A stretch of DNA of 64,000 nucleotides from Gammaproteobacteria bacterium. Its GTDB lineage: Bacteria > Pseudomonadota > Gammaproteobacteria > Steroidobacterales > Steroidobacteraceae. The stretch spans positions 74,344 through 138,343 of the forward strand of contig VGUH01000002.1 in NCBI GenBank assembly GCA_016874295.1, in the 5' to 3' direction. Positions 1 to 64,000 of the stretch are shown here, piece by piece; the first letter of the stretch is position 1, and each line of letters opens with the position of its first letter. The position numbers were made by a program, and so were the translations under genes. The notes below the pieces were generated by a model that was not told where the DNA came from, made no database searches, and saw only the letters and a program-made list of their open reading frames with translations.

Positions 1-273
<273 letters not shown>

Positions 274-1659
274 TCAGCCGACGCCGATCTCGCGCGCCGT
301 CAGGTCGAGGCAGAGCCTCGCCTTGGTGACCAGCTCGTCTACGTTTTCCTTGGTCATCACGAGCGGCGGAGCCATGATCATGGTGTCGCGCACGGCGCGC
401 ATGATCAGGCCGTTCCTGAAGCAGTGCTCGCGGCACACCAGGCCGACCGCGCCGCGATTGCGGAAGAACGTCCGGCTGCCCTTGTGCGCGACCAGCTCGA
501 TCGCGCCCAGCATGCCGATGCCTCGCACCTCGCCGACCAGCTTGTGGTCCGCGAGCTCGCGGATGCGCTTCTGGAAGTAAGGCGCGGTCTCCTCGCGCGT
601 GCGCTCGACGATCTTCTCGCGGCGCATGATATTGATGTTCTCGATCGCGACCGCGCAGCACACCGGGTGCCCGGACCAGGTGAAGCCGTGCGCGAACTCG
701 CCGCCCTTCTCGATCAGCACGTCCGCCACCCGGTCCGACACCATCGCCCCGCCGAGCGGCTGGTAGCCGGACGTGAGGCCCTTGGCGATGGTCATGAAGT
801 CGGGTTCGATGCCGTAATAGTCGCTGCCGAACCATTGCCCGGTGCGGCCGAAGCCGCAGATCACCTCGTCCGCGATCAGGAGGATCCCGTACTCGCGGCA
901 GATCCGCTGGATTTCGGGCCAGTAGGTCGACGGCGGCACGATCACGCCGCCCGCGCCCTGGACCGGCTCGCCGATGAAGGCGGCGACGCGCTCCGGCCCG
1001 AGCTCCTCGATCTTCTCGGCGAGGCGTCGCGCGGCGCGCAGGCCATATTTCTGCGGCGAGACGTCGATACCGTTCTCGTACCAGTACGGCTGCTCGATGT
1101 GCACGATGTCCGGTATCGGCAGCCCGCCCTGCGCGTGCATGAAGGCCATGCCGCCGAGGCTGGCCGCCGCCACGGTGCTGCCGTGGTAGGCGTTCACGCG
1201 GCTGATGACGACCTTGCGTTGCGGCTGGCCGAGCAGCTCCCAGTAGCGGCGCGCCATGCGCAGGATCGTGTCGTTCGCCTCGGAGCCCGACTGCGTGAAG
1301 AACACGCGGTGGAACTGCGGCGGCGTCAGCTCGTCGAGCAGCTGCGCCAGCTCGATCGCGGGCGTGTGCGAGCTCTTGAAGAAGCTGTTGTAGTACGGCA
1401 GCTCCTTCATCTGGCGCGCGGCGACGTCGGCCAGCTCGTGCCGCCCGTAGCCGATGTTCACGCACCAGAGCCCGGACATCGCGTCCAGGATCTTCTGGCC
1501 CTCGGAATCGTAGAGGTGCACACCCTCGGCGCGCGTGATGATGCGCGCGCCCTCCGCGGCCAGCGCGCGGAAATCCGTGAACGGGTGCAGGTAGTGCCGG
1601 GAGTCGAGCTCCTGCCAGTCGCGTGTTCCGCGTGCGGTGATCTTCGGCTTCGCACTCAT
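274..1659 (-). CDS. spuC: Class-III PLP aminotransferase, putrescine--pyruvate aminotransferase type
   Basis: 461-aa ORF with LWCVNIGYGR, GEPVQGAGGVIVPP, ADEVICGFGRTG and TIAKGLTSGYQPLG (PLP-lysine region). Sits in a polyamine catabolic cluster. Confidence 0.8.
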   Translation of the reverse strand: MSAKPKITARGTRDWQELDSRHYLHPFTDFRALAAEGARIITRAEGVHLYDSEGQKILDAMSGLWCVNIGYGRHELADVAARQMKELPYYNSFFKSSHTPAIELAQLLDELTPPQFHRVFFTQSGSEANDTILRMARRYWELLGQPQRKVVISRVNAYHGSTVAAASLGGMAFMHAQGGLPIPDIVHIEQPYWYENGIDVSPQKYGLRAARRLAEKIEELGPERVAAFIGEPVQGAGGVIVPPSTYWPEIQRICREYGILLIADEVICGFGRTGQWFGSDYYGIEPDFMTIAKGLTSGYQPLGGAMVSDRVADVLIEKGGEFAHGFTWSGHPVCCAVAIENINIMRREKIVERTREETAPYFQKRIRELADHKLVGEVRGIGMLGAIELVAHKGSRTFFRNRGAVGLVCREHCFRNGLIMRAVRDTMIMAPPLVMTKENVDELVTKARLCLDLTAREIGVG

Positions 1660-1675
1660 GACAGGTTCCCCGGCG

Positions 1676-3010
1676 TCAGACGTTCAGCAGCAGGTGTTCC
1701 CGTTCCCACGAGCTGATCACCCGCGAGAACGTCTCGTACTCGTTTTCCTTCACCGCGCAGTATGCCGCAACGAAGCGCTCCCCGAACACCTCGACCAGCG
1801 GCTTGCTCGCCTGCAGCATCGCGAGCGCGTCGGCGAGCGAGCGCGGCAGCGAGAACGGCAGGTCGTAGGCGGATCCGGTGATCGGCGCGGTCGGCTTCAG
1901 CCCCTCGATCATGCCGAGGTAACCACAGGCGAGCGAGGCCGCGATCGCGAGGTAGGGATTCGCGTCGGCGCCGCCCAGGCGGTTCTCGACGCGCCGCGCC
2001 TGCGGCTCGGACACCGGCACGCGCAGCCCCGCGGTGCGGTTGTCGAAGCCCCACTGCACGTTGATCGGTGCCGAGTGATACCGGGTGATGCGCCGGTAGC
2101 TGTTGACATTCGGGCCGAACAGCGACATCGCGGACGGCAGGTACTTCTGCAGCCCCGCGATGAAAGACTCGAACAGCGCCGAGGGCTTGCCCTCCGCGTC
2201 GCTGAAGATGTTGTCCCCGGTCTTCGCGTCCACGATGCTCTGGTGGATGTGCATCGCGCTGCCCGGCTCGCCGGCGAGCGGCTTGGCCATGAAGGTCGCG
2301 TACATCTTGTGGCGCAGCGCGGCCTCGCGCGCGGTGCGCTTGAACAGGAAGGCCTGGTCGGCGAGGTCGAGCGCGTCGCCGTGGTTCAGGTTGATCTCCA
2401 TCTGCGCCGCGCCTTCCTCGTGGATCAGCGTGTCGATGTCGAGATCCTGCGCCTCGCAGAACTGGTAGATGTCGTCGAACAGCGGGTCGAACTCGTTGAC
2501 CGCCGCGATGCTGTAGGCCTGCCGGCCGATCTCCGCGCGGCCCGAGCGGCCGACCGGGGGCTTCAGCGGATAGTCGGGGTCGGTGTTCGGCTCGACCAGG
2601 AAGAACTCGAGCTCCGGGGCGACCACCGGCCGCCAGCCCTTCGCTGCGTACAGGTCGAGCACGCGGCGCAGCACGTAGCGCGGCGCCATCGGCACCGGAC
2701 GGCCGTCGTCGTAGAAGCAGTCGTGGATCACCTGCGCGGTCGGTTCCGCCGCCCAAGGCACGACGCGGATCGTATTCGGGTCGCCGGTCAGCGCGATGTC
2801 GATCTCGGACGGGTGGATCGAGCTGTCATCCGACGGGTACTCGCCGGTGACCGTCTGCAGGAAGATGGATTCCGGCAGGCGCATGCCCTCGTCTTCGGCG
2901 TACTTCGCCGCCGGCATCACCTTGCCGCGCGCGACGCCCGCCATGTCCGGGACGAGCGCCTCGACCTCGGTGATGCCATGGCCCTTCAGGAACTGCTGGA
3001 TGTCGCTCAT
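1676..3010 (-). CDS. puuA: Glutamine-synthetase-family gamma-glutamylpolyamine (gamma-glutamylputrescine) synthetase
   Basis: GS catalytic-domain motifs PELEFFL, MAKPLAGEPGSAMHIHQS, NSYRR, NRTAGLRVP, RVENRLGGADANPYL. I moved the start to ATG 3010 (MSDIQQFLK), which overlaps the puuD stop by 4 nt; the track ORF start at 3109 would run 100 nt into puuD. Confidence 0.85.
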   Translation of the reverse strand: MSDIQQFLKGHGITEVEALVPDMAGVARGKVMPAAKYAEDEGMRLPESIFLQTVTGEYPSDDSSIHPSEIDIALTGDPNTIRVVPWAAEPTAQVIHDCFYDDGRPVPMAPRYVLRRVLDLYAAKGWRPVVAPELEFFLVEPNTDPDYPLKPPVGRSGRAEIGRQAYSIAAVNEFDPLFDDIYQFCEAQDLDIDTLIHEEGAAQMEINLNHGDALDLADQAFLFKRTAREAALRHKMYATFMAKPLAGEPGSAMHIHQSIVDAKTGDNIFSDAEGKPSALFESFIAGLQKYLPSAMSLFGPNVNSYRRITRYHSAPINVQWGFDNRTAGLRVPVSEPQARRVENRLGGADANPYLAIAASLACGYLGMIEGLKPTAPITGSAYDLPFSLPRSLADALAMLQASKPLVEVFGERFVAAYCAVKENEYETFSRVISSWEREHLLLNV

Positions 3011-3759
3011 CGGGCGCGCCTCTTTGCGTGCTCGCGCCCTGCCTGCCCGAAGGCCGCAAACAGCGCGCGCGAGAACGGGTTTTCCATCACCTTCCACTCC
3101 GGGTGCCACTGCACGGCCAGCGCGAAGGTTTTCGCGCCGTCGATGCGGAAGGCCTCGATCACGCCGTCGCTCGCCGTCGCTTCCGCGACCAGGCGCGGCG
3201 CGAGGCGTTCGACGCCCTGCGAGTGCAGCGAGTTCACCCGCAGGGACCGGCCGCCGGCGATCCTGTGCAGCAGGCCGCCCTCGACCAGCGCGATCTCGTG
3301 CGCCGGGCCGTATTGCTCATCGAGCGGCTGCTCCTTGTCCTCGCGGTGATCGAGGTTGCCCGGCACATCCTGCAGTTTCTGCGTGAGCGTGCCGCCGAGC
3401 GCGACGTTGATTTCCTGGAAGCCGCGGCAGATACCGAAGATCGGCAGCCCGGCATCCAGGGCGCCGTTGATCATCGGCAGGGTCGTCGCATCGCGCTCCG
3501 GGTCGTGCCAGGTACCCGGCGCCGACTGCGGGCCGAGATAGCGGCGCGGCTCCACGTTGGAGGGGCTGCCGGTGAACAGGATCCCGTCGAAGGACGCGAG
3601 CCACTCCCGCAGGTGACGCTCACCCAGCGCCGGGATCAGGACCGGCACGCCATCCGCCGCCTGGACCACGGCATTGATGTACTTCTCGCCCACGCAATGG
3701 AACCAGTGCGAGCCCAAAAGGCGGCGGTCGGCCGGGATTCCGATGATCGGCTTGCGCAT
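3007..3759 (-). CDS. puuD: Gamma-glutamyl-gamma-aminobutyrate hydrolase (class-I glutamine amidotransferase-like, peptidase C26)
   Basis: 250 aa. GICRGFQ nucleophile-Cys motif, WHPE near the C-terminus, N-terminus MRKPIIGIPAD typical of PuuD/SpuA. Confidence 0.85.
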   Translation of the reverse strand: MRKPIIGIPADRRLLGSHWFHCVGEKYINAVVQAADGVPVLIPALGERHLREWLASFDGILFTGSPSNVEPRRYLGPQSAPGTWHDPERDATTLPMINGALDAGLPIFGICRGFQEINVALGGTLTQKLQDVPGNLDHREDKEQPLDEQYGPAHEIALVEGGLLHRIAGGRSLRVNSLHSQGVERLAPRLVAEATASDGVIEAFRIDGAKTFALAVQWHPEWKVMENPFSRALFAAFGQAGREHAKRRAR

Positions 3760-4010
3760 AGGGTTCTGTTAATTATTTTGAACGGACCCCGGTATTGAGG
3801 CCCGTTCCACGGGGCATATTGTCGCACAACCGGGGGTCCCGGCGCCCCGGGGGAATTCGGGGTCAAGCCCTATTCTGTCAGCCCACAAGCGGCCATTTCG
3901 ACCGGATTATGTTGCATCTCAGGAACCTTGCCGGCCACGCTCGGGGCTGGGTATCCTGCCTCGCGGCCATTCCCGGCTCGCGATACAAGATCTTAAACGC
4001 CCGGTGACGA

Positions 4011-5390
4011 ATGGCCCTGACCCGCGACGAGTTTTCCAATGCCGAGGCTTTCCTCGCCGCGCATCCCGCGGTGCGCGCGATCGACCTCCTGCTCCCGGAC
4101 TTGTCCGGTGTGCTGCGCGGCAAGCGCGTGGACAAGAGCGACCTCGCCGGCGTCTATCAGCGCGGCCTGTTCCTGCCGGGCTCGATGTTCGCCCTCGACG
4201 TGCTGGGCGGCGCGGTCCAGGCGACCGGTCTCGGCTTTGACGAGGGGGACGCCGACCGCGCCTGCGTCCCGGTCCCGAGGACCCTGTACCCCACGCCCTG
4301 GCTGGGCCCGGGCATCGCACAGCTGCAGGTGCAGATGCTCGACCACGACGGCGGCCTGTTCTACGGCGACCCGCGCCACGTGCTGGGCGCAGTGCTGCAG
4401 CGCTACGCGGCGCGCGGCTGGCAGCCGGTCATCGCCGTCGAGCTCGAGTTCTACCTGGTCGATGTCGAGCGCACGCCGGCGGGCCACGCGCAGCCGCCGA
4501 AGTCGCGCTACACCGGCCGGCGCGAGGCGCGCACCCAGGTGAGCTCGATGGCCGACCTCGAGTCGGTCTCCGACATCCTCGCCGAGATCAAGGCCACCTG
4601 CGAGGCGCAGGGCGTGCCGACCGGCGCCGCGCTCGCGGAGTGCGGCCCGAACCAGTGGGAGGTGAATCTCCGCCACGTCGACGACGCCCTCGAAGCCTGC
4701 GACCAGGCCATCCGCTTCAAGCGCATCGTCAAGGGCGTCGCGCACCGGAACGGCATCGAGGCGACATTCATGGCGAAGCCCTACGGCGACGCGCCGGGCA
4801 GCGGCATGCACCTGCACGTGAGCGTGCTCGACCGCGACGGGCGAAATGTGTTCGCCTCCGACGACGTGCTCGGCAACGACCTCCTGAAGCAGGCCGCGGC
4901 GGGACTGCTCGACACCATGGCCGACGGCATGGCGATCTTCGCCCCGAACGCGAACAGCTACCGGCGCCTGCGCCCCGAGCTGTACGTGCCGATGAACGCG
5001 ACTTGGGGCTACAACAACCGCGGTGTCGCGGTGCGCGTGCCGGTCTCGGGCTCAGTCGATCGCCGCCTCGAGCACCGCGTCTCCGGCGCCGACGCCAATC
5101 CCTACCTGGTCGCGGCCACGGTGCTCGCCGGCATGCTGCACGGCATCGAGAAGCGGCTGACGCCGGCCGCCCCGCTCAGCGGCAACGCCTACACGCAGCG
5201 CCTCACGGCGCCGCGGCTGCCGGCGGACTGGCCGACGGCGCTCGCGCGCTTCGGCGCGAGCGCCTTCATGGGCGAGTACTTCGGCGAGCGCTTCGTGACG
5301 CTCTACGAGCTGACCCGCCGCGGCGAGATGCAGGACTTCAACGCGCGCCTCACGGCGCTCGACTACAGCTTCTACCTGGAGCAGGTGTGA
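4011..5390 (+). CDS. Second glutamine-synthetase-family gamma-glutamylpolyamine synthetase paralog
   Basis: 459 aa with ELEFYLV, MAKPYGDAPGSGMHLHVS, NSYRRL, NNRGVAVRVP, RLEHRVSGADANPYL. Divergent from puuD across a 250-bp intergenic region. Confidence 0.8.
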   Translation: MALTRDEFSNAEAFLAAHPAVRAIDLLLPDLSGVLRGKRVDKSDLAGVYQRGLFLPGSMFALDVLGGAVQATGLGFDEGDADRACVPVPRTLYPTPWLGPGIAQLQVQMLDHDGGLFYGDPRHVLGAVLQRYAARGWQPVIAVELEFYLVDVERTPAGHAQPPKSRYTGRREARTQVSSMADLESVSDILAEIKATCEAQGVPTGAALAECGPNQWEVNLRHVDDALEACDQAIRFKRIVKGVAHRNGIEATFMAKPYGDAPGSGMHLHVSVLDRDGRNVFASDDVLGNDLLKQAAAGLLDTMADGMAIFAPNANSYRRLRPELYVPMNATWGYNNRGVAVRVPVSGSVDRRLEHRVSGADANPYLVAATVLAGMLHGIEKRLTPAAPLSGNAYTQRLTAPRLPADWPTALARFGASAFMGEYFGERFVTLYELTRRGEMQDFNARLTALDYSFYLEQV

Positions 5391-6667
5391 GCGAGCGGCC
5401 CGCCGACAGCTGGTACGAGGCCACCGCGCGACGCGACGCGCCGCTGCCCGCGCTCGAGGGCGACATCCAGGCCGACGTCTGCGTCGTGGGCGCCGGCCTC
5501 TCCGGCTGCTCGACCGCGCTGCACCTGGCCAAGCGCGGCTACAAGGTGGTCGTCCTGGAGGCCGAGCGCATCGGCTACGCCGCGTCGGGCCGCTCGGGCG
5601 GACAGATCATCCCGGGCTGGGCCGGCGGCATGGACAAGATCGCCGGACAGCTCGGCAAGGCTGACGCAAAGCGGGTCTGGGATTTCAGCATCGAGGGCAT
5701 CGAGCTGACGCGCGAGCTCATCGAACGGAACCGGATCGACTGCGACCTCGCCTGGGGCCACGTGCACGCCGCGCTGAAGCCGCGCCAGCGCCTGGAACTC
5801 CTCGACATGCAACGCGGGCAGGAGGGCGAATTCGGCTACCGCAAGCTGCGCTTCATGGAGCGCGCCGAAACCGAATCGTGGATCGCGAGCAAGCGTTACA
5901 TCGCCGGGCTCTACGACGCCGGCGCCGGGCACGTGCATCCGCTGCGCTACACGCTCGGCGTCGGCCGGGCCGCGATCGCGGCCGGCGCGCAGGTCTTCGA
6001 GAACAGCGAGGTCACCGGCCTCACCTACGGCCCGACGGCCACCGTCAAGACCGCCAAGGGAAGCGTCCGCGCCAAGTTCGTCGCGCTTTGCGCCAACGTC
6101 GGCCACGTCGGCCTGTCAGACCGCCTGGCGCGCAAGCTGATCGGCGTCGCCTCCTACGTCGTCGCGACGAAGCCGCTTGGCGAGGCGCGCGCCAGGGCGC
6201 TGCTCAAGGACAATATCGCGGTCGCCGACCTCAACTGGATCATTGACTACTACCGCCTCTCCGCGGACCAGCGGATGCTGTTCGGGGGCCGCGTCAGCTA
6301 CTCGGGCATCGACCCGCTCGGCACGACGCGCGCGACGCGGCAGCGCATGCTGAACGTGTTCCCGCAGCTCGCCGACGTCGAGATCGACTACGCCTGGGGC
6401 GGGATGATCGACATCACGATGAGCCGGCTGCCGAACTTCGGGCGGCTCGAGCCGAACGTTTATTACCTGCAGGGCTACTCCGGCCACGGCATGGTCGCGA
6501 CCACGATTGCAGGCCGCCTCGCCGCCGAGGCAATCGCCGGCCAGGCCGAACGCTTCGACGTCATGGCGCGCATCAGGCACCACGACTTCCCGGGCGGCCG
6601 GCTGTTGCGCCGCCCGACACTCGTGATGGCAATGACCTGGTTCCGGCTGCGGGACCTGCTGCCCTAA
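5387..6667 (+). CDS. puuB: FAD-dependent oxidoreductase, gamma-glutamylputrescine oxidase type
   Basis: GTG start at 5387 overlaps the upstream stop (GTGA). Dinucleotide-binding motif VCVVGAGLSGCSTAL. DAO-family length (426 aa) and polyamine-cluster context. Confidence 0.7.
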   Translation: MSERPADSWYEATARRDAPLPALEGDIQADVCVVGAGLSGCSTALHLAKRGYKVVVLEAERIGYAASGRSGGQIIPGWAGGMDKIAGQLGKADAKRVWDFSIEGIELTRELIERNRIDCDLAWGHVHAALKPRQRLELLDMQRGQEGEFGYRKLRFMERAETESWIASKRYIAGLYDAGAGHVHPLRYTLGVGRAAIAAGAQVFENSEVTGLTYGPTATVKTAKGSVRAKFVALCANVGHVGLSDRLARKLIGVASYVVATKPLGEARARALLKDNIAVADLNWIIDYYRLSADQRMLFGGRVSYSGIDPLGTTRATRQRMLNVFPQLADVEIDYAWGGMIDITMSRLPNFGRLEPNVYYLQGYSGHGMVATTIAGRLAAEAIAGQAERFDVMARIRHHDFPGGRLLRRPTLVMAMTWFRLRDLLP

Positions 6668-7866
6668 GACGCCCGATGGGGTCGGAAGGCGTCCAGGGAC
6701 TCGACGGGAGCGCCGGCCACGATTTCCTGCGCGATGCATTGGCCGACAATCGGCGCGAGCGTCACACCGCTGTGCATCACGGCGAGATAGACGTCCGGGC
6801 GCGCCGGCGAAGCGCCGAGCACCGGATAGCCGTCGAGCGGCATCGGCCGCCAGCAGATGCGCGCGTCCTCGAAGCGGGCCGCCGTCAGACCCGGCACGAA
6901 GCGCAGGGCCGCGAGGCGCATCCGCTCCGCGTGCTGGAGCGCAATTTCCTGTGCCGGGAATTCGCTCGGCTGTTCCTGCAGCCGCAGCGCGTGCGCCTCG
7001 GTCGCCGGCGGGCCAGCCTCCTCGCCCAGCACGATGCGGCCGTCGTCGCGTTGGTGGAGGTGCACGCCCGGCATCCACAGCACGCGCTGGACGAGGCGCG
7101 GCATCGGCCCGGTAATGACTGTGACTCCCGGCGAGTCGCGCTGCGGGACCTCCCAGTCCGCGAAGCGAAGGCTGGCATCGGCCGCAGCGCCGGTCGCGAG
7201 CACGAGGCGATCGGCGGCGATGTCGCCACGGTCGGTCTGCACCGCCCGGAGCCGGCCACCCGCGATGGCGACACCCGTCAGCTCGCAGGGATACGTGACA
7301 CGCGCACCGCGCGCGGTCGCCGCGTCGAGGAAGGCCCACGTCGCCGCGACCGGATCCGTCGCGCCGTCGTGCCCGGAGAACACGACTTTATTCAGCCCGG
7401 TGAAATCGACGTTCGGCTCGAGCGCCGCGAGCTCGGCGCCGGCGACGATCCGCGTCGCTTCGCCCCAGGCTGCCTGCTCCGCCACGCGCCCGGCGAGCGC
7501 CACCTCAAGTGTCGCGTCGGCAATGCCTTCGAGCGAACCGCCCCAGCGCACCGGCAGCTTCAATTCGGGCTGCAGTGACCGCCAGCGCGCGAGGCCCGCC
7601 TGGTTGAGCGCGTGGTAGGCCCGCGGCTGCTTCGACCAGGTGGCGTTGATCCAGGCGAAGGAGCCGCGGCTCGCGCGTGTCGCGGGGCCCGCGCGGTCGA
7701 TCACCGTGACGTCGGCGCCCGCCTGCGCCAAGTGCCAGGCCGCGGACGCGCCGATGATGCCGGCACCGGCGACGACCACCCGCAGCCGCGCCGCGGCGCC
7801 GGCCCGCGCCGCGAATGTCGCCGCGATGCCGAGTTGCAGGAAGCGGCGCCGGTCAAGAACGGTCAT
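6664..7866 (-). CDS. FAD-dependent oxidoreductase (DAO family) with twin-arginine signal peptide
   Basis: Start taken at ATG 7866 (MTVLDRRRFLQLGIAATFAARAGAA is a Tat-type signal), followed by VVVAGAGIIGASAAWHLA Rossmann motif. The track ORF start at 7941 lacks support. Confidence 0.7.
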   Translation of the reverse strand: MTVLDRRRFLQLGIAATFAARAGAAARLRVVVAGAGIIGASAAWHLAQAGADVTVIDRAGPATRASRGSFAWINATWSKQPRAYHALNQAGLARWRSLQPELKLPVRWGGSLEGIADATLEVALAGRVAEQAAWGEATRIVAGAELAALEPNVDFTGLNKVVFSGHDGATDPVAATWAFLDAATARGARVTYPCELTGVAIAGGRLRAVQTDRGDIAADRLVLATGAAADASLRFADWEVPQRDSPGVTVITGPMPRLVQRVLWMPGVHLHQRDDGRIVLGEEAGPPATEAHALRLQEQPSEFPAQEIALQHAERMRLAALRFVPGLTAARFEDARICWRPMPLDGYPVLGASPARPDVYLAVMHSGVTLAPIVGQCIAQEIVAGAPVESLDAFRPHRAS

Positions 7867-8242
7867 AGGCCTGCCGCTCGAACCAGTTGTCGCGGTAACA
7901 GCGCCGCCCGCAGGCGAGCTGCCAGAGGCTCGAGGCCGCATACGCCGGCAGGAACAGCGGTCCCCATTGCTCGTACTGGCGCACGTGCACGTGCTCGTGG
8001 GCGCGCGACGCCTCGAGCGCTGGCGCGTCGATGCCGAGGATCACGTGACCCAGCGTGATCGCGCGCCAAGGCAGCGCGATGCGCGCCGGGCCGAGCCAGG
8101 TTCCGACGAGGCCGCCGCCGACTTCCAGCACGCCGGCGACACGCCGTGCCTGGCCGCCGAGCAGCAAGACTGCGGCAGCAAGCATCAGCCCGATCGCTGT
8201 GTTCGGGCTCGCCCACGCGTACGACCCCAGTCTTCTCGTCAT
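7853..8242 (-). CDS. Small hypothetical membrane protein carrying an HExxH-like motif (HEHVH)
   Basis: 129 aa. Hydrophobic N-terminal segment AIGLMLAAAVLLLGG. RAHEHVHVRQYEQWGPLF resembles a minimal zinc-protease motif. Coding call rests on ORF length and the tight fit between neighbours. Confidence 0.45.
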   Translation of the reverse strand: MTRRLGSYAWASPNTAIGLMLAAAVLLLGGQARRVAGVLEVGGGLVGTWLGPARIALPWRAITLGHVILGIDAPALEASRAHEHVHVRQYEQWGPLFLPAYAASSLWQLACGRRCYRDNWFERQAYDRS

Positions 8243-8247
8243 GACTG

Positions 8248-8490
8248 CTACTTAAGAGCCGGCCGGCGGCGCCTGCGCCACTTGATCTGAAACTCGATCT
8301 CCTCCCCGATGTTGGAGCGCTCGTGCTCGACGTTGAACACCGCGCCGGCCGGAACGAAGACTCTCTCGCCGGCGATCTGAATCGCAAAACGACGGCCGGT
8401 CGCCACCGCATCCGCGAGGCGTCGCAGCTTCCTCGCAAACTCGGCATTCGAGTAGCCCTTCTCGATGTCCCGCATCCGCTTCGCCGCCAT
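8248..8490 (-). CDS. Amphi-Trp domain-containing small protein
   Basis: 80 aa; EFARKLRRLADAV...FAIQIAGERVFVPA...EIEFQIKW followed by an Arg-rich tail matches my memory of the amphi-Trp family pattern. Confidence 0.55.
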   Translation of the reverse strand: MAAKRMRDIEKGYSNAEFARKLRRLADAVATGRRFAIQIAGERVFVPAGAVFNVEHERSNIGEEIEFQIKWRRRRRPALK

Positions 8491-8503
8491 GCAACTGCCC
8501 CTG

Positions 8504-10006
8504 TCAGTGTTCCGGAACGACCACGCCGCGCACCCCGGACATTCGCAACCCGAGCTGCGGCAGTCCGAAGCGCGCGGTCTCGTCCACGATCTGGCCGAGG
8601 ATCTCGCGCGCCCTGGCCTCGTTGCTGACCAGTCGTGGAGTGCCGCTCGTCGTCAGCCGGTCGCCGTACCCGAGCTCCACCGGGTGCAGCACGATCTCGG
8701 CGAGCTCGCCGCCGGCAAAGCGGACTTCGGCGATCACGGTCTGGAAGGTGAAGGCGTTCGCGAAACTGCCCGTGTTGAGCGGCGCGGTCAGATCGTACTC
8801 CGTCACGCGCCCCGGATACACCCAGGTATTCTCCAGCAGCCCGCGGTTGCGCGCGAACAGGTCGTGCGGCAGGAGTTCCTGCACGTCGCTCCAGAAGAAG
8901 TTGCCGAGTCCGTAGAAGATCGGCCGCTTGCCGCGCGCGGGCGAATTGTAAATTTCGACTGGGCCGAGGTTGTGGTTGCCCGTGGTGACGAACACGTCGG
9001 CGCCGGAGTCGACGGCGCCGCGCGCCAGCTCCTTGAGGAAGTTCGCCGCGCCGCGCGGACTGCCGGAATCGTCGCAGCCGGTCGAGCACTCGTGCGCGTG
9101 AATCGCGGCGATCACGAAGTCCGCGTTCAGCTGCGCCGCGCGGATCGCGGCGTAGATCTCGCGCAGGTCCTCCGGATCCATCGCGTGCTCGCGCGAATAC
9201 CGGTCGGCCTCGCGGTATTGCGTGCCGAAGAGACTGCCCTGCTTCGGCACGTCCTTGCAGTTGACGCCGTGCAGCGCGCACTGCACCTGGGCGATCGCCT
9301 TGATCGCCGGGCGCGGCGCGAGCAGCGTCTCCTGCAGGTGCAGCGCGCTGAGGCCCGGACGTCCCGGTGCGGTCGGCGCCCGCGGCAGCGAGTTGCTGGT
9401 TGGCCGGAAGGTGGAGGCGAAGGAGACGACGGCGATGCGGCCCGCCGGGCTTTCGAAATAGGCGGGCGCGCGCGCGATCCCGTGCGTGTCGCCCGTGCCG
9501 GCGTGCGGGATGCCGGCCGCGTCGAGCCAGCGCGAGGTCTCGCGCATGCCCTCGAGGCCCCAGTCGAGGCTGTGATTGTTGGCACGGCCGACGATGTCGA
9601 AACCCATCGACTTCAGGTCGTGCGCGACCGCCGGCAGCGACGCGTTGGTCCAGTCGCCGTCCCAGGAATACGGCGAGCCCGTGAAGGTGCGCGGGTCGAA
9701 GATCGTGGTCTCGAGGTTGCCGAAGGTGACGTCCGTGCCGCGCAGGATCTCGAGGACTTTCGCGAACGCAGGCATGGACTCCGCCTGCTGCGAGAGCGGG
9801 CGCGAAATGATGAGGTCGCCGACCGCCGCGGCCGTGAAGCCGTCCGGCACGCTCGCCTGCATTTCGGCCGCAATCGGGCGTTTCGGATCGAGGCGGCTCG
9901 CGTCGCGGATGGTCGGGTCGGCCGGCCCGAAGGGCGGTTCGGCGGCGAACGCCGCGGGCGCGGCGACAGCGGCCAAAAGCGCGAGCAGCAAATGGTGTCG
10001 GTTCAT
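8504..10006 (-). CDS. CapA-family (poly-gamma-glutamate capsule synthesis-like) metallophosphatase-fold protein, secreted
   Basis: 500 aa. Signal peptide MNRHHLLLALLAAVAAPAAFA. Blocks FGNLET, GRANNHSLDWG, AIHAHE, TTGNHNLGP typical of the CapA/PGA_cap family. Confidence 0.7.
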   Translation of the reverse strand: MNRHHLLLALLAAVAAPAAFAAEPPFGPADPTIRDASRLDPKRPIAAEMQASVPDGFTAAAVGDLIISRPLSQQAESMPAFAKVLEILRGTDVTFGNLETTIFDPRTFTGSPYSWDGDWTNASLPAVAHDLKSMGFDIVGRANNHSLDWGLEGMRETSRWLDAAGIPHAGTGDTHGIARAPAYFESPAGRIAVVSFASTFRPTSNSLPRAPTAPGRPGLSALHLQETLLAPRPAIKAIAQVQCALHGVNCKDVPKQGSLFGTQYREADRYSREHAMDPEDLREIYAAIRAAQLNADFVIAAIHAHECSTGCDDSGSPRGAANFLKELARGAVDSGADVFVTTGNHNLGPVEIYNSPARGKRPIFYGLGNFFWSDVQELLPHDLFARNRGLLENTWVYPGRVTEYDLTAPLNTGSFANAFTFQTVIAEVRFAGGELAEIVLHPVELGYGDRLTTSGTPRLVSNEARAREILGQIVDETARFGLPQLGLRMSGVRGVVVPEH

Positions 10007-10009
10007 GGC

Positions 10010-11179
10010 TCAGCCCAGCAGTCCTGCATCGTATGGGTACTGCGAAAGCACGATCGGCCCCTCGGCGGACACCCAGACTTCGTCTTCCAGCTTGACGCCG
10101 TCCTTCGCGCCCACCTTGCCGGCGTAGCACTCGACGGCCAGCACCATGTTCTCCCGGAACTCGCCTTCCGGCATCTCCGTGTAGGGATCGCCCGGCAGCG
10201 GGATGTTCGGCGACTCGTCATCCACGCCGATGCCGTGCACGATGACGCCGTAGGCCTGCTCGCGATAGGCGGCCGGCAGCGGCGGGCAGCGCGCCACGAA
10301 GTCCGAGAACGCGAGCCCCGGCCGGATGATCTCGCTGCAGCCGCGCACGAAGTCGTGGGCGACCTTGTAGGCCTCCTGCTGCGCCGGGCTCGCCGTCTCG
10401 CCGCACAGGAAGGTGCGCGAGAAATCCGCCACGTAGCCTTCCGGCCCGATCGCGTCCGTGTCGATCGCGACTAGGTCGCCGGGCTCGACCCGCTTGTCGT
10501 CCGCCTCGTGCAGCCAGGGATTCGTCTTCTGGCCTGAGACGATCAACCGCGTGAAGCACTGCTCGCCGCCCAGCGCGAGGATCCGGTGCCAGAAGATCGC
10601 GAGCAGCTCGTTCTCGGTGATGCCGGGCCGTACCGCGCGCTCCAGGTCGGCGAGCGCCGCCTCGGCCACGGCGCAGGACTGCCGCAGCAGCTCGACTTCG
10701 TCCGCAAGCTTGATGATGCGCGCCGCCGACATCGCGCGGTCGGCGTCCGTGAGCGAAAGGCCGCGCGCCTGCAATGCCGCGTAGCCGTTGTAGTCGAGCA
10801 CGTCGATGCCGATGCGCTCAGCGGCGATCCCCTTTTCCGCGAGCACGTCGCGGATCTGCTGCGCCCAGACGCGTGCCTTGCCGGGAGAATCCGCGTCCGT
10901 GACCCGCGCCTGCCAGAACATCGAGGGGCGCACGTCATTCCAGTAGGGTCGCTGGCGGAACTCCGCGCCGCCGTACTCGAAGATGACGGGCTCGCCCGCG
11001 GCGGGCACGACCACGTAGTGCGCGATGTTCACCGCCGTCCAGAGCGGCATCACGGCGACGCCGGTGCAGTAGCGGATGTTCACGGTGTCCGTGAGGACGA
11101 GCGCGCCGATGCCCTGCGCCGCCATGGCGCGCTGCACCTTGGCGAGGCGGTCGCGCCGCAAGCGGGCAAGATCGACCAC
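10010..11179 (-). CDS. M24-family metallopeptidase (Xaa-Pro aminopeptidase / creatinase-like)
   Basis: 389 aa. Creatinase-like N-domain plus pita-bread domain with DTDAIGPEGYVADFSRT, VHGIGV and LAVECY metal-ligand regions. Confidence 0.8.
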   Translation of the reverse strand: MVDLARLRRDRLAKVQRAMAAQGIGALVLTDTVNIRYCTGVAVMPLWTAVNIAHYVVVPAAGEPVIFEYGGAEFRQRPYWNDVRPSMFWQARVTDADSPGKARVWAQQIRDVLAEKGIAAERIGIDVLDYNGYAALQARGLSLTDADRAMSAARIIKLADEVELLRQSCAVAEAALADLERAVRPGITENELLAIFWHRILALGGEQCFTRLIVSGQKTNPWLHEADDKRVEPGDLVAIDTDAIGPEGYVADFSRTFLCGETASPAQQEAYKVAHDFVRGCSEIIRPGLAFSDFVARCPPLPAAYREQAYGVIVHGIGVDDESPNIPLPGDPYTEMPEGEFRENMVLAVECYAGKVGAKDGVKLEDEVWVSAEGPIVLSQYPYDAGLLG

Positions 11180-11238
11180 GGATTCCCCCTGCGCCGATTA
11201 TGATGAGGCACCGCACACGCAGCAATCCGGAGCCCCGC

Positions 11239-12558
11239 ATGCGCGCGACCTCGACCCTCGCATTCATCGCCCTCCTCGCTGCCGCGCCGGCCGTCGCCGA
11301 ACCCGTCGCGCTGATCGCCGATCGCGTAATCGACGGCGTGAGCGACCGCGCGCGCGAGAACACAGTCGTGGTCGTGGACGGCGAGCGTATCCTCGCGGTC
11401 GGCGACCGATCCGTGATTCCGGCGGGCGCCAGGGTGATCAACCTGCCCGGCCGGACCCTGATGCCGGGTTTCATCAATTGCCACGAGCATCCGCTGATGT
11501 ACGGCGACGACTACCAGAACGCGCACCTGCAGGCGTCGTCCGCCTACAAGGCGCTGATGGGGCTCGCCGCGTTGCAGCGCATGCTGCTTGCGGGCTGGAC
11601 ATCGGTGCGCGTCATGGGCGACGCCGACGTCTACTACGCCAACCAGGATATCCGCAGGACCGTGGATGCCGGTGTCTTCGTCGCGCCGCGCCTGACCGGC
11701 GCGGGGCATTACCTCTCAATCACGGGCGGCGGCGGCGACGTCAACTACATCTCGCCGGAGCAGAGCGTGATCGCGGACGGGCTCGTGGTCGATGGTCCCG
11801 ACGAGGTCCGTAAGGCGGTACGCGAGGAGATCAAGTTCGGATCCGACTGGATCAAGCTGCTGGTGACCGGCGCCTACCAGTCGGTCGGCGACGACCCGCG
11901 AAACGTCGCGTTCAGCCCGGAGGAACTCGAGGCCGCCGTCTCCGAGGCGAACCGTCACGATGTGCCGGTCGCCGCGCACGCCCACGCCACGGACGGCATC
12001 AAGCAGGCCGTCGCGGCCGGTGTCCGCTCGATCGAGCACGGCACCTTCATCGATGACGAAGCCATGCGGATGATGGCGGACCAGGGCACGTTCCTGGTGC
12101 CGACCATCTACGTCGGCGACTACTACAACGAGGGCGACAAGCTCCGCGCGCAGGACAAGAACGACGACTACGTCAAGAACATGCGCGGCAAGTTCCTCGC
12201 CGCCGTCGGCCGCGCGCACAAGGCGGGGGTCAAGGTCGCGGTCGGCGTCGACCTCGGCGGTTACATGACCGATCCGGTCGTCTTCGTGCGCGAGATGGCC
12301 GTGCTGGTCGAGGCCGGCATGACGCCGATGGAGGCCATCCAGGCCGGCACGCGGGTCGGCGCGGAACTGCTGCGCTGGGACGACCGACTCGGCACGGTGC
12401 AGGCCGGCAAACTCGCCGACCTCGTCGCGGTCAGCGGCAACCCGCTCGACGACATGAAGGCGCTCGAGAACGTCGAGTTCGTGATGATCGGCGGTCGCGT
12501 GGTGAAGGCGCCAGGAGTCGACACGACGCTGACCGGCCGTCTCCTGCCGCCGGACTAG
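11239..12558 (+). CDS. Secreted amidohydrolase-family metallo-hydrolase
   Basis: Start chosen at ATG 11239 (MRATSTLAFIALLAAAPAVA signal peptide); the ORF is open from 11200. HxH motif in PGFINCHEHP, later VAAHAH and SIEHG. Confidence 0.75.
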   Translation: MRATSTLAFIALLAAAPAVAEPVALIADRVIDGVSDRARENTVVVVDGERILAVGDRSVIPAGARVINLPGRTLMPGFINCHEHPLMYGDDYQNAHLQASSAYKALMGLAALQRMLLAGWTSVRVMGDADVYYANQDIRRTVDAGVFVAPRLTGAGHYLSITGGGGDVNYISPEQSVIADGLVVDGPDEVRKAVREEIKFGSDWIKLLVTGAYQSVGDDPRNVAFSPEELEAAVSEANRHDVPVAAHAHATDGIKQAVAAGVRSIEHGTFIDDEAMRMMADQGTFLVPTIYVGDYYNEGDKLRAQDKNDDYVKNMRGKFLAAVGRAHKAGVKVAVGVDLGGYMTDPVVFVREMAVLVEAGMTPMEAIQAGTRVGAELLRWDDRLGTVQAGKLADLVAVSGNPLDDMKALENVEFVMIGGRVVKAPGVDTTLTGRLLPPD

Positions 12559-13089
12559 CCGGCGCCGGCCTGCTTGGACATGGGCACGAACTCGATCGAC
12601 ACCCCGTCGCCCAGGTTCCACTGGATGGGCGCCGCGGCGATGTAGCCCCGGGCTTCGTAGAGCCGCCGCCCGGGCAGCGTTGCCATCATTTCGAAACGCG
12701 TGAAGCCGTTCACCCGGGCCGCGTTCTCGCAGTATTCCAGGATGGCCGTGCCGATGCCCCGCCGCGCAAGCGCGGGATGTACGAAGAATGCGCGGATCTT
12801 CGCGGCATCCGATCGCGGATCCAGCAGGCCGCTGTCCCGGCTCGGCTTCTGGTCGCCGCCGAACAGCGTGCGGCGCCCCCGCGAGCTGACCGCCGCACTC
12901 CACGACCACGAAGGTCCCGTCGCGCACGAGCTGCGTATCGACGCCGAATGCGCTTTGCAGCGCGCTCTCGACCTGCGCCTCGGAGTAGCAGTCCCGCGAG
13001 AGCTCCCGCGCCGAGAGCGCGATCAGCTCCCCGATGGCGCCCACATCGGCGAGATTCGCAAGTCTCAGGTGACAGCCGGCGGGCAGCAT
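12555..13089 (-). pseudogene. GNAT-family N-acetyltransferase interrupted by a frameshift/short deletion near 12876-12880
   Basis: The N-terminal frame reads MLPAGCHLRLANLADVGAIGELIALSARELS...VVVECGGQLAG. A different frame then continues RRTLFGGDQKPSRDSGLLDP..KIRAFFVHPALARRGIGTAILEYCE...FVPMSKQAGAG, which includes the acetyl-CoA RRGIG motif. Start-to-stop span is 535 nt (mod 3 = 1). The usual CGGWS block between the two parts is missing. Confidence 0.6.
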
Positions 13090-13151
13090 AGGTCGCGATG
13101 CAATCCGATTATGATGGCGCGCCGCAGTCGCGGTAAACGGGGGAGGCTGTG

Positions 13152-14039
13152 ATGCAGGCGACCGAACTCGGGCAACTCCCCTGGCTCGCGCCGACGCTCG
13201 GGGCCTTCTTCGCCTGGGGCCTCGCCCAAGGCCTGGTCAAGAAGTACATCGGCGAGGTCTCCGCGGCGAGTTTCTGCCTCTATTACGCGATCGCGAATGC
13301 CGTCGTGAATGTCGCGTTCTGGGCGATTCAGGACGCCCCGCCCGCATTCGCGCCGGAGGGCCAGCAGTTCGCGTTCTGGGGCCTGCTCGCCTACGTGCTC
13401 GACGGCATCGCGTGGATCTTCTACTACCAGTCGCTCACTTACGGCCCGATCTCAATTGTCGGCACGCTGTCGGCGGCCTACCCCGCGCTTACGGTCATCT
13501 TCGCGCGCAGCTTCCTCGGCGAGGATCTGACGCTCACGCAGGGTTTCGGCGTCGCCGCCGTGCTGATCGGCTGCCTCGCGCTCGCCTGGTCACCGCCGGA
13601 TTCGAAGACCGCGACCAATGGCCGCTGGAAAATCCTGGCCGGGATCGCGCTCGTCATCTGGGGCGTGAGCGGGACGCTGATCCGGTACGCCTACAGCTTT
13701 CCGAGCGCGCACGAGGCGAACCTCGCACTGTTCATCGCCATCGGCGGACTCGTCACGCTGGGCGCGTACGGCGTCCTCAAGGGCGCGTTGCACAGCGCCT
13801 CGCGCACGGAGTGGCTGCGCTCCGTCGGCCCGATGTCGACCATGGCACTGGGCAGCCTGCTGGTCGCGATCGCGTACAAGCATGGCCCGGCGTCGATCGT
13901 GACGCCGCTCGCGGGCGCCTATCCGGTCGTGACGCTCGCATTCGCCTGGGCGGTGCTGAAGGAGCGGCCGGCGCGGCTGCAATGGGGCGGCATCGCGCTC
14001 GTGCTGGTCGGGATGGTCCTCACGACCGCAGTCACATGA
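13152..14039 (+). CDS. EamA/DMT-superfamily transporter
   Basis: About 295 aa and roughly 10 hydrophobic helices in two EamA-like halves. GGGAGG lies 5 nt upstream of ATG 13152; GTG 13149 is also possible. Confidence 0.7.
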   Translation: MQATELGQLPWLAPTLGAFFAWGLAQGLVKKYIGEVSAASFCLYYAIANAVVNVAFWAIQDAPPAFAPEGQQFAFWGLLAYVLDGIAWIFYYQSLTYGPISIVGTLSAAYPALTVIFARSFLGEDLTLTQGFGVAAVLIGCLALAWSPPDSKTATNGRWKILAGIALVIWGVSGTLIRYAYSFPSAHEANLALFIAIGGLVTLGAYGVLKGALHSASRTEWLRSVGPMSTMALGSLLVAIAYKHGPASIVTPLAGAYPVVTLAFAWAVLKERPARLQWGGIALVLVGMVLTTAVT

Positions 14040-14073
14040 CTCAGGCGCCCTGACGATCGCCGCATTGCCCGGC

Positions 14074-15164
14074 TCACTTCGTCACCACGTACCAGTTGTT
14101 CTGGATGTCATGCGCAAGGCGGTGCGTCTTGATCGCGCGGAAACCCGCCTTGTTCAGATACTCGCGTGTCCTTTCTTCGCCCCACATGGCACCCAGCCCT
14201 TCCCCGCCTTGCGCCAGCGATACGGTCATGCAATGCATGCACGAGATCGTGTAGAGAAATGTCCCGATCGGATGTTCGATGTCCTTTTCCACGTGGCTCG
14301 TGCCGCTGATGTCCTGCATGAGATAAGCGCCGTCGGACTTCAAGGTGCGACAGATGCCCTTGAGCACGTTGAGCGGTTGGCCCTGGTCGTGTATTGCGTC
14401 GAACGTTGTCACGAAATCGAATGCCTCAGGCTCGGCAGTCGTGTGGAAGGCGCTGAGATCCGCGGCAATGAAGTCGACGTTCTTCAGGCCGGCCTCCGTC
14501 GCCCTGGCTCTAGCATACTCCGTGGCTTCGCGAGACAGATCCATGCCGACGAAGCGGCTTCGCGGATAGAGCGCGGCAAGCCTCAGGAGGATGCGGCCGC
14601 GGCCGCAACCGGCGTCGAGCATCCGGATGCCTCTCGCGAGCCGCTCTTTCAGCCCCGGCACGAGCGGCACGATGTGCGCCTCGAGTGACGAGAGAACCGA
14701 CTGTCCGCTGTCCTCCGCCATCACCTCATGGAAGCGCGAGAACTTTTCATAGGGCACACCACACCCTTGCTGAAGCACTCGACGATGTCGTCCTCCACGC
14801 AACCCATCACAGCGATATACTGCCCGAATACCGCCATATTGTCGGCCGCGGCTGCCCGTGTGAGGAACGCGGCATGTTCCGCCGGCAACGCGTAGCGGTT
14901 GCCGGCCGGATCGTACTCAACCACGTCGCTGGTCACCATCGCGCCGAGCCACTCCCGAACATAACGTTCGTTCAGTCCCGCGCGGGCTGCGATCTCTTCC
15001 GAGCGTTCCGGCGGCGACCGACTCATGACGTCGAACAGCCCGGTACGGTGGCCGACGGAAACCATCAAACACAGGGCGCCGTTGTTCAGCGCAGTCAGCA
15101 TCTTTCCCGCGAACGCCTCTGCCTTGGTCCGGTCGATGCGGGACTGCCGCGCTTCCTCCGACAT
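14074..15164 (-). pseudogene. Class-I SAM-dependent methyltransferase with N-terminal winged-helix/dimerisation domain, split by a 1-nt frameshift near 14757-14766
   Basis: ATG 15164 follows an AGGAGGAAGT RBS. The N-terminal frame ends ...VEDDIVECFSKGVVCPMKSS*. The next frame continues ..GCGVPYEKFSRFHEVMAEDSGQS...MLDAGCGRGR (SAM motif I). Span is 1091 nt (mod 3 = 2). One extra base in the ggtgtggtgtg tract would restore ECFSKGGGVPYEKF. Confidence 0.6.
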
Positions 15165-15392
15165 GACTTCCTCCTCCCTGACCGCATGGATCAACCATGC
15201 CACCCGGCTTCCGCGCTGAGCGGGCCACGCGAGGCGCATGACAGCCGCCTGCGGCACCCGCCAACAAGTGTTTTACGGGGAATATAACGCCTCGTTAAAC
15301 GGCGCACGACGCCCGCAACAGGCCCCGAATGACAAGTGGCGGCCTTTGCAGGCATCCTACGCAGCTATTTTTAGGCCCGGAGCCACCGAATC

Positions 15393-17084
15393 ATGCCGCC
15401 GTCGAAGGGAAGCCTCAGCAACATCGAGATCGCCCAGCAAGCCCGCATGAAGCCAATCGTGCCGCTCGCGAAGGAGCGGCTCGGCATCCCGGAAGAGCAC
15501 CTCTCCCCCTACGGCCACTACAAGGCCAAGGTCTCCCTCGATTACTGCACGCACCTCGAGGGCAAGAAGGACGGCAAGCTGATTCTCGTCACCGCCATCT
15601 CCCCCACCCCGGCGGGCGAGGGCAAGACGACGATGACCGTCGGCCTCGGCGATGCGCTGAACAGGATCGGCAAGAAGGCCATGATCTGCCTGCGCGAACC
15701 TGCGCTCGGCCCGGTGTTCGGCATGAAGGGCGGCGCGGCGGGTGGCGGATACTCCCAGGTCGTGCCGATGGAGGACATCAACCTCCACTTCACCGGGGAC
15801 TTCTCGGCGATCGCGCTCGCGAACAACCTGCTCGCGGCGATGATCGACAACCATATCCACCACGGCAACGCCTGCGGCTTCGACGTGCGCCGGATCACCT
15901 GGCGCCGGGTCGTGGACTGCAATGACCGTGCGCTGCGCGATATCACGGTCGGGCTCGGCGGGCCGGGCAACGGCTATCCGCGCCAGGACGGCTTCGATAT
16001 CGTCGCCGCCTCGGAGGTCATGGCGATCTTCTGCCTGGCGACCAGCCTCAAGGACCTCAAGGAGCGGCTCGGCAAGATCGTGGTCGGCTACACGCGCGAC
16101 CAGAAGCCGATCCACGCGCGTGATATCAAGGCCCATGGCGCGATGGCGGCGCTCCTGAAGGACGCGCTCGCGCCGAACCTAGTGCAGACGCTCGAGAACA
16201 ACCCGGCCATCATCCATGGCGGCCCGTTTGCGAACATCGCGCACGGCTGCAACTCGGTGATGGCGACGAAAACGGCCCTCAAGCTCGCTGACTACGTCGT
16301 GACGGAAGGTGGCTTCGGCGCCGACCTGGGCGCCGAGAAGTTCGTGGATATCAAGTGCCGCAAGGCGGGTCTCGTGCCGGACGCGGCGGTCATCGTTGCA
16401 ACCGTGCGCGCGATCAAGTATCACGGCGGCGTCGAGGTCCCGGATCTCGGCAGGGAGAACCTGAACGCCCTGAAGGCGGGCATCTCGAATCTGGACCGGC
16501 ACATCGACAACGTGCGCGACGTCTGGGGCCTGCCGTGCCTGGTGGCGATCAACCATCGCGCCGAAGACAGCGCGGCTGAGCTCAACTGGCTGCAGGAGCG
16601 AGCCACTCGCCACGGCGTCAAGGTCATCATCGCCAAGCATTACGCCGAAGGCGGCAAAGGCGCGACGATCGTCGCAAGGGAAGTCGTCGAACTCTGCTCA
16701 CACCCGAACTACTTCAGATTTACCTACGACGAGCAGGAAACGCTCTGGGACAAGATGAGGGCGGTTGCCACCAAGATCTACGGCGCATCCGAAATCACGG
16801 CCGACAGCAAGGTGCGCGGTCAGATCAAGCAGCTCCAGAAGTCCGGCTACGGCCATTACCCGGTCTGCGTGGCGAAGACCCAGTACTCCTTCTCGACCGA
16901 TCCGAAGCTGCGCGGCGCGCCGCACGGGCACGTCGTGAACATCCGCGAGGTGCGGCTCGCCGCCGGCGCGGAGTTCATCGTGATGATCTGCGGCGACATC
17001 ATGACGATGCCGGGCCTGCCGGTGACCCCGGCGGCCAACAACATCGACGTCTCGGACGACGGAAAGATTACCGGGCTGTTCTGA
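15393..17084 (+). CDS. fhs: Formate--tetrahydrofolate ligase
   Basis: 563 aa. [19 protein letters not shown]-loop, canonical length and C-terminus. Confidence 0.95.
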
Positions 17085-17091
17085 GCCGCGC

Positions 17092-17799
17092 TCAGCCGCG
17101 CATCCGCTGGCCCTGCGGATCGACGAGCGCCCCGGCGCTGCGCACCGCCGGTTGGCGCTCGCCGATCAGCTCGACGGCGAAGCCGGTTGTCTCATTCGCG
17201 ACGGTCTTGTCGACGTAGCCAAGCGCGATCGACTTGCCGACCGTGTGCCCGTAGCCGCCTGACGTCACCCAGCCGACGACCTGATCGCCGTGCCAGATCG
17301 GCTCGTCCCCGATCGCGTCCGCGTCGTCCGCATCCACCACCAGCGTGATCAGCTTGCGCGCGCCGCCGCTCGCCTGCTCCGCGACCGCGGCCGCCTTGCC
17401 GATGAAGTTGGGCTTGTCGAGGTGCACGAAGCGGCCGAGGCCAGCCTCGTACGGCCCGTAGATCGGGCGGAACTCGCGCGCCCAGTTGCCGAAACTCTTC
17501 TCCAGCCGCAGCGCATTGAGCGCGCGTCCGCCGAAGTTGCGCAGGCCATGGGGCTTGCCGGCCGCGTGCAGCAGGTCGTACAGGGCGCGCAGGTATTCGG
17601 GCGCGACCCACAGCTCGTAGCCGAGCTCGCCGGTGAACGACACGCGGCCGACGCGCGCCGGGATCATGCCGACGTTCATCTGCGCGAAGGACAGGAACGG
17701 GAACGTGGCGGTCGACAGGTCCCGGTCCACCAGCGGTTGCAGCGCGTCGCGCGACTTCGGGCCGGCGACCGACAGGCCGAGGACTTCCATCGCGCAGGG
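17092..17799 (-). pseudogene. C-terminal fragment (about 235 aa) of a GcvT-domain FAD oxidoreductase (dimethylglycine/sarcosine dehydrogenase type)
   Basis: LSVAGPKSRDALQPLVDRDLS..FPFLSF...RVSFTGELGYELW...GGRALNALRLEKSF...GWVTSGGYGHTVGKSIALGYV is the aminomethyltransferase folate-binding and C-terminal barrel region. The roughly 550-aa FAD N-terminal part expected for this family is absent. Confidence 0.7.
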
Positions 17800-17804
17800 G
17801 CGCA

Positions 17805-18776
17805 GGCGCGACCCGCAGCATCGGCCAGTTCTCGACCCTCTATGGCGGGATCGAGGACATGGTCGTTGGCCTCGAGGCGGTGTTCGCCGACGGCACCGTG
17901 ACCCGGATCAAGAACGTGCCGCGCCGCGCGGTCGGGCCGGACATCCGCCACGTCGTGATCGGCAACGAAGGCGCGCTGTGCTTCATCACCGAAGTCACGG
18001 TGAAACTGTTCCCGTTCCTGCCCGAGAACAACGCCTTCGTCGGCTGGACGCTGAAGTCCATGCGCCGGGGCTTCGAGGCGCTGCGCGAGGTCATCGTCGC
18101 CGGCTACCGCCCGTCAGTCGCGCGCCTGTACGACCCGCCGGACGGTGCGTTCCACTTCGGGAAGTTCGCGGCCAAGGACGACTGCGTGCTGCTGTTCATG
18201 GCCGAGGGCCCGGCAGGCATCGTCAAGGCGACCGTGGAAGGGATCCGGGAGATCGTCGCCCGGTTCCCGGAATGCCGGCCGGTCGACCCGCATCACCTCG
18301 CGGAGTGGTTCGCCGACCTTAACTGGGGCCCAAACAAGATCGCCAACGAGCGCAGGGAAATCCTCGCGACGCGGTCCATGGGCCGCACCACGGAAGTCTC
18401 CGCCGACTGGAGCACGATCTGCGACCTGTACGAGAACGCGCTCAAGCGGCTGCGGGCCGAGATGCCGGATATCACGATGGCGGGCGGGCACAGTTCGCAC
18501 GCGTACATCAACGGCACGAACATGTACTTCGTGTACTACTACGACGTGAAATGCCCGCCCGAGGAAGAAGTGGCCCGATACCGCACCGAGATCAACCGCA
18601 TCATCTGCGAGGAAACGCTGAAGCTCGGCGGGTCCGTGGTCCATCACCACGGCATGGGCAAGGCGCACACGCCGTGGGTCCGGGAGGAATACGGGAGTTC
18701 CTACTACATCCTCGAGCGGCTGAAGCGCGCCTTCGACCCGAACGAAGTCATGAACAAGGCTTGCATCATCCCGTAG
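17805..18776 (+). pseudogene. C-terminal fragment of an FAD-linked oxidase (GlcD / alkyl-DHAP-synthase-like)
   Basis: Family similarity starts abruptly at ATRSIGQFSTLYGGIEDMVVGLEAVFADGTV..GPDIRHVVIGNEGALCFITEVTVKLFP, which is the end of the FAD-binding PCMH domain. It continues through the C-terminal cap (HHHGMGK). Roughly 150-200 N-terminal residues are missing. Confidence 0.7.
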
Positions 18777-19397
18777 TCAGGGCTTGATGACGTGGTCGAC
18801 CCAGTCGTCGCACAGCGCGGCAGCATCCGCCGGGCGGATGCTCCGGGGGTCGAGGCAGAGCTGCAGCCACAGTCCGTCCAGGAAGGCCGTGAGGCCGGTG
18901 ACGGCGGTGTCGAGATCCACGCTCGCGACGCCGCGCGAGCGGGCGAGGTCGGACAGCAGCCTGCCGAGCACCTCGCCGTAGCCGCGGCCCTCCGCGTCGC
19001 GCACGGCGCGCATCTCGGGGGAGACCTGCACCAGGCTCCAGTACACGACCCAGGCGGTCAGCACCTGCGGGTCGAGATTCGGCCCGGAGAAGAACGAGTC
19101 GAAATAGGCGCGCAGCCGCGCACGCGGGTCGGCGCCGGCGGCGGCGACCGCCCGCTCGAAATCCGCGGCGAGCCGCCGGCTGAATGTCCGGTAGCTCTCG
19201 GCGACCAGCGAGTCCTTGTTGGGGAAGTGGTGATTGATGAGGCCGATCGAGACGCCCGCCTCCGCCGCGATGCGGCGCACCGAGAGCCCGTCGTGCCCGT
19301 AGCGCTTCAGGCTCTCGATCGCGGCGTCCACGAGCGCCTCGCGCCGGTCGCTCGCGACCTGGCGCTCGTAGCGGGGCTTGCGTGCCGCGTTGCTCAC
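18777..19397 (-). CDS. TetR/AcrR-family transcriptional regulator (BetI-like context)
   Basis: 206 aa. HTH region LSVRRIAAEAGVSIGLINHHFPNKDSL. Divergent from the MttB-family gene. Confidence 0.85.
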   Translation of the reverse strand: MSNAARKPRYERQVASDRREALVDAAIESLKRYGHDGLSVRRIAAEAGVSIGLINHHFPNKDSLVAESYRTFSRRLAADFERAVAAAGADPRARLRAYFDSFFSGPNLDPQVLTAWVVYWSLVQVSPEMRAVRDAEGRGYGEVLGRLLSDLARSRGVASVDLDTAVTGLTAFLDGLWLQLCLDPRSIRPADAAALCDDWVDHVIKP

Positions 19398-19458
19398 CGG
19401 CGCCGCCGCGCCCGAAAATGGGCGATCCCGCGATGGCCGGCACGGATAGGTGCATTCA

Positions 19459-19480
19459 TTGTTGAACGATCGTACAATAA
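19459..19480. promoter_or_regulatory. Imperfect 22-bp palindrome, candidate TetR operator in the TetR/mttB divergent promoter
   Basis: TTGTTGAACGATCGTACAATAA. 18 of 22 positions are self-complementary around a perfect ACGATCGT core. It lies in the 116-bp intergenic region. Confidence 0.35.
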
Positions 19481-19513
19481 GGGGTCTCCAGCGTCAACGG
19501 ACGAGGCGGTGAA

Positions 19514-21055
19514 ATGAGACCGACGATCCAGATCCTCGAGCCCGCGCAGATCACCGCGGTGCTCGACGAAGCCAAGCGGATCATGGCCGAGGTCGGCATG
19601 GACATCCGCGGCGCGAAGCTGCGCCAGCGCCTGATCGACGCGGGGTTGCCGACCGACCCGAAAGGCCGCGTGCTGTTCCCCACCGAGATCGTCAACCGCG
19701 CGATCGCGACCGCGCCGAAATCGTTCACGCTCTACAACCGCGACGGCGAGCCGCACGCGAACATCGGCGGCTGGAACGTCCACTTCATACCCGGCTCGAG
19801 CGGCCTCAAGATCATGGATCACCGCACGGGCGAGACGCGGCTCGCGAACTCGACCGACTTCATCGAGTACGCGCGCCTGTGCGACGGGCTGGCGCACATC
19901 CCCTACCTCGCGACGGCGTTCTCGACGAATAACGACATCGAACCGCAGGTCTCGGACGCCTGGCGCCTGTACATGGTGCTGACCACCACCAAGAAGCCGG
20001 TCGTCTCCGGCGCCTTCGGCGAGCACGGCGTGCCGCGCATGGTCGAGATGATGCAGCTGTTCCGCCGCGACCGCGCCGAGCTCATTGCGAAGCCGATGTC
20101 GATCTTCACCATCACCGCGACCGGCAATTTCCGCTTCGGCGAGGACTCCTGCCAGAACCTGCTCGACTGCGTCGAGGCCGGCATCCCTGTCGAGATCGTG
20201 CCGGTCACGCTCATGGGCCTGATCGCGCCGGTCACCCTGATCGGCGCCCTCGTCTTCCACTGCGTGGACGTGCTGACCGGCATCACCATGGCCCAGGTCG
20301 TCAAGCCCGGCGCGCCGGTGCTGTTCGGCGGTGCACCCGCGACCTTCCACATGCGCGCGGCGAGCGCGCCGATGGCGGCGATCGAGGCGCAGCGCCTGAA
20401 TGTCGGCTACGTCGCGATCGCGAAGTCCCTCGGCCTGCCGACCCAGGCCTACATGGCGCTCTCGGACGGCAAGTTCCTCGATGCCCAGGCGGGCGCGGAA
20501 ACGATGTCGAGCGCGCTGCTCGCCGCGCTCGCCGGCGTGAACTCGGTGTCGGGGCCCGGCATGCTCGACTTCGTGCTGACCTTCAGCCTGCCGAAGCTCC
20601 TGTTCGACAACGAGGTCTGCGGGCAATGCCTGAACTTCGTGCGCGAGACGCAGGTGCTCGAGGACATCCCGGCGCGCAGCCTGGTGGACGAGGTGCGCGC
20701 GCATGATCACCTGATCACCTCGCCGCACACGCTGAAGTACTGGCCGCAGGAGCTGTACCTGACCGACCCGGTAATCGACCGCGAGAACCGCGAAACCTGG
20801 GTCAAACAGGGCTCGAAGGACCTGCAGGCGCGCGCGGCCGAGCAGGTCGAGAAGCGCCTCGCCGCCTACGTGCAGATCGAGACCGATCCCGCGGCGGACG
20901 CGGAGATGCGCCGCATGATCGTCGCGGGCTTCAAGGACCAGAAGGAACTTCCCGCTCTGCCGCCGCCGCCCGAGCACGCCGCCGGCGAGGCCGCGGCTCC
21001 GGGGCGCCGCCGCACCGGGCGCCGGCCGCAGGCCGCGGCGCGCAGCGAGTGCTAG
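19514..21055 (+). CDS. Trimethylamine-methyltransferase (MttB) superfamily protein, non-pyrrolysine type
   Basis: 513 aa, no in-frame TAG. The N-terminus [31 protein letters not shown] and overall TIM-barrel-length match fit MttB/MtgB-like proteins. The last 35-40 aa are a Pro/Ala/Arg-rich tail. Confidence 0.75.
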
Positions 21056-21068
21056 CATCACGGACCCG

Positions 21069-21530
21069 ATGAACGAGCAAAGCATTCTCGCGATCGTCGA
21101 GCGCCACCGCCATCGCGACGGCCCGCTGATCGAGGTCCTGCACGAGGTGCAGGAGCAATTCGGCTGCATCCCGGCCGGCGCCGTCGCGGCCATCGCGCGC
21201 GGGCTCAATTTGTCACGCGCAGAAGTGCACGGCGTCGTGAGCTTCTATCACCATTTCCGGACCCGGCCGGCGGGCCGGCACCTGCTGCAGGTCTGCCGCG
21301 CGGAATCCTGCCAGGCGGCGGGCGGCCGGGCGATCGAGGCGCATGCGAAGCAGCGGCTCGGCATCGACTTCGGCCAGACGACCGCAGACGGACGTTTCAC
21401 ACTCGAGGCCGTCTACTGCCTCGGCCTGTGCGCCTGCTCTCCCGCCGCGATGCTGGACCACGAAGTTCACGGCCGCGTGACGCGCGAGAGCCTCGATGCG
21501 CTCGTCGACGCCGCCGCGAAGGCTGGGTGA
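21069..21530 (+). CDS. fdsG: NAD-dependent formate dehydrogenase gamma subunit (NuoE-like 2Fe-2S)
   Basis: 153 aa. Cys pattern C..ESC...C...C (VCRAESCQA ... CLGLCACSP), position ahead of fdsB. Confidence 0.85.
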   Translation: MNEQSILAIVERHRHRDGPLIEVLHEVQEQFGCIPAGAVAAIARGLNLSRAEVHGVVSFYHHFRTRPAGRHLLQVCRAESCQAAGGRAIEAHAKQRLGIDFGQTTADGRFTLEAVYCLGLCACSPAAMLDHEVHGRVTRESLDALVDAAAKAG

Positions 21531-23080
21531 TGAACGTCACGGTCTGGGTGCCGGGCGACGCCGGCGCGCTCGCGCTCGGCGCACAGGCGACGGCGCAGGC
21601 GCTCGTGGCCGGGGCCCGCGCCGCGGGCACGGAAGTCCGGCTGCGCCGCAACGGTTCGCGCGGGCTCTACTGGCTCGAGCCGCTCATCGAGGTCGAGACG
21701 CCCGCCGGGCGAGTCGCCTACGGACCGGTGCGCGCCTCGGACGTGCCGGCGCTGCTCGCGAGCGGCCTGCTCGATGGCCGCGCGCACCCGCTGCGGCTCG
21801 GCGACATCGAGCAGCACCCCTGGCTCGCGACGCAGCAACGCCTGACCTTCGCGCGGGTCGGGCGCATCGATCCGCTCGATCTCGCGGCGTTTCGCGCGGC
21901 GGGCGGCTACCGGGGCCTCGCGCGCGCGCTCGAACTCGGCCCTGAGGCGACGGTGAACGAGGTGCTGGAGTCGGGCCTGCGCGGCCGCGGCGGCGCGGCA
22001 TTCCCGACCGGCATCAAGTGGCAGACGGTGCTGCGCCAGCCTCCCGGCCGGAAGTACATCACCTGCAACGCCGACGAAGGCGACTCGGGCACGTATTCCG
22101 ACCGCATGCTGATGGAAGGCGACCCGTTCACGCTGATCGAGGGCATGACGATCGCGGGCGTCGCCGTCGGCGCGACCAGGGGCTACATCTACCTGCGCGT
22201 CGAGTACCCGCACGCCTTCAGGGTCCTGAACGCGGCGATCGCGAAAGCGCGCGAGGCGGGGGGTCTGCTCGGCGCGGACGTAATGGGCAGCGGCCTGGCA
22301 TTCGACCTCGAGGTGCGGCTCGGCGCCGGCGCCTATATCTGCGGCGAGGAAACCTCGATGCTCGAGAGTCTCGAGGGCCGGCGCGGCGAGGTCCGCGTGC
22401 GCCCGCCGCTGCCCGCCGAGAAAGGCCTGTTCGGCGCGCCGACGATCGTCAACAACGTCATCACGCTCGCGACCGTGCCGACCATCCTCGCGAACGGCGC
22501 GACCGCCTACAAGGATTACGGCCAGGCGCGCTCGCGCGGCACGCTGCCGCTGCAGCTCGCCGGCAACATCCGCCGCGGCGGGCTGGTCGAGCGCGCCTTC
22601 GGCCTCACGGTGCGCGAGCTGCTCGAGGACTACGGCGGCGGCTCGATGAGCGGGCGGCCGATCCGCGCGGTGCAGATCGGCGGGCCGCTCGGCGCCTACC
22701 TGCCGGTCTCGCAATTCGACACGCCGCTCGAGTACGAGGCGCTCTCCGCGATCGGCGCGCTGCTCGGGCACGGGGGCGTGGTCGCCTTCGACGACACGGT
22801 CGACATGCTGGAGATGGCGCGCTACGCCATGGAATTCTGTGCGATCGAGTCCTGCGGCAAGTGCACGCCCTGCCGGATCGGCTCGGTCCGGGGGGCGGAA
22901 GCCCTGGCCGCGGTCGGGCGCGGCGAAGATCGTGACCGCCAGCTTGCCCTGGTCGAGGAACTCTGCGATACGATGCTGAATGCGTCCCTGTGCGGCCTGG
23001 GGGGCATGACCCCCTTTCCCGTGCAAAGCGCCATGAAGCACTTCGCAGAGGATTTCAGGGGCCGGACGCGAGGAGGATAG
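21530..23080 (+). CDS. fdsB: NAD-dependent formate dehydrogenase beta subunit (NuoF-like, FMN/NAD/4Fe-4S)
   Basis: ATG 21530 overlaps the fdsG stop (ATGA). GLRGRGGAAFPTG, ADEGDSG, YICGEETS.LESLEG, ESCGKCTPCR motifs. Confidence 0.9.
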   Translation: MNVTVWVPGDAGALALGAQATAQALVAGARAAGTEVRLRRNGSRGLYWLEPLIEVETPAGRVAYGPVRASDVPALLASGLLDGRAHPLRLGDIEQHPWLATQQRLTFARVGRIDPLDLAAFRAAGGYRGLARALELGPEATVNEVLESGLRGRGGAAFPTGIKWQTVLRQPPGRKYITCNADEGDSGTYSDRMLMEGDPFTLIEGMTIAGVAVGATRGYIYLRVEYPHAFRVLNAAIAKAREAGGLLGADVMGSGLAFDLEVRLGAGAYICGEETSMLESLEGRRGEVRVRPPLPAEKGLFGAPTIVNNVITLATVPTILANGATAYKDYGQARSRGTLPLQLAGNIRRGGLVERAFGLTVRELLEDYGGGSMSGRPIRAVQIGGPLGAYLPVSQFDTPLEYEALSAIGALLGHGGVVAFDDTVDMLEMARYAMEFCAIESCGKCTPCRIGSVRGAEALAAVGRGEDRDRQLALVEELCDTMLNASLCGLGGMTPFPVQSAMKHFAEDFRGRTRGG

Positions 23081-25915
23081 ATGTACTCGATCGACCACCG
23101 CGACCTCGGCACGCCGCCGGCGCCGTCGGCGGAATCGGTCACGCTCGAGATCGACGGCGCCACCGTCACCGTGCCCGCGGGCACCTCGGTCATGCGCGCC
23201 GCGGCGCTTGCCGACACGCAGATCCCGAAGCTCTGTGCGACCGACTTGCTGAAGGCTTTCGGCTCCTGCCGCCTGTGCCTGGTCGAGATCGAGGGTCGCA
23301 AGGGTTTCCCGGCCTCCTGCACGACGGCCGTCGCGCCGGGCATGAAGGTGCGCACGAACTCGTCGCGCATCCAGCAACTGCGCCGCGGCGTGGTCGAGCT
23401 GTACGTCTCCGACCACCCGCTCGACTGCGACGACTGCCCCGCGAACGGTCACTGTGAGCTGCAGGACGCGGCCGAGGTCACGGGTATCACTCACTCGCGC
23501 TGGGCGAAGGGCAGGACCCAGCGCGGCGTCGTCCCCGACGTCAGCAACCCCTACTTCGACTTCAACCCAGACCTCTGCATCGTCTGCTCGCGCTGCGTGC
23601 GCGCCTGCGACGAGACCCAGGGCACGCTCGCCCTCACGATCGAAGGCCGCGGCTTCGGCTCGCGCGTGTCCGCGAGCGAGCACCAGCCGTTCCTCGCCTC
23701 GGAGTGCGTCTCCTGCGGCGCCTGCGTGGAGGCCTGCCCGACGGCGGCGCTCTCCGAGAAGTCGCTCGCGCAGCTCGGCCAGCCCGAGCGGGCGGTGTCG
23801 ACGACCTGCGGCTACTGCGGCGTCGGCTGCACGCTGAATGCCGAAGTGAAGAAAGAGACCGTTGTGCGCATGGTCCCGAGCCGCACGGGCAAGGCCAACC
23901 AGGGCCACGCCTGCGTCAAGGGCCGCTTCGCCTATGGTTACGCGACACACAAGGACCGCGTCACGAAACCGATGATCCGCGCGAAGATCACGGATCCCTG
24001 GCGCGAGGTGAGCTGGGAAGAGGCCTTCGAGCACACGGCGCGCGAGTTCCGCCGCATCCAGCAGAAGTACGGCCGGAATTCCGTGGGGGGCATCACCTCC
24101 TCGCGCTGCACCAACGAGGAAACCTACCTGGTCCAGAAGCTGGTGCGCGCGGCGCTGCTCACCAACAACGTCGATACCTGCGCGCGCGTCTGCCACTCCC
24201 CGACCGGCTACGGCCTGAAGCACACGCTCGGCGAATCCGCGGGCACGCAGGCCTTCACCTCGGTGCAGAAGGCGGACGTCATCATCGTCTGCGGGGCCAG
24301 CCCGACCGACGGCCACCCGGTGTTCGGCTCGCAGCTCAAGCGCCGCCTGCGCCAGGGCGCGAAGCTCATCGTCATCGACCCGCGCGCGACCGAGCTCGTG
24401 CGCACGCCTCACATCGAGGCCGCGTACCACCTGCAGCTCAAGCCCGGCACCAACGTCGCGGTCATCAACACGCTCGCCCACGTGATCGTCACGGAAGGCC
24501 TTGCCAAGGACGACTACGCGCTCGCGCGCTGCGAGCCGAAGTCCTGGCAGGAGTGGAAGGATTTCATCGCCGAACCACGGCACTCGCCGGAGGCAACCGA
24601 GTCGATCACGGGCGTGCCGGCCGCGAGCATCCGCGGCGCCGCGCGCCTCTATGCCGCGGGCCCGAACAGCGCCATCTACTACGGCCTCGGCGTGACCGAG
24701 CACAGCCAGGGTACGACCATGGTCATGGGCATCGCGAACCTCGCGATGGCGACCGGCAACCTCGGCCGCGAGGGCGTGGGCGTCAACCCGCTGCGCGGCC
24801 AGAACAATGTGCAGGGCTCCTGCGACATGGGCTCCTTCCCGCACGAGCTGCCGGGCTACCGGCACGTGTCGGACGCCATCACGCGCGGCAGTTTCGAGTC
24901 GGCCTGGAACGTCTCGCTCCAGGACGAGCCCGGGCTGCGCATCCCGAACATGTTCGAGGCGGCGCTCGACGGCAGCTTCAAGGGCCTGTACATCCAGGGC
25001 GAGGACTTCGTGCAGTCCGACCCGAACACCCACCACGTGACCTCGGCGCTCGCTGCGATGGAGTGCGTGGTGGTGCAGGACCTGTTCCTGGTGGAGACGG
25101 CGCGCTACGCGCACGTATTCCTGCCGGGCGCGTCGTTCCTCGAAAAGGACGGCACGTTCACCAACGCCGAGCGGCGCATCTCGCGCGTAAGCAAGGTCAT
25201 GGAGCCGCTCGCTGGCCTTGCGGACTGGGAGGTCACGATGCGCCTCGCGCAGGCGCTCGGTTACCCGATGCAGTACGCGCACCCGTCGGAGATCATGGAC
25301 GAGATCGCGCGCCTGACGCCGACCTTCACGGGCGTCAGCTACGAGAAGCTGGATCGCCTCGGCAGCATCCAGTGGCCCTGCAACGACGCGGCGCCCGAGG
25401 GCACGCCGACCATGCACGTCGGCAGCTTCGTGCGCGGCAAGGGCAAGTTCTACCGCACCGAGTACGTCGAGACCGCCGAGCGCTCGACCAGCCGCTACCC
25501 GCTGCTGCTGACGACCGGCCGGATCCTCTACCAGTACAACGTCGGCACGCAGACGCGGCGCACGAAGAACGTGGTGTTCAACAAGGAAGACGTGCTCGAG
25601 ATGCACCCGGATGACGCCGAGGCGCGCGGCATCAAGGACGGCGACCTGGTGGGCGTCGCGAGCCGGACGGGCGAGATCGTCGTGCACGTTGCGCTGACGC
25701 GGCGCATCGCGCGCGGCGTGGTGTACACGACCTTCCACTTCCCGGAGTCCGGCGTGAACCTCGTGACCACCGAGAACTCCGACTGGGCGACCAATTGCCC
25801 GGAATACAAGGTGACGGCGGTCGAGGTCGTGAAGGTCACGCAGCCGCACGCCTGGAAGGCCCGCGCGGGCACGCAGCGCACCGCCCGCCAGGGCGCGTCC
25901 GCCTCCGTCGGCTGA
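23081..25915 (+). CDS. fdsA: NAD-dependent formate dehydrogenase alpha subunit (Fe-S plus molybdopterin)
   Basis: 944 aa. N-terminal 2Fe-2S/4Fe-4S Cys clusters (CRLCLVEIEG, CIVCSRCVRAC, CVSCGACVEACP, CGYCGVGC), then the Mo-bisMGD domain with Cys (TCARVCHSP). No in-frame TGA. Confidence 0.9.
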   Translation: MYSIDHRDLGTPPAPSAESVTLEIDGATVTVPAGTSVMRAAALADTQIPKLCATDLLKAFGSCRLCLVEIEGRKGFPASCTTAVAPGMKVRTNSSRIQQLRRGVVELYVSDHPLDCDDCPANGHCELQDAAEVTGITHSRWAKGRTQRGVVPDVSNPYFDFNPDLCIVCSRCVRACDETQGTLALTIEGRGFGSRVSASEHQPFLASECVSCGACVEACPTAALSEKSLAQLGQPERAVSTTCGYCGVGCTLNAEVKKETVVRMVPSRTGKANQGHACVKGRFAYGYATHKDRVTKPMIRAKITDPWREVSWEEAFEHTAREFRRIQQKYGRNSVGGITSSRCTNEETYLVQKLVRAALLTNNVDTCARVCHSPTGYGLKHTLGESAGTQAFTSVQKADVIIVCGASPTDGHPVFGSQLKRRLRQGAKLIVIDPRATELVRTPHIEAAYHLQLKPGTNVAVINTLAHVIVTEGLAKDDYALARCEPKSWQEWKDFIAEPRHSPEATESITGVPAASIRGAARLYAAGPNSAIYYGLGVTEHSQGTTMVMGIANLAMATGNLGREGVGVNPLRGQNNVQGSCDMGSFPHELPGYRHVSDAITRGSFESAWNVSLQDEPGLRIPNMFEAALDGSFKGLYIQGEDFVQSDPNTHHVTSALAAMECVVVQDLFLVETARYAHVFLPGASFLEKDGTFTNAERRISRVSKVMEPLAGLADWEVTMRLAQALGYPMQYAHPSEIMDEIARLTPTFTGVSYEKLDRLGSIQWPCNDAAPEGTPTMHVGSFVRGKGKFYRTEYVETAERSTSRYPLLLTTGRILYQYNVGTQTRRTKNVVFNKEDVLEMHPDDAEARGIKDGDLVGVASRTGEIVVHVALTRRIARGVVYTTFHFPESGVNLVTTENSDWATNCPEYKVTAVEVVKVTQPHAWKARAGTQRTARQGASASVG

Positions 25916-25928
25916 GGGCGGCCGTTCG

Positions 25929-26138
25929 ATGAACGTCCAGCGCCTGGTCGCGATGGCGAACGACATCTCGAACTTCTTCGGTTCCGACCCCGACCCGGCT
26001 TCGGCCGCCGAACAGGTGGCGAATCACCTGAAGAAGTTCTGGGAGCCGCGCATGCGCGAGGAGATCCGCCGCTACGTGAGCACGGGCGGCGAGGGCCTCT
26101 CATCGATCGCGATACAGGCGGTGAAGAAACTGGCGTAG
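25929..26138 (+). CDS. fdsD: Formate dehydrogenase delta subunit
   Basis: 69 aa; LVAMANDISNFF...VANHLKKFWEPRMR matches the FdsD family pattern. Follows fdsA after 13 nt. Confidence 0.8.
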   Translation: MNVQRLVAMANDISNFFGSDPDPASAAEQVANHLKKFWEPRMREEIRRYVSTGGEGLSSIAIQAVKKLA

Positions 26139-26190
26139 CCACCCTCGCGCGCCTGGCCGGCCGGGAACCCTCGCTCGTTCCGCCGGAACT

Positions 26191-27027
26191 TAGAACCTAT
26201 CTCAAAATCGCGGAACTGCGGTGGCGCGAGTAGTATTCATGCGTACTGCGCCTGAGCGACGAACAGTGGGAGCGGATCCGGAAGCACTTTCCGGAGGAGC
26301 ACTATCCTGATGATCGGCCCGGCCGCAAGCCGATTGCTGCGCGGCGCGTGCTGGAAGCGGTGCTGTGGATCCTCAATACCGGTGCCCAGTGGCACCTGCT
26401 TCCGCAGTCCTACCCGAACTACAAGACGGTGCACCGCCGCTTTCAGCAGTGGTGCCGGGACGAAGTGATCCGTGCGGCGCTGACCGATCTGGCGAACAGC
26501 TTGCGCGAGGCGGGCGCGATCGACGAGTCGGAGTGCTTCATCGATGCGAGCTTTGCCTCGGCCAAGGGCGGCGGCGGCGAGGTGGCGCCAACGAAACGCG
26601 GAAAAGGCGTGAAAATCATGGCGATTGTCGATCGTCACGGCCTGCCGCTCGCGGTCACGACCCATGCCGCAAACCATCATGAAGTCACGCTGGTGCAGTT
26701 GACGTTCGACTTCTACATGATCGAGGCGCAGCCGGAGAATCTGATCGGCGACAAGGCGTACGATAGCGACCCGCTCGACGAGCAGCTGCGCCAGAAGGGC
26801 ATCGAGATGATCGCGCCGCACAAGTCCAACCGCGTGCGCGCCAGGACTCAGGACGGTCGCCGGCTGCGGCGGTATCAGCGGCGCTGGATCGTCGAACGCA
26901 TCTTCGCCTGGATGCAATGGCAACGGCGGCTGCTGGTGCGCTGGGAGTTTCACTCGATCAACTTTCTCGGCTTCGTGCACCTGGCGGCCCTGTGTATCCT
27001 GCTCAGACAGTTTTGAGATAGGTTCTA
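26191..27027 (+). mobile_element. IS5-family insertion sequence (837 bp) with perfect 17-bp terminal inverted repeats
   Basis: Left end is TAGAACCTATCTCAAAA (26191-26207); right end is TTTTGAGATAGGTTCTA (27011-27027), its exact reverse complement. The outer TA of each end could instead be a 2-bp target duplication. A single DDE transposase frame lies inside, with its stop codon within the right IR. Confidence 0.85.
26234..27016 (+). CDS. IS5-family DDE transposase (open frame; start codon uncertain)
   Basis: Frame reads ..VLRLSDEQWERIRKHFPEE...AVLWILNTGAQWHLLP...IDASFASAKGGG...LIGDKAYDSD...RRWIVERIFAWMQWQRRL (DDE triad regions). The conserved N-terminal LSDEQWERI block is in frame from 26243. 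The only upstream ATG (26239) is +1 out of frame, and the first in-frame ATG is 26348. Confidence 0.75.
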   Translation, partial: YSCVLRLSDEQWERIRKHFPEEHYPDDRPGRKPIAARRVLEAVLWILNTGAQWHLLPQSYPNYKTVHRRFQQWCRDEVIRAALTDLANSLREAGAIDESECFIDASFASAKGGGGEVAPTKRGKGVKIMAIVDRHGLPLAVTTHAANHHEVTLVQLTFDFYMIEAQPENLIGDKAYDSDPLDEQLRQKGIEMIAPHKSNRVRARTQDGRRLRRYQRRWIVERIFAWMQWQRRLLVRWEFHSINFLGFVHLAALCILLRQF

Positions 27028-27153
27028 GTCACTTCGCTCGGGCACCCGGCCGGCCAGGTGCGCATGAAGCGCCGCGGCACATGGCCTCCGGCGTGCGTGA
27101 CGTGCCCGCGGCATCGGCGCGCGCGATACGCTGCGGTCGTTTCAGGCGCGCCA

Positions 27154-27227
27154 AGGCCAGGCGGGGTCCCGTACGAGTGACTTGCGGTCGCCGCCAGGAG
27201 CGAGTACGGGACCCCGCGTGGCCAGGC
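27154..27227 (-). terminator. Long hairpin (about 20-bp stem, 27-nt loop) immediately 3' of rlmL; terminator-like or REP-like element
   Basis: The arm GGCCAGGCGGGGTCCCGTAC (27154-27174 region) pairs with GTACGGGACCCCGCGTGGCC (27204-27227 region). The core is a perfect 14 bp (27161-27174 with 27204-27217). It starts 9 nt after the rlmL stop and has no U-run. Confidence 0.4.
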
Positions 27228-27235
27228 GCGTCTGC

Positions 27236-29413
27236 TTAAGTGCGCCGGATCTCGAAGCACGCGTGCACCTTCGCATCCCGTGAGAAATCGAGCGGTAAGG
27301 TAGACCTGGTGATGTCGCGCACCTGCAGGTCCTTCAGTGACTCCGCGTCCAGCCTGAATTTCCGGAAGTTGGTCGAGAAGAGCAGCAGCCCGCCCGGCGC
27401 GAGCAGCCTTGTAGCCGCGCGGATGAGTGACGCGTGGTCGCGCTGCACGTCGAACTCGCGCTCCATGCGCTTCGAGTTCGAGAACGTGGGCGGGTCGAGG
27501 AAGATCAGATCGAACCGCTCGAGCCGGGATTCCGCCAGCCAGGCCAGGCAATCTTCCTGGATGAAAGCGTGCTCGCCGGCAAGGCCGTTGACGGCCATGT
27601 TCCGCTTCGCCCAGTCGAGATAAGTGTGGGACATGTCCACGCTGGTCGTGGACTTTGCGCCGCCCGCCGCCGCGTGGACCGTGGCCGCGCCCGTATAACA
27701 GAAGAGATTGAGGAACCGCCTGCCCCGCGCGAACTCGCGGATCCGCGCGCGGGTCTTGCGGTGGTCGAGGAACAACCCGGTGTCGAGGTAGTCGGTGAAG
27801 TTCACGAGGAACTTGAGGCCGCCCTCCTCCACGACCACGCGCTCGCCTACCTCGGCGATCGCCTCGTACTGCGACTTCCCCTTCTGTGGCCGGCGCGTGC
27901 GCCAGTAGATGGCCTCCATCGGCAGGCCCATCACTTCTGGCAGGACGGAGATAGCCTCCTCGCGCCGCGCCTTGGCCTTCGCGCGGTCCACGGTCGCGGG
28001 CGGCGCATATTCCTGCACGTAGAGCCAACGCCCGGCGCTGCCCGCAGGGTCCGACTGATAGAGATCGATCGCGACCGCGTACTCGGGCATGTCAGCGTCG
28101 TAGAGGCGGTAACAGGAGACCTGCTCGCGCTTGGCCCAAGAGGCGAGCTTGTCGAAGTTCTTCTTCAGTCGGTTGGCGAACATCTGCGCACCCGGCCGCG
28201 CGCGCGCCGCTTCCGCGTCGATCGGCGGCGGCCGGCCCGGCACGCGCGGCCGGTCGAACTCCGAGGGCTCGACTGCGATCCGCAGCAGACGGCACTCGAT
28301 CGGGCCGTTCATCATCCGGTGCGTGCGCCGGGCATTGATCCCGAGCTCGCGCCCGAGCGCGGGATTGCCGGTGAACACGGCCGCCTCCCAGCCGAGGTAA
28401 CCCGCGCGCAGTCGCTCGCCGAGCAGCGCGTACAGCGCGCGCAGCGCCTCGGCTTCGCCGATGCGCTCGCCGTACGGCGGGTTCACCGCGACGAGCCCCG
28501 AGGGCGCGGGTGCCCCGGGCAGTTTTTCGAGTTCGCAGCGCTGAAAAAAGAGGCGCCTGTCCAGGCCTGCACGGGCGGCGTTCGCCTCGGCGTCGCGGAT
28601 CGCGACCGGGTCGCGGTCGAAGCTGCGGATGCGGCCCGGCGTCAGGAGCGCGACCTGCCGGCGCGCCTCGGCGGCGGCGCGCACGGCGGCCCATGCGTCG
28701 GCATCATGCTGCTTCCAGCGCTCGAAGCCGAAGCGCGTGCGCGACAATCCCGGCGCGATGTCCGCGGCGATCAGCGCGGCCTCGATCGGCAGCGTGCCGG
28801 AACCGCACATCGGGTCGACGAAGCTGCCGCCCGCGGCCGCGATCGCCGGCCAGCCCGCGCGGACCAGGATCGCGGCTGCGAGATTCTCCTTGAGCGGCGC
28901 GGCGCCCGCGCCGCCGCGGTAACCGCGCCGGTGCAGGTTGTCGCCCGAGAGGTCGACCGCAATAGTCACCGCCCCGCGCGCTGCGTGCGCATTGATGCGA
29001 AGCGAAGGCGACTCGCGGTCGACCGAGGGCCGCGAGCCGGTCCGTTCACGGAACTGGTCGACGACCGCGTCCTTCACGCGCTGTGCGCCGTACTGCGTGT
29101 GCGTGACTCCGGGCAGGCTGCCCGAGAAGTCGACCGCAAGCGTACCCTCGGCGTCGAGGTGCTCGCTCCAGTCAACCGCGCGAACGCCCGCGTACAGCGC
29201 TTCGGCATCAGCAGCCGGATAGCGCAGGAGCTGCCAGAGGACCCTGAGGCCGATGCGCGACTCGAGGCAGGCGCGATACGCCGCCGCGAGCTCCCCCTCG
29301 CAGGCGACGCCGCCCTGCACTTCGCGCGCGCCCTCGATGCCGAGCGCGGCGAGCTCCGCGGCCAGCAGATCCGCCGTGCCAGCCGCCGCGGTCACGAAGA
29401 ACAGCGCGCGCAT
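27236..29413 (-). CDS. rlmL: Bifunctional 23S rRNA (guanine2069-N7)/(guanine2445-N2) methyltransferase RlmK/RlmL
   Basis: Start at ATG 29413 (MRALFFVTAAAG). THUMP region, DPMCGSGT, NPPYGER, then a second methyltransferase domain LNLFCYTGAATVHAA and IFLDPPTFSNSK. 725 aa. Confidence 0.9.
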   Translation of the reverse strand: MRALFFVTAAAGTADLLAAELAALGIEGAREVQGGVACEGELAAAYRACLESRIGLRVLWQLLRYPAADAEALYAGVRAVDWSEHLDAEGTLAVDFSGSLPGVTHTQYGAQRVKDAVVDQFRERTGSRPSVDRESPSLRINAHAARGAVTIAVDLSGDNLHRRGYRGGAGAAPLKENLAAAILVRAGWPAIAAAGGSFVDPMCGSGTLPIEAALIAADIAPGLSRTRFGFERWKQHDADAWAAVRAAAEARRQVALLTPGRIRSFDRDPVAIRDAEANAARAGLDRRLFFQRCELEKLPGAPAPSGLVAVNPPYGERIGEAEALRALYALLGERLRAGYLGWEAAVFTGNPALGRELGINARRTHRMMNGPIECRLLRIAVEPSEFDRPRVPGRPPPIDAEAARARPGAQMFANRLKKNFDKLASWAKREQVSCYRLYDADMPEYAVAIDLYQSDPAGSAGRWLYVQEYAPPATVDRAKAKARREEAISVLPEVMGLPMEAIYWRTRRPQKGKSQYEAIAEVGERVVVEEGGLKFLVNFTDYLDTGLFLDHRKTRARIREFARGRRFLNLFCYTGAATVHAAAGGAKSTTSVDMSHTYLDWAKRNMAVNGLAGEHAFIQEDCLAWLAESRLERFDLIFLDPPTFSNSKRMEREFDVQRDHASLIRAATRLLAPGGLLLFSTNFRKFRLDAESLKDLQVRDITRSTLPLDFSRDAKVHACFEIRRT

Positions 29414-30771
29414 CAGGCCTTGCCGTACCGGATCAGCTCGGCGCCGCGGATCGGGCGGTCGAGAAAGCCCGCGAGGATCCGGTAGAGATCGAGATCGAAG
29501 GGCTCGCCCTCGTAGCACCAGCGGTCGAACACATGTGTCTCCTGGACGCCCCGCCAGTCGCGCTCGCGCACGCCGATCGGGCCGTCGAACGGCCATTCGC
29601 GGCGCTTGAGGCCCGCGAGCGCGAGCCGCGCGCGCACCGCATGCAGCGCGGGCGGTTCCCTGCCGACGCACACGCCGCGGCAGCGCCCGAGCTGGAGGCC
29701 GACGCAGGAACCTTCGCCCGCCTCGAGCCCCAGCCGCTTCGCGCACAGCGCGTGCTCACGCGCGAGCCCCGCGAGCGCGCGTTCGGCGTCCACACGGCGG
29801 CGGAACAGCCCGTAGCTCGCGCCGGGGTCGTCGAGCGCGTCGAGCTCGCGGATCTCGGCGAGCGGCAACGCCGCTTCCTCGCGCAGGCGGATCGCCCACA
29901 GCGCGCCGGCGTCGCGCCCACGCCGGTTGAGCGGCGGCCGGCGCGCCCTGATGAGCCGCGCCTCGGTCACGAGCGCGCCGAACTCGCCGGCCGTCTCGAT
30001 CCACTCGATGCGCCGCACGAGCGCGGCGAGCTCGCGCTCGAGCTTCGCGCGCGTGTCCGCGAAATGCGCCAGCACGCGGCTCGCGAGGTTCTTCGCCTTG
30101 CCGACGTACAGGAGCGCATCGTCCTCGCCATAAAAGAGGTAGACGCCCGGCCCCTCGGGGAGCTCGTCGGCGATCCCGGGGTCGAGCTGCGGCGGCAGGC
30201 GCGCGGTTCCGACCAGGCGCTCGACGATCGGGCCGAGCGCTTCGGCGGGCCACTGCGCGCGCGCGATGGCGAGGAACTCCGCCAGCACGCGCGCGTCGCC
30301 GAGCGCGCGATGCCGCGCCTCGCAGGCGATGCCGTGGCGCGCCATGACCGCGTCCAGGTTGTGGCCGCGCTCGGCGGGCGTCAGCGCGCGCGACAACCGC
30401 ACCGTGCACAGCACGGGCGCGCGGAAGCGCCGCCCGAGCCGGCGGAACTCGTTGCGCAGGAATCCGTAGTCGAAACGCGCGTTGTGCGCGACGAACAGGC
30501 GCCCGTCGAGTCGCGCGGCGATATCCTGCGCGACCGCGGCAAACGGCGGCGCGTCCGCGACCATCTCCTGCGTGATGCCGGTGAATTGCTGGATCGCGTA
30601 CGGGATCCGTACGCCCGGATTCACCAGCGTCGCATACTCCGCGACGACCGCGCCGTCCTCGACGAGGACGATGCCCGCCTCCATGACCCGGTCGCGCCCC
30701 GCGTGCCCGCCCGTGGTCTCGAGGTCCACACAGGCGATGGGCCTCTCGAGCGCGCCGTCAGCCGCGGCCAC
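29413..30771 (-). CDS. DnaQ-like 3'-5' exonuclease fused to a GIY-YIG (UvrC/Cho-like) nuclease domain
   Basis: 452 aa. Exo motifs CVDLETTG, VAHNARFDYGFL, HRALGDARV. GIY-YIG block GVYLFYGEDDALLYVGKAKNLASRV ... ETAGEFGALVTEARLIRARRPPLNRR. The stop overlaps the rlmL start by 1 nt. Confidence 0.8.
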   Translation of the reverse strand: MAAADGALERPIACVDLETTGGHAGRDRVMEAGIVLVEDGAVVAEYATLVNPGVRIPYAIQQFTGITQEMVADAPPFAAVAQDIAARLDGRLFVAHNARFDYGFLRNEFRRLGRRFRAPVLCTVRLSRALTPAERGHNLDAVMARHGIACEARHRALGDARVLAEFLAIARAQWPAEALGPIVERLVGTARLPPQLDPGIADELPEGPGVYLFYGEDDALLYVGKAKNLASRVLAHFADTRAKLERELAALVRRIEWIETAGEFGALVTEARLIRARRPPLNRRGRDAGALWAIRLREEAALPLAEIRELDALDDPGASYGLFRRRVDAERALAGLAREHALCAKRLGLEAGEGSCVGLQLGRCRGVCVGREPPALHAVRARLALAGLKRREWPFDGPIGVRERDWRGVQETHVFDRWCYEGEPFDLDLYRILAGFLDRPIRGAELIRYGKA

Positions 30772-31627
30772 CGTCCAGCTTCAGCAGCGGCCCGTAGAGG
30801 TCCGGCCGCCGGTCACGGAACACGCCCCAGGCATGCCGGTACTTGCGGATTTCGTCCAGGTCGAAGCTCGCCGTGATCACCTGCTCGCTGTGGTCGTCGG
30901 CTTGGGCCACGACCTCGCCGGTATGGTCGGCGATGAATGAGTGGCCGTAGAAGGTGACCGAGAGCTTCTCGCCCTGCTCGCTGCCGATGCGGTTCGAGGC
31001 GACGAGCGGCATGATGTTGGCCGCGGCGTGCCCCTGCATCGCCCGTTGCCAGTGATAGCGCGAGTCGAGCGTCGGGTCCTGCGGCTCGGAGCCGATCGCG
31101 GTCGGGTACAGCAGGATCTCGGCGCCCATGAGCGCCATCGCCCGCGCCGCCTCCGGGAACCACTGGTCCCAGCATACGGCGACGCCCAGCGTGCCGAAGC
31201 GCGTCGGCCAGACCTTGAAGCCCGTATCGCCGGGCGAGAAGTAGAACTTCTCGTGGTAGCCCGGGCTCTCGGGTATGTGCGACTTCCGGTAGATGCCGAG
31301 CGTCATCCCGTCCGCATCCACCATGACGAGCGTGTTGAAGTAGGTGTTCTGCGCGCGCTCGAATACCGACAACGGCAGCACCACGCCGAGTTCGGCCGCG
31401 ACCTTCGAGAGCCGCCGGATCGCCGGGTTCTCGGCGATCGGCAGCGCCAGCTCGAAGTGCTTCGCGATGTGGTCCTTGCAGAAGTACGGCGCCTCGAACA
31501 GCTCCTGGATCAGGATGACGTTCGCGCCCTGCTGCGCCGCCGCGCGCACCAGGCGCTCGGCATTCGCGATGTTCGCCTCGCGGTCCCAGCCGCAGGCCAT
31601 CTGGGTCGCGGCGACCGTCACCTTCAC
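30758..31627 (-). CDS. aguB: N-carbamoylputrescine amidase (nitrilase superfamily)
   Basis: GTG 31627 overlaps the upstream stop (GTGA). VTVAATQMAC, IQELFE.PYFC, YRKSHIP..PGYHEKFYF.PGDTGFKVW, CWDQWFPE (catalytic Cys) closely follow AguB as I recall it. Confidence 0.85.
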   Translation of the reverse strand: MKVTVAATQMACGWDREANIANAERLVRAAAQQGANVILIQELFEAPYFCKDHIAKHFELALPIAENPAIRRLSKVAAELGVVLPLSVFERAQNTYFNTLVMVDADGMTLGIYRKSHIPESPGYHEKFYFSPGDTGFKVWPTRFGTLGVAVCWDQWFPEAARAMALMGAEILLYPTAIGSEPQDPTLDSRYHWQRAMQGHAAANIMPLVASNRIGSEQGEKLSVTFYGHSFIADHTGEVVAQADDHSEQVITASFDLDEIRKYRHAWGVFRDRRPDLYGPLLKLDGGRG

Positions 31628-33123
31628 GACAGGTCGACCCAGGTGGTCTTGAGCTCGGTGTACTTGTCCATCGCGTGCAGCGACTTGTCGCGTCCGTTGC
31701 CGGACTGCTTGAAGCCGCCGAACGGCACGGTGATATCGTCGGCGTCGTAGCAGTTGACGTACACCGTGCCGGCCCGCAGGCGCTTCGCGACGCGGTGCGC
31801 GGTCGTGATGTCCCGGCTCCAGACGGCGGCCGTGAGGCCGTAGCTCACGTCGTTCGCGATCTTCACCGCCTCCTCGACGTCGCTGAAGGTGATGGTCGAC
31901 AGCACCGGCCCGAAAATCTCCTCGCGGGCGATCTTCATGGCCGGCTTGACGCCCGTGAACACCGTCGGCTCGACGAAGTAGCCGCCGCTCTCGCGCAGCG
32001 CGCGCTGGCCGCCGAGCCGCACCTCCGCGCCTTCCTCCTTGCCGGACTCGATGAAGCCCATCACGGTGTTGAGCTGGACCTGGTCCACGATCGCGCCGAG
32101 CCGCGTCTTCGGGTCGAGCGGGTCGCCGGGCGCTATGGTCTTGCCGATCGCGACGATCTTCTCGAGCATCGCGTCCTTCACCGACTCGTGCACGACCAGG
32201 CGCGAGGCCGCGGAGCACATCTCGCCCTGGTTGAAGAAGATGCCGTAGGCCGCGGCGCTCGCGGCGCGCTCGAGGTCGGCCACGTCGCCCAGCACCACGT
32301 TCGGCGCCTTGCCGCCGCACTCGAGCCAGACGCGCTTCATGTTCGACTTGCCCGCGTACTCGAGCATGCGCTTGCCGGTGCGCGTCGAACCCGTGAACGC
32401 GACGCAGTCGACGTCCATGTGCATCGCGAGCGCTTCGCCGGCGGTGTAGCCGAAGCCCGGCACGACGTTCAGCACGCCCTCGGGCAGCCCGGCCTCGAGC
32501 GCGAGCTCGGCGATCCGAAGCGCCGTGAGCGGCGACTTCTCGGAAGGCTTCAGCACCACGGAGTTGCCGGTCGCGAGCGCCGGCCCGAGCTTCCAGGAAG
32601 CCATCAGCAGCGGGAAGTTCCAGGGCACGATCGCGCCCACGACGCCGACCGATTCGCGCGTGACTAGGGCGAGCGATTCGTGGCCGGTCGGCGCGACCTC
32701 GTCATAGACCTTGTCGATCGCCTCCGCGTACCAGGCGATGCAGTTGGCGGCCGCCGGGATATCGATCTTCATCGAGTCCGAGATCGGCTTGCCCATGTCC
32801 ATCGTCTCGGTGAGCGCGAGCTCCTCGCGGTGCTTGCGGATCAGCTCCGCGAACCGCAGCAACACCTTCTTGCGCGCGGCCGGCGCAAGCCGCGACCAGG
32901 CGCCGCCCTCGAAGGCCTTGCGCGCGCTTGCGACCGCGGCGTCCACGTCCGGCGCGTCGCAGTAGGCGACCTGCGCGATCACGAGGCCGTTCGCGGGATT
33001 CACGCAGTCGAAGGTCGCGCCGGAGGCGGCCGGCACGTACTTGCCATCGATGAAGGCCTGGGTCCTCGGCTTGAGCGCCTTGGCGAGCTCATGCCAGTTC
33101 ACCGATTTTTGTTCCTTGGTCAC
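31624..33123 (-). CDS. puuC: NAD-dependent aldehyde dehydrogenase, gamma-glutamyl-gamma-aminobutyraldehyde dehydrogenase type
   Basis: GTG 33123 is preceded by GAGGA. FTGSTRTGK, ECGGKAP, FNQGEMCSAASR (catalytic Cys). 499 aa. The track start at 33171 would overlap the upstream regulator. Confidence 0.8.
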   Translation of the reverse strand: MTKEQKSVNWHELAKALKPRTQAFIDGKYVPAASGATFDCVNPANGLVIAQVAYCDAPDVDAAVASARKAFEGGAWSRLAPAARKKVLLRFAELIRKHREELALTETMDMGKPISDSMKIDIPAAANCIAWYAEAIDKVYDEVAPTGHESLALVTRESVGVVGAIVPWNFPLLMASWKLGPALATGNSVVLKPSEKSPLTALRIAELALEAGLPEGVLNVVPGFGYTAGEALAMHMDVDCVAFTGSTRTGKRMLEYAGKSNMKRVWLECGGKAPNVVLGDVADLERAASAAAYGIFFNQGEMCSAASRLVVHESVKDAMLEKIVAIGKTIAPGDPLDPKTRLGAIVDQVQLNTVMGFIESGKEEGAEVRLGGQRALRESGGYFVEPTVFTGVKPAMKIAREEIFGPVLSTITFSDVEEAVKIANDVSYGLTAAVWSRDITTAHRVAKRLRAGTVYVNCYDADDITVPFGGFKQSGNGRDKSLHAMDKYTELKTTWVDLS

Positions 33124-33133
33124 GGCGGCGTCC

Positions 33134-33682
33134 TCACAGGGTCGGCGGGCTCGAGGCGCTGATGATCTCACAGCGCTCGCGCCCGCGATTGCGGAAGCGG
33201 TGCGGCACCGCGCTCGCGAAATAGTAGGCGTCGCCGGGGCCGAGCACCTGGACCTGGCCGCCGATCGTGATCTCGATCTTGCCCGCGACCACGACGCCCC
33301 CTTCTTCGCCCACGTGCCGCAGCATGTCCGAGCCCGTGTCCGCCCCCGGCTCGTAGGTTTCGCGCAGGACCGTCATGCGCCGGCCCGGCCGATGCGCCGC
33401 GACCAGCCGCAGCGACACCGCGCCCTCGCCGAGCTCAACCAGCTCCTCCTTGCCGTAGAACACCTGGGTCGTGCCAGCCGGGTCCATGGTGAAGAACTCG
33501 GCGAGCCCCATGGGCAGGCCGTCGAGCACCTTCTTGAGCGAGGCGACCGAAGGGCTCACGCGCCCCTGCTCGATCAGCGAGATCATGCCGTTCGTGACCC
33601 CGGCGCGCTTCGCCAGTTCGCGCTGGGACAGGCCGTGCATCTGCCGGACGGCCTTCAGGCGGGTCGCGACGTCGTTCGCCAT
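33134..33682 (-). CDS. XRE-family HTH plus cupin transcriptional regulator (PuuR-like)
   Basis: 182 aa. LSQRELAKRAGVTNGMISLIEQG HTH, then a C-terminal cupin (GDAYYF....PHRFRN). Confidence 0.8.
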   Translation of the reverse strand: MANDVATRLKAVRQMHGLSQRELAKRAGVTNGMISLIEQGRVSPSVASLKKVLDGLPMGLAEFFTMDPAGTTQVFYGKEELVELGEGAVSLRLVAAHRPGRRMTVLRETYEPGADTGSDMLRHVGEEGGVVVAGKIEITIGGQVQVLGPGDAYYFASAVPHRFRNRGRERCEIISASSPPTL

Positions 33683-33758
33683 GGGAGCCCCGTTTTGTCT
33701 ATGATTTTAAACACGAACCCGCGTAATATCGGCTTTTCGTCCCAAAAGTGTCAATTAT

Positions 33759-35093
33759 ATGAACGCAATCCCAAAGTCCAGCGCCGTTCCCGCCGATCTC
33801 GACGCCTTCTGGATGCCATTCACGGCGAACCGGCAGTTCAAGGCGAATCCGCGCCTGCTCGCGCGCGCCGAAGGCCTCTACTACTGGACGCCGGAAGGCC
33901 GCCAGGTGCTCGACGGCACGTCCGGGCTCTGGTGCGTGAACGCAGGCCACGGCCGCAAGGAGATCACCGACGCGGTCGCGAAGCAGATCGCGGTGATGGA
34001 CTACGCGCCGCCCTTCCAGATGGGCCATCCGATCGCGTTCGAGTTTGCGAGCGCGCTCGCCGAGATCACGCCACGCGGCCTCGACCGCGTGTTCTTCACC
34101 AACTCGGGCTCGGAGTCGGTGGACACGGCGCTCAAGATCGCGATCGCCTACCACCGCGTGCGCGGCGAAGGCGCCCGCAGCCGCCTGATCGGCCGCGAGC
34201 GCGGCTACCACGGCGTCGGTTTCGGCGGCATCACCGTGGGCGGCATGGTCAACAACCGCAAGTACTTCGGGACGATGCTGCCGGGCGTCGATCACCTGCG
34301 CCACACGCACGATCCCGCGCGCAACGCATTCTCGCAGGGGCTTCCCGCGCACGGCGCGGAGCTCGCGGATGACCTCGAGCGCCCGGTCGCGCTGCACGAC
34401 GCCTCGACCATCGCCGCGGTGATCGTCGAGCCGATCGCGGGCTCGACCGGCGTGCTGCTGCCGCCCAGGGGCTACCTGAAGCGCCTGCGGGAGCTGTGCA
34501 CGAAACACGGCATCCTGCTGATCTTCGACGAGGTCATCACCGGCTTCGGCCGCACGGGCTCGGCGTTCGCGGCCCAGGAGTTCGACGTCGTCCCGGACAT
34601 GATCACCTGCGCCAAGGGCCTCACCAACGGCGCCGTGCCGATGGGCGCGGTGTTCGTGAAGCGGGAGATCCACGACGCGTTCATGACGGGGCCCCCGGGC
34701 TCCATCGAGCTGTTCCACGGCTATACCTACTCCGCGCACCCGATCGCCTGCGCGGCGGGCCTCGCGACGCAGCGCATCTACCGCAACGAGGGCCTGTTCG
34801 AGCGCGTGCGCGCGATCGCGCCCTACTGGTCGGACGCGGTGCACGCGCTGAAGGGCCGCCGGCACGTCGTGGACCTGCGCGCCTACGGCCTGGTCGCCGG
34901 CATCGACTTGAGCCCGCGCGACGGCGCGCCGGGCGCGCGTGCCTACGACGCGCTGGTCGCGGCCTTCAACGCGGGTCTCCTGATCCGCATCACCGGGGAC
35001 ACGATCGCTTTGTCGCCGCCGTTCATCATCGAACGCAAGGACATCGACCGGATCTTCGAGACGCTGGGGGCGATCATCGATCGCTTGGACTGA
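33759..35093 (+). CDS. Class-III PLP aminotransferase, omega-amino acid (beta-alanine)--pyruvate aminotransferase type
   Basis: 444 aa. FWMPFTANRQF, LWCVNAGHGR, DEVITGFGRTGS, TCAKGLTNGAVPMG. Confidence 0.8.
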   Translation: MNAIPKSSAVPADLDAFWMPFTANRQFKANPRLLARAEGLYYWTPEGRQVLDGTSGLWCVNAGHGRKEITDAVAKQIAVMDYAPPFQMGHPIAFEFASALAEITPRGLDRVFFTNSGSESVDTALKIAIAYHRVRGEGARSRLIGRERGYHGVGFGGITVGGMVNNRKYFGTMLPGVDHLRHTHDPARNAFSQGLPAHGAELADDLERPVALHDASTIAAVIVEPIAGSTGVLLPPRGYLKRLRELCTKHGILLIFDEVITGFGRTGSAFAAQEFDVVPDMITCAKGLTNGAVPMGAVFVKREIHDAFMTGPPGSIELFHGYTYSAHPIACAAGLATQRIYRNEGLFERVRAIAPYWSDAVHALKGRRHVVDLRAYGLVAGIDLSPRDGAPGARAYDALVAAFNAGLLIRITGDTIALSPPFIIERKDIDRIFETLGAIIDRLD

Positions 35094-35161
35094 TGCCGCG
35101 CCCCGGGGTATTCTCGGAACAGGTGAAAAACGTCTTGAATCGAGCCATCCTAGGGGAAATC

Positions 35162-37462
35162 ATGACCAGCCCGATCCGTATTGCGGTCCACGCGACCATC
35201 GCCGCGGCAATGTCCTGCCCGATCGCCGCCCTCGCCCAGGAGGTCGTCGGGCTCGAGGAAGTCGTCATCACCGCGCAGAAGCGCCAGCAGTCGCTGCAGG
35301 ACGTGCCGCTGTCGGTCTCCGCCTTCACCGACGAGATGCTGAGTGAAGGCCGGATGGCGGACATCCGCTCGATCGTCGACTTCACGCCGGGTTTCAGCGG
35401 CAACACCGCCGACGGCTTTACGGACGCGCTGTCGATGCGCGGCATCTCGACCAACGACTTCGGCATCGGCGGCGACCCCTCGGTCGCCGTGTTCGTCGAC
35501 GGCATCTGGGCCGGCCGCACGGGCGGTGTCATGACCTCGATGTACGACGTCGAGCGGGTCGAGGTGGTCAAGGGCCCGCAAGGCACCCTGTTCGGCCGCA
35601 ACTCGATCGCGGGCGCAATCAGCGTCCTCACCAAGAAGCCGGACAGCGAGTTCGGCGCGAGCGCGGAGCTCTCGCTCGCCGACCGCGACGAGGTCGAGGC
35701 CATCGGCATGATCAACATCCCGCTCAATGACCAATGGGCGATGCGTGCGGCCGGCTACTACCTCCAGAACGACGGCTACCTCGAGAATCTCGCCGGCGGC
35801 GACGATCTCGGCTTCCACGAGGTCAGTTCCGGGCGCCTGTCGCTGAGCTATGCCGGCGAATCGCTCGACGCGACGCTGATCACCTCGTACGAGGACCGCG
35901 AGCAGGACCCGTCCGTGTACTGGGTGCCGGCCGCGGGCCTCGCCGAGGACGAAGTGAACACCGATCTCGGCGATGACGGCATCAACGAGTCGGACGTGTT
36001 CGACGCGAGGATCCTGCTCGAATGGTCGCTCGCGGGCGACTACACGGTCACCTCGCTGACCGGCTACAAGAAGTTCAATTTCCACTACCTCGAGGACTAC
36101 GACGGTGGTCCCGAGCGGATGAACGACTACCGCCAGGTCAACGAAGTCGAGTACTGGAGCCAGGAGCTACGGCTGAACTCGCCGTCGGACGGCCGCGTCA
36201 CCTGGTTCGCCGGCGCGAGCGTGTACGAGGAAAAGATCGATGGCCTGTTCGACTTCATCTACGACGAGGATGCGCTGTGCCGCGCGGTCAGCATCTCCGA
36301 CGCGCCGGATTTCGACGGGCCGGCGGCCGGCTGCGACGACCCGAACTTCGAGACCTACTGGGAGGAGGACATCGATCCCGCCGACATCCTCGAGGGCAAG
36401 GTCGAGCGAACCTTCGTGGATGTCAAGAGCCGCGGCTGGGCGGTGTACGGCGATTTGACCTGGGCGATCAACGACCGGCTGGACCTGACCGCGGGCGCGC
36501 GCTATACGTTCGACGAGAAGGAGATCGACAGCGTGGTCCTCGACTCGGGCGGCGCGCTCGGCAACAACTTCAATTTCGGGTTCTTCACCAACGGCACGGT
36601 CAGCAACAAGTCCGACTGGAGCGACTTCACGCCGCGCATCGCGCTCGACTACGAGATCAACGACGACGTTTCCGTGTACGGCACGGTCTCGATGGGCTAC
36701 AAGGCGGGCGGCTTTGCGACCTTCGGCTACGACCTGCACGGACAGGATGTGAACGACGACGGTTCCGCGCCCGACGGCACGACGCCGCTCGAGTTCGACC
36801 CCGAGGAAGTTGAGAACTACGAGATCGGCATCAAGTCGCGCCTGCTCGACAATACGCTGCAGGCGAATGCCTCGCTGTTTCTGTACGACTATACCGACCT
36901 GCAGCTCGTGTATTTCGACCAGGGCTCCTCGCAGGTCGCGAACCTGGGCGAGGCACGCGGCCAGGGCCTGGAGATCGACCTGCGCTGGGTGCCGAACGAG
37001 CACTGGGACGCGATGGTCGGCCTCACGTTCCTCGACACCGAGATCACGGACGCGACCGACATCATCGAGGTCGGCGCCTGCGGGGACTGCGACGGCAACA
37101 ACCTGCCCTTCGCGCCCGAGGTGAGCGCCTCCACGATCCTCACCTACCGCATGCCGGTCGCCACGGGCGAGGGCTTCTTCACGACCGAATACGTCTACCG
37201 GTCGAAGATGTACGGCGGACCGGACAACCTGCCGGACGCGACGGCGGACTCCTGGAACGAGGTCAGCTTCCGCCTCGGCTACCGCAGCAGCGGGAACTGG
37301 TACGCGACGCTCTGGGTGGAGAACGCCTTCGACGAGATCTACTTCGAGCGCGGCTGGGAGAACGCCGACGCGGACAACCAGTACGGCTACGGCCTGTTCA
37401 ACGAGCTGGTCTGGCCGTCGCGGCCGCGGACAGTCGGTGTCACGTTTGGGATGGAGTGGTAG
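35162..37462 (+). CDS. TonB-dependent outer-membrane receptor
   Basis: Start at ATG 35162 (signal peptide MTSPIRIAVHATIAAAMSCPIAALA). Plug motifs EEVVITAQKR, VERVEVVKGPQGTLFGRNSIAG. Long beta-barrel ending ...RTVGVTFGMEW. Confidence 0.85.
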   Translation: MTSPIRIAVHATIAAAMSCPIAALAQEVVGLEEVVITAQKRQQSLQDVPLSVSAFTDEMLSEGRMADIRSIVDFTPGFSGNTADGFTDALSMRGISTNDFGIGGDPSVAVFVDGIWAGRTGGVMTSMYDVERVEVVKGPQGTLFGRNSIAGAISVLTKKPDSEFGASAELSLADRDEVEAIGMINIPLNDQWAMRAAGYYLQNDGYLENLAGGDDLGFHEVSSGRLSLSYAGESLDATLITSYEDREQDPSVYWVPAAGLAEDEVNTDLGDDGINESDVFDARILLEWSLAGDYTVTSLTGYKKFNFHYLEDYDGGPERMNDYRQVNEVEYWSQELRLNSPSDGRVTWFAGASVYEEKIDGLFDFIYDEDALCRAVSISDAPDFDGPAAGCDDPNFETYWEEDIDPADILEGKVERTFVDVKSRGWAVYGDLTWAINDRLDLTAGARYTFDEKEIDSVVLDSGGALGNNFNFGFFTNGTVSNKSDWSDFTPRIALDYEINDDVSVYGTVSMGYKAGGFATFGYDLHGQDVNDDGSAPDGTTPLEFDPEEVENYEIGIKSRLLDNTLQANASLFLYDYTDLQLVYFDQGSSQVANLGEARGQGLEIDLRWVPNEHWDAMVGLTFLDTEITDATDIIEVGACGDCDGNNLPFAPEVSASTILTYRMPVATGEGFFTTEYVYRSKMYGGPDNLPDATADSWNEVSFRLGYRSSGNWYATLWVENAFDEIYFERGWENADADNQYGYGLFNELVWPSRPRTVGVTFGMEW

Positions 37463-37811
37463 CCTCGAAGATCGCGTAGCGCTTGCGGGCCGGCTCGACC
37501 GACTCCCAGGTGCCCTTGAAGCCCGCGGGGATGACCCAGGCGTCCCCGGCGTTGAACTGCCAGCGCTTGCCTTCCTCGGAAGTGAGCGTCACGCGGCCCT
37601 CGAGCAGGTGGCAGAACTCGTGCTCGGTGTAATTGACCTTCCACTTGCCGACGCTGCTCGACCAGGTGCCGGCGAAGAACTGGCTCGTGGGGTCGGTGAA
37701 GTAGTTCTTCACCAGCGTCTTCGGCTCGCCCTTGACCACTTTCTCGGCGGCCACCGCCGATTCCTCGCCCTTCATGCTGCGCCGGAAATCCACGATTGGT
37801 GGTGTCGCCAT
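37440..37811 (-). CDS. Small cupin protein (EutQ/ureidoglycine-aminohydrolase-like, DUF861-type)
   Basis: Start at ATG 37811 (MATPPIVDF). FFAGTWSSSVGKWKVNYTEHEFCHLLEGRVTLT..G..W.F.AGDAWVIPAGFKGTWE. The 3' end overlaps the convergent TBDR gene by 23 nt. Confidence 0.65.
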   Translation of the reverse strand: MATPPIVDFRRSMKGEESAVAAEKVVKGEPKTLVKNYFTDPTSQFFAGTWSSSVGKWKVNYTEHEFCHLLEGRVTLTSEEGKRWQFNAGDAWVIPAGFKGTWESVEPARKRYAIFEATTPSQT

Positions 37812-37887
37812 CGCCCTGCTCCAGTTCCTGCCCTTTTGCCGATTGTAATCGCTGGCACGGGCCGGCAATCGGGCGTAGGATGAATTC

Positions 37888-38229
37888 ATGGGCAACCGAC
37901 TCCCTCCAATCGTCGGAAACTGGTACACGCACCGCGACAAGGGCGCGATGTTCCAGGTGGTCGCGCTCGACGAAGACGCGGGCACGGTCGAGATCCAGGA
38001 GTTCGACGGCGGCCTCGACGAGCTCGACCTCGACGAGTGGCGCAGCCTCGCCGTGGACCGGGCCGAGCAGCCCGAGGACTGGGGCGGCCCGCTCGACGAC
38101 CTCGAGCCCGACGAGTTCGGCTACACGGACATGGCCGGCGAGGACAAGGCCGGGTCGCCGCTCGAAGCCGCGATCACGACCTGGGAGCAGATCGTCGAGG
38201 ACGACGACTTCGACGAGCCCATCCACTGA
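37888..38229 (+). CDS. Small acidic hypothetical protein
   Basis: 113 aa, strongly Asp/Glu-rich C-terminal half. N-terminus GNWYTHRDKGAMFQVVALDEDAGTVEIQEFDG looks like a conserved small domain. Function unknown. Confidence 0.5.
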   Translation: MGNRLPPIVGNWYTHRDKGAMFQVVALDEDAGTVEIQEFDGGLDELDLDEWRSLAVDRAEQPEDWGGPLDDLEPDEFGYTDMAGEDKAGSPLEAAITTWEQIVEDDDFDEPIH

Positions 38230-38241
38230 CGGAAGATAGCG

Positions 38242-39561
38242 TTGACAAGCAATGATTCACTGGTCGCCAGGCGCCAGGCCGCGGTCGCGCGCGGCGTCTC
38301 CATGGTCCACCCGGTCTTCATCGAGCGCGCCGAGAATGCGCTGCTGTGGGACGGCGAGGGCCGGCGCTACGTGGATTTCGCGGGCGGGATCGCGGTGCAG
38401 AACACCGGTCACCGCCACCGGCGCGTGCTGGAGGCCGTGCGCGCCCAGCTCGACAAGGTGGTCCACACCTGCTTCCAGATCACGCCTTACGAGCCCTACG
38501 TCGCCGTCTGCGAAAAGCTGAACGCGCTCGCGCCCGGCAAGGGCGCGAAGAAATCCGTGCTGATGTCCACCGGCGCCGAGGCAGTCGAGAACGCGGTCAA
38601 GATCGCGCGCGCGGCCACCGGTCGCCCGGCCATCATCGCCTTCTCGGGCGCTTTCCACGGCCGCACCATCATGGCCCTTGCGCTGACCGGCAAGGTGGAT
38701 CCCTACAAGACCGGTTTCGGCCCCTATCCGGCCGAGGTCTACCACGCGCCGTTCCCGAACCCGCTGCACCGCGTGTCGGTGGAGGACTCGTTTCGCGCGC
38801 TCGCCCAGGTCTTCAAGTGCGACGTCGCCGCCGACCGCGTCGCCGCCATCATCGTCGAACCGGTACAGGGCGAGGGCGGCTTCTACATCGCGCCGAAGGA
38901 GTTCATCGTCCGGCTGCGCGAGCTGTGCGACCGGCACGGCATCCTCCTGGTCGCCGACGAGATCCAGAGCGGCGCGGGCCGCACCGGGCGCATGTTCGCC
39001 ATGGAGCACTACGGCGTCGCGGCGGACCTCTACACGCTCGCGAAGTCCATTGCCGGCGGCTTCCCGCTGTCGGCCGTAGTCGGGCGCGCGGACCTCATGG
39101 ATGCGGTCGCACCCGGCGGCCTCGGCGGCACTTACGCCGGCAACCCGGTCGCCTGCGCGGCTGCGCTCGGCGTGCTGCAGGCCTTCGAGGAGGAGCGCAT
39201 TTTCGAGCGCGCGGACCGGCTCGGCGAGCGCATCGGCAAGGCGCTCGACGCGCTAGCCGCGCGCCACGTTGAGATCGTCGAGGTACGCCGCCTCGGCGCG
39301 ATGGTCGCCTTCGAGCTGGCCGAGGGCGGCGACCCGCACCGGCCGGCGGCGGAACTCACGAAGAAGCTCACGGCACGCGCCCGCGAGCTCGGGCTGATCC
39401 TGCTGTCCTGCGGCGTCTACGGCAATGTCGTGCGCATCCTCGTGCCGATCACCGCGGAGGACGCGGTGGTCGACGAGGGCCTCGCGATCATCGCCCGGGC
39501 CGCGTCCGAGCTCTTCACCGACGCGAACGTCACCATCCCGCGGCTGCGCCCTGCGCTCTAG
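38242..39561 (+). CDS. gabT: 4-aminobutyrate--2-oxoglutarate aminotransferase
   Basis: TTG start. AENALLWDGEGRRYVDFAGGIAVQNTGHRH, STGAEAVENAVKIAR, EPVQGEGGF, ADEIQSGAGRTG align block by block with GabT as I recall it. Confidence 0.85.
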   Translation: MTSNDSLVARRQAAVARGVSMVHPVFIERAENALLWDGEGRRYVDFAGGIAVQNTGHRHRRVLEAVRAQLDKVVHTCFQITPYEPYVAVCEKLNALAPGKGAKKSVLMSTGAEAVENAVKIARAATGRPAIIAFSGAFHGRTIMALALTGKVDPYKTGFGPYPAEVYHAPFPNPLHRVSVEDSFRALAQVFKCDVAADRVAAIIVEPVQGEGGFYIAPKEFIVRLRELCDRHGILLVADEIQSGAGRTGRMFAMEHYGVAADLYTLAKSIAGGFPLSAVVGRADLMDAVAPGGLGGTYAGNPVACAAALGVLQAFEEERIFERADRLGERIGKALDALAARHVEIVEVRRLGAMVAFELAEGGDPHRPAAELTKKLTARARELGLILLSCGVYGNVVRILVPITAEDAVVDEGLAIIARAASELFTDANVTIPRLRPAL

Positions 39562-39568
39562 CAGGACG

Positions 39569-41281
39569 ATGCACCGAGTGCGCGCCCGCCACCCCGTGCT
39601 GCTGGCCGCGTCCCTCGGCCTCGTCGTTGCGTGCGCAGACGAGCCGCCCGCCGACCGCGTGTTCGTGAACGGCGCGGTGTACACCGTGGACGCGGAGCGG
39701 AGCCGCGCGGAGGCGGTCGCGGTGCGCGCGGGCCGCATCATCCGCGTCAGCACGAACGACGTCGTGCGGCGCCTCGTCGGGCCCGCGACCGAAGTCACGG
39801 ATCTCGCGGGCGGAATGCTGCTGCCGGGCTTCCACGACTCGCACATTCACATCCTGATCGGCGTTGCGACCGAGGACGATTGCGACCTGCTGCGGCTCGC
39901 ATCACAGGCGGAGGTGGAAGCGCGCCTGCGCGAGTGCCAGGCGCTCCCCGGCTACGGGCCCGAGCGCTGGGTGCGGGGCGGCGGCTGGTCCGAGTGGCTG
40001 TGGCCGGACGCCAATCCCGGCAAGGCGCAGCTGGACGCCTTGTTCCCTGACCGGCCCGTGTACCTCGAGTCGAGTTTCGGTCACGCGGCCTGGGTGAACA
40101 GCCGCGCGCTTGCGCTCGCGGGCGTCGGCCGCGCGACGCGGGACCCGCCCGACGGCGTCATTGTGCGTGATCCCGCGACCGGCGAGCCCGGCGGGACGCT
40201 GCGCGACGCCGCGATGCTGCTGGTCAAGCACAAGCTGCCGCCGTTGACCCTGGAGCAGCGGCTTGCCTCGGTGCGGGCCGGGATCACGCTCGCGCACGGC
40301 GTCGGCATCACTTCGGTGATCGAGCCGGGCCTCGACGCCGAACTGATCGCCCCGGTCATCGCTCTCGCCGACGCCGGCGAGCTCGACCTGCGCGTGCGCG
40401 CCTCGCTCTCGCCGCTCGCCTGGCAGCCCGGGGCCTTCGATGACGGCGTGTTCGCTTTCCTCGAGGGCCGCGGCCAGTGGCGACGGCCGGGCCTCGACGT
40501 CGACTCGGTCAAGATCTACATGGACGGCGTGGTCGAGTACGGCACCGGCGCCCTGCTCGAGCCCTACGACGATGCGCGCCACGGGCTCGGCCCGCGCTTC
40601 TACACCCAGGAGCAGGTGAACCGCTATTTCACGCGCTTCGACGCGATGGGTCTCGCGATCCACGTACACGCGGTCGGCGACGCCGGCATCCGCATGGCGC
40701 TCGATGGCTTCGCGGCGATGCGCGCGGCGAACGGGCCCAGCGACAATCGCCACCACATCGTTCATGTGCAGCTCGTCGACCCGGCCGACCGTCCGCGCTT
40801 CGGCGAGCTCGGCATCGCGGCGACGTTTCAGCCGCTGTGGACCTACCCCGACCCGGCGGCGCTCGAGCTCGACGTGCCGATGATCGGCGAGCGGCGCACC
40901 CAGGAGATGTACCCCATCGCGAGCCTCGCGAAGCGCGGCGCGCGCATCGCGGCGGGCAGCGACTACTTCGTCACCGACCTCAACCCGCTGCACGCGATCG
41001 AGGCCGCCGTCACCCGCCAGGATCCCTACACCAACGCCGGCCCGGTGCTGAATGCCGGCGAGCGCGTCGACCTCGCGACGATGATCGCTGCCTACACCAT
41101 CCAGGGCGCGTGGCTGACGGGCCTCGAGAAGGAACAGGGCTCGATCGAGGCGGGCAAGCGGGCCGATTTCGTCATGCTCGACCGCGACCTGTTCGCGGGG
41201 CCCGCCTCGGCGATCAACGAGGCGAAAGTCGTGATGACCGTCTTCGACGGCCGCACCGTCCACGACGCGCGCGCGGACTAG
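39569..41281 (+). CDS. Amidohydrolase-3-family metallo-hydrolase, lipoprotein
   Basis: Start at ATG 39569. Signal/lipobox LLAASLGLVVAC. LPGFHDSHIH (HxH), HVHAVGD, AGSDY. 570 aa. Confidence 0.75.
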   Translation: MHRVRARHPVLLAASLGLVVACADEPPADRVFVNGAVYTVDAERSRAEAVAVRAGRIIRVSTNDVVRRLVGPATEVTDLAGGMLLPGFHDSHIHILIGVATEDDCDLLRLASQAEVEARLRECQALPGYGPERWVRGGGWSEWLWPDANPGKAQLDALFPDRPVYLESSFGHAAWVNSRALALAGVGRATRDPPDGVIVRDPATGEPGGTLRDAAMLLVKHKLPPLTLEQRLASVRAGITLAHGVGITSVIEPGLDAELIAPVIALADAGELDLRVRASLSPLAWQPGAFDDGVFAFLEGRGQWRRPGLDVDSVKIYMDGVVEYGTGALLEPYDDARHGLGPRFYTQEQVNRYFTRFDAMGLAIHVHAVGDAGIRMALDGFAAMRAANGPSDNRHHIVHVQLVDPADRPRFGELGIAATFQPLWTYPDPAALELDVPMIGERRTQEMYPIASLAKRGARIAAGSDYFVTDLNPLHAIEAAVTRQDPYTNAGPVLNAGERVDLATMIAAYTIQGAWLTGLEKEQGSIEAGKRADFVMLDRDLFAGPASAINEAKVVMTVFDGRTVHDARAD

Positions 41282-41328
41282 CGTCCACACCCGCCATTCC
41301 GTCTTGCGGGCGGCAACAGGAAGAAAGA

Positions 41329-41405
41329 TGGTGGCTAGGGAGAGAATCGAACTCTCGACCCCGGGGTTATGAATCCCGTGCTCTAACCAGCTGAGCTACC
41401 TAGCC
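41329..41405 (-). tRNA. tRNA-Met (anticodon CAT), elongator-like
   Basis: Reverse complement is GGCTAGGTAGCTCAGCTGGTTAGAGCACGGGATTCATAACCCCGGGGTCGAGAGTTCGATTCTCTCCCTAGCCACCA. 7-bp acceptor stem, GCTC/GAGC D stem, loop TTCATAA, GAGAG/CTCTC T stem, encoded CCA. Paired 1-72 argues against an initiator. Lysidine-modified tRNA-Ile2 cannot be excluded by eye. Confidence 0.85.
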
Positions 41406-41494
41406 ACGCGGCGGGAAGGTACCCCGGGGAGGCGCGATTGTCGGGACCGGGCCGGTGGCTGTCAAGGACGCGCCGGTCCCCGGGGTCCGCGGCC

Positions 41495-42280
41495 TCAGGG
41501 CGGCTCGGCAAAGCTCCTGAGCGAGTGCCACTCGATCACTTCCTGCAGCAGCACGCGCTCGGTCTTGAGCACGATGTGCTCCAGGCTGTTCCAGGTCAGG
41601 CAGGCGGCGACCTCCGCGCGGTTCGCGGTCAGCAGCGCACGCATTTCCTGGTAACGCGCCACGCGGCGCTGCAGATCGTTGATCGAGATGATCGAGATCA
41701 GCGAGGCCGCGACCACCGGCAGCGAGATCTGCAGGAACACGAAAGCCGTCTCCTCCACCCAAAGCGGAACGGGCGGAACGGCGATGCCGGCGGTGCGGGT
41801 CACGGCGTAGCTCGCAATGCAGGCGACCGCGAGCAGCGTCGCGACCCAGAATCCCGCCATCAGCCGCCGGTAGACCGGCAGCGCCTTGTTGACCTGCCGG
41901 TTGAAGTAGGCGATCTGGTCGTCGATGCGCTTGGCGAGGTAGACCGGCTTGAATTCCTCGATCGGCAGGCTGCGCGTGGCCGAGGAGCGCGTGTGCAGGA
42001 TGTACAGCGCGCGGGTCAGCCGCCGCGCGCCCACGAGGTCGAGGTCCTGCAGCAGCGGCGCGGCGCGCGGCAGGCCCCAGGTCGCGAGCGCCGAGCGGCA
42101 GAATTCCGCCGCCAGACGGCAGCGCACCCAGCTGTGGTGCGAGCGCAGGTGCCTTCTCAGCGCGAGCGCCGCGACCAGGCCGAAAGTGACGAACACGAGC
42201 TTCGCCCAGGGCAGCGCCAGCATGTGCAGCGCGTAAGCGACGGTCGCGGTCGCGATCAGCGTCGCCATCACGTGCGACAT
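41495..42280 (-). CDS. Four-TM membrane protein made of two tandem 2TM modules, SLATT-like (SMODS and SLOG-associating 2TM effector)
   Basis: Module 2 is YLAKRIDDQIAYFNRQVNKALPVYRRL, then TM (WVATLLAVACIASYAV), TM (FVFLQISLPVVAASLISII), then NDLQRRVARYQEMRAL, the pattern I associate with DUF4231/SLATT. Module 1 is ..GAPHFRRL, then TM (VMATLIATATVAYALHML), TM (LVFVTFGLVAALAL), then SWVRCRLAAEFCRS. Start uncertain: ATG 42280, or GTG 42340 overlapping the upstream gene. Confidence 0.6.
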   Translation of the reverse strand: MSHVMATLIATATVAYALHMLALPWAKLVFVTFGLVAALALRRHLRSHHSWVRCRLAAEFCRSALATWGLPRAAPLLQDLDLVGARRLTRALYILHTRSSATRSLPIEEFKPVYLAKRIDDQIAYFNRQVNKALPVYRRLMAGFWVATLLAVACIASYAVTRTAGIAVPPVPLWVEETAFVFLQISLPVVAASLISIISINDLQRRVARYQEMRALLTANRAEVAACLTWNSLEHIVLKTERVLLQEVIEWHSLRSFAEPP

Positions 42281-42294
42281 GACCGTGGCAACGA

Positions 42295-43014
42295 TCAGGC
42301 GCCGGAAGTGCGGGGCGCCCTGGCTCGCTGCCAGTCGCACTTCTCCTGGAAGCGCAGCACGGAATCGGGCGCCGCGAAGGGGTTCTCGCCGCCGCTGAAC
42401 GGCGCCTCCGGCAGGGCGTTCAGGTCCTCGAGGATCGCATCGCCGGCCTCGAGCTTGTCCCAGTTCTCGCGCCGCATCGCGCGCGTCGCGGGGTCGATGA
42501 TCAGCACCGGCTTGCCGATCGACTTGGCGTACTGCACGACCTGGCCCGTGCCGCCCTTGCCGCGCGGGTCGTTGCCGTCCCAGACGGCGAGCAGCAGGTC
42601 GCAACCGTTGACTGTTTCGATGCCGCAATCGAGGTAGCTGTCCTCGCGATCGCCGTACTCGTGGATGGTGCGCATGTGGTCGGCGGACTCGAGCATCGCC
42701 TCGACCGACGCCCATTCTTCCGGCGCGAAGTCGCGCGCGAATTCCGGGCGCGCGAGCGGCAGGATGCAGTGCCAGGACATGCCGGCCGCGCGCGCTTCGC
42801 TCGCGAACAGCTGGTCGCCGCCGCGCGCGATCGACGACAGCGCGATCCACTCGCCCGGGACCTCGCGGACCAGGAACGCGAGCGCCTCGCGGATCGCGAG
42901 CGACGCACCGCCGGGATCGGTGAGGTGGCGATGCCCGGTGAAGCCGACGACGTTGAACAGCGGTAGCCGGCCGGCGGCGGCGGCGGGCAGCGGTGGTGTT
43001 GCGGTATCGGTCAT
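42295..43014 (-). CDS. SLOG-superfamily (SMF/DprA-LOG, YpsA-like Rossmann fold) protein, predicted nucleotide-ligand binding
   Basis: 239 aa. VVGFTGHRHL (strand 1 plus Gly loop), SSIARGGDQLFASEA (GxD motif as in DprA/YpsA), CDLLLAVWDGNDPRGKGGTGQVVQYAKSIGKPVLII (C-terminal GGT motif). Confidence 0.6.
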   Translation of the reverse strand: MTDTATPPLPAAAAGRLPLFNVVGFTGHRHLTDPGGASLAIREALAFLVREVPGEWIALSSIARGGDQLFASEARAAGMSWHCILPLARPEFARDFAPEEWASVEAMLESADHMRTIHEYGDREDSYLDCGIETVNGCDLLLAVWDGNDPRGKGGTGQVVQYAKSIGKPVLIIDPATRAMRRENWDKLEAGDAILEDLNALPEAPFSGGENPFAAPDSVLRFQEKCDWQRARAPRTSGA

Positions 43015-43022
43015 CGTTGCGT

Positions 43023-43406
43023 TCAGGTCGTCCCGGCGGGCGCTGCTCCGGGTTGCGGCCCCAGCGAGAATTCTCCGCTCGCGCTGAAGCGATGCGAACC
43101 CAGCTTGCCGCTCATCGAGTAGCGTATCTGGTCGGCCTGTGCCGCGTCCTTCACGCCGATCACCTGGCGCACCATGCGCAGCATCGAGACGGTAACCGGC
43201 ACCTCGACCACGGCATCGCTGAAGCCCGGGACGGTGCCACCGGCATTGCTTACGCCGGTCGCAAAGGTCTTGTCCTGCACCTCGCCTTTCTCCTGCATCG
43301 GCTCGATGCCGGCGACGGTGACCTGCAGAGGGTCCCGGGCCGCAAGCGACGCGCAGCCCGCCTGGGTCAGTGCCGCGGCCAGTGCAATGAGCATGTTGCG
43401 GATCAT
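43023..43406 (-). CDS. Small lipoprotein, LEA-type-2 (water-stress/hypersensitive-response)-like, apparently shortened
   Basis: Lipobox LTQAGC. FATGVSNAGGTVPGFSDAVVEVPVTVSML..RQ...IRYSMSGKL resembles bacterial LEA_2 lipoproteins. The segment normally between the first strand and the FATGVS block seems to be absent. Confidence 0.5.
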   Translation of the reverse strand: MIRNMLIALAAALTQAGCASLAARDPLQVTVAGIEPMQEKGEVQDKTFATGVSNAGGTVPGFSDAVVEVPVTVSMLRMVRQVIGVKDAAQADQIRYSMSGKLGSHRFSASGEFSLGPQPGAAPAGTT

Positions 43407-43439
43407 TGGCGCTCTCCCCCGGGACCGCGTGCAGCCTGC

Positions 43440-44531
43440 TCAGACGTTGAAGCGGAAATGGAACACGTCACCCTCGCGGACTACGTACTCCTTGCCCTCG
43501 AGCCGCAGCCTGCCGGCCTCGCGCGCGCCGGCCTCGCCCTGGTGCGCGACGTAGTCATCATAGGCAATGGTCTCCGCGCGTATGAAGCCGCGCTCGAAGT
43601 CGGTGTGGATGACGCCCGCGGCCTGCGGCGCAGTCGCCCCCGCGCGCACGGTCCAGGCGCGCACTTCCTTCGGGCCGGCGGTGAAGAAGGTCAGCAGACC
43701 GAGCAGCCGGTACCCGGCGCGGATGATGCGGTCGAGCCCGGCCTCGGCCAGGCCGAGATCGGCGAGGAAGGCGGCACGGTCCGCCTCGTCGAGCTCGGAG
43801 ATCTCCGCCTCGATCGCGGCGCACACGGCGACCACCACCGAGCCCTCGGCGGCCGCCAGGCGCTCGAGCGCCTCGAGCCGCGCATTGCCCGTGAAGCCGC
43901 CCTCGTCCACGTTCGCGACGTACATGACGGGCTTGGCCGTCAGCAGCGACAGCTCGTGCAGCCGTTCGCGCTCGAAGTCATCGAGCGCCATCGCCCGCAC
44001 CGGCCTGCCCTGGTCGAGCCAGGCGCGCATTTTCCTCAGCGACTCGCGCCAGCGCGTCGCGTCCTTGTCCATCGCCTTGGCGGCCTTGTCGGCGCGCTGC
44101 GCCGCGCGCTCGACGGTCTCGAGATCGGCGAGCGCGAGCTCGGTGTTGATGGTGGCGACGTCGGAGGCGGGGTCCACGCGCCCGGCCACGTGCACCACGT
44201 CGGGATCCTCGAAGCAGCGCACCACGTGCGCGATCGCGTCGACCTCGCGGATGTGGGCGAGGAACTTGTTGCCGAGCCCCTCGCCCTCTGAGGCGCCGGC
44301 GACCAGGCCAGCGATGTCCACGAACTCGACCGTGGTCGGCATCACCTTCTCGGGCTTTGCGATGCGCGCGAGCGCGGCGAGGCGCAGGTCCGGTACCGGC
44401 ACGATCCCGACATTCGGGTCGATGGTGCAGAACGGGTAGTTCTCGGCCGCGATGCCGGCGCGCGTCAGCGCGTTGAACAGGGTCGACTTGCCGACATTCG
44501 GCAGCCCGACGATGCCGCAGCGGATCCCCAT
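43440..44531 (-). CDS. ychF: Ribosome-binding ATPase YchF
   Basis: 363 aa. [19 protein letters not shown]-loop; canonical length. Confidence 0.95.
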
Positions 44532-44546
44532 CCGGGAAGCGCCGCC

Positions 44547-45143
44547 CTACTGCTGCGCCGCCGGCGGCGCGGTGTGCAGGCGGTTCATCATCTTTTCCGC
44601 GCCCTCGGTGAGCAGGCGCGGGAACTCGGCGACCGCGAGTTCGATCGCCTCGCGCATCAGCCGCTCGTGCACGGCGCTCGCGCGCTCGAGCACGTAGTCG
44701 ATCACCTGGTCACGCTGGCCCGGGTGGCCGATGCCGACGCGGATTCGCCAGAAGTCCTCGCCGAGGTGCGCGATCACGTCCTTGAGCCCGTTGTGCCCGC
44801 CCGCGCCGCCCGCCTTCTTGAGGCGCGCGACGCCGGCCGGCAGGTCGAGGTCGTCGTGCACGACCAGCACCTGGTCCGAGGGAATCTGGAAGTACTCGCA
44901 GAAGGCGCGCACGGACTGGCCGCTGCGGTTCATGAAGCCCATCGGCTTCAGGAGCCACAGCGGCACGCCCGCGATCGTGACGCGGCCCGCGTCGGCGTTG
45001 TAGCGCCGCTCGGGCTTCAGGCGGCCTGCATGCCGCGCCGCCAGCTCGTCGACGAACCAGAAGCCCGCGTTGTGGCGCGTGTCCTCGTGCTCGACGCCCG
45101 GGTTGCCGAGCCCGACGACCAGTTGCAGTGCGAGTCCCGCCAC
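44547..45143 (-). CDS. pth: Peptidyl-tRNA hydrolase
   Basis: 198 aa. VGLGNPG, TRHNAGF, HNGLKD motifs. Confidence 0.95.
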   Translation of the reverse strand: MAGLALQLVVGLGNPGVEHEDTRHNAGFWFVDELAARHAGRLKPERRYNADAGRVTIAGVPLWLLKPMGFMNRSGQSVRAFCEYFQIPSDQVLVVHDDLDLPAGVARLKKAGGAGGHNGLKDVIAHLGEDFWRIRVGIGHPGQRDQVIDYVLERASAVHERLMREAIELAVAEFPRLLTEGAEKMMNRLHTAPPAAQQ

Positions 45144-45146
45144 ACC

Positions 45147-45959
45147 TTACTTCTTGCCGTCGCCCTTCCTAGCGTCCTTGCCGCCCTTGGCGGCGCCCTT
45201 CGCATCCGCAGCCGGCGCAGCGGCGCCCGCTGCGGGAGCTGCGGCCCCGGTGGCCGGCGCCGCGCCCGGTGCGCCCGGTGCGCCCGGTGCGCCAGGAACA
45301 GGAGCCGCGCCCGGCGCAGCGCCCGCAGCGGCAGCGGCCGCTGCGGCCTCGTCGACGACCGGAGCTTCCTCCTCCTCGACGCGCGGCATGTGGATCGACG
45401 CGACCGGACCGTCGCGGCCGGCAAGCAGGTCGACGAGCTCGACGCCCGCCGGCAGCCTGAGCCCGGAGAGCTTGACGACCTCGTTGATGGCGAGCCCGGA
45501 GACGTCGACCTCGACGAACTCGGGCAGGTCCTTCGGCAGGCACAGGACTTCGACGTCGTTGCGCACGTGCCCGAGCACGCCGCCCTGCTCCTTGACGCCC
45601 TTCGCCTCGGCGCCGCCCTTGAAGTGCAGCGGCACGCGCATCCTGATCTTCTCGTCCTCCAGCACGCGCTGGAAGTCGACGTGCACGATCCGGTTCCGGT
45701 ACGGGTGACGCTGCACGTCCTTGAGCACCGCGGCCTGCTGCGAGCTTCCGACCTTGAGCGCGAGGATGGTCGAATAGAAGCGCTCGTTGTCCATCAGCTG
45801 CGCGAGCTTGGTGTGATCGATGACCAGCGAGCGCGCGTCGCGCCTGCCTCCGTAGAGGATCGCCGGGACCTTGCCGAGATAACGCAGGCGGCGGCTCGCA
45901 CCCTTGCCCTGGTCTTCCCGGAACTCGGCGTCGAGTTCGAAGGAAATCTTCATGTTCAT
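45147..45959 (-). CDS. rplY: 50S ribosomal protein L25 (general stress protein Ctc form) with long Ala/Pro/Gly-rich C-terminal tail
   Basis: 270 aa. GKGASRRLR..GKVPAILYG and the two-domain Ctc body up to about residue 195, then EEEAPVVDEAAAAAAAAGAAPGAAPVPGAPGAPGAPGAAPATG...KGGKDARKGDGKK. Confidence 0.9.
   Translation of the reverse strand: MNMKISFELDAEFREDQGKGASRRLRYLGKVPAILYGGRRDARSLVIDHTKLAQLMDNERFYSTILALKVGSSQQAAVLKDVQRHPYRNRIVHVDFQRVLEDEKIRMRVPLHFKGGAEAKGVKEQGGVLGHVRNDVEVLCLPKDLPEFVEVDVSGLAINEVVKLSGLRLPAGVELVDLLAGRDGPVASIHMPRVEEEEAPVVDEAAAAAAAAGAAPGAAPVPGAPGAPGAPGAAPATGAAAPAAGAAAPAADAKGAAKGGKDARKGDGKK
45262..45293. repeat. Perfect 9-bp tandem repeat (GCGCCCGGT x3 plus a partial copy) inside the rplY tail
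   Basis: 45262-45270, 45271-45279 and 45280-45288 are identical. They encode GAPGAPGAPGA on the minus strand. Confidence 0.9.
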
Positions 45960-45971
45960 GACTCCGTTGTT

Positions 45972-46925
45972 TCAGTCTACGTACAGCGAACTGACGGATT
46001 CCTCGTCGCGAATCCGCCGCATCGTCTCCGCGAGCAGCTCTGCGACCGAGAGCACGCGGATACGCTTGCACTTCCTAGCGGCCTCGCCGAGCGGGATCGT
46101 GTCCGTCACGACCAGCTCATCGAGCGCGGATTTCCCGATCCGTTCCACCGCCTTGCCCGAGAGCACCGGGTGCGTGATGTAGGCGATCACGCGCTCCGCG
46201 CCCTCGTCCTTCAAAGCCTGCGCCGCCTGGCACAGCGTCCCCGCGGTGTCCACGAGGTCGTCCACCAGGATGCAGCTCCGCCCGCGCACGTCGCCGATGA
46301 TGTTCATCACCTGCGATTCGTTGGCGCGCTGCCGGCGCTTGTCGATGATCGCGAGGTCCGCGTTGTCTAGCCGGCGCGCCAGCGCCCTCGCCCGCACCAC
46401 GCCGCCGACGTCCGGCGACACCACGATCATGTTGTCGTATTTCTGCTTCCACACCTCGCCGAGCAGCACCGGCGAGGCGTACACGTTGTCCACGGGCACG
46501 CCGAAGAAGCCCTGGATCTGGTCCGCGTGCAGATCCACCGTCAGCACCCGGTTGACCCCCGCGCAGCCGATCATGTCCGCGACCAGCTTGGCCGTGATCG
46601 GCACGCGCATCGCGCGCTGGCGCCGGTCCTGGCGCGCGTAGCCGAGGTAGGGGATCACCGCGGTGATCCGCCCGGCCGAGGCGCGCTTGCACGCGTCCGC
46701 CATGACGAGAAGCTCCATGAGGTTCTCGTTGCTCGGCGGGCAGGTCGACTGCACCAGGTAGACGTCCTTGCCGCGGACGTTCTCCATGATCTCGACCTGG
46801 ATCTCGCCGTCGCTGAACCGCCCCACCATGGCGCGGCCGAGCGGCGTCATCAGGTGCCGCGCGATGTCCTGCGCGAGCACCGGATTCGCGTTGCCGGTGA
46901 ACACCGCCATCGTGGATTGATCCAC
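45972..46925 (-). CDS. prs: Ribose-phosphate pyrophosphokinase
   Basis: 317 aa. GTG 46925 is preceded by GGGAG at about 7 nt. [33 protein letters not shown]. Confidence 0.95.
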
Positions 46926-46939
46926 GCGCTTCTCCCTAA

Positions 46940-47014
46940 CTGGCTGGGGTGGAAGGATTCGAACCTTCGCATGACGGAACCAAAATCCGTTGCCTTACCA
47001 CTTGGCGACACCCC
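46940..47014 (-). tRNA. tRNA-Gln (anticodon TTG)
   Basis: Reverse complement is TGGGGTGTCGCCAAGTGGTAAGGCAACGGATTTTGGTTCCGTCATGCGAAGGTTCGAATCCTTCCACCCCAGCCA. Acceptor TGGGGTG/CACCCCA, anticodon loop TTTTGGT. Very close to E. coli tRNA-Gln as I recall it. Confidence 0.9.
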
Positions 47015-47018
47015 AGTT

Positions 47019-47885
47019 TCAAACCTTCCCGCTCCCGCGGGAGCGCTCCGCCGCCAGGCGTTCCTGCAGGGGCGAGCGGTCGAGCCCCCGGGCCACGAAT
47101 CCGCGCCACCCCCGCGGCAGGCCGTCGAGGGCCGCTTGCGCGGAACCGCGATCGGCGAAAGCCGCGAACACGCAGCTGCCGGTGCCGGTCATCTGCGCCG
47201 CGCCCCGTTCGGCGAGCCAAGCCAGCGCCCGGCGCACCTCGGGACTGCGCCCGGTCACCACCGGCTCGCAGTCGTTGCGACCACCTGCCTTCAGGAAGCC
47301 GCGAATTGTCGTCTTGGGGGTTTTCCTTGTCAATTCAGGAGCCTGAAACACCTCGGCGGTCGGGATCCCGACCCCCGGAAAGACGATGGCGTAGTGCCTG
47401 GCGGGCAATTCCAGGGGGGTCAGCCGCTCGCCCACTCCCTCGCCCCAGGCACTCCGGCCGTGGATGAACAGCGGCACGTCTGCGCCGAGTTCCAGGCCGA
47501 TTTCCGCCAGGGTTTCGACCGGCAGGCGCAACCCCCAGATTTCGTTCAGGGCGACGAGCGTCGTTGCGGCATCGGAGCTGCCCCCGCCGAGCCCCCCCTG
47601 GAGCGGGATCCGCTTGTCGAGCCGGATGTCGATCCCGACCGGCCGGCCGGCAACCGACCGAAGCCTGCGCGCAGCCCGCATGCAGAGATCGCCCTCCGCC
47701 CGTACCCCGGCGGGGCCGGCCAGGCGCCGGATATCGCCGTCCGCGCGCAGCGTGAATTGCAGCTCGTCGGCGAGGTCCACGAGCTGGAAGGCGGTTTGCA
47801 AATCGTGGTAACCGTCGGGGCGGCGTCCGGTCACGTGCAGGAACAGGTTGAGTTTCGCGGGTGCAGGCCAGGGCAACGTGCTCAC
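47019..47885 (-). CDS. ispE: 4-(cytidine 5'-diphospho)-2-C-methyl-D-erythritol kinase
   Basis: 288 aa. PAPAKLNLFLHVTGRRPDGYH, GLGGGSSDAA (GHMP kinase motif). Confidence 0.95.
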   Translation of the reverse strand: MSTLPWPAPAKLNLFLHVTGRRPDGYHDLQTAFQLVDLADELQFTLRADGDIRRLAGPAGVRAEGDLCMRAARRLRSVAGRPVGIDIRLDKRIPLQGGLGGGSSDAATTLVALNEIWGLRLPVETLAEIGLELGADVPLFIHGRSAWGEGVGERLTPLELPARHYAIVFPGVGIPTAEVFQAPELTRKTPKTTIRGFLKAGGRNDCEPVVTGRSPEVRRALAWLAERGAAQMTGTGSCVFAAFADRGSAQAALDGLPRGWRGFVARGLDRSPLQERLAAERSRGSGKV

Positions 47886-48472
47886 GGCGGCAACTGCCAG
47901 TCGGAGGCGATGACGCGCAGGCGCAGGTCTTCCCGGGTCATCTCGATGCGTGCCGGCAGGCTGAGTGCGCCGACGCCCAGGTAGCGGTCGTAACGAACCT
48001 GCCAGCCCGATTGCACGAGGCGCGCGAGCCTGCGGTCGCCGCCGAGCGTTTCTTCGGCTGCCATGCCGGGGACCGGCACGCCGAGCACCCAGTAGCGCAT
48101 CTCGGCCACCGGCAGCGCCTGCCCGGCGCCAAAGTGGCGCACGAGCAGGCGCTCCGATTCAGCGTCCGCGAGCGGCTCGCCATCCACGAGGACGGCGGCA
48201 CGGCCGCTCTCGACCCGAATCGCGAGTCCCTTGCCGCCCATCGGCCCGGAGACCGCGATGTCGGCGCGGTCGCGGACCTGCGCCCAGCGCAGGCCGCCGG
48301 AGAATCCGTCCTCGCCCGCGGCGACCGCGATGCGCCCGGCGAGCGTCCACGCATCGAGCGCCTGCAGGGCCGCGCAGCGCGCCAGCCAGTCGTCTTCGGC
48401 CGCGGGAGGCGGCAAGGTCGCGCAGCCGGCGAGCAGCGACAGGAACGTCGCGGCCGCGACGCGGGCGGTCAC
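47882..48472 (-). CDS. lolB: Outer-membrane lipoprotein insertion protein LolB
   Basis: GTG 48472 (VTARVAAATFLSLLAGCA lipobox) overlaps the upstream stop (GTGA). Conserved position between the TPR gene and ispE. 196 aa. Confidence 0.8.
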   Translation of the reverse strand: MTARVAAATFLSLLAGCATLPPPAAEDDWLARCAALQALDAWTLAGRIAVAAGEDGFSGGLRWAQVRDRADIAVSGPMGGKGLAIRVESGRAAVLVDGEPLADAESERLLVRHFGAGQALPVAEMRYWVLGVPVPGMAAEETLGGDRRLARLVQSGWQVRYDRYLGVGALSLPARIEMTREDLRLRVIASDWQLPP

Positions 48473-50124
48473 GGCGCGCGGCGCTCGATCGCGCGCTTGA
48501 GCGGCGGGCTGTCCGGATTGTCTGCGAGCGCCTCGTCCCAGAGGCGTCTTGCATCCTCGCGCCTGCCCATGCGCCATAACGTCTCGCCGAGATGCGCAGC
48601 CACCTCGGGATCTTCCGACAGGTCCCAGGCGCGCTCGAGCCAGCCCTTGCCTTCCTCGAGCCGGCCGGCCTGGACGAGCGCCCAGCCCATCGAGTCCTGG
48701 ATCGCGTAGCTGTCGGGCTTCGCGGCGATCGCGCGCTCGATCAGCGCCGTGCCTTCCGCGACCGACTTCGTGCGATCGACCAGCGTGTAGCCGAGCGCAT
48801 TGAGCGTCATCGGGTCGTTCGGGCGGCGCTTCGCCACCTCGCGCATGTCGGCGACGGCTTCCGGCACGCGGTCGATGCGCTCGAGCAGGAAGCCGCGCGC
48901 GAGCATGAGCCCGTCGTCGGGCAGGACCTCGAGCGCGCGGTCGAGGAACGCGATGGCCTCGCCCCTCCTGCCCTCGTCCACGAGGATCGCGCCGACGCCC
49001 GAGACGACGTCCGCGGTGTCGGCCGGCGAATCGGCCTGGAAATCGTCGAGCAGCATTTCCGCGAGCTCGGGCGATCCCTGCTCGCGCAGCAGGCGAAAAC
49101 TGCGCAGCTGCGAGGCGATCGCGCGCGGACCCGAATCGATCGCCTGGTAGAGCAGCGCGGCGCGTGCCGTGTCGCCCCGCTCCTCGGCGAGGCGGGCGCG
49201 CAGCCAGCGCACGTTCTGGGTCTGCTCGGGGTCGCGGTCCGCTTCGAGGACGAACCGGTCGGCATCGTCCAGGCGATTCTCGTCGAGCGCGATCGACGCG
49301 AGCGCGAGCGCGGCTTCCGATGCGACGGCACCGCCGCCGCGCCGCAGGTCATCGAACAGCGCGACCGCCTCGTCCCGCCGGTCGGCGGCGAGCAGCTGCC
49401 AGGCGTGGGACAGCCGCATCAGCGGGTCGCCCGTGTCCGCAAGCCGCGCGGAGGCCGCGAGCGCCTCGCCGCGCCTGCCCTGCGCCGCAAGTGCGCGGAC
49501 GCGCGCGTACTCCGCCTGCGGCCAGCCGGGCTTCAGCGCCAGCGCGCGGTCCAGGGCCGCGATCGCCTGGTCGCCGTGCTCGGCCCGCTGCCACAGCGTG
49601 CCGGCGGCGAACTGCGCCTCGGGCAAGGTCGGATCTTTCGCGGCGAGGCGTTCCATGACGCGCGCGGCACCGGTTTCGTTGCCTTCCGCCGACAGGATGC
49701 CGAGCAGCACGAGATAACCGCGTGCGCGGTCGGCATAGGACGTGTCGAGCAGCAGCCTGAACTGCTCCGCGGCTGCGTCTTCGTCGTACCGGCGCAGCAA
49801 CCCGGTCGCGAGGTAACGGCGCGCGACTTCGTTCGCGGGCGAAAGCTCGAGCCAGCGTCGCGCGGACTCGACCGCGCGCTCGAGCTGCAGCTTGTCCCAG
49901 GCTACGCGTGTCGCCCGCTCGGCGACGGCGGCGTCGGCGCTCGCCGCGACCGCGCAGGCGTAGCGGCGGGCCGCCTCCGGCCAGGCGGCGCGCGCGAGCG
50001 CGTGTTCGGCGGCGGCCAGGAGGGAATCGGCATCGCCGCGCGGGCAGCCTTGCCGCGCAGCGGTCGCGGGCAACGCCGCGAGCGCGAGCAGCAGGGCCGC
50101 GGGCAGACGTGCCGGCATGTGCAT
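48469..50124 (-). CDS. Secreted tetratricopeptide-repeat protein (conserved lolB/hemA neighbour)
   Basis: Start at ATG 50124 (MHMPARLPAALLLALAALPATAA signal). Repeated A-x-x-Y/L..AL TPR-like helices throughout. 551 aa. Confidence 0.75.
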   Translation of the reverse strand: MHMPARLPAALLLALAALPATAARQGCPRGDADSLLAAAEHALARAAWPEAARRYACAVAASADAAVAERATRVAWDKLQLERAVESARRWLELSPANEVARRYLATGLLRRYDEDAAAEQFRLLLDTSYADRARGYLVLLGILSAEGNETGAARVMERLAAKDPTLPEAQFAAGTLWQRAEHGDQAIAALDRALALKPGWPQAEYARVRALAAQGRRGEALAASARLADTGDPLMRLSHAWQLLAADRRDEAVALFDDLRRGGGAVASEAALALASIALDENRLDDADRFVLEADRDPEQTQNVRWLRARLAEERGDTARAALLYQAIDSGPRAIASQLRSFRLLREQGSPELAEMLLDDFQADSPADTADVVSGVGAILVDEGRRGEAIAFLDRALEVLPDDGLMLARGFLLERIDRVPEAVADMREVAKRRPNDPMTLNALGYTLVDRTKSVAEGTALIERAIAAKPDSYAIQDSMGWALVQAGRLEEGKGWLERAWDLSEDPEVAAHLGETLWRMGRREDARRLWDEALADNPDSPPLKRAIERRAP

Positions 50125-50222
50125 CGCATCACTATACCCGTGCGCGGCACGCACCGCGCTTGTGCTGCCGGGTTCGTTACCGGACAATTCGCCGGCCGAT
50201 TCCCGCAGCCGGCCCAGCTCCC

Positions 50223-51476
50223 ATGTCCCTCCTCGTCCTCGGCCTGAATCACCGCACCGCGCCGATCGAGGTGCGCGAGCGCATCGTGTTCGACGCCGAG
50301 CATTTGCCGCGCGCGCTCGCATCGCTGCGCGCCCTGCCCGGCCTGACGGAGGCCGTGATCGTCTCCACCTGCAACCGCACCGAGGTCTACGCCGTCGGCG
50401 GTTCCGCCGAGGCGGTGTCGGGCTGGCTGGTCGCGGAATCCGGCGGCGACGGCGCGCTCACCGACTGCCTGTACCGCATCGAGGAGGCAGACGCCGTGGG
50501 CCACCTGTTCTCGGTGGCTGCGGGACTCGATTCGCTGATCCTCGGCGAGCCGCAGATCCTCGGCCAGCTCAAGGACGCCTATCGCAGTGCGCAGCAGGCG
50601 GGCACGGCCGGCACCCACCTCAACCACCTGTTCCAGACCTCGTTCGCAGTCGCCAAGCGCGTGCGCACCGAGACCGCGATCGGCGCGGCTGCGGTATCGG
50701 TCGCCGCGGCGGGCATCCAGCTCGCGCGGCGCGTATTCGCGGGGCTCGAGCGCCACACCGCGCTGCTGGTCGGCGCCGGGGAAATGATCGAGCTCACCGC
50801 GCGTCACCTGCACGCGCAGGGCATCGGCCGGCTGATCATCGCGAACCGCAGCACCAGCCGCGCCCAGCGCATCGCCGATGGGCTGCCCGCGTCGGTGATC
50901 CGGCTCGACGCGCTTGCCGCGCACCTGCCGCAGGCCGACATGGTGGTGTCCTCGACGGCGCGGCCGGGCCACGTGATCGCGTACCAGGACGTGGTGCGCG
51001 CGCTCGACGAGCGCCGCCACCGGCCGATGTTCATGCTCGACCTCGCGGTGCCGCGCGACGTCGACCCGCGGGTCGGCACGCTCGAGGACGTCTACCTGTA
51101 CACGATCGACGACCTGCGGCAGGTCGTGGACGAGAACCTGAAGGCGCGCGAGGCGGAGGCCGTCGTCGCGCGCCGCCTGATCGACGCCGACGTCGCCGAG
51201 TTCATGACCGGTCTCAAGGTGCTTGACGCCGCACCCGCGATCCGCGAGCTGCGTGGCCTGGCCGAGGCGCTGCGCGACGCGGCGCTCGCCGAGGCGCGGC
51301 GCCAGCTCGCCGCCGGCCAGCCGCCGCAGGCCGTGCTCGAGCAGCTCGCCGCCACCCTCACCAACCGCCTGCTGCACGCGCCCTCCGCGGCGCTGCGCGA
51401 GGCCGCCGAGACCGGCGACATCACCCTCGCGGAGGCGGCGGCGCGCCTGTTCCGCACCGGGCGCGACGGCCCATGA
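50223..51476 (+). CDS. hemA: Glutamyl-tRNA reductase
   Basis: 418 aa. [28 protein letters not shown] (catalytic Cys), GAGEMIEL. Confidence 0.95.
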
Positions 51477-52552
51477 AGGACGCCATCCGGCGCCGGCTCG
51501 AGCGCATCGCGGACCGGCACGCGGAGCTCGAACGCATGCTCTCGGACCCGGTGGCGCTCGGGGACTCCGCGCGCTTCCGCGCGCTGTCCATGGAGTTCGC
51601 GCGCGTCGACCCGATCGCGCGCAGTCTCGGGCGTCTCGCCGGCCGCGAGCGCGAGCTCGCGGCGGCGCGCGCCATGGCCGCGGACCCGGACGCGGGCCTG
51701 CGCGCGCTGGCGCAACAGGAAATCCTGGCGCTCGAGCGCGCGATTGCGGACGACGAGGCCGAGCTCGAGCGCCTGCTGGTACCCGCCGACCCGCTCGACG
51801 ACCACAACGTGTTCCTCGAGATCCGCGCCGCCGCGGGCGGCGACGAGGCCGCGATCTTCGCCGGCGACCTGTTCCGCATGTACGCCCGCTACGCGGAACG
51901 CCGGGGCTGGAGCGTCGAGCTCCTGTCGGAGAGCCGCGGCGAGCACGGCGGCTACCGCGAGGTGATCAGCCGTATCGCCGGGCGCGGCGTCTATGCCGCG
52001 CTCAAGTTCGAGTCCGGCACGCACCGCGTCCAGCGCGTGCCGGCGACCGAGTCGCAGGGCCGCATCCACACCTCGACCTGCACCGTGGCGGTGCTGCCCG
52101 AGATCGCCGAAGTCGAGAGTGTCGAGATCAACCCGGCGACACTGCGCATCGACACTTACCGCTCCTCGGGCGCCGGCGGCCAGCACGTCAACAAGACCGA
52201 CTCGGCCGTGCGCATCACCCACCTGCCGTCGGGTATCGTCGTCGAGTGCCAGGATGAGCGCTCGCAGCACAAGAACCGCGCCCGGGCGATGGCGCTCCTG
52301 CGCGCGCGGCTGCTCGCGGCCGAGCGCGAGCGCCGGGCGACCGAGAAGGCCGAGAAGCGGCGCCTGCAGGTCGGCACCGGCGACCGTTCGGAGCGCATCC
52401 GCACCTACAACTTCCCGCAGGGCCGGCTGACCGACCATCGCATCGAGCTGACGCTCTACCGGCTGGATAGCATCGTCGACGGCGACCTCGACGAAGTCAT
52501 CGGCACGCTCGCGCGCGAGCACCAGGCGGAAGAGCTGGCCGCGCTCGAATGA
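51473..52552 (+). CDS. prfA: Peptide chain release factor 1
   Basis: 359 aa. [12 protein letters not shown] (PxT region) and [16 protein letters not shown] (GGQ). The start overlaps the hemA stop. Confidence 0.95.
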
Positions 52553-53424
52553 TCCGCGCCGCCGACGCGATCGCCGCGCTGCGCGAGCGCCTCGCCGCCG
52601 CGTCCCCGAGCGCAGCGCTCGACGCTGAGCTCATGGTCGCGCACGTGCTCGGCCTCGGCCGCGCCGCGCTCGCCGCCGAGCCGCAGCGCACGCTCGCGCC
52701 CGAGGAACTCACGACGCTCGAGGCGCTGGCGCGCCGGCGCCTGGCCGGCGAGCCGGTCGCCTACCTGACCGGTCGCCGCGAGTTCTGGTCGCTCGAACTC
52801 GAGGTCACGCCGGACGTGCTGGTGCCGCGACCGGAGACGGAGCTGCTGGTCGAGCGCACGCTCGCCGCGATCGCGGGCCTCGCGCGGCCGGCCGTGCTCG
52901 ACCTAGGCACCGGCAGCGGCGCGATCGCGCTCGCGGTGGCCAGGGAGCGCGCGGATGCGGCCGTGACGGCGACCGACGCCTCGCCGGCGGCGCTCGCGGT
53001 CGCGCGGCGCAACGCTGCGCGGCTCGGCCTCGCCAACCTGCGCTTCTTCACGGGCGACTGGTACGCGCCGCTCGCCGGCGCGCGCTTCGACGCAATCGCC
53101 TCGAATCCGCCCTACGTCGCCGAGGACGATCCTGCGCTCGCGGGTCTCGCGCACGAGCCGCGCCTCGCGGTATCGCCAGGGCCGGACGGGCTCGCGGCGC
53201 TCGCGGCGGTCACGGCCGGTGCCGCCGTCCACCTCGCGCCGGGCGGGCGGCTGCTGCTCGAGCACGGCGCCGCCCAAGGGGCCGCGGTCCGGGCCCTGCT
53301 CGGCGCCGCGGGCTTCGGGCGCATCGAGACGCGCCGCGACCTTGCGGGCCATGAGCGCGTGACGGAAGGCGCGTGGCCGCGCGAGGCATTAGAATCGGCG
53401 CCCCTAACGGAGGGTTCCAGATGA
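52549..53424 (+). CDS. prmC: Release-factor glutamine N5-methyltransferase
   Basis: 291 aa. [12 protein letters not shown] and SNPPYV motifs. Overlaps the prfA stop. Confidence 0.9.
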
Positions 53425-53912
53425 TCAAGTTCGAGACTTCCCACGGCGTCTTCACGGTCGAGGTCGACGAGGCGTCGGCGCCGATCTCGGCGAAGAATTT
53501 CCTGCGTTACGTGGACGAGGGCTTCTACGACGGCACGATCTTCCACCGCGTGATCCCCGGCTTCATGATCCAGGGCGGCGGCTTCACCGGCGACATGGCG
53601 CACAAGGATGACCACGCGCCGATCAGGAATGAAGCCGACAACGGGCTCAGGAACCAGCGCGGTACGCTCGCCATGGCGCGCACCAACGACCTGCACAGCG
53701 CGACCTCGCAGTTCTTCATCAATCTCGTGGACAACGGCTTCCTGGACCACAAGACCGGGAACTTCGGCTACGCGGTCTTCGGCCGCGTGACCGCAGGGCT
53801 GAAGGTCATCGACAAGATCGCGAAGGTGAAGACCGGGCGCCGCCACGGCCACGACGACGTGCCCGCTGAGGCGGTCGTGATCAAGTCCGCCCGGCGCGCC
53901 GGTACCGCCTGA
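53421..53912 (+). CDS. ppiB: Cyclophilin-type peptidyl-prolyl cis-trans isomerase
   Basis: Start at ATG 53421 (ATGA overlap with prmC). [22 protein letters not shown]. 163 aa, no signal peptide. Confidence 0.85.
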
Positions 53913-53925
53913 GGCGCCCGCCCCG

Positions 53926-54633
53926 ATGGAGCGTCGCTCGCCGGCGGCGCGGACCCTGCGCGCGGCGGCGCTCGCGGTCCTCGCGGCGGCCGCGGTCAGC
54001 GTCGTCGCGGTGCTGGCGTTCCGCTGGCTGCCGGTGCCCATGACCGCATTCATGATCGGCGAGCGTCTCGCCACCCGCGCCGCGGACCAGTCGCTCGACC
54101 AGCGCCAGAACTGGGTGCCCTGGGAGCGCATCTCGCCGCACGCCGCGGTCGCGGTGATCGCCGCCGAGGACCAGAAATTCCCGGCGCACGGCGGCTTCGA
54201 CTTCTCTGCGATCGAGCAGGCAGTCACCGACGCGCAGCGCGGCCGCCGGCTGCGCGGCGCGAGCACCATCAGCCAGCAGGTCGCCAAGAACCTGTTCCTG
54301 TGGTCGGGCCAGAGCTGGGTGCGCAAGGGGCTCGAGGCCTGGTTCACCGTGTGGATCGAGCTCCTCTGGCCGAAGCAGCGCATCCTCGAGGTGTACCTGA
54401 ATGTCGCGCAGTTCGGCCGCGGCACCTGGGGCGTCGAGGCGGCGAGCCGGCGCTACTTCGGCAAGCCGGCCGCGAAGCTGACGCGCCACGAGGCGGCCCT
54501 GCTCGCGGCGGTGCTGCCGAGCCCCACACGCTATCGCGTGGTGAACCCCGGGCCCTGGGTGCGCCAGCGCCAGCAGTGGATCCTCGGGCAGATGCACCGG
54601 CTCGGCGGGCCGGCCCTGCTCGAAGACCTGTAG
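53926..54633 (+). CDS. mtgA: Monofunctional biosynthetic peptidoglycan transglycosylase
   Basis: 235 aa. N-terminal TM, AVIAAEDQKFPAHGGFD, STISQQVAKNLFL, RILEVYLNVAQFG. Confidence 0.9.
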   Translation: MERRSPAARTLRAAALAVLAAAAVSVVAVLAFRWLPVPMTAFMIGERLATRAADQSLDQRQNWVPWERISPHAAVAVIAAEDQKFPAHGGFDFSAIEQAVTDAQRGRRLRGASTISQQVAKNLFLWSGQSWVRKGLEAWFTVWIELLWPKQRILEVYLNVAQFGRGTWGVEAASRRYFGKPAAKLTRHEAALLAAVLPSPTRYRVVNPGPWVRQRQQWILGQMHRLGGPALLEDL

Positions 54634-54672
54634 CGAAGCCCGTACAATGCGCCGTTACCCGGAGACCGGACG

Positions 54673-54924
54673 ATGGTCGAAAAATCCCTCGAGAATCTGC
54701 TGCTCGCCTGCCGCTGGCTGCTGGCGCCGCTCTACCTCAGCCTGATCGTGATGGTGATGTTCTCCGGCTACGAGAACTTCGTGTCGCGCATGGACGCGCA
54801 GCAGATCGCGAACGACAAGATCCTCTGGTACGTCGTCCTGCACCTGACCTTCGTCGTGTCAGCGGTGCTGCTCGGCGTGCTCGACAAGATCTCCTTCGCC
54901 GCGCACCGCAAGGAAGCAGCCTGA
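54673..54924 (+). CDS. UPF0114/YqhA-family membrane protein, only about half the usual length (83 aa)
   Basis: Reads MVEKSLENLLLACRWLLAPLYLSLIV-MVMFSGYENFVS-RMDAQQIANDKILWYVVLHLTFVVSAVLLGVLDK. The three blocks match the N-terminus, middle and C-terminus of YqhA (about 164 aa in E. coli as I recall). The two intervening segments are absent and the frame is kept. Confidence 0.6.
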   Translation: MVEKSLENLLLACRWLLAPLYLSLIVMVMFSGYENFVSRMDAQQIANDKILWYVVLHLTFVVSAVLLGVLDKISFAAHRKEAA

Positions 54925-54941
54925 ACCGGAGGATGACTCAC

Positions 54942-55519
54942 ATGCAGAAATCCCGACGCGACCTGCTGCGCGCCACGATTGGACTCGGGGCCGCGGGCGC
55001 CCTCAAGGGCGCCTGGGCAAGCGCTTTGCCGGAACCGACCCCGACTCACGAAATCGGACCGTTCAATCCAGTGATACGCTCGCTGGAGGCGGACGCCGAC
55101 CTCACACTGCTCGAGGGGCACGCTCAGCGCGCCGAGGGCCGGGTGATCCACCTGATGGGTCGCGTGCTGAATGCGCAGGGCGAGCCCGTGCCCGGCGCAA
55201 AGATCGAGATCTGGCAGGCGAACACAAAGGGCCGCTATGCACACCCGGTCGATCGCAGCCTGGCGCCTATCCGATCAACCCGATGAATCCGGTCCAGGTC
55301 CGTCCGCCGCACATCCATTTCGACGTTACCGGCAGGAATTCCCGCATCGTGACGCAGATATACTTCCCGGACGAGCCGGAAAATGAGAATGACCTGCTCT
55401 TCGGCCCGCTGAGCGACCAGGACAAGCGTGCCCTCACGGCGAGCATGTCGCCGCCAACGGCCGATCTCGAGCCGGACGCCCTGCTGGTTCGCTGGGATAT
55501 CGTCCTGGTCGGGAGCTAG
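54942..55519 (+). pseudogene. Intradiol ring-cleavage dioxygenase (protocatechuate 3,4-dioxygenase-like) with Tat signal, disrupted by an internal out-of-frame deletion near 55263-55267
   Basis: Frame 1 reads MQKSRRDLLRATIGLGAAGAL...GRVLNAQGEPVPGAKIEIWQANTKGRYAHPVDRSLAP, then stops at 55286. Another frame continues AYPINPMNPVQVRPPHIHFDVTG...TQIYFPDEPENENDLLF...WDIVLVGS. The roughly 30 aa normally between the two blocks are missing. Confidence 0.65.
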
Positions 55520-56418
55520 TGCAGCCCCGGCGGTGCCGGTTGCGTCGAGCCGGGCGAAAACAGGCCCGCGACGTCCACCGCGTCGAAACGCCAGGCGCGG
55601 TTGCAGAACTCGCAGCGCACCTCGACGTCGCCGCGCTCCTCGAGCAGCGAGTAAACCTCCGGACCGCCGAGCGCCTGCAGGATCCCGGCGACGCGCTCGC
55701 GCGAGCAGGTGCACTGGAAGAAGACCGGCATACCCTCGAACAGGCGGATGTCGTCCTCCGGGAACAGGCGGCGCAGCAGCTCGTGGCACGGCAGGTCGGC
55801 GAGTTCCTTCGGCGCGAGCGTCGCGGCGAGGAGGCCCAGGCGACGCCAGGCATCGTCCGCCTCGGCGCGCTCCGACTCGCTGCCCGCCTCGCCCAGGGCC
55901 ACGCGTTGCAGCAGGAGCCCCGCCGCGCGGTCCGGTCCCGCCGCGAGCACGAGTCGCGAGGGCAGCTGCTCCGAGCGCTCGAAGTACTGCTCGAGGCAGT
56001 CGGCGAGCCGCGCGGTCACGAGCGGTACCACGCCCTGGTAGCGCTCGCCGCCCTCGTCCTGCTCGATCGTCACCGCGAGCTGGCCGTCGCCGAACAGCCC
56101 GTCCGCGGCCGGCGCACCCGGCGGGAGCGCGTCGTGGCGCGCGACGCCGCGGATCGCGTGGCGATGCGTGCACTGCGCGAGCATCAGTCGCACCGGCCCG
56201 GGCCCCTGAACTGGCAGCGACAGGCGGCCCTCGAACTTGAGCGCGCCGGCCATCAGCGCGGACGCAGCCATCGCTTCGCCGAGCGCGGCGGCGACCGGCT
56301 CCGGGTACGAATGGTGCTCGATCGCCGCGCGCCAGCTCGCGTCGAGGCGCACCAGGTGCCCGCGCACCGGCAGCCGCTCGAACAGGAACCGGTGCAGCAG
56401 GTCGCCGGGCGCGGTCAT
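55516..56418 (-). CDS. hslO: Redox-regulated chaperone Hsp33
   Basis: Start at ATG 56418 (ATGA overlap with the gatB stop). LHRFLFE...VRG.LVRL, C-terminal zinc centre CTCSRER ... CEFCN. 300 aa. Confidence 0.9.
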
Positions 56419-57857
56419 GGACCGGCGAGGAGCTTCTTGAGCAGTTCGTTCACCTGCGCGGGATTCGCCTTGCCGGCGGTCGCCTTCATCACCTGGCCGA
56501 CAAAGAACCCGAACAGCTTGTCCTTGCCCGCGCGGTAATCGGCGAGCTGGCCCGGGTTCGCGGCCATGACGTCCCGGATCGCCTGCTCGATCGCGCCGGT
56601 ATCGGTGATCTGCCGGAGCCCGCGCTCGGCGATCACCGCGTCCGCGTCCTTGCGCTCGCTCCACATCGCCTCGAACACGTCCTTGGCGAGCTTGCCCGAG
56701 ATCGTGCCATCGACGATGCGCTTCAACAGGCCCGCAAGCGCCGCGGCGCCGACGGGCGCAACGCCGATCTCGAGGCCGTCGCGATTGAGGAACCCGGACA
56801 GCTCGCCCATCACCCAGTTGGCGGCGAGCTTCGGCTCGCCGGCGCCGGCCGCGACCTCCTCGTAGTAGGCCGCTAGCTCGCGGCTCGCGGTCAGCACGCC
56901 CGCGTCGTACTCCGAGAGTCCGTGTTCGCGCGCGAAGCGCGCCGCCTTGGCATCGGGCAGCTCCGGGAGCCCGGCACGCAGCTCGGCGACGAATGCCGCG
57001 TCGATCTCGAGCGGCAGCAGGTCCGGGTCCGGGAAGTAGCGGTAATCGTTCGCCTCCTCCTTGCTGCGCATCGGGCGGGTCTCGTCGCGGTCCGGGTCGT
57101 ACAGGCGCGTTTCCTGCACCACCTTGCCGCCGCCCTCGATCAGCTCGACCTGGCGCTCCACCTCGTGGTTGATCGCGCGCTCGACGAAGCGGAAGGAGTT
57201 GAGGTTCTTGATCTCGCAGCGGGTCCCGTACTCCTGCGCCCCGGCGCGGCGCACGGAGACGTTCGCATCGCAGCGGAACGAGCCCTCCTGCATGTTGCCG
57301 TCGCAGATCTCGAGGTAGCGCACCAGCGTGTGGATCTTCTTCATGTACGCGACGGCCTCGCGCGCCGAACGCATGTCAGGCTCCGAGACGATCTCGAGCA
57401 GCGGCGTGCCCGCACGGTTGAGGTCGATGCCGCTCATGCGGCCCAGCCCCTCGTGCAGCGACTTGCCGGCGTCTTCTTCGAGGTGCGCACGCGTGACGCC
57501 GACGGTCTTGCGGCTGCCGTCCTCGAGCAGGATCTCGACCGCGCCGCGCGCGACCACCGGCAGCTCGTACTGGCTGATCTGATAGCCCTTGGGCAGGTCC
57601 GGGTAGAAGTAATTCTTGCGCGCGAACACCGAGCGGGGCGCGATCGTGGCGCCGATCGCGAGCCCGAACCTGACCGCCATGAGCACCGCCTCGCGGTTCA
57701 GCACCGGCAGCGTGCCGGGATAGCCGAGGTCCACGAGATTCGCCTGCGCGTTTGGCGGCGCGCCGTAGGCGGTGGCCGAGCCCGAGAAGATCTTCGAGCG
57801 CGTCGCGAGCTGCGCGTGGATCTCGAGGCCGATGACGGTTTCCCAGCCGTTCGCCAT
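56415..57857 (-). CDS. gatB: Asp-tRNA(Asn)/Glu-tRNA(Gln) amidotransferase subunit B
   Basis: Start at ATG 57857 ([17 protein letters not shown]). 480 aa. C-terminal YqeY-like domain. Confidence 0.95.
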
Positions 57858-57862
57858 GGCGC

Positions 57863-60777
<2,915 letters not shown>

Positions 60778-60785
60778 AGGCCCCA

Positions 60786-61700
60786 TTGAGTTCTCACGAG
60801 TCGGAGCCCAGGCCCCTCCTGCTCGGCGGCCCCGCGCTGGGGCTCCGGCTGATCGTGCTCGCGGCCATGGCCGCCGGCCTCATGGTCGCCGACCACCGCC
60901 AGCACCACCTCGCGGCGATCCGCGACGCCATCGCGACCCTCGCCTACCCGATCCAGTGGGCGCTCTCGGCGCCGGTCCAGGCCTGGGACGCCATGCGCGA
61001 GTCGTTCGCGACCCGGACGCGCGTCGAGGCCGAGAACGTCAAGCTCGCCTCCGACAACCTGGTGCTGCGCCTGAAGCTGCTGCGCTTCGAATCGCTCGAG
61101 CAGGAGAACCGGCGGCTGCGGGCGGTGCGCGAGAGTTCGCCGCGCGCCGTGCAGCGCACGCTGGTCGCGGAAATCCTGCGCGTCGACCTCGATCCGTACC
61201 GGCAGCGGGTGCTGGTGAACCAGGGCGCGCGCGCGGGCGTGTTCCGCGGCCAGGCGGCGATCGACGCCAACGGCATCTTCGGCCAGGTCACGCGCGCCGG
61301 CCCGGTCTCGGCCGAGATCATTCTGATCACCGATCCGGAGCACGCGATTCCGGTGCAGGTCAACCGCACCGGTGCGCGCAGCATCGCGCTCGGCACCGGT
61401 CGCTCGGGTCTCCTGTCGCTGCCGTACCTGCCGCAGAACACGGACGTGATCGTCGGCGACCTGCTGGTCAGTTCCGGGCTCGGCGGTGTCTATCCGCCCG
61501 GCTACCCCGCCGCGAAAGTGACGTCGGTCGTGCGCGATCCCGCCCAGCCACTGCTCGCGGTCGAGGCCGAGCCGCTCGCCGGGCTCGATCGCGTCCCGGA
61601 AGTGCTGCTCGTGTGGTTCGACAACGCGATCGTCGAGCCGGAACCGGAGCAGGAGGATCAGCCGCCCGCAACGGCGCCGCCGCCCGGTGCAGCGCCATGA
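60786..61700 (+). CDS. mreC: Rod-shape-determining protein MreC
   Basis: Probable TTG start at 60786 (AGAGG 6 nt upstream). TM segment, coiled-coil ENVKLASDNLVLRLKLLRFESLEQENRRLR, beta domains, Pro-rich tail. Confidence 0.8.
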   Translation: MSSHESEPRPLLLGGPALGLRLIVLAAMAAGLMVADHRQHHLAAIRDAIATLAYPIQWALSAPVQAWDAMRESFATRTRVEAENVKLASDNLVLRLKLLRFESLEQENRRLRAVRESSPRAVQRTLVAEILRVDLDPYRQRVLVNQGARAGVFRGQAAIDANGIFGQVTRAGPVSAEIILITDPEHAIPVQVNRTGARSIALGTGRSGLLSLPYLPQNTDVIVGDLLVSSGLGGVYPPGYPAAKVTSVVRDPAQPLLAVEAEPLAGLDRVPEVLLVWFDNAIVEPEPEQEDQPPATAPPPGAAP

Positions 61701-62182
61701 TGCACGGGACACGCACGAATTTCGGCTGGGTCCGGGTCGTAGTGCTGACCGTGCTCACGCTCGCCGCGACCGTGCTGCCGCTGCCGGAGCCGCTCGAGCC
61801 GTATCGCCCGAATTTCGTGGCGCTGACGGTGCTCTGGTTCTGCCTCCTTTCGCCGCGCCTGCTCGGTCTCGGTTACGCCTGGCTCGCCGGCCTCGCGCTC
61901 GACGGCTTCGCCGGCGTGCTGCTCGGCCAGCACGCGCTGACGCTGACCGTGATCGCCTATGTCGCCTGCAAGCTCAGGCTGCAGATCCGCGCCTTCCCGC
62001 CGCTGCAGCAGTCGGCCGTGATCCTGGCGCTGCTGTGGCTCAACGAGTTCCTGCTGTTCTGGATCGACGGCATCGCCGGGCACGCGATCACCGACTGGAG
62101 GCGCTGGCTCACGGTGCCGGTCAGCGCAGCGCTGTGGCCGCTGGTCAACGGTCTGTTCGCACGCTACGCGTCGAGGCGCTAG
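61697..62182 (+). CDS. mreD: Rod-shape-determining protein MreD
   Basis: ATGA overlap with mreC. 161 aa polytopic membrane protein in the conserved position. Confidence 0.85.
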   Translation: MMHGTRTNFGWVRVVVLTVLTLAATVLPLPEPLEPYRPNFVALTVLWFCLLSPRLLGLGYAWLAGLALDGFAGVLLGQHALTLTVIAYVACKLRLQIRAFPPLQQSAVILALLWLNEFLLFWIDGIAGHAITDWRRWLTVPVSAALWPLVNGLFARYASRR

Positions 62183-62186
62183 CGGC

Positions 62187-64000
62187 ATGCGTCGCGTGCG
62201 TATCAAGGACGACGCCCTCGAGCAGCGCATCTACTTCCAGCGCTCGCTGATCGCCGTCGGCATCGTCGCCGGAATCGCCTTGTTGCTATCCGGCCGGGCG
62301 TTCTGGCTCCAGGTGGCCCAGTACGAGCACTACCTCAAGCTGTCGCAAGGCAACCGCGCCCGCATCGAGCCGCTGCCGCCGAATCGCGGCATCATCTTCG
62401 ATCGGGCGGGGCGCGTGATCGCCGAGAACACGCCCGCCTACCAGCTCGAGATCCTGCGCGAGCGCGCAGGCAACCTCGAGGAGACCCTGTCGCGCCTCGC
62501 GCGTTTCGGCCTGCTCGAAGCCTCGGACGTCGGGCGCGTGCGCCAGCTGGTGCTTGCCCGGCGCTCGTTCGAGGCGGTCCCGTTCCTGCTCCAGCTCGAC
62601 GACCAGGAAATCGCCCGTTACGCCGTGCACCGCCACGAGCTGCCCGGCGTGCTGCTCGAAACGCGCATGGCGCGCCACTACCCGTATGGCACGGTCGGTG
62701 CGCACGCAATCGGCTACGTCGGCACGATCAGCGAGGAAGACATGCAGCGCGTGGACCGGCAGCGCTACTTCGGCACCGGCGTGATCGGCAAGACCGGCGT
62801 CGAGCGCGCTTACGAGGACGAGCTGCTCGGCGCCGGCGGCTACAGGGAGGTGCTGGTGAACGCCGAGGGCCGTCCGGTGAGACTCGCCGGCGGCCCCGAC
62901 CAGCAGCTGCGCACGCGCGAGCCGCTGGCCGGCGACGACATGCACATGACGATCGACATCGAGCTGCAGCGGGTCGCGGAGGAGGCATTCGCCGGCCGCC
63001 GCGGCGGCGTCGTCGCGATCGATCCGGCGAACGGCGACGTGCTGGTGTTCGCGAGCCTGCCGTCCTTCGACCCGAACGGCTTTGCGCGCGGCATCTCGCG
63101 CAGCTACTACCTCGCGCTGACCGAGAACCCCGACCAGCCGCTGTTCAACCGCGTGCTGCGCGGCACCTACCCCCCGGGCTCCACGGTCAAGCCGATGATG
63201 GCGCTCGCGGGCCTCGAGTACGAGGTCGTCCGGCCGGAGGACCAGGTTCACTGCCTGGGCAGCTACTCGCTGCCGGGTTCGCGACACCGCTTCCGCGACT
63301 GGAAGCGCGAGGGGCACGGAACCGTCGACATGCGGCGGGCGGTCATGCAGTCCTGCGACATCTATTTCTACCGCCTCGCGAACACGCTCGGCATCCAGCG
63401 CATCCACGACGCGATGGCGCACATGGGTTTTGGCCAGCCGACCGGCATCGACATCGCCGGCGAGCGCGGCGGCATCATGCCGTCGCCTGCCTGGAAGAAA
63501 ACCGCGTTCGGGACCGCCGCGCAGCAGGTCTGGTTTCCGGGCGAGACCGTGATCGTCGGCATCGGCCAGGGCTACTGGACGGCGACACTGCTGCAGCTCG
63601 CCAAGGCCACCGCCCTGCTCTCGACCCGCGGACGCCACTATCGCCCGCGCCTCGTGCAAGCGCTGGCGGACCCGAAGACCGGCGCGGTCACGGACAATCC
63701 GCCCGAGGCGCTCGAGCCGCTCGTGCTGAACCAGCCGGAGAACTGGGAGGTCATCGTCGACGCAATGGTGGCGGTGACGACCGGCGGGACCGCTGCGCGC
63801 GCGGCGCGCGGCGCCGCCTACTCGATCGCCGGCAAGACCGGCACCGCGCAGGTGTTCTCGATCGGCCAGACCGAGAAGTACAATGAGAAAGAGGTCGCGG
63901 AACGCCTGCGCGACCACGCGCTGTTCGTCGCCTTCGCACCGGCGGACGACCCGAAGCTCGCGGTCGCGGTGCTGGTCGAGAACGGCGGCGCCGGCAGCGC
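62187..64000 (+). CDS. mrdA: Penicillin-binding protein 2 (peptidoglycan D,D-transpeptidase), 3' end beyond the window
   Basis: ATG 62187: MRRVRIKDDALEQRIYFQRSLIAVGIV... then PPNRGIIFDRAGRVIAENTPAY and the SxxK motif in PPGSTVKPMMAL. The frame is open to the window end, so it is absent from the ORF track. Confidence 0.9.
   Translation, partial: MRRVRIKDDALEQRIYFQRSLIAVGIVAGIALLLSGRAFWLQVAQYEHYLKLSQGNRARIEPLPPNRGIIFDRAGRVIAENTPAYQLEILRERAGNLEETLSRLARFGLLEASDVGRVRQLVLARRSFEAVPFLLQLDDQEIARYAVHRHELPGVLLETRMARHYPYGTVGAHAIGYVGTISEEDMQRVDRQRYFGTGVIGKTGVERAYEDELLGAGGYREVLVNAEGRPVRLAGGPDQQLRTREPLAGDDMHMTIDIELQRVAEEAFAGRRGGVVAIDPANGDVLVFASLPSFDPNGFARGISRSYYLALTENPDQPLFNRVLRGTYPPGSTVKPMMALAGLEYEVVRPEDQVHCLGSYSLPGSRHRFRDWKREGHGTVDMRRAVMQSCDIYFYRLANTLGIQRIHDAMAHMGFGQPTGIDIAGERGGIMPSPAWKKTAFGTAAQQVWFPGETVIVGIGQGYWTATLLQLAKATALLSTRGRHYRPRLVQALADPKTGAVTDNPPEALEPLVLNQPENWEVIVDAMVAVTTGGTAARAARGAAYSIAGKTGTAQVFSIGQTEKYNEKEVAERLRDHALFVAFAPADDPKLAVAVLVENGGAGS

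Follow-up and report, generated by a model that had tools for sequence, protein, structure and literature searches.

Nine dispensable loci are broken in the 64-kb stretch of DNA analysed here (the window), and all syntenic core genes in it are intact. The local density of broken genes is unusually high. Very probably, this pattern corresponds to ordinary bacterial gene decay on a short branch, shaped by relaxed selection and a deletion bias. After the split from a sister lineage of about 91% identity, spontaneous mutations inactivated the nine loci, and the same branch lost one or more genes entirely, among them a Rieske oxygenase gene. Seven loci are native genes, whereas a methyltransferase and a dioxygenase look like recent acquisitions that failed. 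The mutations probably persisted unpurged because selection on the affected genes was relaxed.

The window originates from a nearly clonal Steroidobacteraceae population in water of Lake Tanganyika (100–400 m). Long contigs matching the window were derived from casts at 100, 150, 250 and 400 m and differ by 0–4 mismatches per 14–21 kb in a contig-level comparison, so that at this level population diversity is low. Two short contigs with clustered mismatches at their ends look chimeric and were set aside from this figure. With 2.4–3.0 Mb, both candidate source MAGs are of small size. Their coding density of 0.93 is normal, a value to which pseudogene fragments may contribute since gene callers call them as genes. 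Including 10 kb on each side of the window, 84 kb were inspected in total.

All listed lesions recur with 99.9–100% identity in JGI, ENA and Logan assemblies. They are identical across three pipelines and at least 13 samples and the same in metaSPAdes-type, MEGAHIT-type and unitig assemblies. Single unitigs (23–213x) from eight Tanganyika runs cross two of the lesion regions, four runs per region, with neither differences nor gaps. At the level of contigs and unitigs, no alternative allele is seen in these two regions (four runs each), although rare intact alleles could escape notice at this level. The lesions are present in the DNA of the organism and do not belong to one assembly. The eight lesions listed in a preliminary description of the sequence are all found where they had been placed and with the same sizes; they affect nine loci.

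Broken loci and their intact counterparts

The GNAT acetyltransferase pseudogene (12555–13089, minus strand, 535 nt) lacks 17 nt between 12877 and 12878. According to six-frame reading, this deletion costs the gene its CGGWSR block and causes a frameshift. The intact homologue P0121 consists of 183 aa (alignment), a sister contig (L179, 91% identical) aligns with a single 17-nt gap, and four sister runs contain the missing 17 nt. The length and the missing CGGWS block reported before are confirmed. The Rv2258c-like SAM methyltransferase pseudogene (14074–15164, minus strand, 1091 nt) has lost one G in the run GGTGGTGGT at about 14761–14770. Among the 120 homologues listed, nearly all comprise 356–363 aa and most exactly 363 aa, which bears out the broken frame; the homologues carry KGGGVPYEKF. 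The sister lineage lacks the gene, with 620 other nucleotides replacing 14027–15288. The GC3 of the methyltransferase (0.78–0.79) is lower than that of native genes.

Two gene remnants meet at one junction at about 17802–17807. On the minus strand, the last ~230 codons of a dimethylglycine-dehydrogenase-like (DMGDH-like) gene remain (17092 to about 17802), the intact form of which has ~830–870 aa. This remnant aligns with DMGDH residues 603–821 and matches the Pfam domains GCV_T, from profile position 140, and GCV_T_C. On the plus strand, an FAD-linked oxidase gene of 480 codons is reduced to its last 305 (17789–18776). Homology begins at nt 445 of the gene and FAD-oxidase_C is the only Pfam domain left; the orthologues in L176 and L101 are full-length (480 aa). 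Sister contigs run on past 17802–17804 in the DMGDH-like gene and upstream of 17807 in the FAD oxidase. The two remnants are the fused GcvT and FAD-oxidase fragments noticed near 17.8 kb, and both genes are intact in the sister. Between TetR and MttB, a Rieske oxygenase gene has been cleanly deleted, and a scar of 21 nt (19413–19433) stands in place of 1146 nt of L176 (blastn against L176, L101, L103 and L106). The GbcA-like Rieske oxygenase gene of L176 matches GbcA in NCBIfam under the family cutoff. Elsewhere, several kb are absent between mtgA and hsp33.

The IS5-family element (26191–27027, plus strand, 837 bp) is complete; its 17-bp inverted repeats are perfect and it is flanked by TA. 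The insertion point is a REP-like palindrome, and the site is empty in the sister lineage. The unitig depth of the element is ~1.8 times that of its flanks, which suggests about two copies, and several long contigs end at the element. The transposase frame (26243–27016) is full length and covers positions 4–258 of 258 of NF033580. Its first codon is GTA, whereas the homologues (257 aa) start with ATG or GTG and begin MLRLSD or VLRLSD. The missing canonical start that had been described is thus real; damage by a small deletion is not, as the element is structurally complete. The defect is a start-codon change to GTA and not a deletion. The IS activity assumed in the preliminary description has little support from this one element, which has lost its start codon.

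The fused SLOG-SLATT gene (41495–43014, minus strand) is split because one G has been lost after 42328. The extra G is present in three sister runs, and single ORFs of ~500 aa are found in the relatives L007 and L009; together, they substantiate the 1-nt split that had been considered possible. The SLATT part shows 9-nt tandem copy-number variants. The LEA_2 lipoprotein gene (43023–43406, minus strand) has an in-frame deletion of 90 nt (30 codons) at about 43280–43284, located between CGAGG repeats. Alignment to the L006 orthologue gives an intact form of 170 aa, and a sister loose end encodes GLELRLLVKL. The LEA_2 match in Pfam is confined to positions 22–81 of 98.

Two in-frame deletions are present in the YqhA/UPF0114 remnant (54673–54924, plus strand), 138 nt between 54738 and 54739 and 123 nt between 54795 and 54796 (46 and 41 codons). 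The remnant has 83 aa compared to 167–168 aa of the intact form (aligned to the 168-aa orthologue of L009 and to E. coli YqhA). Two membrane segments are removed and the TIGR00645 score drops from 219 bits to 69, whereas loose ends of the sister still encode the two lost blocks. A separate YqhA remnant is carried by the relative L007. The internal blocks reported as missing from the LEA-like and YqhA genes are indeed gone, and since these segments are conserved, both remnants have probably lost their function.

The Tat-signal intradiol dioxygenase pseudogene (54933–55519, plus strand) combines a frameshift with an internal deletion of ~25–30 codons at CCTGGCGCC (55259–55267). The missing part corresponds to residues 122–151 of PcaH-beta (238 aa), matching the previous account of a gene out of frame and short by about 30 codons. 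In the sister lineage the dioxygenase is absent and 54915 is joined to 55518 through 22 nt. Its GC3 (0.79–0.83) is lower than that of native genes. Because the sister lacks both genes and their GC3 is low, the methyltransferase and the dioxygenase look like failed acquisitions that decayed after their arrival, not like decayed ancestral genes.

Lesion spectrum, density and selection

An intact orthologue or homologue of consistent length exists for every broken locus. Compared to it, each of the nine shows a frameshift, a truncation or the loss of a conserved block or start codon. The sister is intact at GNAT, SLOG-SLATT, LEA, YqhA, the DMGDH-like gene and the FAD oxidase, and every lesion comparable with the sister is absent from it. 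The comparison proposed in the preliminary description thus identifies the lesions as lineage-specific, and the core genes, described there as intact, match those of relatives in length.

Only dispensable genes are hit, eight of the nine loci by deletion. Internal deletions of 17–138 nt number five and affect four loci; a single base is lost at each of two others, one multi-kb deletion fused two gene remnants and the IS has lost its start codon. Three of the deletions are in frame (LEA and both in YqhA). At least ten deletion events are opposed by one IS insertion and one 9-nt tandem duplication private to the window. Most likely, the visible damage consists mainly of deletions because bacterial mutation is deletion-biased. 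Microhomology amounts to 0–5 nt at the junctions aligned to an intact orthologue (GNAT, LEA and YqhA); the dioxygenase junction appears to have a 9-nt overlap.

The nine relics take up 6.9 kb, and the lesions are confined to four variable loci that make up 11% of the window. With nine broken loci out of ~59, P is 0.0025 under a 5% pseudogene background, for a window chosen after the fact. Inclusion of the flanks (nine of ~82) raises P up to 0.02. Gene calls and Pfam content revealed no obviously broken genes in the 10 kb on either side.

The dN/dS values of the remnants (0.11–0.26) equal those of neighbouring genes (0.10–0.30), and the lesions are therefore recent. The FAD oxidase remnant has a dN/dS of 0.158 compared to 0.154 of the control, and GNAT has 0.23 compared to 0.17–0.21 of its flanks. 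The dN/dS of core genes (0.10–0.30) is not raised, although long branches would mask a recent change. The interpretation as deletion-biased decay under relaxed selection, put forward in the preliminary description, is supported, with the qualification that the methyltransferase and dioxygenase look like failed acquisitions.

Alternative explanations

Every free-living bacterium has a few percent of pseudogenes in variable loci and among failed acquisitions. According to a first alternative, accessory-gene turnover is in a steady state and the window is a local outlier with no special reductive phase. The restriction of the lesions to variable loci and the 20 kb of clean flanks are consistent with this, but the number of broken loci exceeds the 5% background. 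Low GC3 and restriction to this lineage characterise the methyltransferase, the dioxygenase and the IS, whereas seven lesions affect native genes of which the sister has intact copies. L007 has a YqhA remnant of its own, the core dN/dS is normal and so is the coding density. On the other hand, all lesions date to a short recent interval, two separate deletions fall into one 500-nt gene (YqhA) and whole genes were lost too. Steady-state turnover has a real chance of being the correct explanation, albeit the smaller one. In terms of the population, a recent bottleneck with early genome-wide reduction at or below the oxycline and preferential loss of O2-dependent catabolic enzymes is rather doubtful. 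On the basis of 84 kb, genome-wide reductive evolution as such is plausible.

Selection may also have favoured the loss of O2-dependent catabolic enzymes, for which a population living in anoxic or oxygen-poor water, at or below the oxycline, would have no use. The genes lost include the Rieske oxygenase, the intradiol dioxygenase, the dimethylglycine dehydrogenase and the FAD-linked oxidase, and the adjacent MttB, fhs and fds, which do not need O2, are intact; the casts at 100, 150, 250 and 400 m yielded the long contigs. However, the lesions in GNAT, SLOG-SLATT, LEA, YqhA and the methyltransferase are unrelated to oxygen, the window also contains intact genes for other FAD oxidoreductases, and neutral loss under relaxed selection gives the same prediction. 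Such selection is unlikely.

It is very improbable that the short and split forms are normal and functional in the lineage, as mini-proteins or by programmed frameshifting. The deletions in YqhA and LEA preserve the reading frame and the remnants retain a low dN/dS, but the latter is explained by recent lesions and a dN/dS measured over a long branch. Furthermore, full versions are present in the sister and all more distant relatives, conserved cores are gone (the GNAT CGGWSR block, two YqhA membrane segments and PcaH-beta residues 122–151), and no slippery motif was noticed by reading at the two 1-nt sites.

The indel-prone assembly with consensus errors, which the preliminary description had kept as its alternative, is practically excluded: lesions agree between independent assemblies of different types from many samples, most measure 17–138 nt and none lies in a homopolymer run, the only two 1-nt lesions are confirmed against sister contigs or homologues, and core genes are spared, whereas in the truly indel-prone MAG L006 both ychF and prfA are frameshifted. 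Two features are found in the window alone, the 9-nt duplication and a compensated −1/+1 pair within hsp33, so that the source of the window differs slightly from the other assemblies.

Comparison with known systems

The genome-wide pseudogene fraction is usually 1–5%. Pseudogene-rich genomes in early reduction are found in Shigella, Yersinia pestis, Salmonella Typhi and Sodalis glossinidius. The Tanganyika population resembles them in the recent, lineage-specific inactivation of dispensable genes with an intact core, in the excess of deletions over insertions (many in multiples of three), in the intact orthologues of close free-living relatives and in its low diversity. The leaf-nodule symbionts Candidatus Burkholderia are likewise pseudogene-rich and in early reductive evolution (PMC6054270). 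Unlike in early-reduction genomes, nothing points to a host or to vertical transmission in the Tanganyika population, and no IS bloom is seen in the 84 kb, in which one IS occurs, at about two copies.

Liu, Harrison, Kunin and Gerstein (Genome Biology, 2004) are said to have named failed horizontal transfers among the major sources of prokaryotic pseudogenes. This type is represented by the methyltransferase, dioxygenase and IS, which are absent from the sister, low in GC3 and disabled by one lesion each. In contrast, native genes with intact syntenic orthologues in the sister or relatives account for seven of the nine broken loci.

SAR11 and Prochlorococcus represent classical streamlining, and soil relatives of the population have genomes larger than 2.4–3.0 Mb. 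Streamlined plankton genomes are, to our knowledge, tightly packed and almost free of pseudogenes. A nearly clonal, free-living pelagic lineage with candidate MAGs of 2.4–3.0 Mb is similar to plankton undergoing reduction, such as early Prochlorococcus with its low effective population size (PMC10837832). Relics nevertheless remain visible, nine in 6.9 kb of the window, and a streamlined free-living plankton genome is rejected on these grounds. Visible relics suggest that the process is very recent or reflects drift, and not that streamlining has been completed.

The deletional bias of bacterial mutation is well described (Mira, Ochman and Moran 2001; Kuo and Ochman 2009, PMC2817411). As in those cases, the events in the window range from 1 nt to >1 kb, are nearly all deletions and have little or no junction microhomology. 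The Tanganyika decay is one more instance of this bias with no difference in kind. Many recent relics beside intact sister orthologues are uncommon because free-living bacteria purge pseudogenes quickly, and such lineages help to measure the spectrum of spontaneous deletions and to date niche shifts. If the genome-wide load is the usual few percent, the window is an ordinary, well-documented cluster of decaying accessory genes. If the local density applies to the whole genome, the population would be a rare case of genome reduction caught in progress without host association. It would then provide a natural experiment on planktonic genome shrinkage in an ancient stratified lake, helping to separate post-bottleneck drift from selection and showing which functions go first.

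Lesions in the accessory genes

Genes were called by codon-position G+C and not by open frames, since the window has a G+C content of 69% and a strong third-position bias. The 94-nt tRNA-Arg that ARAGORN places at 28202–28295 lies within the rlmL coding sequence and is probably a false positive. The gaps at 7867–8503 hold two small intact genes and are not a further lesion. All damaged genes listed in the preliminary description are present, with exactly the numbers reported there, and the core genes ychF, pth, prs, ispE, hemA, prfA, gatCAB, mreBCD, fhs and fdsGBA have the same lengths as in relatives.

The GNAT acetyltransferase gene (12555–13089) spans 535 nt. An alignment to a homologue of 183 aa shows a change of frame and the loss of CGGWSR. 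A sister lineage with ~91% DNA identity, which occurs in freshwater metagenomes of another study (loci L179–L182; runs X16, X18, X20 and X21), carries 17 additional nucleotides (GGCTCCAGCCGCCGCAG) after 12877, and the rest is collinear including two neighbouring genes. A PDB search with the GNAT read-through gave no match. At 17802–17807 the last ~230 codons of a DMGDH-like gene adjoin the final 305 codons, out of 480, of a FAD-linked oxidase on the opposite strand. The former, previously recognized by its GcvT part, aligns to residues 603–821 of dimethylglycine dehydrogenases of 841–869 aa. In the sister lineage each of the two genes runs on beyond this junction.

The SLOG-SLATT gene, suspected to be split by 1 nt, is a single ORF of ~500 aa in two relatives (L007 and L009), and the sister contigs have one additional G after 42328. 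The LEA_2 lipoprotein gene lacks 30 codons; this block is present in the sister lineage, where the sequence leaving at 43280 encodes GLELRLLVKL. The YqhA gene lacks blocks of 46 and 41 codons, both present in the sister lineage, and its family score falls from 219 to 69 bits. Thus, these lesions are not normal for the lineage.

Two genes have a different history. The SAM methyltransferase gene (14074–15164) has the out-of-frame length of 1091 nt, with one G missing from GGTGGTGGT; most of the 120 homologues among the matches listed have 363 aa and read KGGGVPYEKF at this point. The intradiol dioxygenase gene aligns to PcaH-beta residues 60–121 in one frame and to residues 152–229 in another, in agreement with the internal gap and frame change described before. 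Both genes are absent from the sister lineage, which has 620 nt and 22 nt in their places, respectively. Their GC3 is 0.78–0.83 compared to 0.90–0.98 for native genes. Acquisition followed by failure is the best interpretation for both.

The IS5-family element (837 bp) has perfect 17-bp inverted repeats and TA flanks and lies in the loop of a REP-like palindrome (26147–26190 with 27028–27063). Its transposase frame spans positions 4–258 of the 258-position model NF033580. Homologous 257-aa transposases start with MLRLSD or VLRLSD exactly where the window has the codon GTA. Judged from this alignment, the lesion is a start-codon substitution (GTG or ATG to GTA) and not a deletion. The lack of a canonical start was therefore noted correctly, whereas deletion damage does not apply to this complete element. 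A 5' truncation, as suggested by Pfam, is ruled out by the perfect repeats and the extent of the frame, and a 1-nt frameshift directly after an ATG by the position of the homologues' start. The site is empty in the sister lineage. Support for the proposed IS activity is thin: there is one element, at ~1.8x the unitig depth of its flanks, and its start codon is dead. Its DNA gave only weak partial matches to plasmids. Apparent 'empty-site' unitigs in runs from Lake Tanganyika probably stem from other copies of the palindrome and not from an uninserted allele. A further REP-like palindrome (27155–27223) has a very high unitig depth, up to ~540x, in the Tanganyika runs and in unrelated freshwater runs alike.

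Source population and agreement between assemblies

The best relatives by HemA are Steroidobacteraceae MAGs with 88%, 83% and 78% identity. Exact matches to proteins of the window (MttB, ychF and PpiB; the look-up of fhs gave none) were found in JGI, ENA and Logan assemblies of lake-water metagenomes. The JGI sample numbers belong to a depth series of Lake Tanganyika, with casts at 100, 150, 250 and 400 m. Two Steroidobacteraceae MAGs are present in the depth-series study. Their G+C (0.690 and 0.696) matches the window; they measure 2.37 and 2.96 Mb at ~94% completeness and have a coding density of 0.93. Sequence recruitment at 80% over 15 kb was noisy and drew in many unrelated taxa; narrow stretches at 85–87% were usable.

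Long contigs assembled by three pipelines from different samples agree with the window at 99.9–100% and show the same split genes. The lesions of GNAT, methyltransferase, YqhA and dioxygenase lie within single unitigs at 23–213x in eight Tanganyika runs, four for each region. These unitigs have no differences or gaps, and no alternative joint or indel was found at these four sites. An indel-prone assembly would resemble the closest GTDB MAG (L006), in which ychF (3228–4321) and prfA (11369–12331, shortened) carry frameshifts that, in contrast to the lesions of the window, look like consensus indel errors. The indel-prone assembly considered in the preliminary description is thus rejected at contig level.

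Indel differences between the assemblies and the window are confined to three genes. In the L25/Ctc gene the Ala/Pro-rich C-terminus (45262–45270) varies by 9 nt among assemblies, so that the protein has 265, 268 or 270 aa. In the SLATT part the 9-nt tandem unit GATCGAGAT has two copies in the window at 41680 and three in the other Tanganyika assemblies, and a 9-nt tandem duplication at 41765–41773 is private to the window; these copy changes are slippage polymorphism within a pseudogene. In hsp33 (56207–56213, minus strand) a compensated -1/+1 pair private to the window turns LQFEG into LPVQG. QFE is kept in five other assemblies of the population and in relatives, and the pair represents either strain variation or a minor fault in the source assembly of the window.

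Age, junctions and density of the lesions

The dN/dS of remnants against relatives is 0.11–0.26, compared to 0.10–0.30 for intact neighbours. The oxidase remnant has 0.158, and the same segment of two intact orthologues 0.154. For GNAT the value is 0.23, compared to 0.17–0.21 in its flanks; third positions account for 29 of the 48 differences in GNAT. Thus, purifying selection acted on these genes over almost the whole period of divergence, and the lesions are of recent origin.

Junction microhomology is 0 nt for GNAT, 1–2 nt for YqhA and 5 nt for LEA. A 10-nt direct repeat is ruled out as the cause of the first YqhA deletion, since the junction bypasses it with ~1 nt of microhomology. The dioxygenase junction contains a 9-nt string (CCTGGCGCC) that is sensible in either frame; with no intact orthologue recovered, it is a putative junction repeat. 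Illegitimate deletion or slippage of the usual kind would fit these junctions. Of the five internal deletions, three have lengths divisible by three, which is not significant alone; a similar tendency has been reported for pseudogene deletions elsewhere (PMC6054270).

Nine of ~59 loci are broken (P = 0.0025 at a background of 5%, P = 6e-5 at 3%), although these values overstate the case because the window was flagged for its density. Judging by gene calls and Pfam content, the ~23 genes in the 10-kb flanks on each side appear intact, and with the flanks included 9 of ~82 loci are broken (P = 0.02 at 5%). All lesions are restricted to four variable loci, which together account for 11% of the window. 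Crude truncated-gene counts in the relatives' loci were uninformative, as they are dominated by start-codon miscalls and include only shared families, mostly core ones.

Further losses and interpretation

Whole genes have been lost in addition. The region 15393–26138 is a one-carbon/methylamine neighbourhood that contains fhs, fdsGBAD and genes for a TetR regulator and an MttB-family methyltransferase. It has lost its enzymes of oxidative demethylation (Rieske GbcA-like and DMGDH-like), and the other genes are intact. Four relatives (L176, L101, L103 and L106) have the Rieske GbcA-like gene between TetR and MttB, where the window retains only a 21-nt scar (19413–19433). The mtgA-hsp33 interval is 5–5.7 kb in relatives L006, L007, L009 and L010, with iorAB and/or metH-metF, YqhA and a DUF4440 gene, compared to 0.9 kb in the window (54634–55515), where two relics are left and iorAB, metH-metF and the DUF4440 gene are absent. 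In L007, whose HemA is 83% identical, a separate YqhA remnant of 31 aa (17187–17282) lies beside iorA; thus, YqhA decayed independently in another lineage. The SLOG-SLATT gene directly adjoins a tRNA-Met (41329–41405) and in L007 and L009 is followed by a TIR-like gene with a FISYSH motif; the region looks like a small defence/conflict island at a tRNA.

The data are best explained by a real and recent decay of dispensable genes that is specific to the lineage and occurs under relaxed selection. Relaxed selection would allow inactivating mutations to accumulate in such genes, and the deletional bias of bacterial mutation would make the decay visible, here in a nearly clonal lake population with a small genome. 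The deletion-biased decay proposed earlier holds in part; the two failed acquisitions and the substitution in the IS depart from it. This decay may be an early stage of genome-wide reduction; in favor of it are the clonality, MAGs of small size and the additional whole-gene losses. Alternatively, it may be normal turnover restricted to a few hot spots, as the clean flanks, the normal dN/dS of core genes and the failed acquisitions suggest. As a side hypothesis, oxygen-requiring enzymes may be lost preferentially: the losses include the Rieske oxygenase, intradiol dioxygenase, dimethylglycine dehydrogenase and FAD-linked oxidase, the neighbouring MttB, fhs and fds remain intact, and the contigs were obtained from depths of 100–400 m.

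Decay of this kind is already known, and the window adds a further cleanly documented case from a free-living freshwater lineage. Its pattern matches those described for early reductive evolution in bacteria and for failed horizontal transfers.

Follow-up and report, generated by a model that had tools for sequence, protein, structure and literature searches.

The question that this locus raises is whether two neighbouring ORFs, one resembling a SLOG sensor and the other a membrane protein, constitute a sensor/effector gene pair or something else, and where a signal for such a sensor could come from. The ORFs lie in the 64-kb stretch of DNA that was analyzed here (the window), and all features described below are on its minus strand. 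The 5' ORF (42295..43014; FJ171_01485, MBM4218312.1) encodes 239 amino acids and bears the hallmark motifs that the sequence-only reading had named for it, VVGFTGHR, SSIARGGDQLFA and LLAVWDG..GKGGTGQVVQYAKSIGKPVLII. The 3' ORF encodes 261 amino acids, starts from ATG 42280, 14 nt past the SLOG stop codon, and ends at 41495; another possible start is GTG 42340, 12 nt 5' of position 42328, which gives the 281 amino acid product annotated in GenBank as FJ171_01480. Both ORFs are in clear GC3 coding frames and have homologs with E-values from 1e-94 to 1e-123. Their setting between a tRNA-Met gene and ychF is as had been described. Upstream of the SLOG ORF, on the same strand, are a LEA_2 lipoprotein gene (43023..43406; Pfam LEA_2 2.4e-8), only 8 nt from the SLOG start, and then ychF, pth, rplY and prs. 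On the other side, the tRNA-Met(CAT) gene (41405-41329) and a promoter-like site (TTGACA-17-GACAAT, 41465-41437) form a segment (41329..41465) that is 95-98% identical to relatives and is the conserved downstream edge of a variable interval. Alignment of the LEA_2 lipoprotein gene with close relatives shows a 30 amino acid in-frame deletion.

The ORFs had been interpreted as two genes 14 nt apart. The ORFs and their spacing are correct, but the two-gene sensor/effector pair does not hold when homologs are examined. The homolog is a single protein of ~480-510 amino acids with a SLOG-like domain, SLATT_3, SLATT_1 and four transmembrane helices (>226 species-genome matches, 80 loci kept). It was found as one continuous ORF in 80 of the 80 loci kept from 226 genome matches, running from query residue 1 or 2 to 481 in 76 of these; many metagenome homologs have 465-523 amino acids, and relatives with proteins that are at least 90% identical have intact ORFs of 509 and 523 amino acids. 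Full-length homologs align end to end over both window ORFs, yet they match in two reading frames, with the switch at 42334/42328. The codons at this junction are TGG CAC GCG AGC in close relatives (L090, L093) and TGG CA- GCG AGC in the window, so that one C has been deleted from a His codon (42328..42329). If the lost base is restored, the whole disrupted gene (41495..43014) encodes a SLOG-SLATT_3-SLATT_1 protein of ~506 amino acids. Judged by these alignments, the "paired" genes are one gene, in which a single-base deletion has placed the soluble SLOG part and the 4TM part in separate ORFs.

The 5' ORF holds the SLOG-like domain followed by nine out-of-frame residues and a stop codon, and the rest of the gene continues in the other frame (41495..42328). 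The deletion falls in the first helix of the SLATT_3 module and not in a linker. Transmembrane helix 1 starts before ATG 42280 and spans the position where the SLOG ORF, in the other frame, has its stop codon. A helix ending in APHFRRL, which had been assigned to the first repeat of the membrane gene, is indeed present in the sequence, but it is located upstream of ATG 42280, in a stretch that it shares with the 3'-terminal part of the SLOG ORF, which is read in the other frame; in relatives this helix is part of the continuous protein (...KCDWHASQGAPHFRRLIVATVMSHV...). The coding frames were also confirmed by GC3 frame plotting over the full window, but such a plot does not distinguish a frameshift from an ordinary gene boundary, and homology was used instead. 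Programmed frameshifting was rejected because the sequence around TGG CAG CGA has no slippery heptamer. For annotation, FJ171_01480 and FJ171_01485 are better treated as a single disrupted gene than as two hypothetical proteins.

A missing base may also be an error of assembly or sequencing, in which case the gene is whole in the organism. Errors of this kind do exist in the family, as many database homologs from long-read-type assemblies are cut or fused by evident indel errors (P0002, P0008, P0018, L005, and L097). For the window, however, this explanation is very improbable: the identical deletion is found in independent short-read assemblies of different samples (MEGAHIT k141 contigs, JGI, and Logan), its site is not a homopolymer and all neighbouring window genes are intact. 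Exactly the same 239 amino acid product is encoded on at least 23 contigs, which derive from different samples (assemblies of ENA, JGI and Logan), and the independent assemblies L086-L089 share the same deletion. Since the same allele recurs on at least 23 contigs of independent assemblies, the frameshift is genuine and a sequencing artefact was rejected.

What does each part of the disrupted gene encode? Sequence profiles did not identify the N-terminal domain. No SLOG profile matched the window ORFs (for SLOG, Pfam yielded Nuc_deoxyrib_tr alone, E 0.18, and NCBIfam gave nothing), and a profile of a 20-member family found nothing among PDB sequences at E up to 10; a comparison of folds was therefore needed. 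We modelled the native 239 amino acid window ORF and an intact homolog. The AlphaFold2 model of the window ORF has a pLDDT of 91.9, and its top PDB match in Foldseek is YpsA (2nx2; E 7.3e-7, TM 0.68). Further PDB matches are ShosA, several DprA structures, a Moco carrier protein, the SLOG domain of BcThsA with 3'cADPR and LOG, with a Foldseek probability of 0.99-1.0 throughout the SLOG-type matches. YpsA, DprA and LOG, the three proteins that had been proposed for comparison, are thus all among the best PDB matches. The full-length model of the intact homolog (pLDDT 91.8) gives the same fold matches. The window model shows the three-layer Rossmannoid α/β fold that can be superposed on solved SLOG members, with a YpsA/DprA-like core at residues 20-183 (42466..42957), and the SLOG assignment is borne out at the level of fold for the window's own protein. 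The core includes a GxD motif, which reads ARGGDQLF in the window with GGD at residues 65-67. Residues S60, G65 and D67 are nearly invariant, G65 and D67 across 28-42 homologs. GxD/E is the signature of the YpsA clade, for which a role in substrate binding is predicted (PMC6459960). Taken together with the fold and with the TIR genes described below, this motif leads us to infer that the domain may bind a nucleotide or an ADPR-derived ligand.

In the C-terminal part, the hydropathy scan shows four hydrophobic segments in the membrane frame, in agreement with the four-TM protein that had been suggested. Predicted helix 1 (42212..42301) corresponds to residues 214-238 in the model of the intact homolog P0045, whose other helices are 245-266, 330-386 and 393-420. 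The hydropathy scan and this model also place helix 2 (42155..42232), after which comes the conserved juxtamembrane helix WVRCRLAAEFCRSALATWGL, and helix 3 (41777..41869), which is preceded by RIDDQIAYFNRQVNKALPVYRRL. Helix 4 (41672..41752; hydropathy scan and alignment) ends in the invariant INDLQRRVARY. A 2TM helical hairpin with flanking helices is therefore present in two copies, as seen from hydropathy and model. By profile, the window sequence is SLATT_3-like and then SLATT_1, with scores below the cut-offs: Pfam SLATT_1 gives E 0.0018 and 18.7 bits for the window ORF and 21.2 bits for the reconstructed protein (cut-off 26.3), and NCBIfam SLATT_1 gives 3.3e-5 and 23.8 bits for the window ORF (cut-off 41). 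P0045, which is 66% identical to the window protein, has both SLATT_3 and SLATT_1 above the Pfam gathering scores with 27.1 bits each, and most homologs have precomputed matches to PF18181 (SLATT_1) or PF18184 (SLATT_3). The tandem SLATT modules proposed earlier hence stand through the homologs, while the window protein itself stays under the threshold. The two SLATT halves, when aligned with each other, give a weak signal (hhalign probability 9.8%, E 0.003), so that internal duplication was dropped as an argument and the tandem reading is based on the separate Pfam matches.

Another question regards the signal. The sequence-only reading stated that no TIR gene is adjacent and regarded the source of the activating ligand as simply unknown. 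For the window the first statement is right, as no TIR, SMODS or cyclase genes were found in the whole 64 kb. For the family it is not: one to three TIR+TPR genes, most with a predicted transmembrane segment, adjoin the gene in 61 of 83 loci, and of the 52 loci whose flanks each extend to 3 kb or more, 35 have a TIR gene within 1 kb. The neighbour proteins combine TIR_2 or ThsB_TIR with TPR (Pfam TIR_2 1.4e-20 and 1.6e-11, ThsB_TIR 1.1e-5), and a distant SLOG-only homolog is likewise found within a TIR operon. In relatives, the consensus sequences of the partner TIRs retain GYFR.EW and s.wvneeil, which we take to hold the catalytic Glu. The relatives thus carry, beside the gene, a candidate source of signal that the window lineage has lost.

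The loss can be located. When the window was compared with L093, L005 and L053 by blastn, relatives were seen to hold ~4.2 kb at a junction (41467..41494) where the window has nothing; in L093 this segment, between the SLATT stop codon and the tRNA-Met promoter, contains a 733 amino acid TIR-TPR gene and a gene for a secreted protein of 593 amino acids. The L093-96 loci have an intact 509 amino acid gene with the 733 amino acid TIR-TPR gene 10 nt downstream, the L090-92 loci have an intact 523 amino acid gene without TIR, and the window, with proteins at least 90% identical to those of L090-96, has both the TIR absence and the frameshift. Comparison of the ychF-to-tRNA-Met interval between close relatives gave a divided result. 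TIR genes in it are present, absent or degraded, whereas the effector gene keeps a fixed site after prs-rplY-pth-ychF(-LEA_2) and up to tRNA-Met in ~22 Steroidobacteraceae loci, a uniform housekeeping placement that the sequence-only reading had counted against its own proposal. This site after ychF is not in a defence island. The three states form a natural series at a fixed chromosomal site, from the full module, through an intact effector whose TIR gene is lost, to an effector that is frameshifted and carries extra indels; it illustrates the decay of such modules among relatives with proteins at least 90% identical.

That the neighbour is lost need not mean that function is lost too, because ~30% of the loci with ample flanks have an intact gene without an adjacent TIR, and a TIR gene could be present elsewhere in the genome of the window organism. 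It is the frameshift together with the indels that would make the window copy a pseudogene. Two independent 9-nt insertions distinguish frameshifted haplotypes that are otherwise identical, one of them within the conserved TM4; the tandem duplication of 9 nt that is specific to the window lies in the TM3-TM4 loop, just 5' of transmembrane helix 4. Substitutions show no nonsynonymous excess, with 9 nonsynonymous to 24 synonymous in the window lineage and 9 to 20 in the intact sister. Since the TIR genes are absent and the C of the His codon is lost, the window copy is most likely a recently inactivated orphan relic, and it is from the sequence that we infer its loss of function.

One possible option is that the split is natural and still functional, in which case the SLOG sensor is a soluble protein, the 4TM SLATT protein is translated on its own, the two act in trans and their signal comes from an enzyme that is encoded elsewhere in the genome. 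The split form is widespread in the population (at least 23 contigs), and its branch does not have a raised ratio of nonsynonymous to synonymous changes when compared with the intact sister. The 281 amino acid ORF annotated by NCBI from GTG 42340 would keep the full TM1, and a CAG-to-GAG change that is found in the window lineage only creates an AGGAG just upstream of this GTG. But the spacing between this AGGAG and the GTG is only 2 nt, and no Shine-Dalgarno sequence precedes ATG 42280. The two indels in the membrane ORF are both in frame; as slippage events of 9-nt repeats, they need no selection to be so, and in one haplotype the insertion doubles three residues of the most conserved TM4 motif. 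In relatives without the frameshift a single polypeptide is encoded, the break is inside the first SLATT_3 helix and not in a linker, and the 64 kb do not offer any TIR, SMODS or cyclase gene. We thus regard a working split pair as unlikely, though not negligible.

A mechanism that fits these data, and that we hold with moderate confidence, is that the locus represents a single fused gene for a nucleotide sensor and membrane effector of a Thoeris-like family, with the window copy being a TIR-less, frameshifted and likely relic member. In the intact module, the TIR enzyme would convert NAD+ into an ADP-ribose-derived signal, which the cytoplasmic SLOG domain would take up; on this signal the SLATT membrane part may open or oligomerise, and the permeabilised membrane would lead to growth arrest. 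A role in defence is likewise presumed; against it stands that two tested systems of the "SLOG and 4TM" type, discussed below, did not protect E. coli. PADLOC matched no defence-system model to either ORF. A scan of IMG/VR found no relatives on viral contigs, and an origin from a mobile element was rejected on this result.

The sequence-only reading also held that such pairings had no experimental characterisation. This view is dated, as sensing of cADPR isomers by SLOG domains and SLATT effectors driven by TIR proteins have been characterised in type I and type VII Thoeris, respectively. The type I SLOG domain is a receptor of 3'cADPR, and type VII consists of TIR and SLATT with canonical cADPR as the signal (bioRxiv 10.64898/2025.12.03.692087). 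The present gene resembles type I ThsA in having SLOG as the receptor of a TIR product, and a significant fold match was obtained with the 3'cADPR-bound SLOG domain of BcThsA in 7uxs (E 1e-3, probability 0.99-1.0). Yet the effector here is a membrane SLATT rather than the SIR2 NADase of ThsA, the domain order is reversed with respect to SIR2-SLOG, SLOG being N-terminal here, and this SLOG is nearer to YpsA/DprA than to the ThsA (STALD-type) SLOG. With type VII (ThsH) the likeness is the coupling of a TIR signal to a SLATT membrane effector, with membrane disruption as the predicted outcome. ThsH is described with a SLATT annotation only and has predicted ligand pockets between SLATT protomers, whereas in the present protein the receptor is likely to be a distinct SLOG domain at the N-terminus, followed by two tandem SLATT modules. 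Type III Thoeris (van den Berg et al., 2024) is described as coupling several TIR genes to ThsD, an effector with a SMF/DprA-type SLOG; none of the type III TIR sequences matched the partner-TIR HMMs of this family. YpsA of B. subtilis (2nx2, DUF1273) is the best structural match, with a TM score of 0.68-0.69 over ~172 residues and a shared GxD/E motif, but the sequence identity is 17% and Pfam DUF1273 was not matched. YpsA is also soluble and linked to cell division, without the membrane domain and TIR context of the SLOG-SLATT protein.

The arrangement closest in architecture is "SLOG and 4TM" or "4TM SLOG" beside TIR genes, which is listed among candidate Thoeris effectors (Yirmiya et al., 2025, bioRxiv 10.64898/2025.12.03.692087, Tables S1, S2). 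The likeness is one of architecture, namely SLOG with four transmembrane helices and an adjacent TIR. The TIR of the Streptomyces "SLOG and 4TM" system is the sole literature TIR that matches the Opitutaceae-type partner-TIR HMM (E 1.8e-6). In contrast with that candidate, the present family has large TIR-TPR partners, which mostly contain a predicted transmembrane segment and often occur in two or three copies, and the window copy is frameshifted and has no TIR genes. The window gene family is thus probably an already catalogued, unproven candidate arrangement, with the window copy as a TIR-less, recently inactivated member. For testing the "SLOG and 4TM" candidate type, the intact relatives (e.g., P0159 with its 733 amino acid TIR-TPR neighbour) are better suited than the window.

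Another hypothesis is that the system is not directed against phages at all but serves chromosomal physiological signalling, e.g., in envelope stress, where an extracytoplasmic TPR senses, SLOG-SLATT adjusts permeability and the window lineage no longer needs it. The fixed position in ~22 Steroidobacteraceae loci and the nil results for PADLOC and viral contigs are consistent with this, and two "SLOG and 4TM" systems that were assayed in E. coli gave no phage defence (bioRxiv 10.64898/2025.12.03.692087, Table S2). Most TIR partners moreover consist of a TIR, a hydrophobic segment and big TPR arrays, unlike the small soluble ThsB; such TIR enzymes with a membrane anchor raise the question of whether something besides cytoplasmic phage proteins is sensed. 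However, the extracytoplasmic placement of the TPR is a putative topology, and TIR with SLOG and TIR with SLATT are established defence logic. The content of the interval varies between close relatives, as is typical of accessory conflict genes, nSTAND1 NTPase genes are near the Opitutaceae copies, and identities of 60-85% to an Opitutaceae-type query in both Verrucomicrobiota and Gammaproteobacteria suggest horizontal transfer. A physiological role is therefore given little weight here. Equally speculative is a more specific form, in which the Steroidobacteraceae/Opitutaceae clade has a working "outside-in" TIR pathway, with single-pass membrane TIR proteins whose extracytoplasmic TPR arrays sense a cue from the envelope or from outside the cell, an NAD-derived messenger and a tandem-SLATT channel regulated by SLOG. 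Such a pathway would follow Thoeris logic in a form that is fixed in the chromosome, and its role might be physiological rather than anti-phage; the free soluble SLOG domain that may result from the split allele could then act as a messenger sponge or decoy.

In the window two ORFs stand between the ychF block and a tRNA gene, and a sequence-only reading had taken them for a pair of separate genes. That reading is borne out in part, both in its observations and in its interpretation. Comparison with homologs, which form one continuous protein, indicates that this "pair" is a single gene with a frameshift, and that the window is one C short. The genomic setting was described correctly: on the minus strand follow prs (46925-45972), rplY (45959-45147), pth (45143-44547), ychF (44531-43440), the LEA_2 lipoprotein gene (43406-43023; Pfam 2.4e-8), the 239-aa SLOG-like ORF FJ171_01485 (43014-42295), the 261-aa membrane ORF (ATG 42280 to 41495), which begins 14 nt further on and is annotated by NCBI as FJ171_01480 (281 aa, start GTG 42340), and tRNA-Met(CAT) (41405-41329). 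Both ORFs are held by strong GC3 coding frames (window G+C 69%), and the motifs cited earlier are in the sequence. The source of the DNA is a MAG that bears the label "Gammaproteobacteria bacterium". A 94-nt tRNA-Arg(TCG) called by ARAGORN at 28202-28295 (minus) is unusually long for this tRNA.

In the homology search, homologs of the 239-aa ORF continue without interruption through the membrane part; P0025, P0032 and P0005, for instance, read ...FQQKCDYHASHGAPQFRRLIVATVVAHVV... The membrane part as query returned many proteins of 465-485 aa with PF18184 (SLATT_3) and PF18181 (SLATT_1). With tblastn, full-length homologs align to the window as two HSPs in different frames that abut at 42334/42328, with 2 nt left for one residue. 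The intact proteins P0159 (509 aa) and P0160 (523 aa), members of the same 90%-identity cluster as the window protein, read TGG CAC GCG AGC where the window has TGG CA- GCG AGC. From the two-frame alignment and this missing base it follows that one C of a His codon was lost between 42329 and 42328. The break falls inside helix 195-211 of the intact-homolog model, where the SLATT_3 match begins, and not in an inter-domain linker. The helix ending in APHFRRL, previously placed in the first membrane repeat, does exist in the sequence but is coded upstream of ATG 42280, in a frame overlapping the end of the SLOG ORF; in effect it had been read across the frameshift.

The frameshift is genuine. At least 23 contigs, assembled from different samples in ENA, JGI and Logan, carry exactly this 239-aa product with its out-of-frame tail, all in the same gene order, and this recurrence rules out an error-prone assembly as the cause, unlike the odd-length homologs P0002, P0008 and P0018, in whose assemblies housekeeping genes are broken too. 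In the ENA contigs L005 and L097 (ERZ25039597, ERZ25039470) frameshifts occur throughout, rplY and pth are fused and ychF is in fragments; such assemblies account for many truncated or chimeric homologs, e.g. P0008 (a LEA_2-SLOG fusion) and P0018 (a ychF-SLOG fusion).

Four of these loci, L086-L089, share the deletion and over 1.5 kb are otherwise 100% identical to the window; the differences are two 9-nt tandem duplications, one in the window's TM3-TM4 loop and one in L086-88, where it turns the strongly conserved TM4 motif into ISIISIISINDL. L089 and the intact relatives have neither. The frameshifted allele occurs as three haplotypes with two independent duplications in window region 41672-41790 (minus). 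Two indels against no substitutions suggest relaxed constraint on the membrane part, but the branch counts of nonsynonymous to synonymous changes (9:24 in the window lineage versus 9:20 in intact L090; ychF 3:30) point against it, as the window lineage is not accelerated. From this lack of acceleration it follows that the frameshift is recent. The same lineage carries a LEA_2 gene of 127 aa versus 156-157 aa in close relatives, with 30 residues (GLELRLLVRLRVQNPN...VKVQ) deleted in frame.

SLATT is the "SMODS and SLOG-associating 2TM effector domain" of the Pfam descriptions, and its association with SLOG reportedly goes back to Burroughs et al. in 2015. The SLOG assignment made earlier is upheld by fold comparison, while sequence profiles (Pfam, NCBIfam, and the family profile against PDB sequences) do not recognize the N-terminal domain. 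The AlphaFold2 model of the 239-aa ORF (pLDDT 91.9, pTM 0.86) has as its top solved-structure match B. subtilis YpsA (2nx2; E 7.3e-7, TM 0.68 over 172 columns), and its other best matches include ShosA, DprA from three species, Moco carrier protein and LOG proteins, SLOG superfamily members throughout. It also matches the BcThsA SLOG domain with bound 3'cADPR (7uxs, E 1e-3). Modelling the intact homolog P0045 (pLDDT 91.8) leads to the same fold matches, and the GxD/E motif of the YpsA clade is present as GGD, almost invariant among homologs. The SLATT assignment holds through P0045, 66% identical to the window, which passes the cut-offs for SLATT_3 (residues 202-291) and SLATT_1 (337-471); the window protein itself, with four hydrophobic segments in its membrane part, stays below (SLATT_1 18.7-21.2 bits, curated cut-off 26.3; NCBIfam 23.8, cut-off 41).

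A scan that covered each GTDB species with one genome found a relative in 226 genomes, chiefly of Opitutaceae (Verrucomicrobiota) and Steroidobacteraceae. The 80 loci kept all match as a single continuous ORF, and 76 span query residue 1 or 2 to 481. Among clustered flanking ORFs one class is dominant: proteins of ~730-770 aa with an N-terminal TIR domain (TIR_2 1.4e-20 and 1.6e-11, ThsB_TIR 1.1e-5 in Pfam), usually one hydrophobic segment past it and then a large TPR array. The observation that no TIR gene is adjacent is right for the window, where custom HMMs built from the neighbour TIR domains find none in the whole 64 kb, but not for the family: with these HMMs, TIR genes occur in 61 of 83 loci; of the 52 loci whose flanks both reach 3 kb or more, 35 have one within 1 kb, and two or three copies are common. 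In Opitutaceae the TIR genes lie upstream in divergent orientation, in Steroidobacteraceae directly downstream and co-directional. Two further kinds of gene recur near the Opitutaceae module: nSTAND1 NTPase-TPR genes in 10 loci (e.g. L011 3164-6388) and PRiA4_ORF3-family genes in 11 (e.g. L047 5224-5823). A distant SLOG-only homolog, P0037 (191 aa), lies in an apparent TIR operon (L098 1151-10181) ordered TIR_2 (345 aa), RyR-domain protein (881 aa), SLOG and DUF4062/NACHT/TPR protein (1517 aa), where the pairing of TIR and RyR-domain genes is curious.

The SLOG plus four-TM architecture is already known. "SLOG and 4TM" or "4TM SLOG" genes beside TIR genes are among 29 putative Thoeris effector types, and the two of them tested in E. 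coli, one of Streptomyces sp. GKU 895 and one of Ca. Nitrospira nitrosa, gave no defence, so that the earlier statement of no experimental characterization is outdated; in type I Thoeris 3'cADPR is bound by a SLOG domain, and in type VII the SLATT effector ThsH is activated by TIR-made cADPR (Yirmiya et al., bioRxiv 10.64898/2025.12.03.692087). Type III combines several TIRs with a DprA-like SLOG effector. The locus shares with the candidate type its architecture and, in relatives, adjoining TIR genes; particular to its clade are TIR-TPR partners, most of them predicted to be membrane-anchored, the tandem of SLATT_3 and SLATT_1 and, in Steroidobacteraceae, a fixed site between ychF and tRNA-Met. 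It adds a new and degenerate member to a candidate family that is known but still unverified. PADLOC models do not match the two ORFs, and an IMG/VR scan of viral contigs found no relatives. The domain identities, fusion and TIR linkage are observed and support the view that the intact family follows a Thoeris-like logic; by analogy with published systems for ligand, gating and phenotype, TIR enzymes would produce an NAD-derived signal for the cytoplasmic, YpsA-like SLOG domain to bind, and the tandem SLATT part would then become active and permeabilize the membrane.

Relatives with proteins at least 90% identical to the window protein show three states that can be ordered as a decay series. 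L093-96 have ychF, LEA_2 (157 aa), the intact 509-aa gene, 10 nt further a 733-aa TIR-TPR gene, a 593-aa secreted protein and tRNA-Met; L090-92 have the intact 523-aa gene directly before tRNA-Met, without TIR; the window and L086-89 also lack TIR, with the frameshift added and LEA_2 30 aa shorter. Against L093 the window lacks 4.2 kb, exactly from the SLATT stop to the conserved tRNA-Met promoter (TTGACA-17-GACAAT). The ychF-to-tRNA-Met interval, suggested for comparison, thus varies in content (TIR present or absent), but the gene's position is fixed in the ~22 Steroidobacteraceae loci, after prs-rplY-pth-ychF with or without LEA_2, as in the window, with tRNA-Met closing the interval. LEA_2 stands directly before the SLOG gene or past the TIR genes just before tRNA-Met (L048, L056 and L063 compared with the window, L005, L060, L090 and L093), which suggests rearrangement or independent insertion inside the interval. 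In L034 (9406-10228, Steroidobacteraceae) an intact SLOG-SLATT gene is followed only by short TIR-matching fragments, which looks like another stage of partner-gene decay.

The window copy is most likely a recently inactivated orphan, and the useful experimental material is the intact relatives. It is possible that the window alleles work as a functional split into two proteins, as the frameshifted allele is common and the membrane part has a possible GTG start at 42340, just ahead of which stands an AGGAG specific to the window lineage; however, only 2 nt separate the two. In this lineage alone a CAG codon became GAG (Q to E in FQEKC, window 42338-42350, minus), which created the AGGAG; it may have arisen by chance or may allow weak re-initiation.
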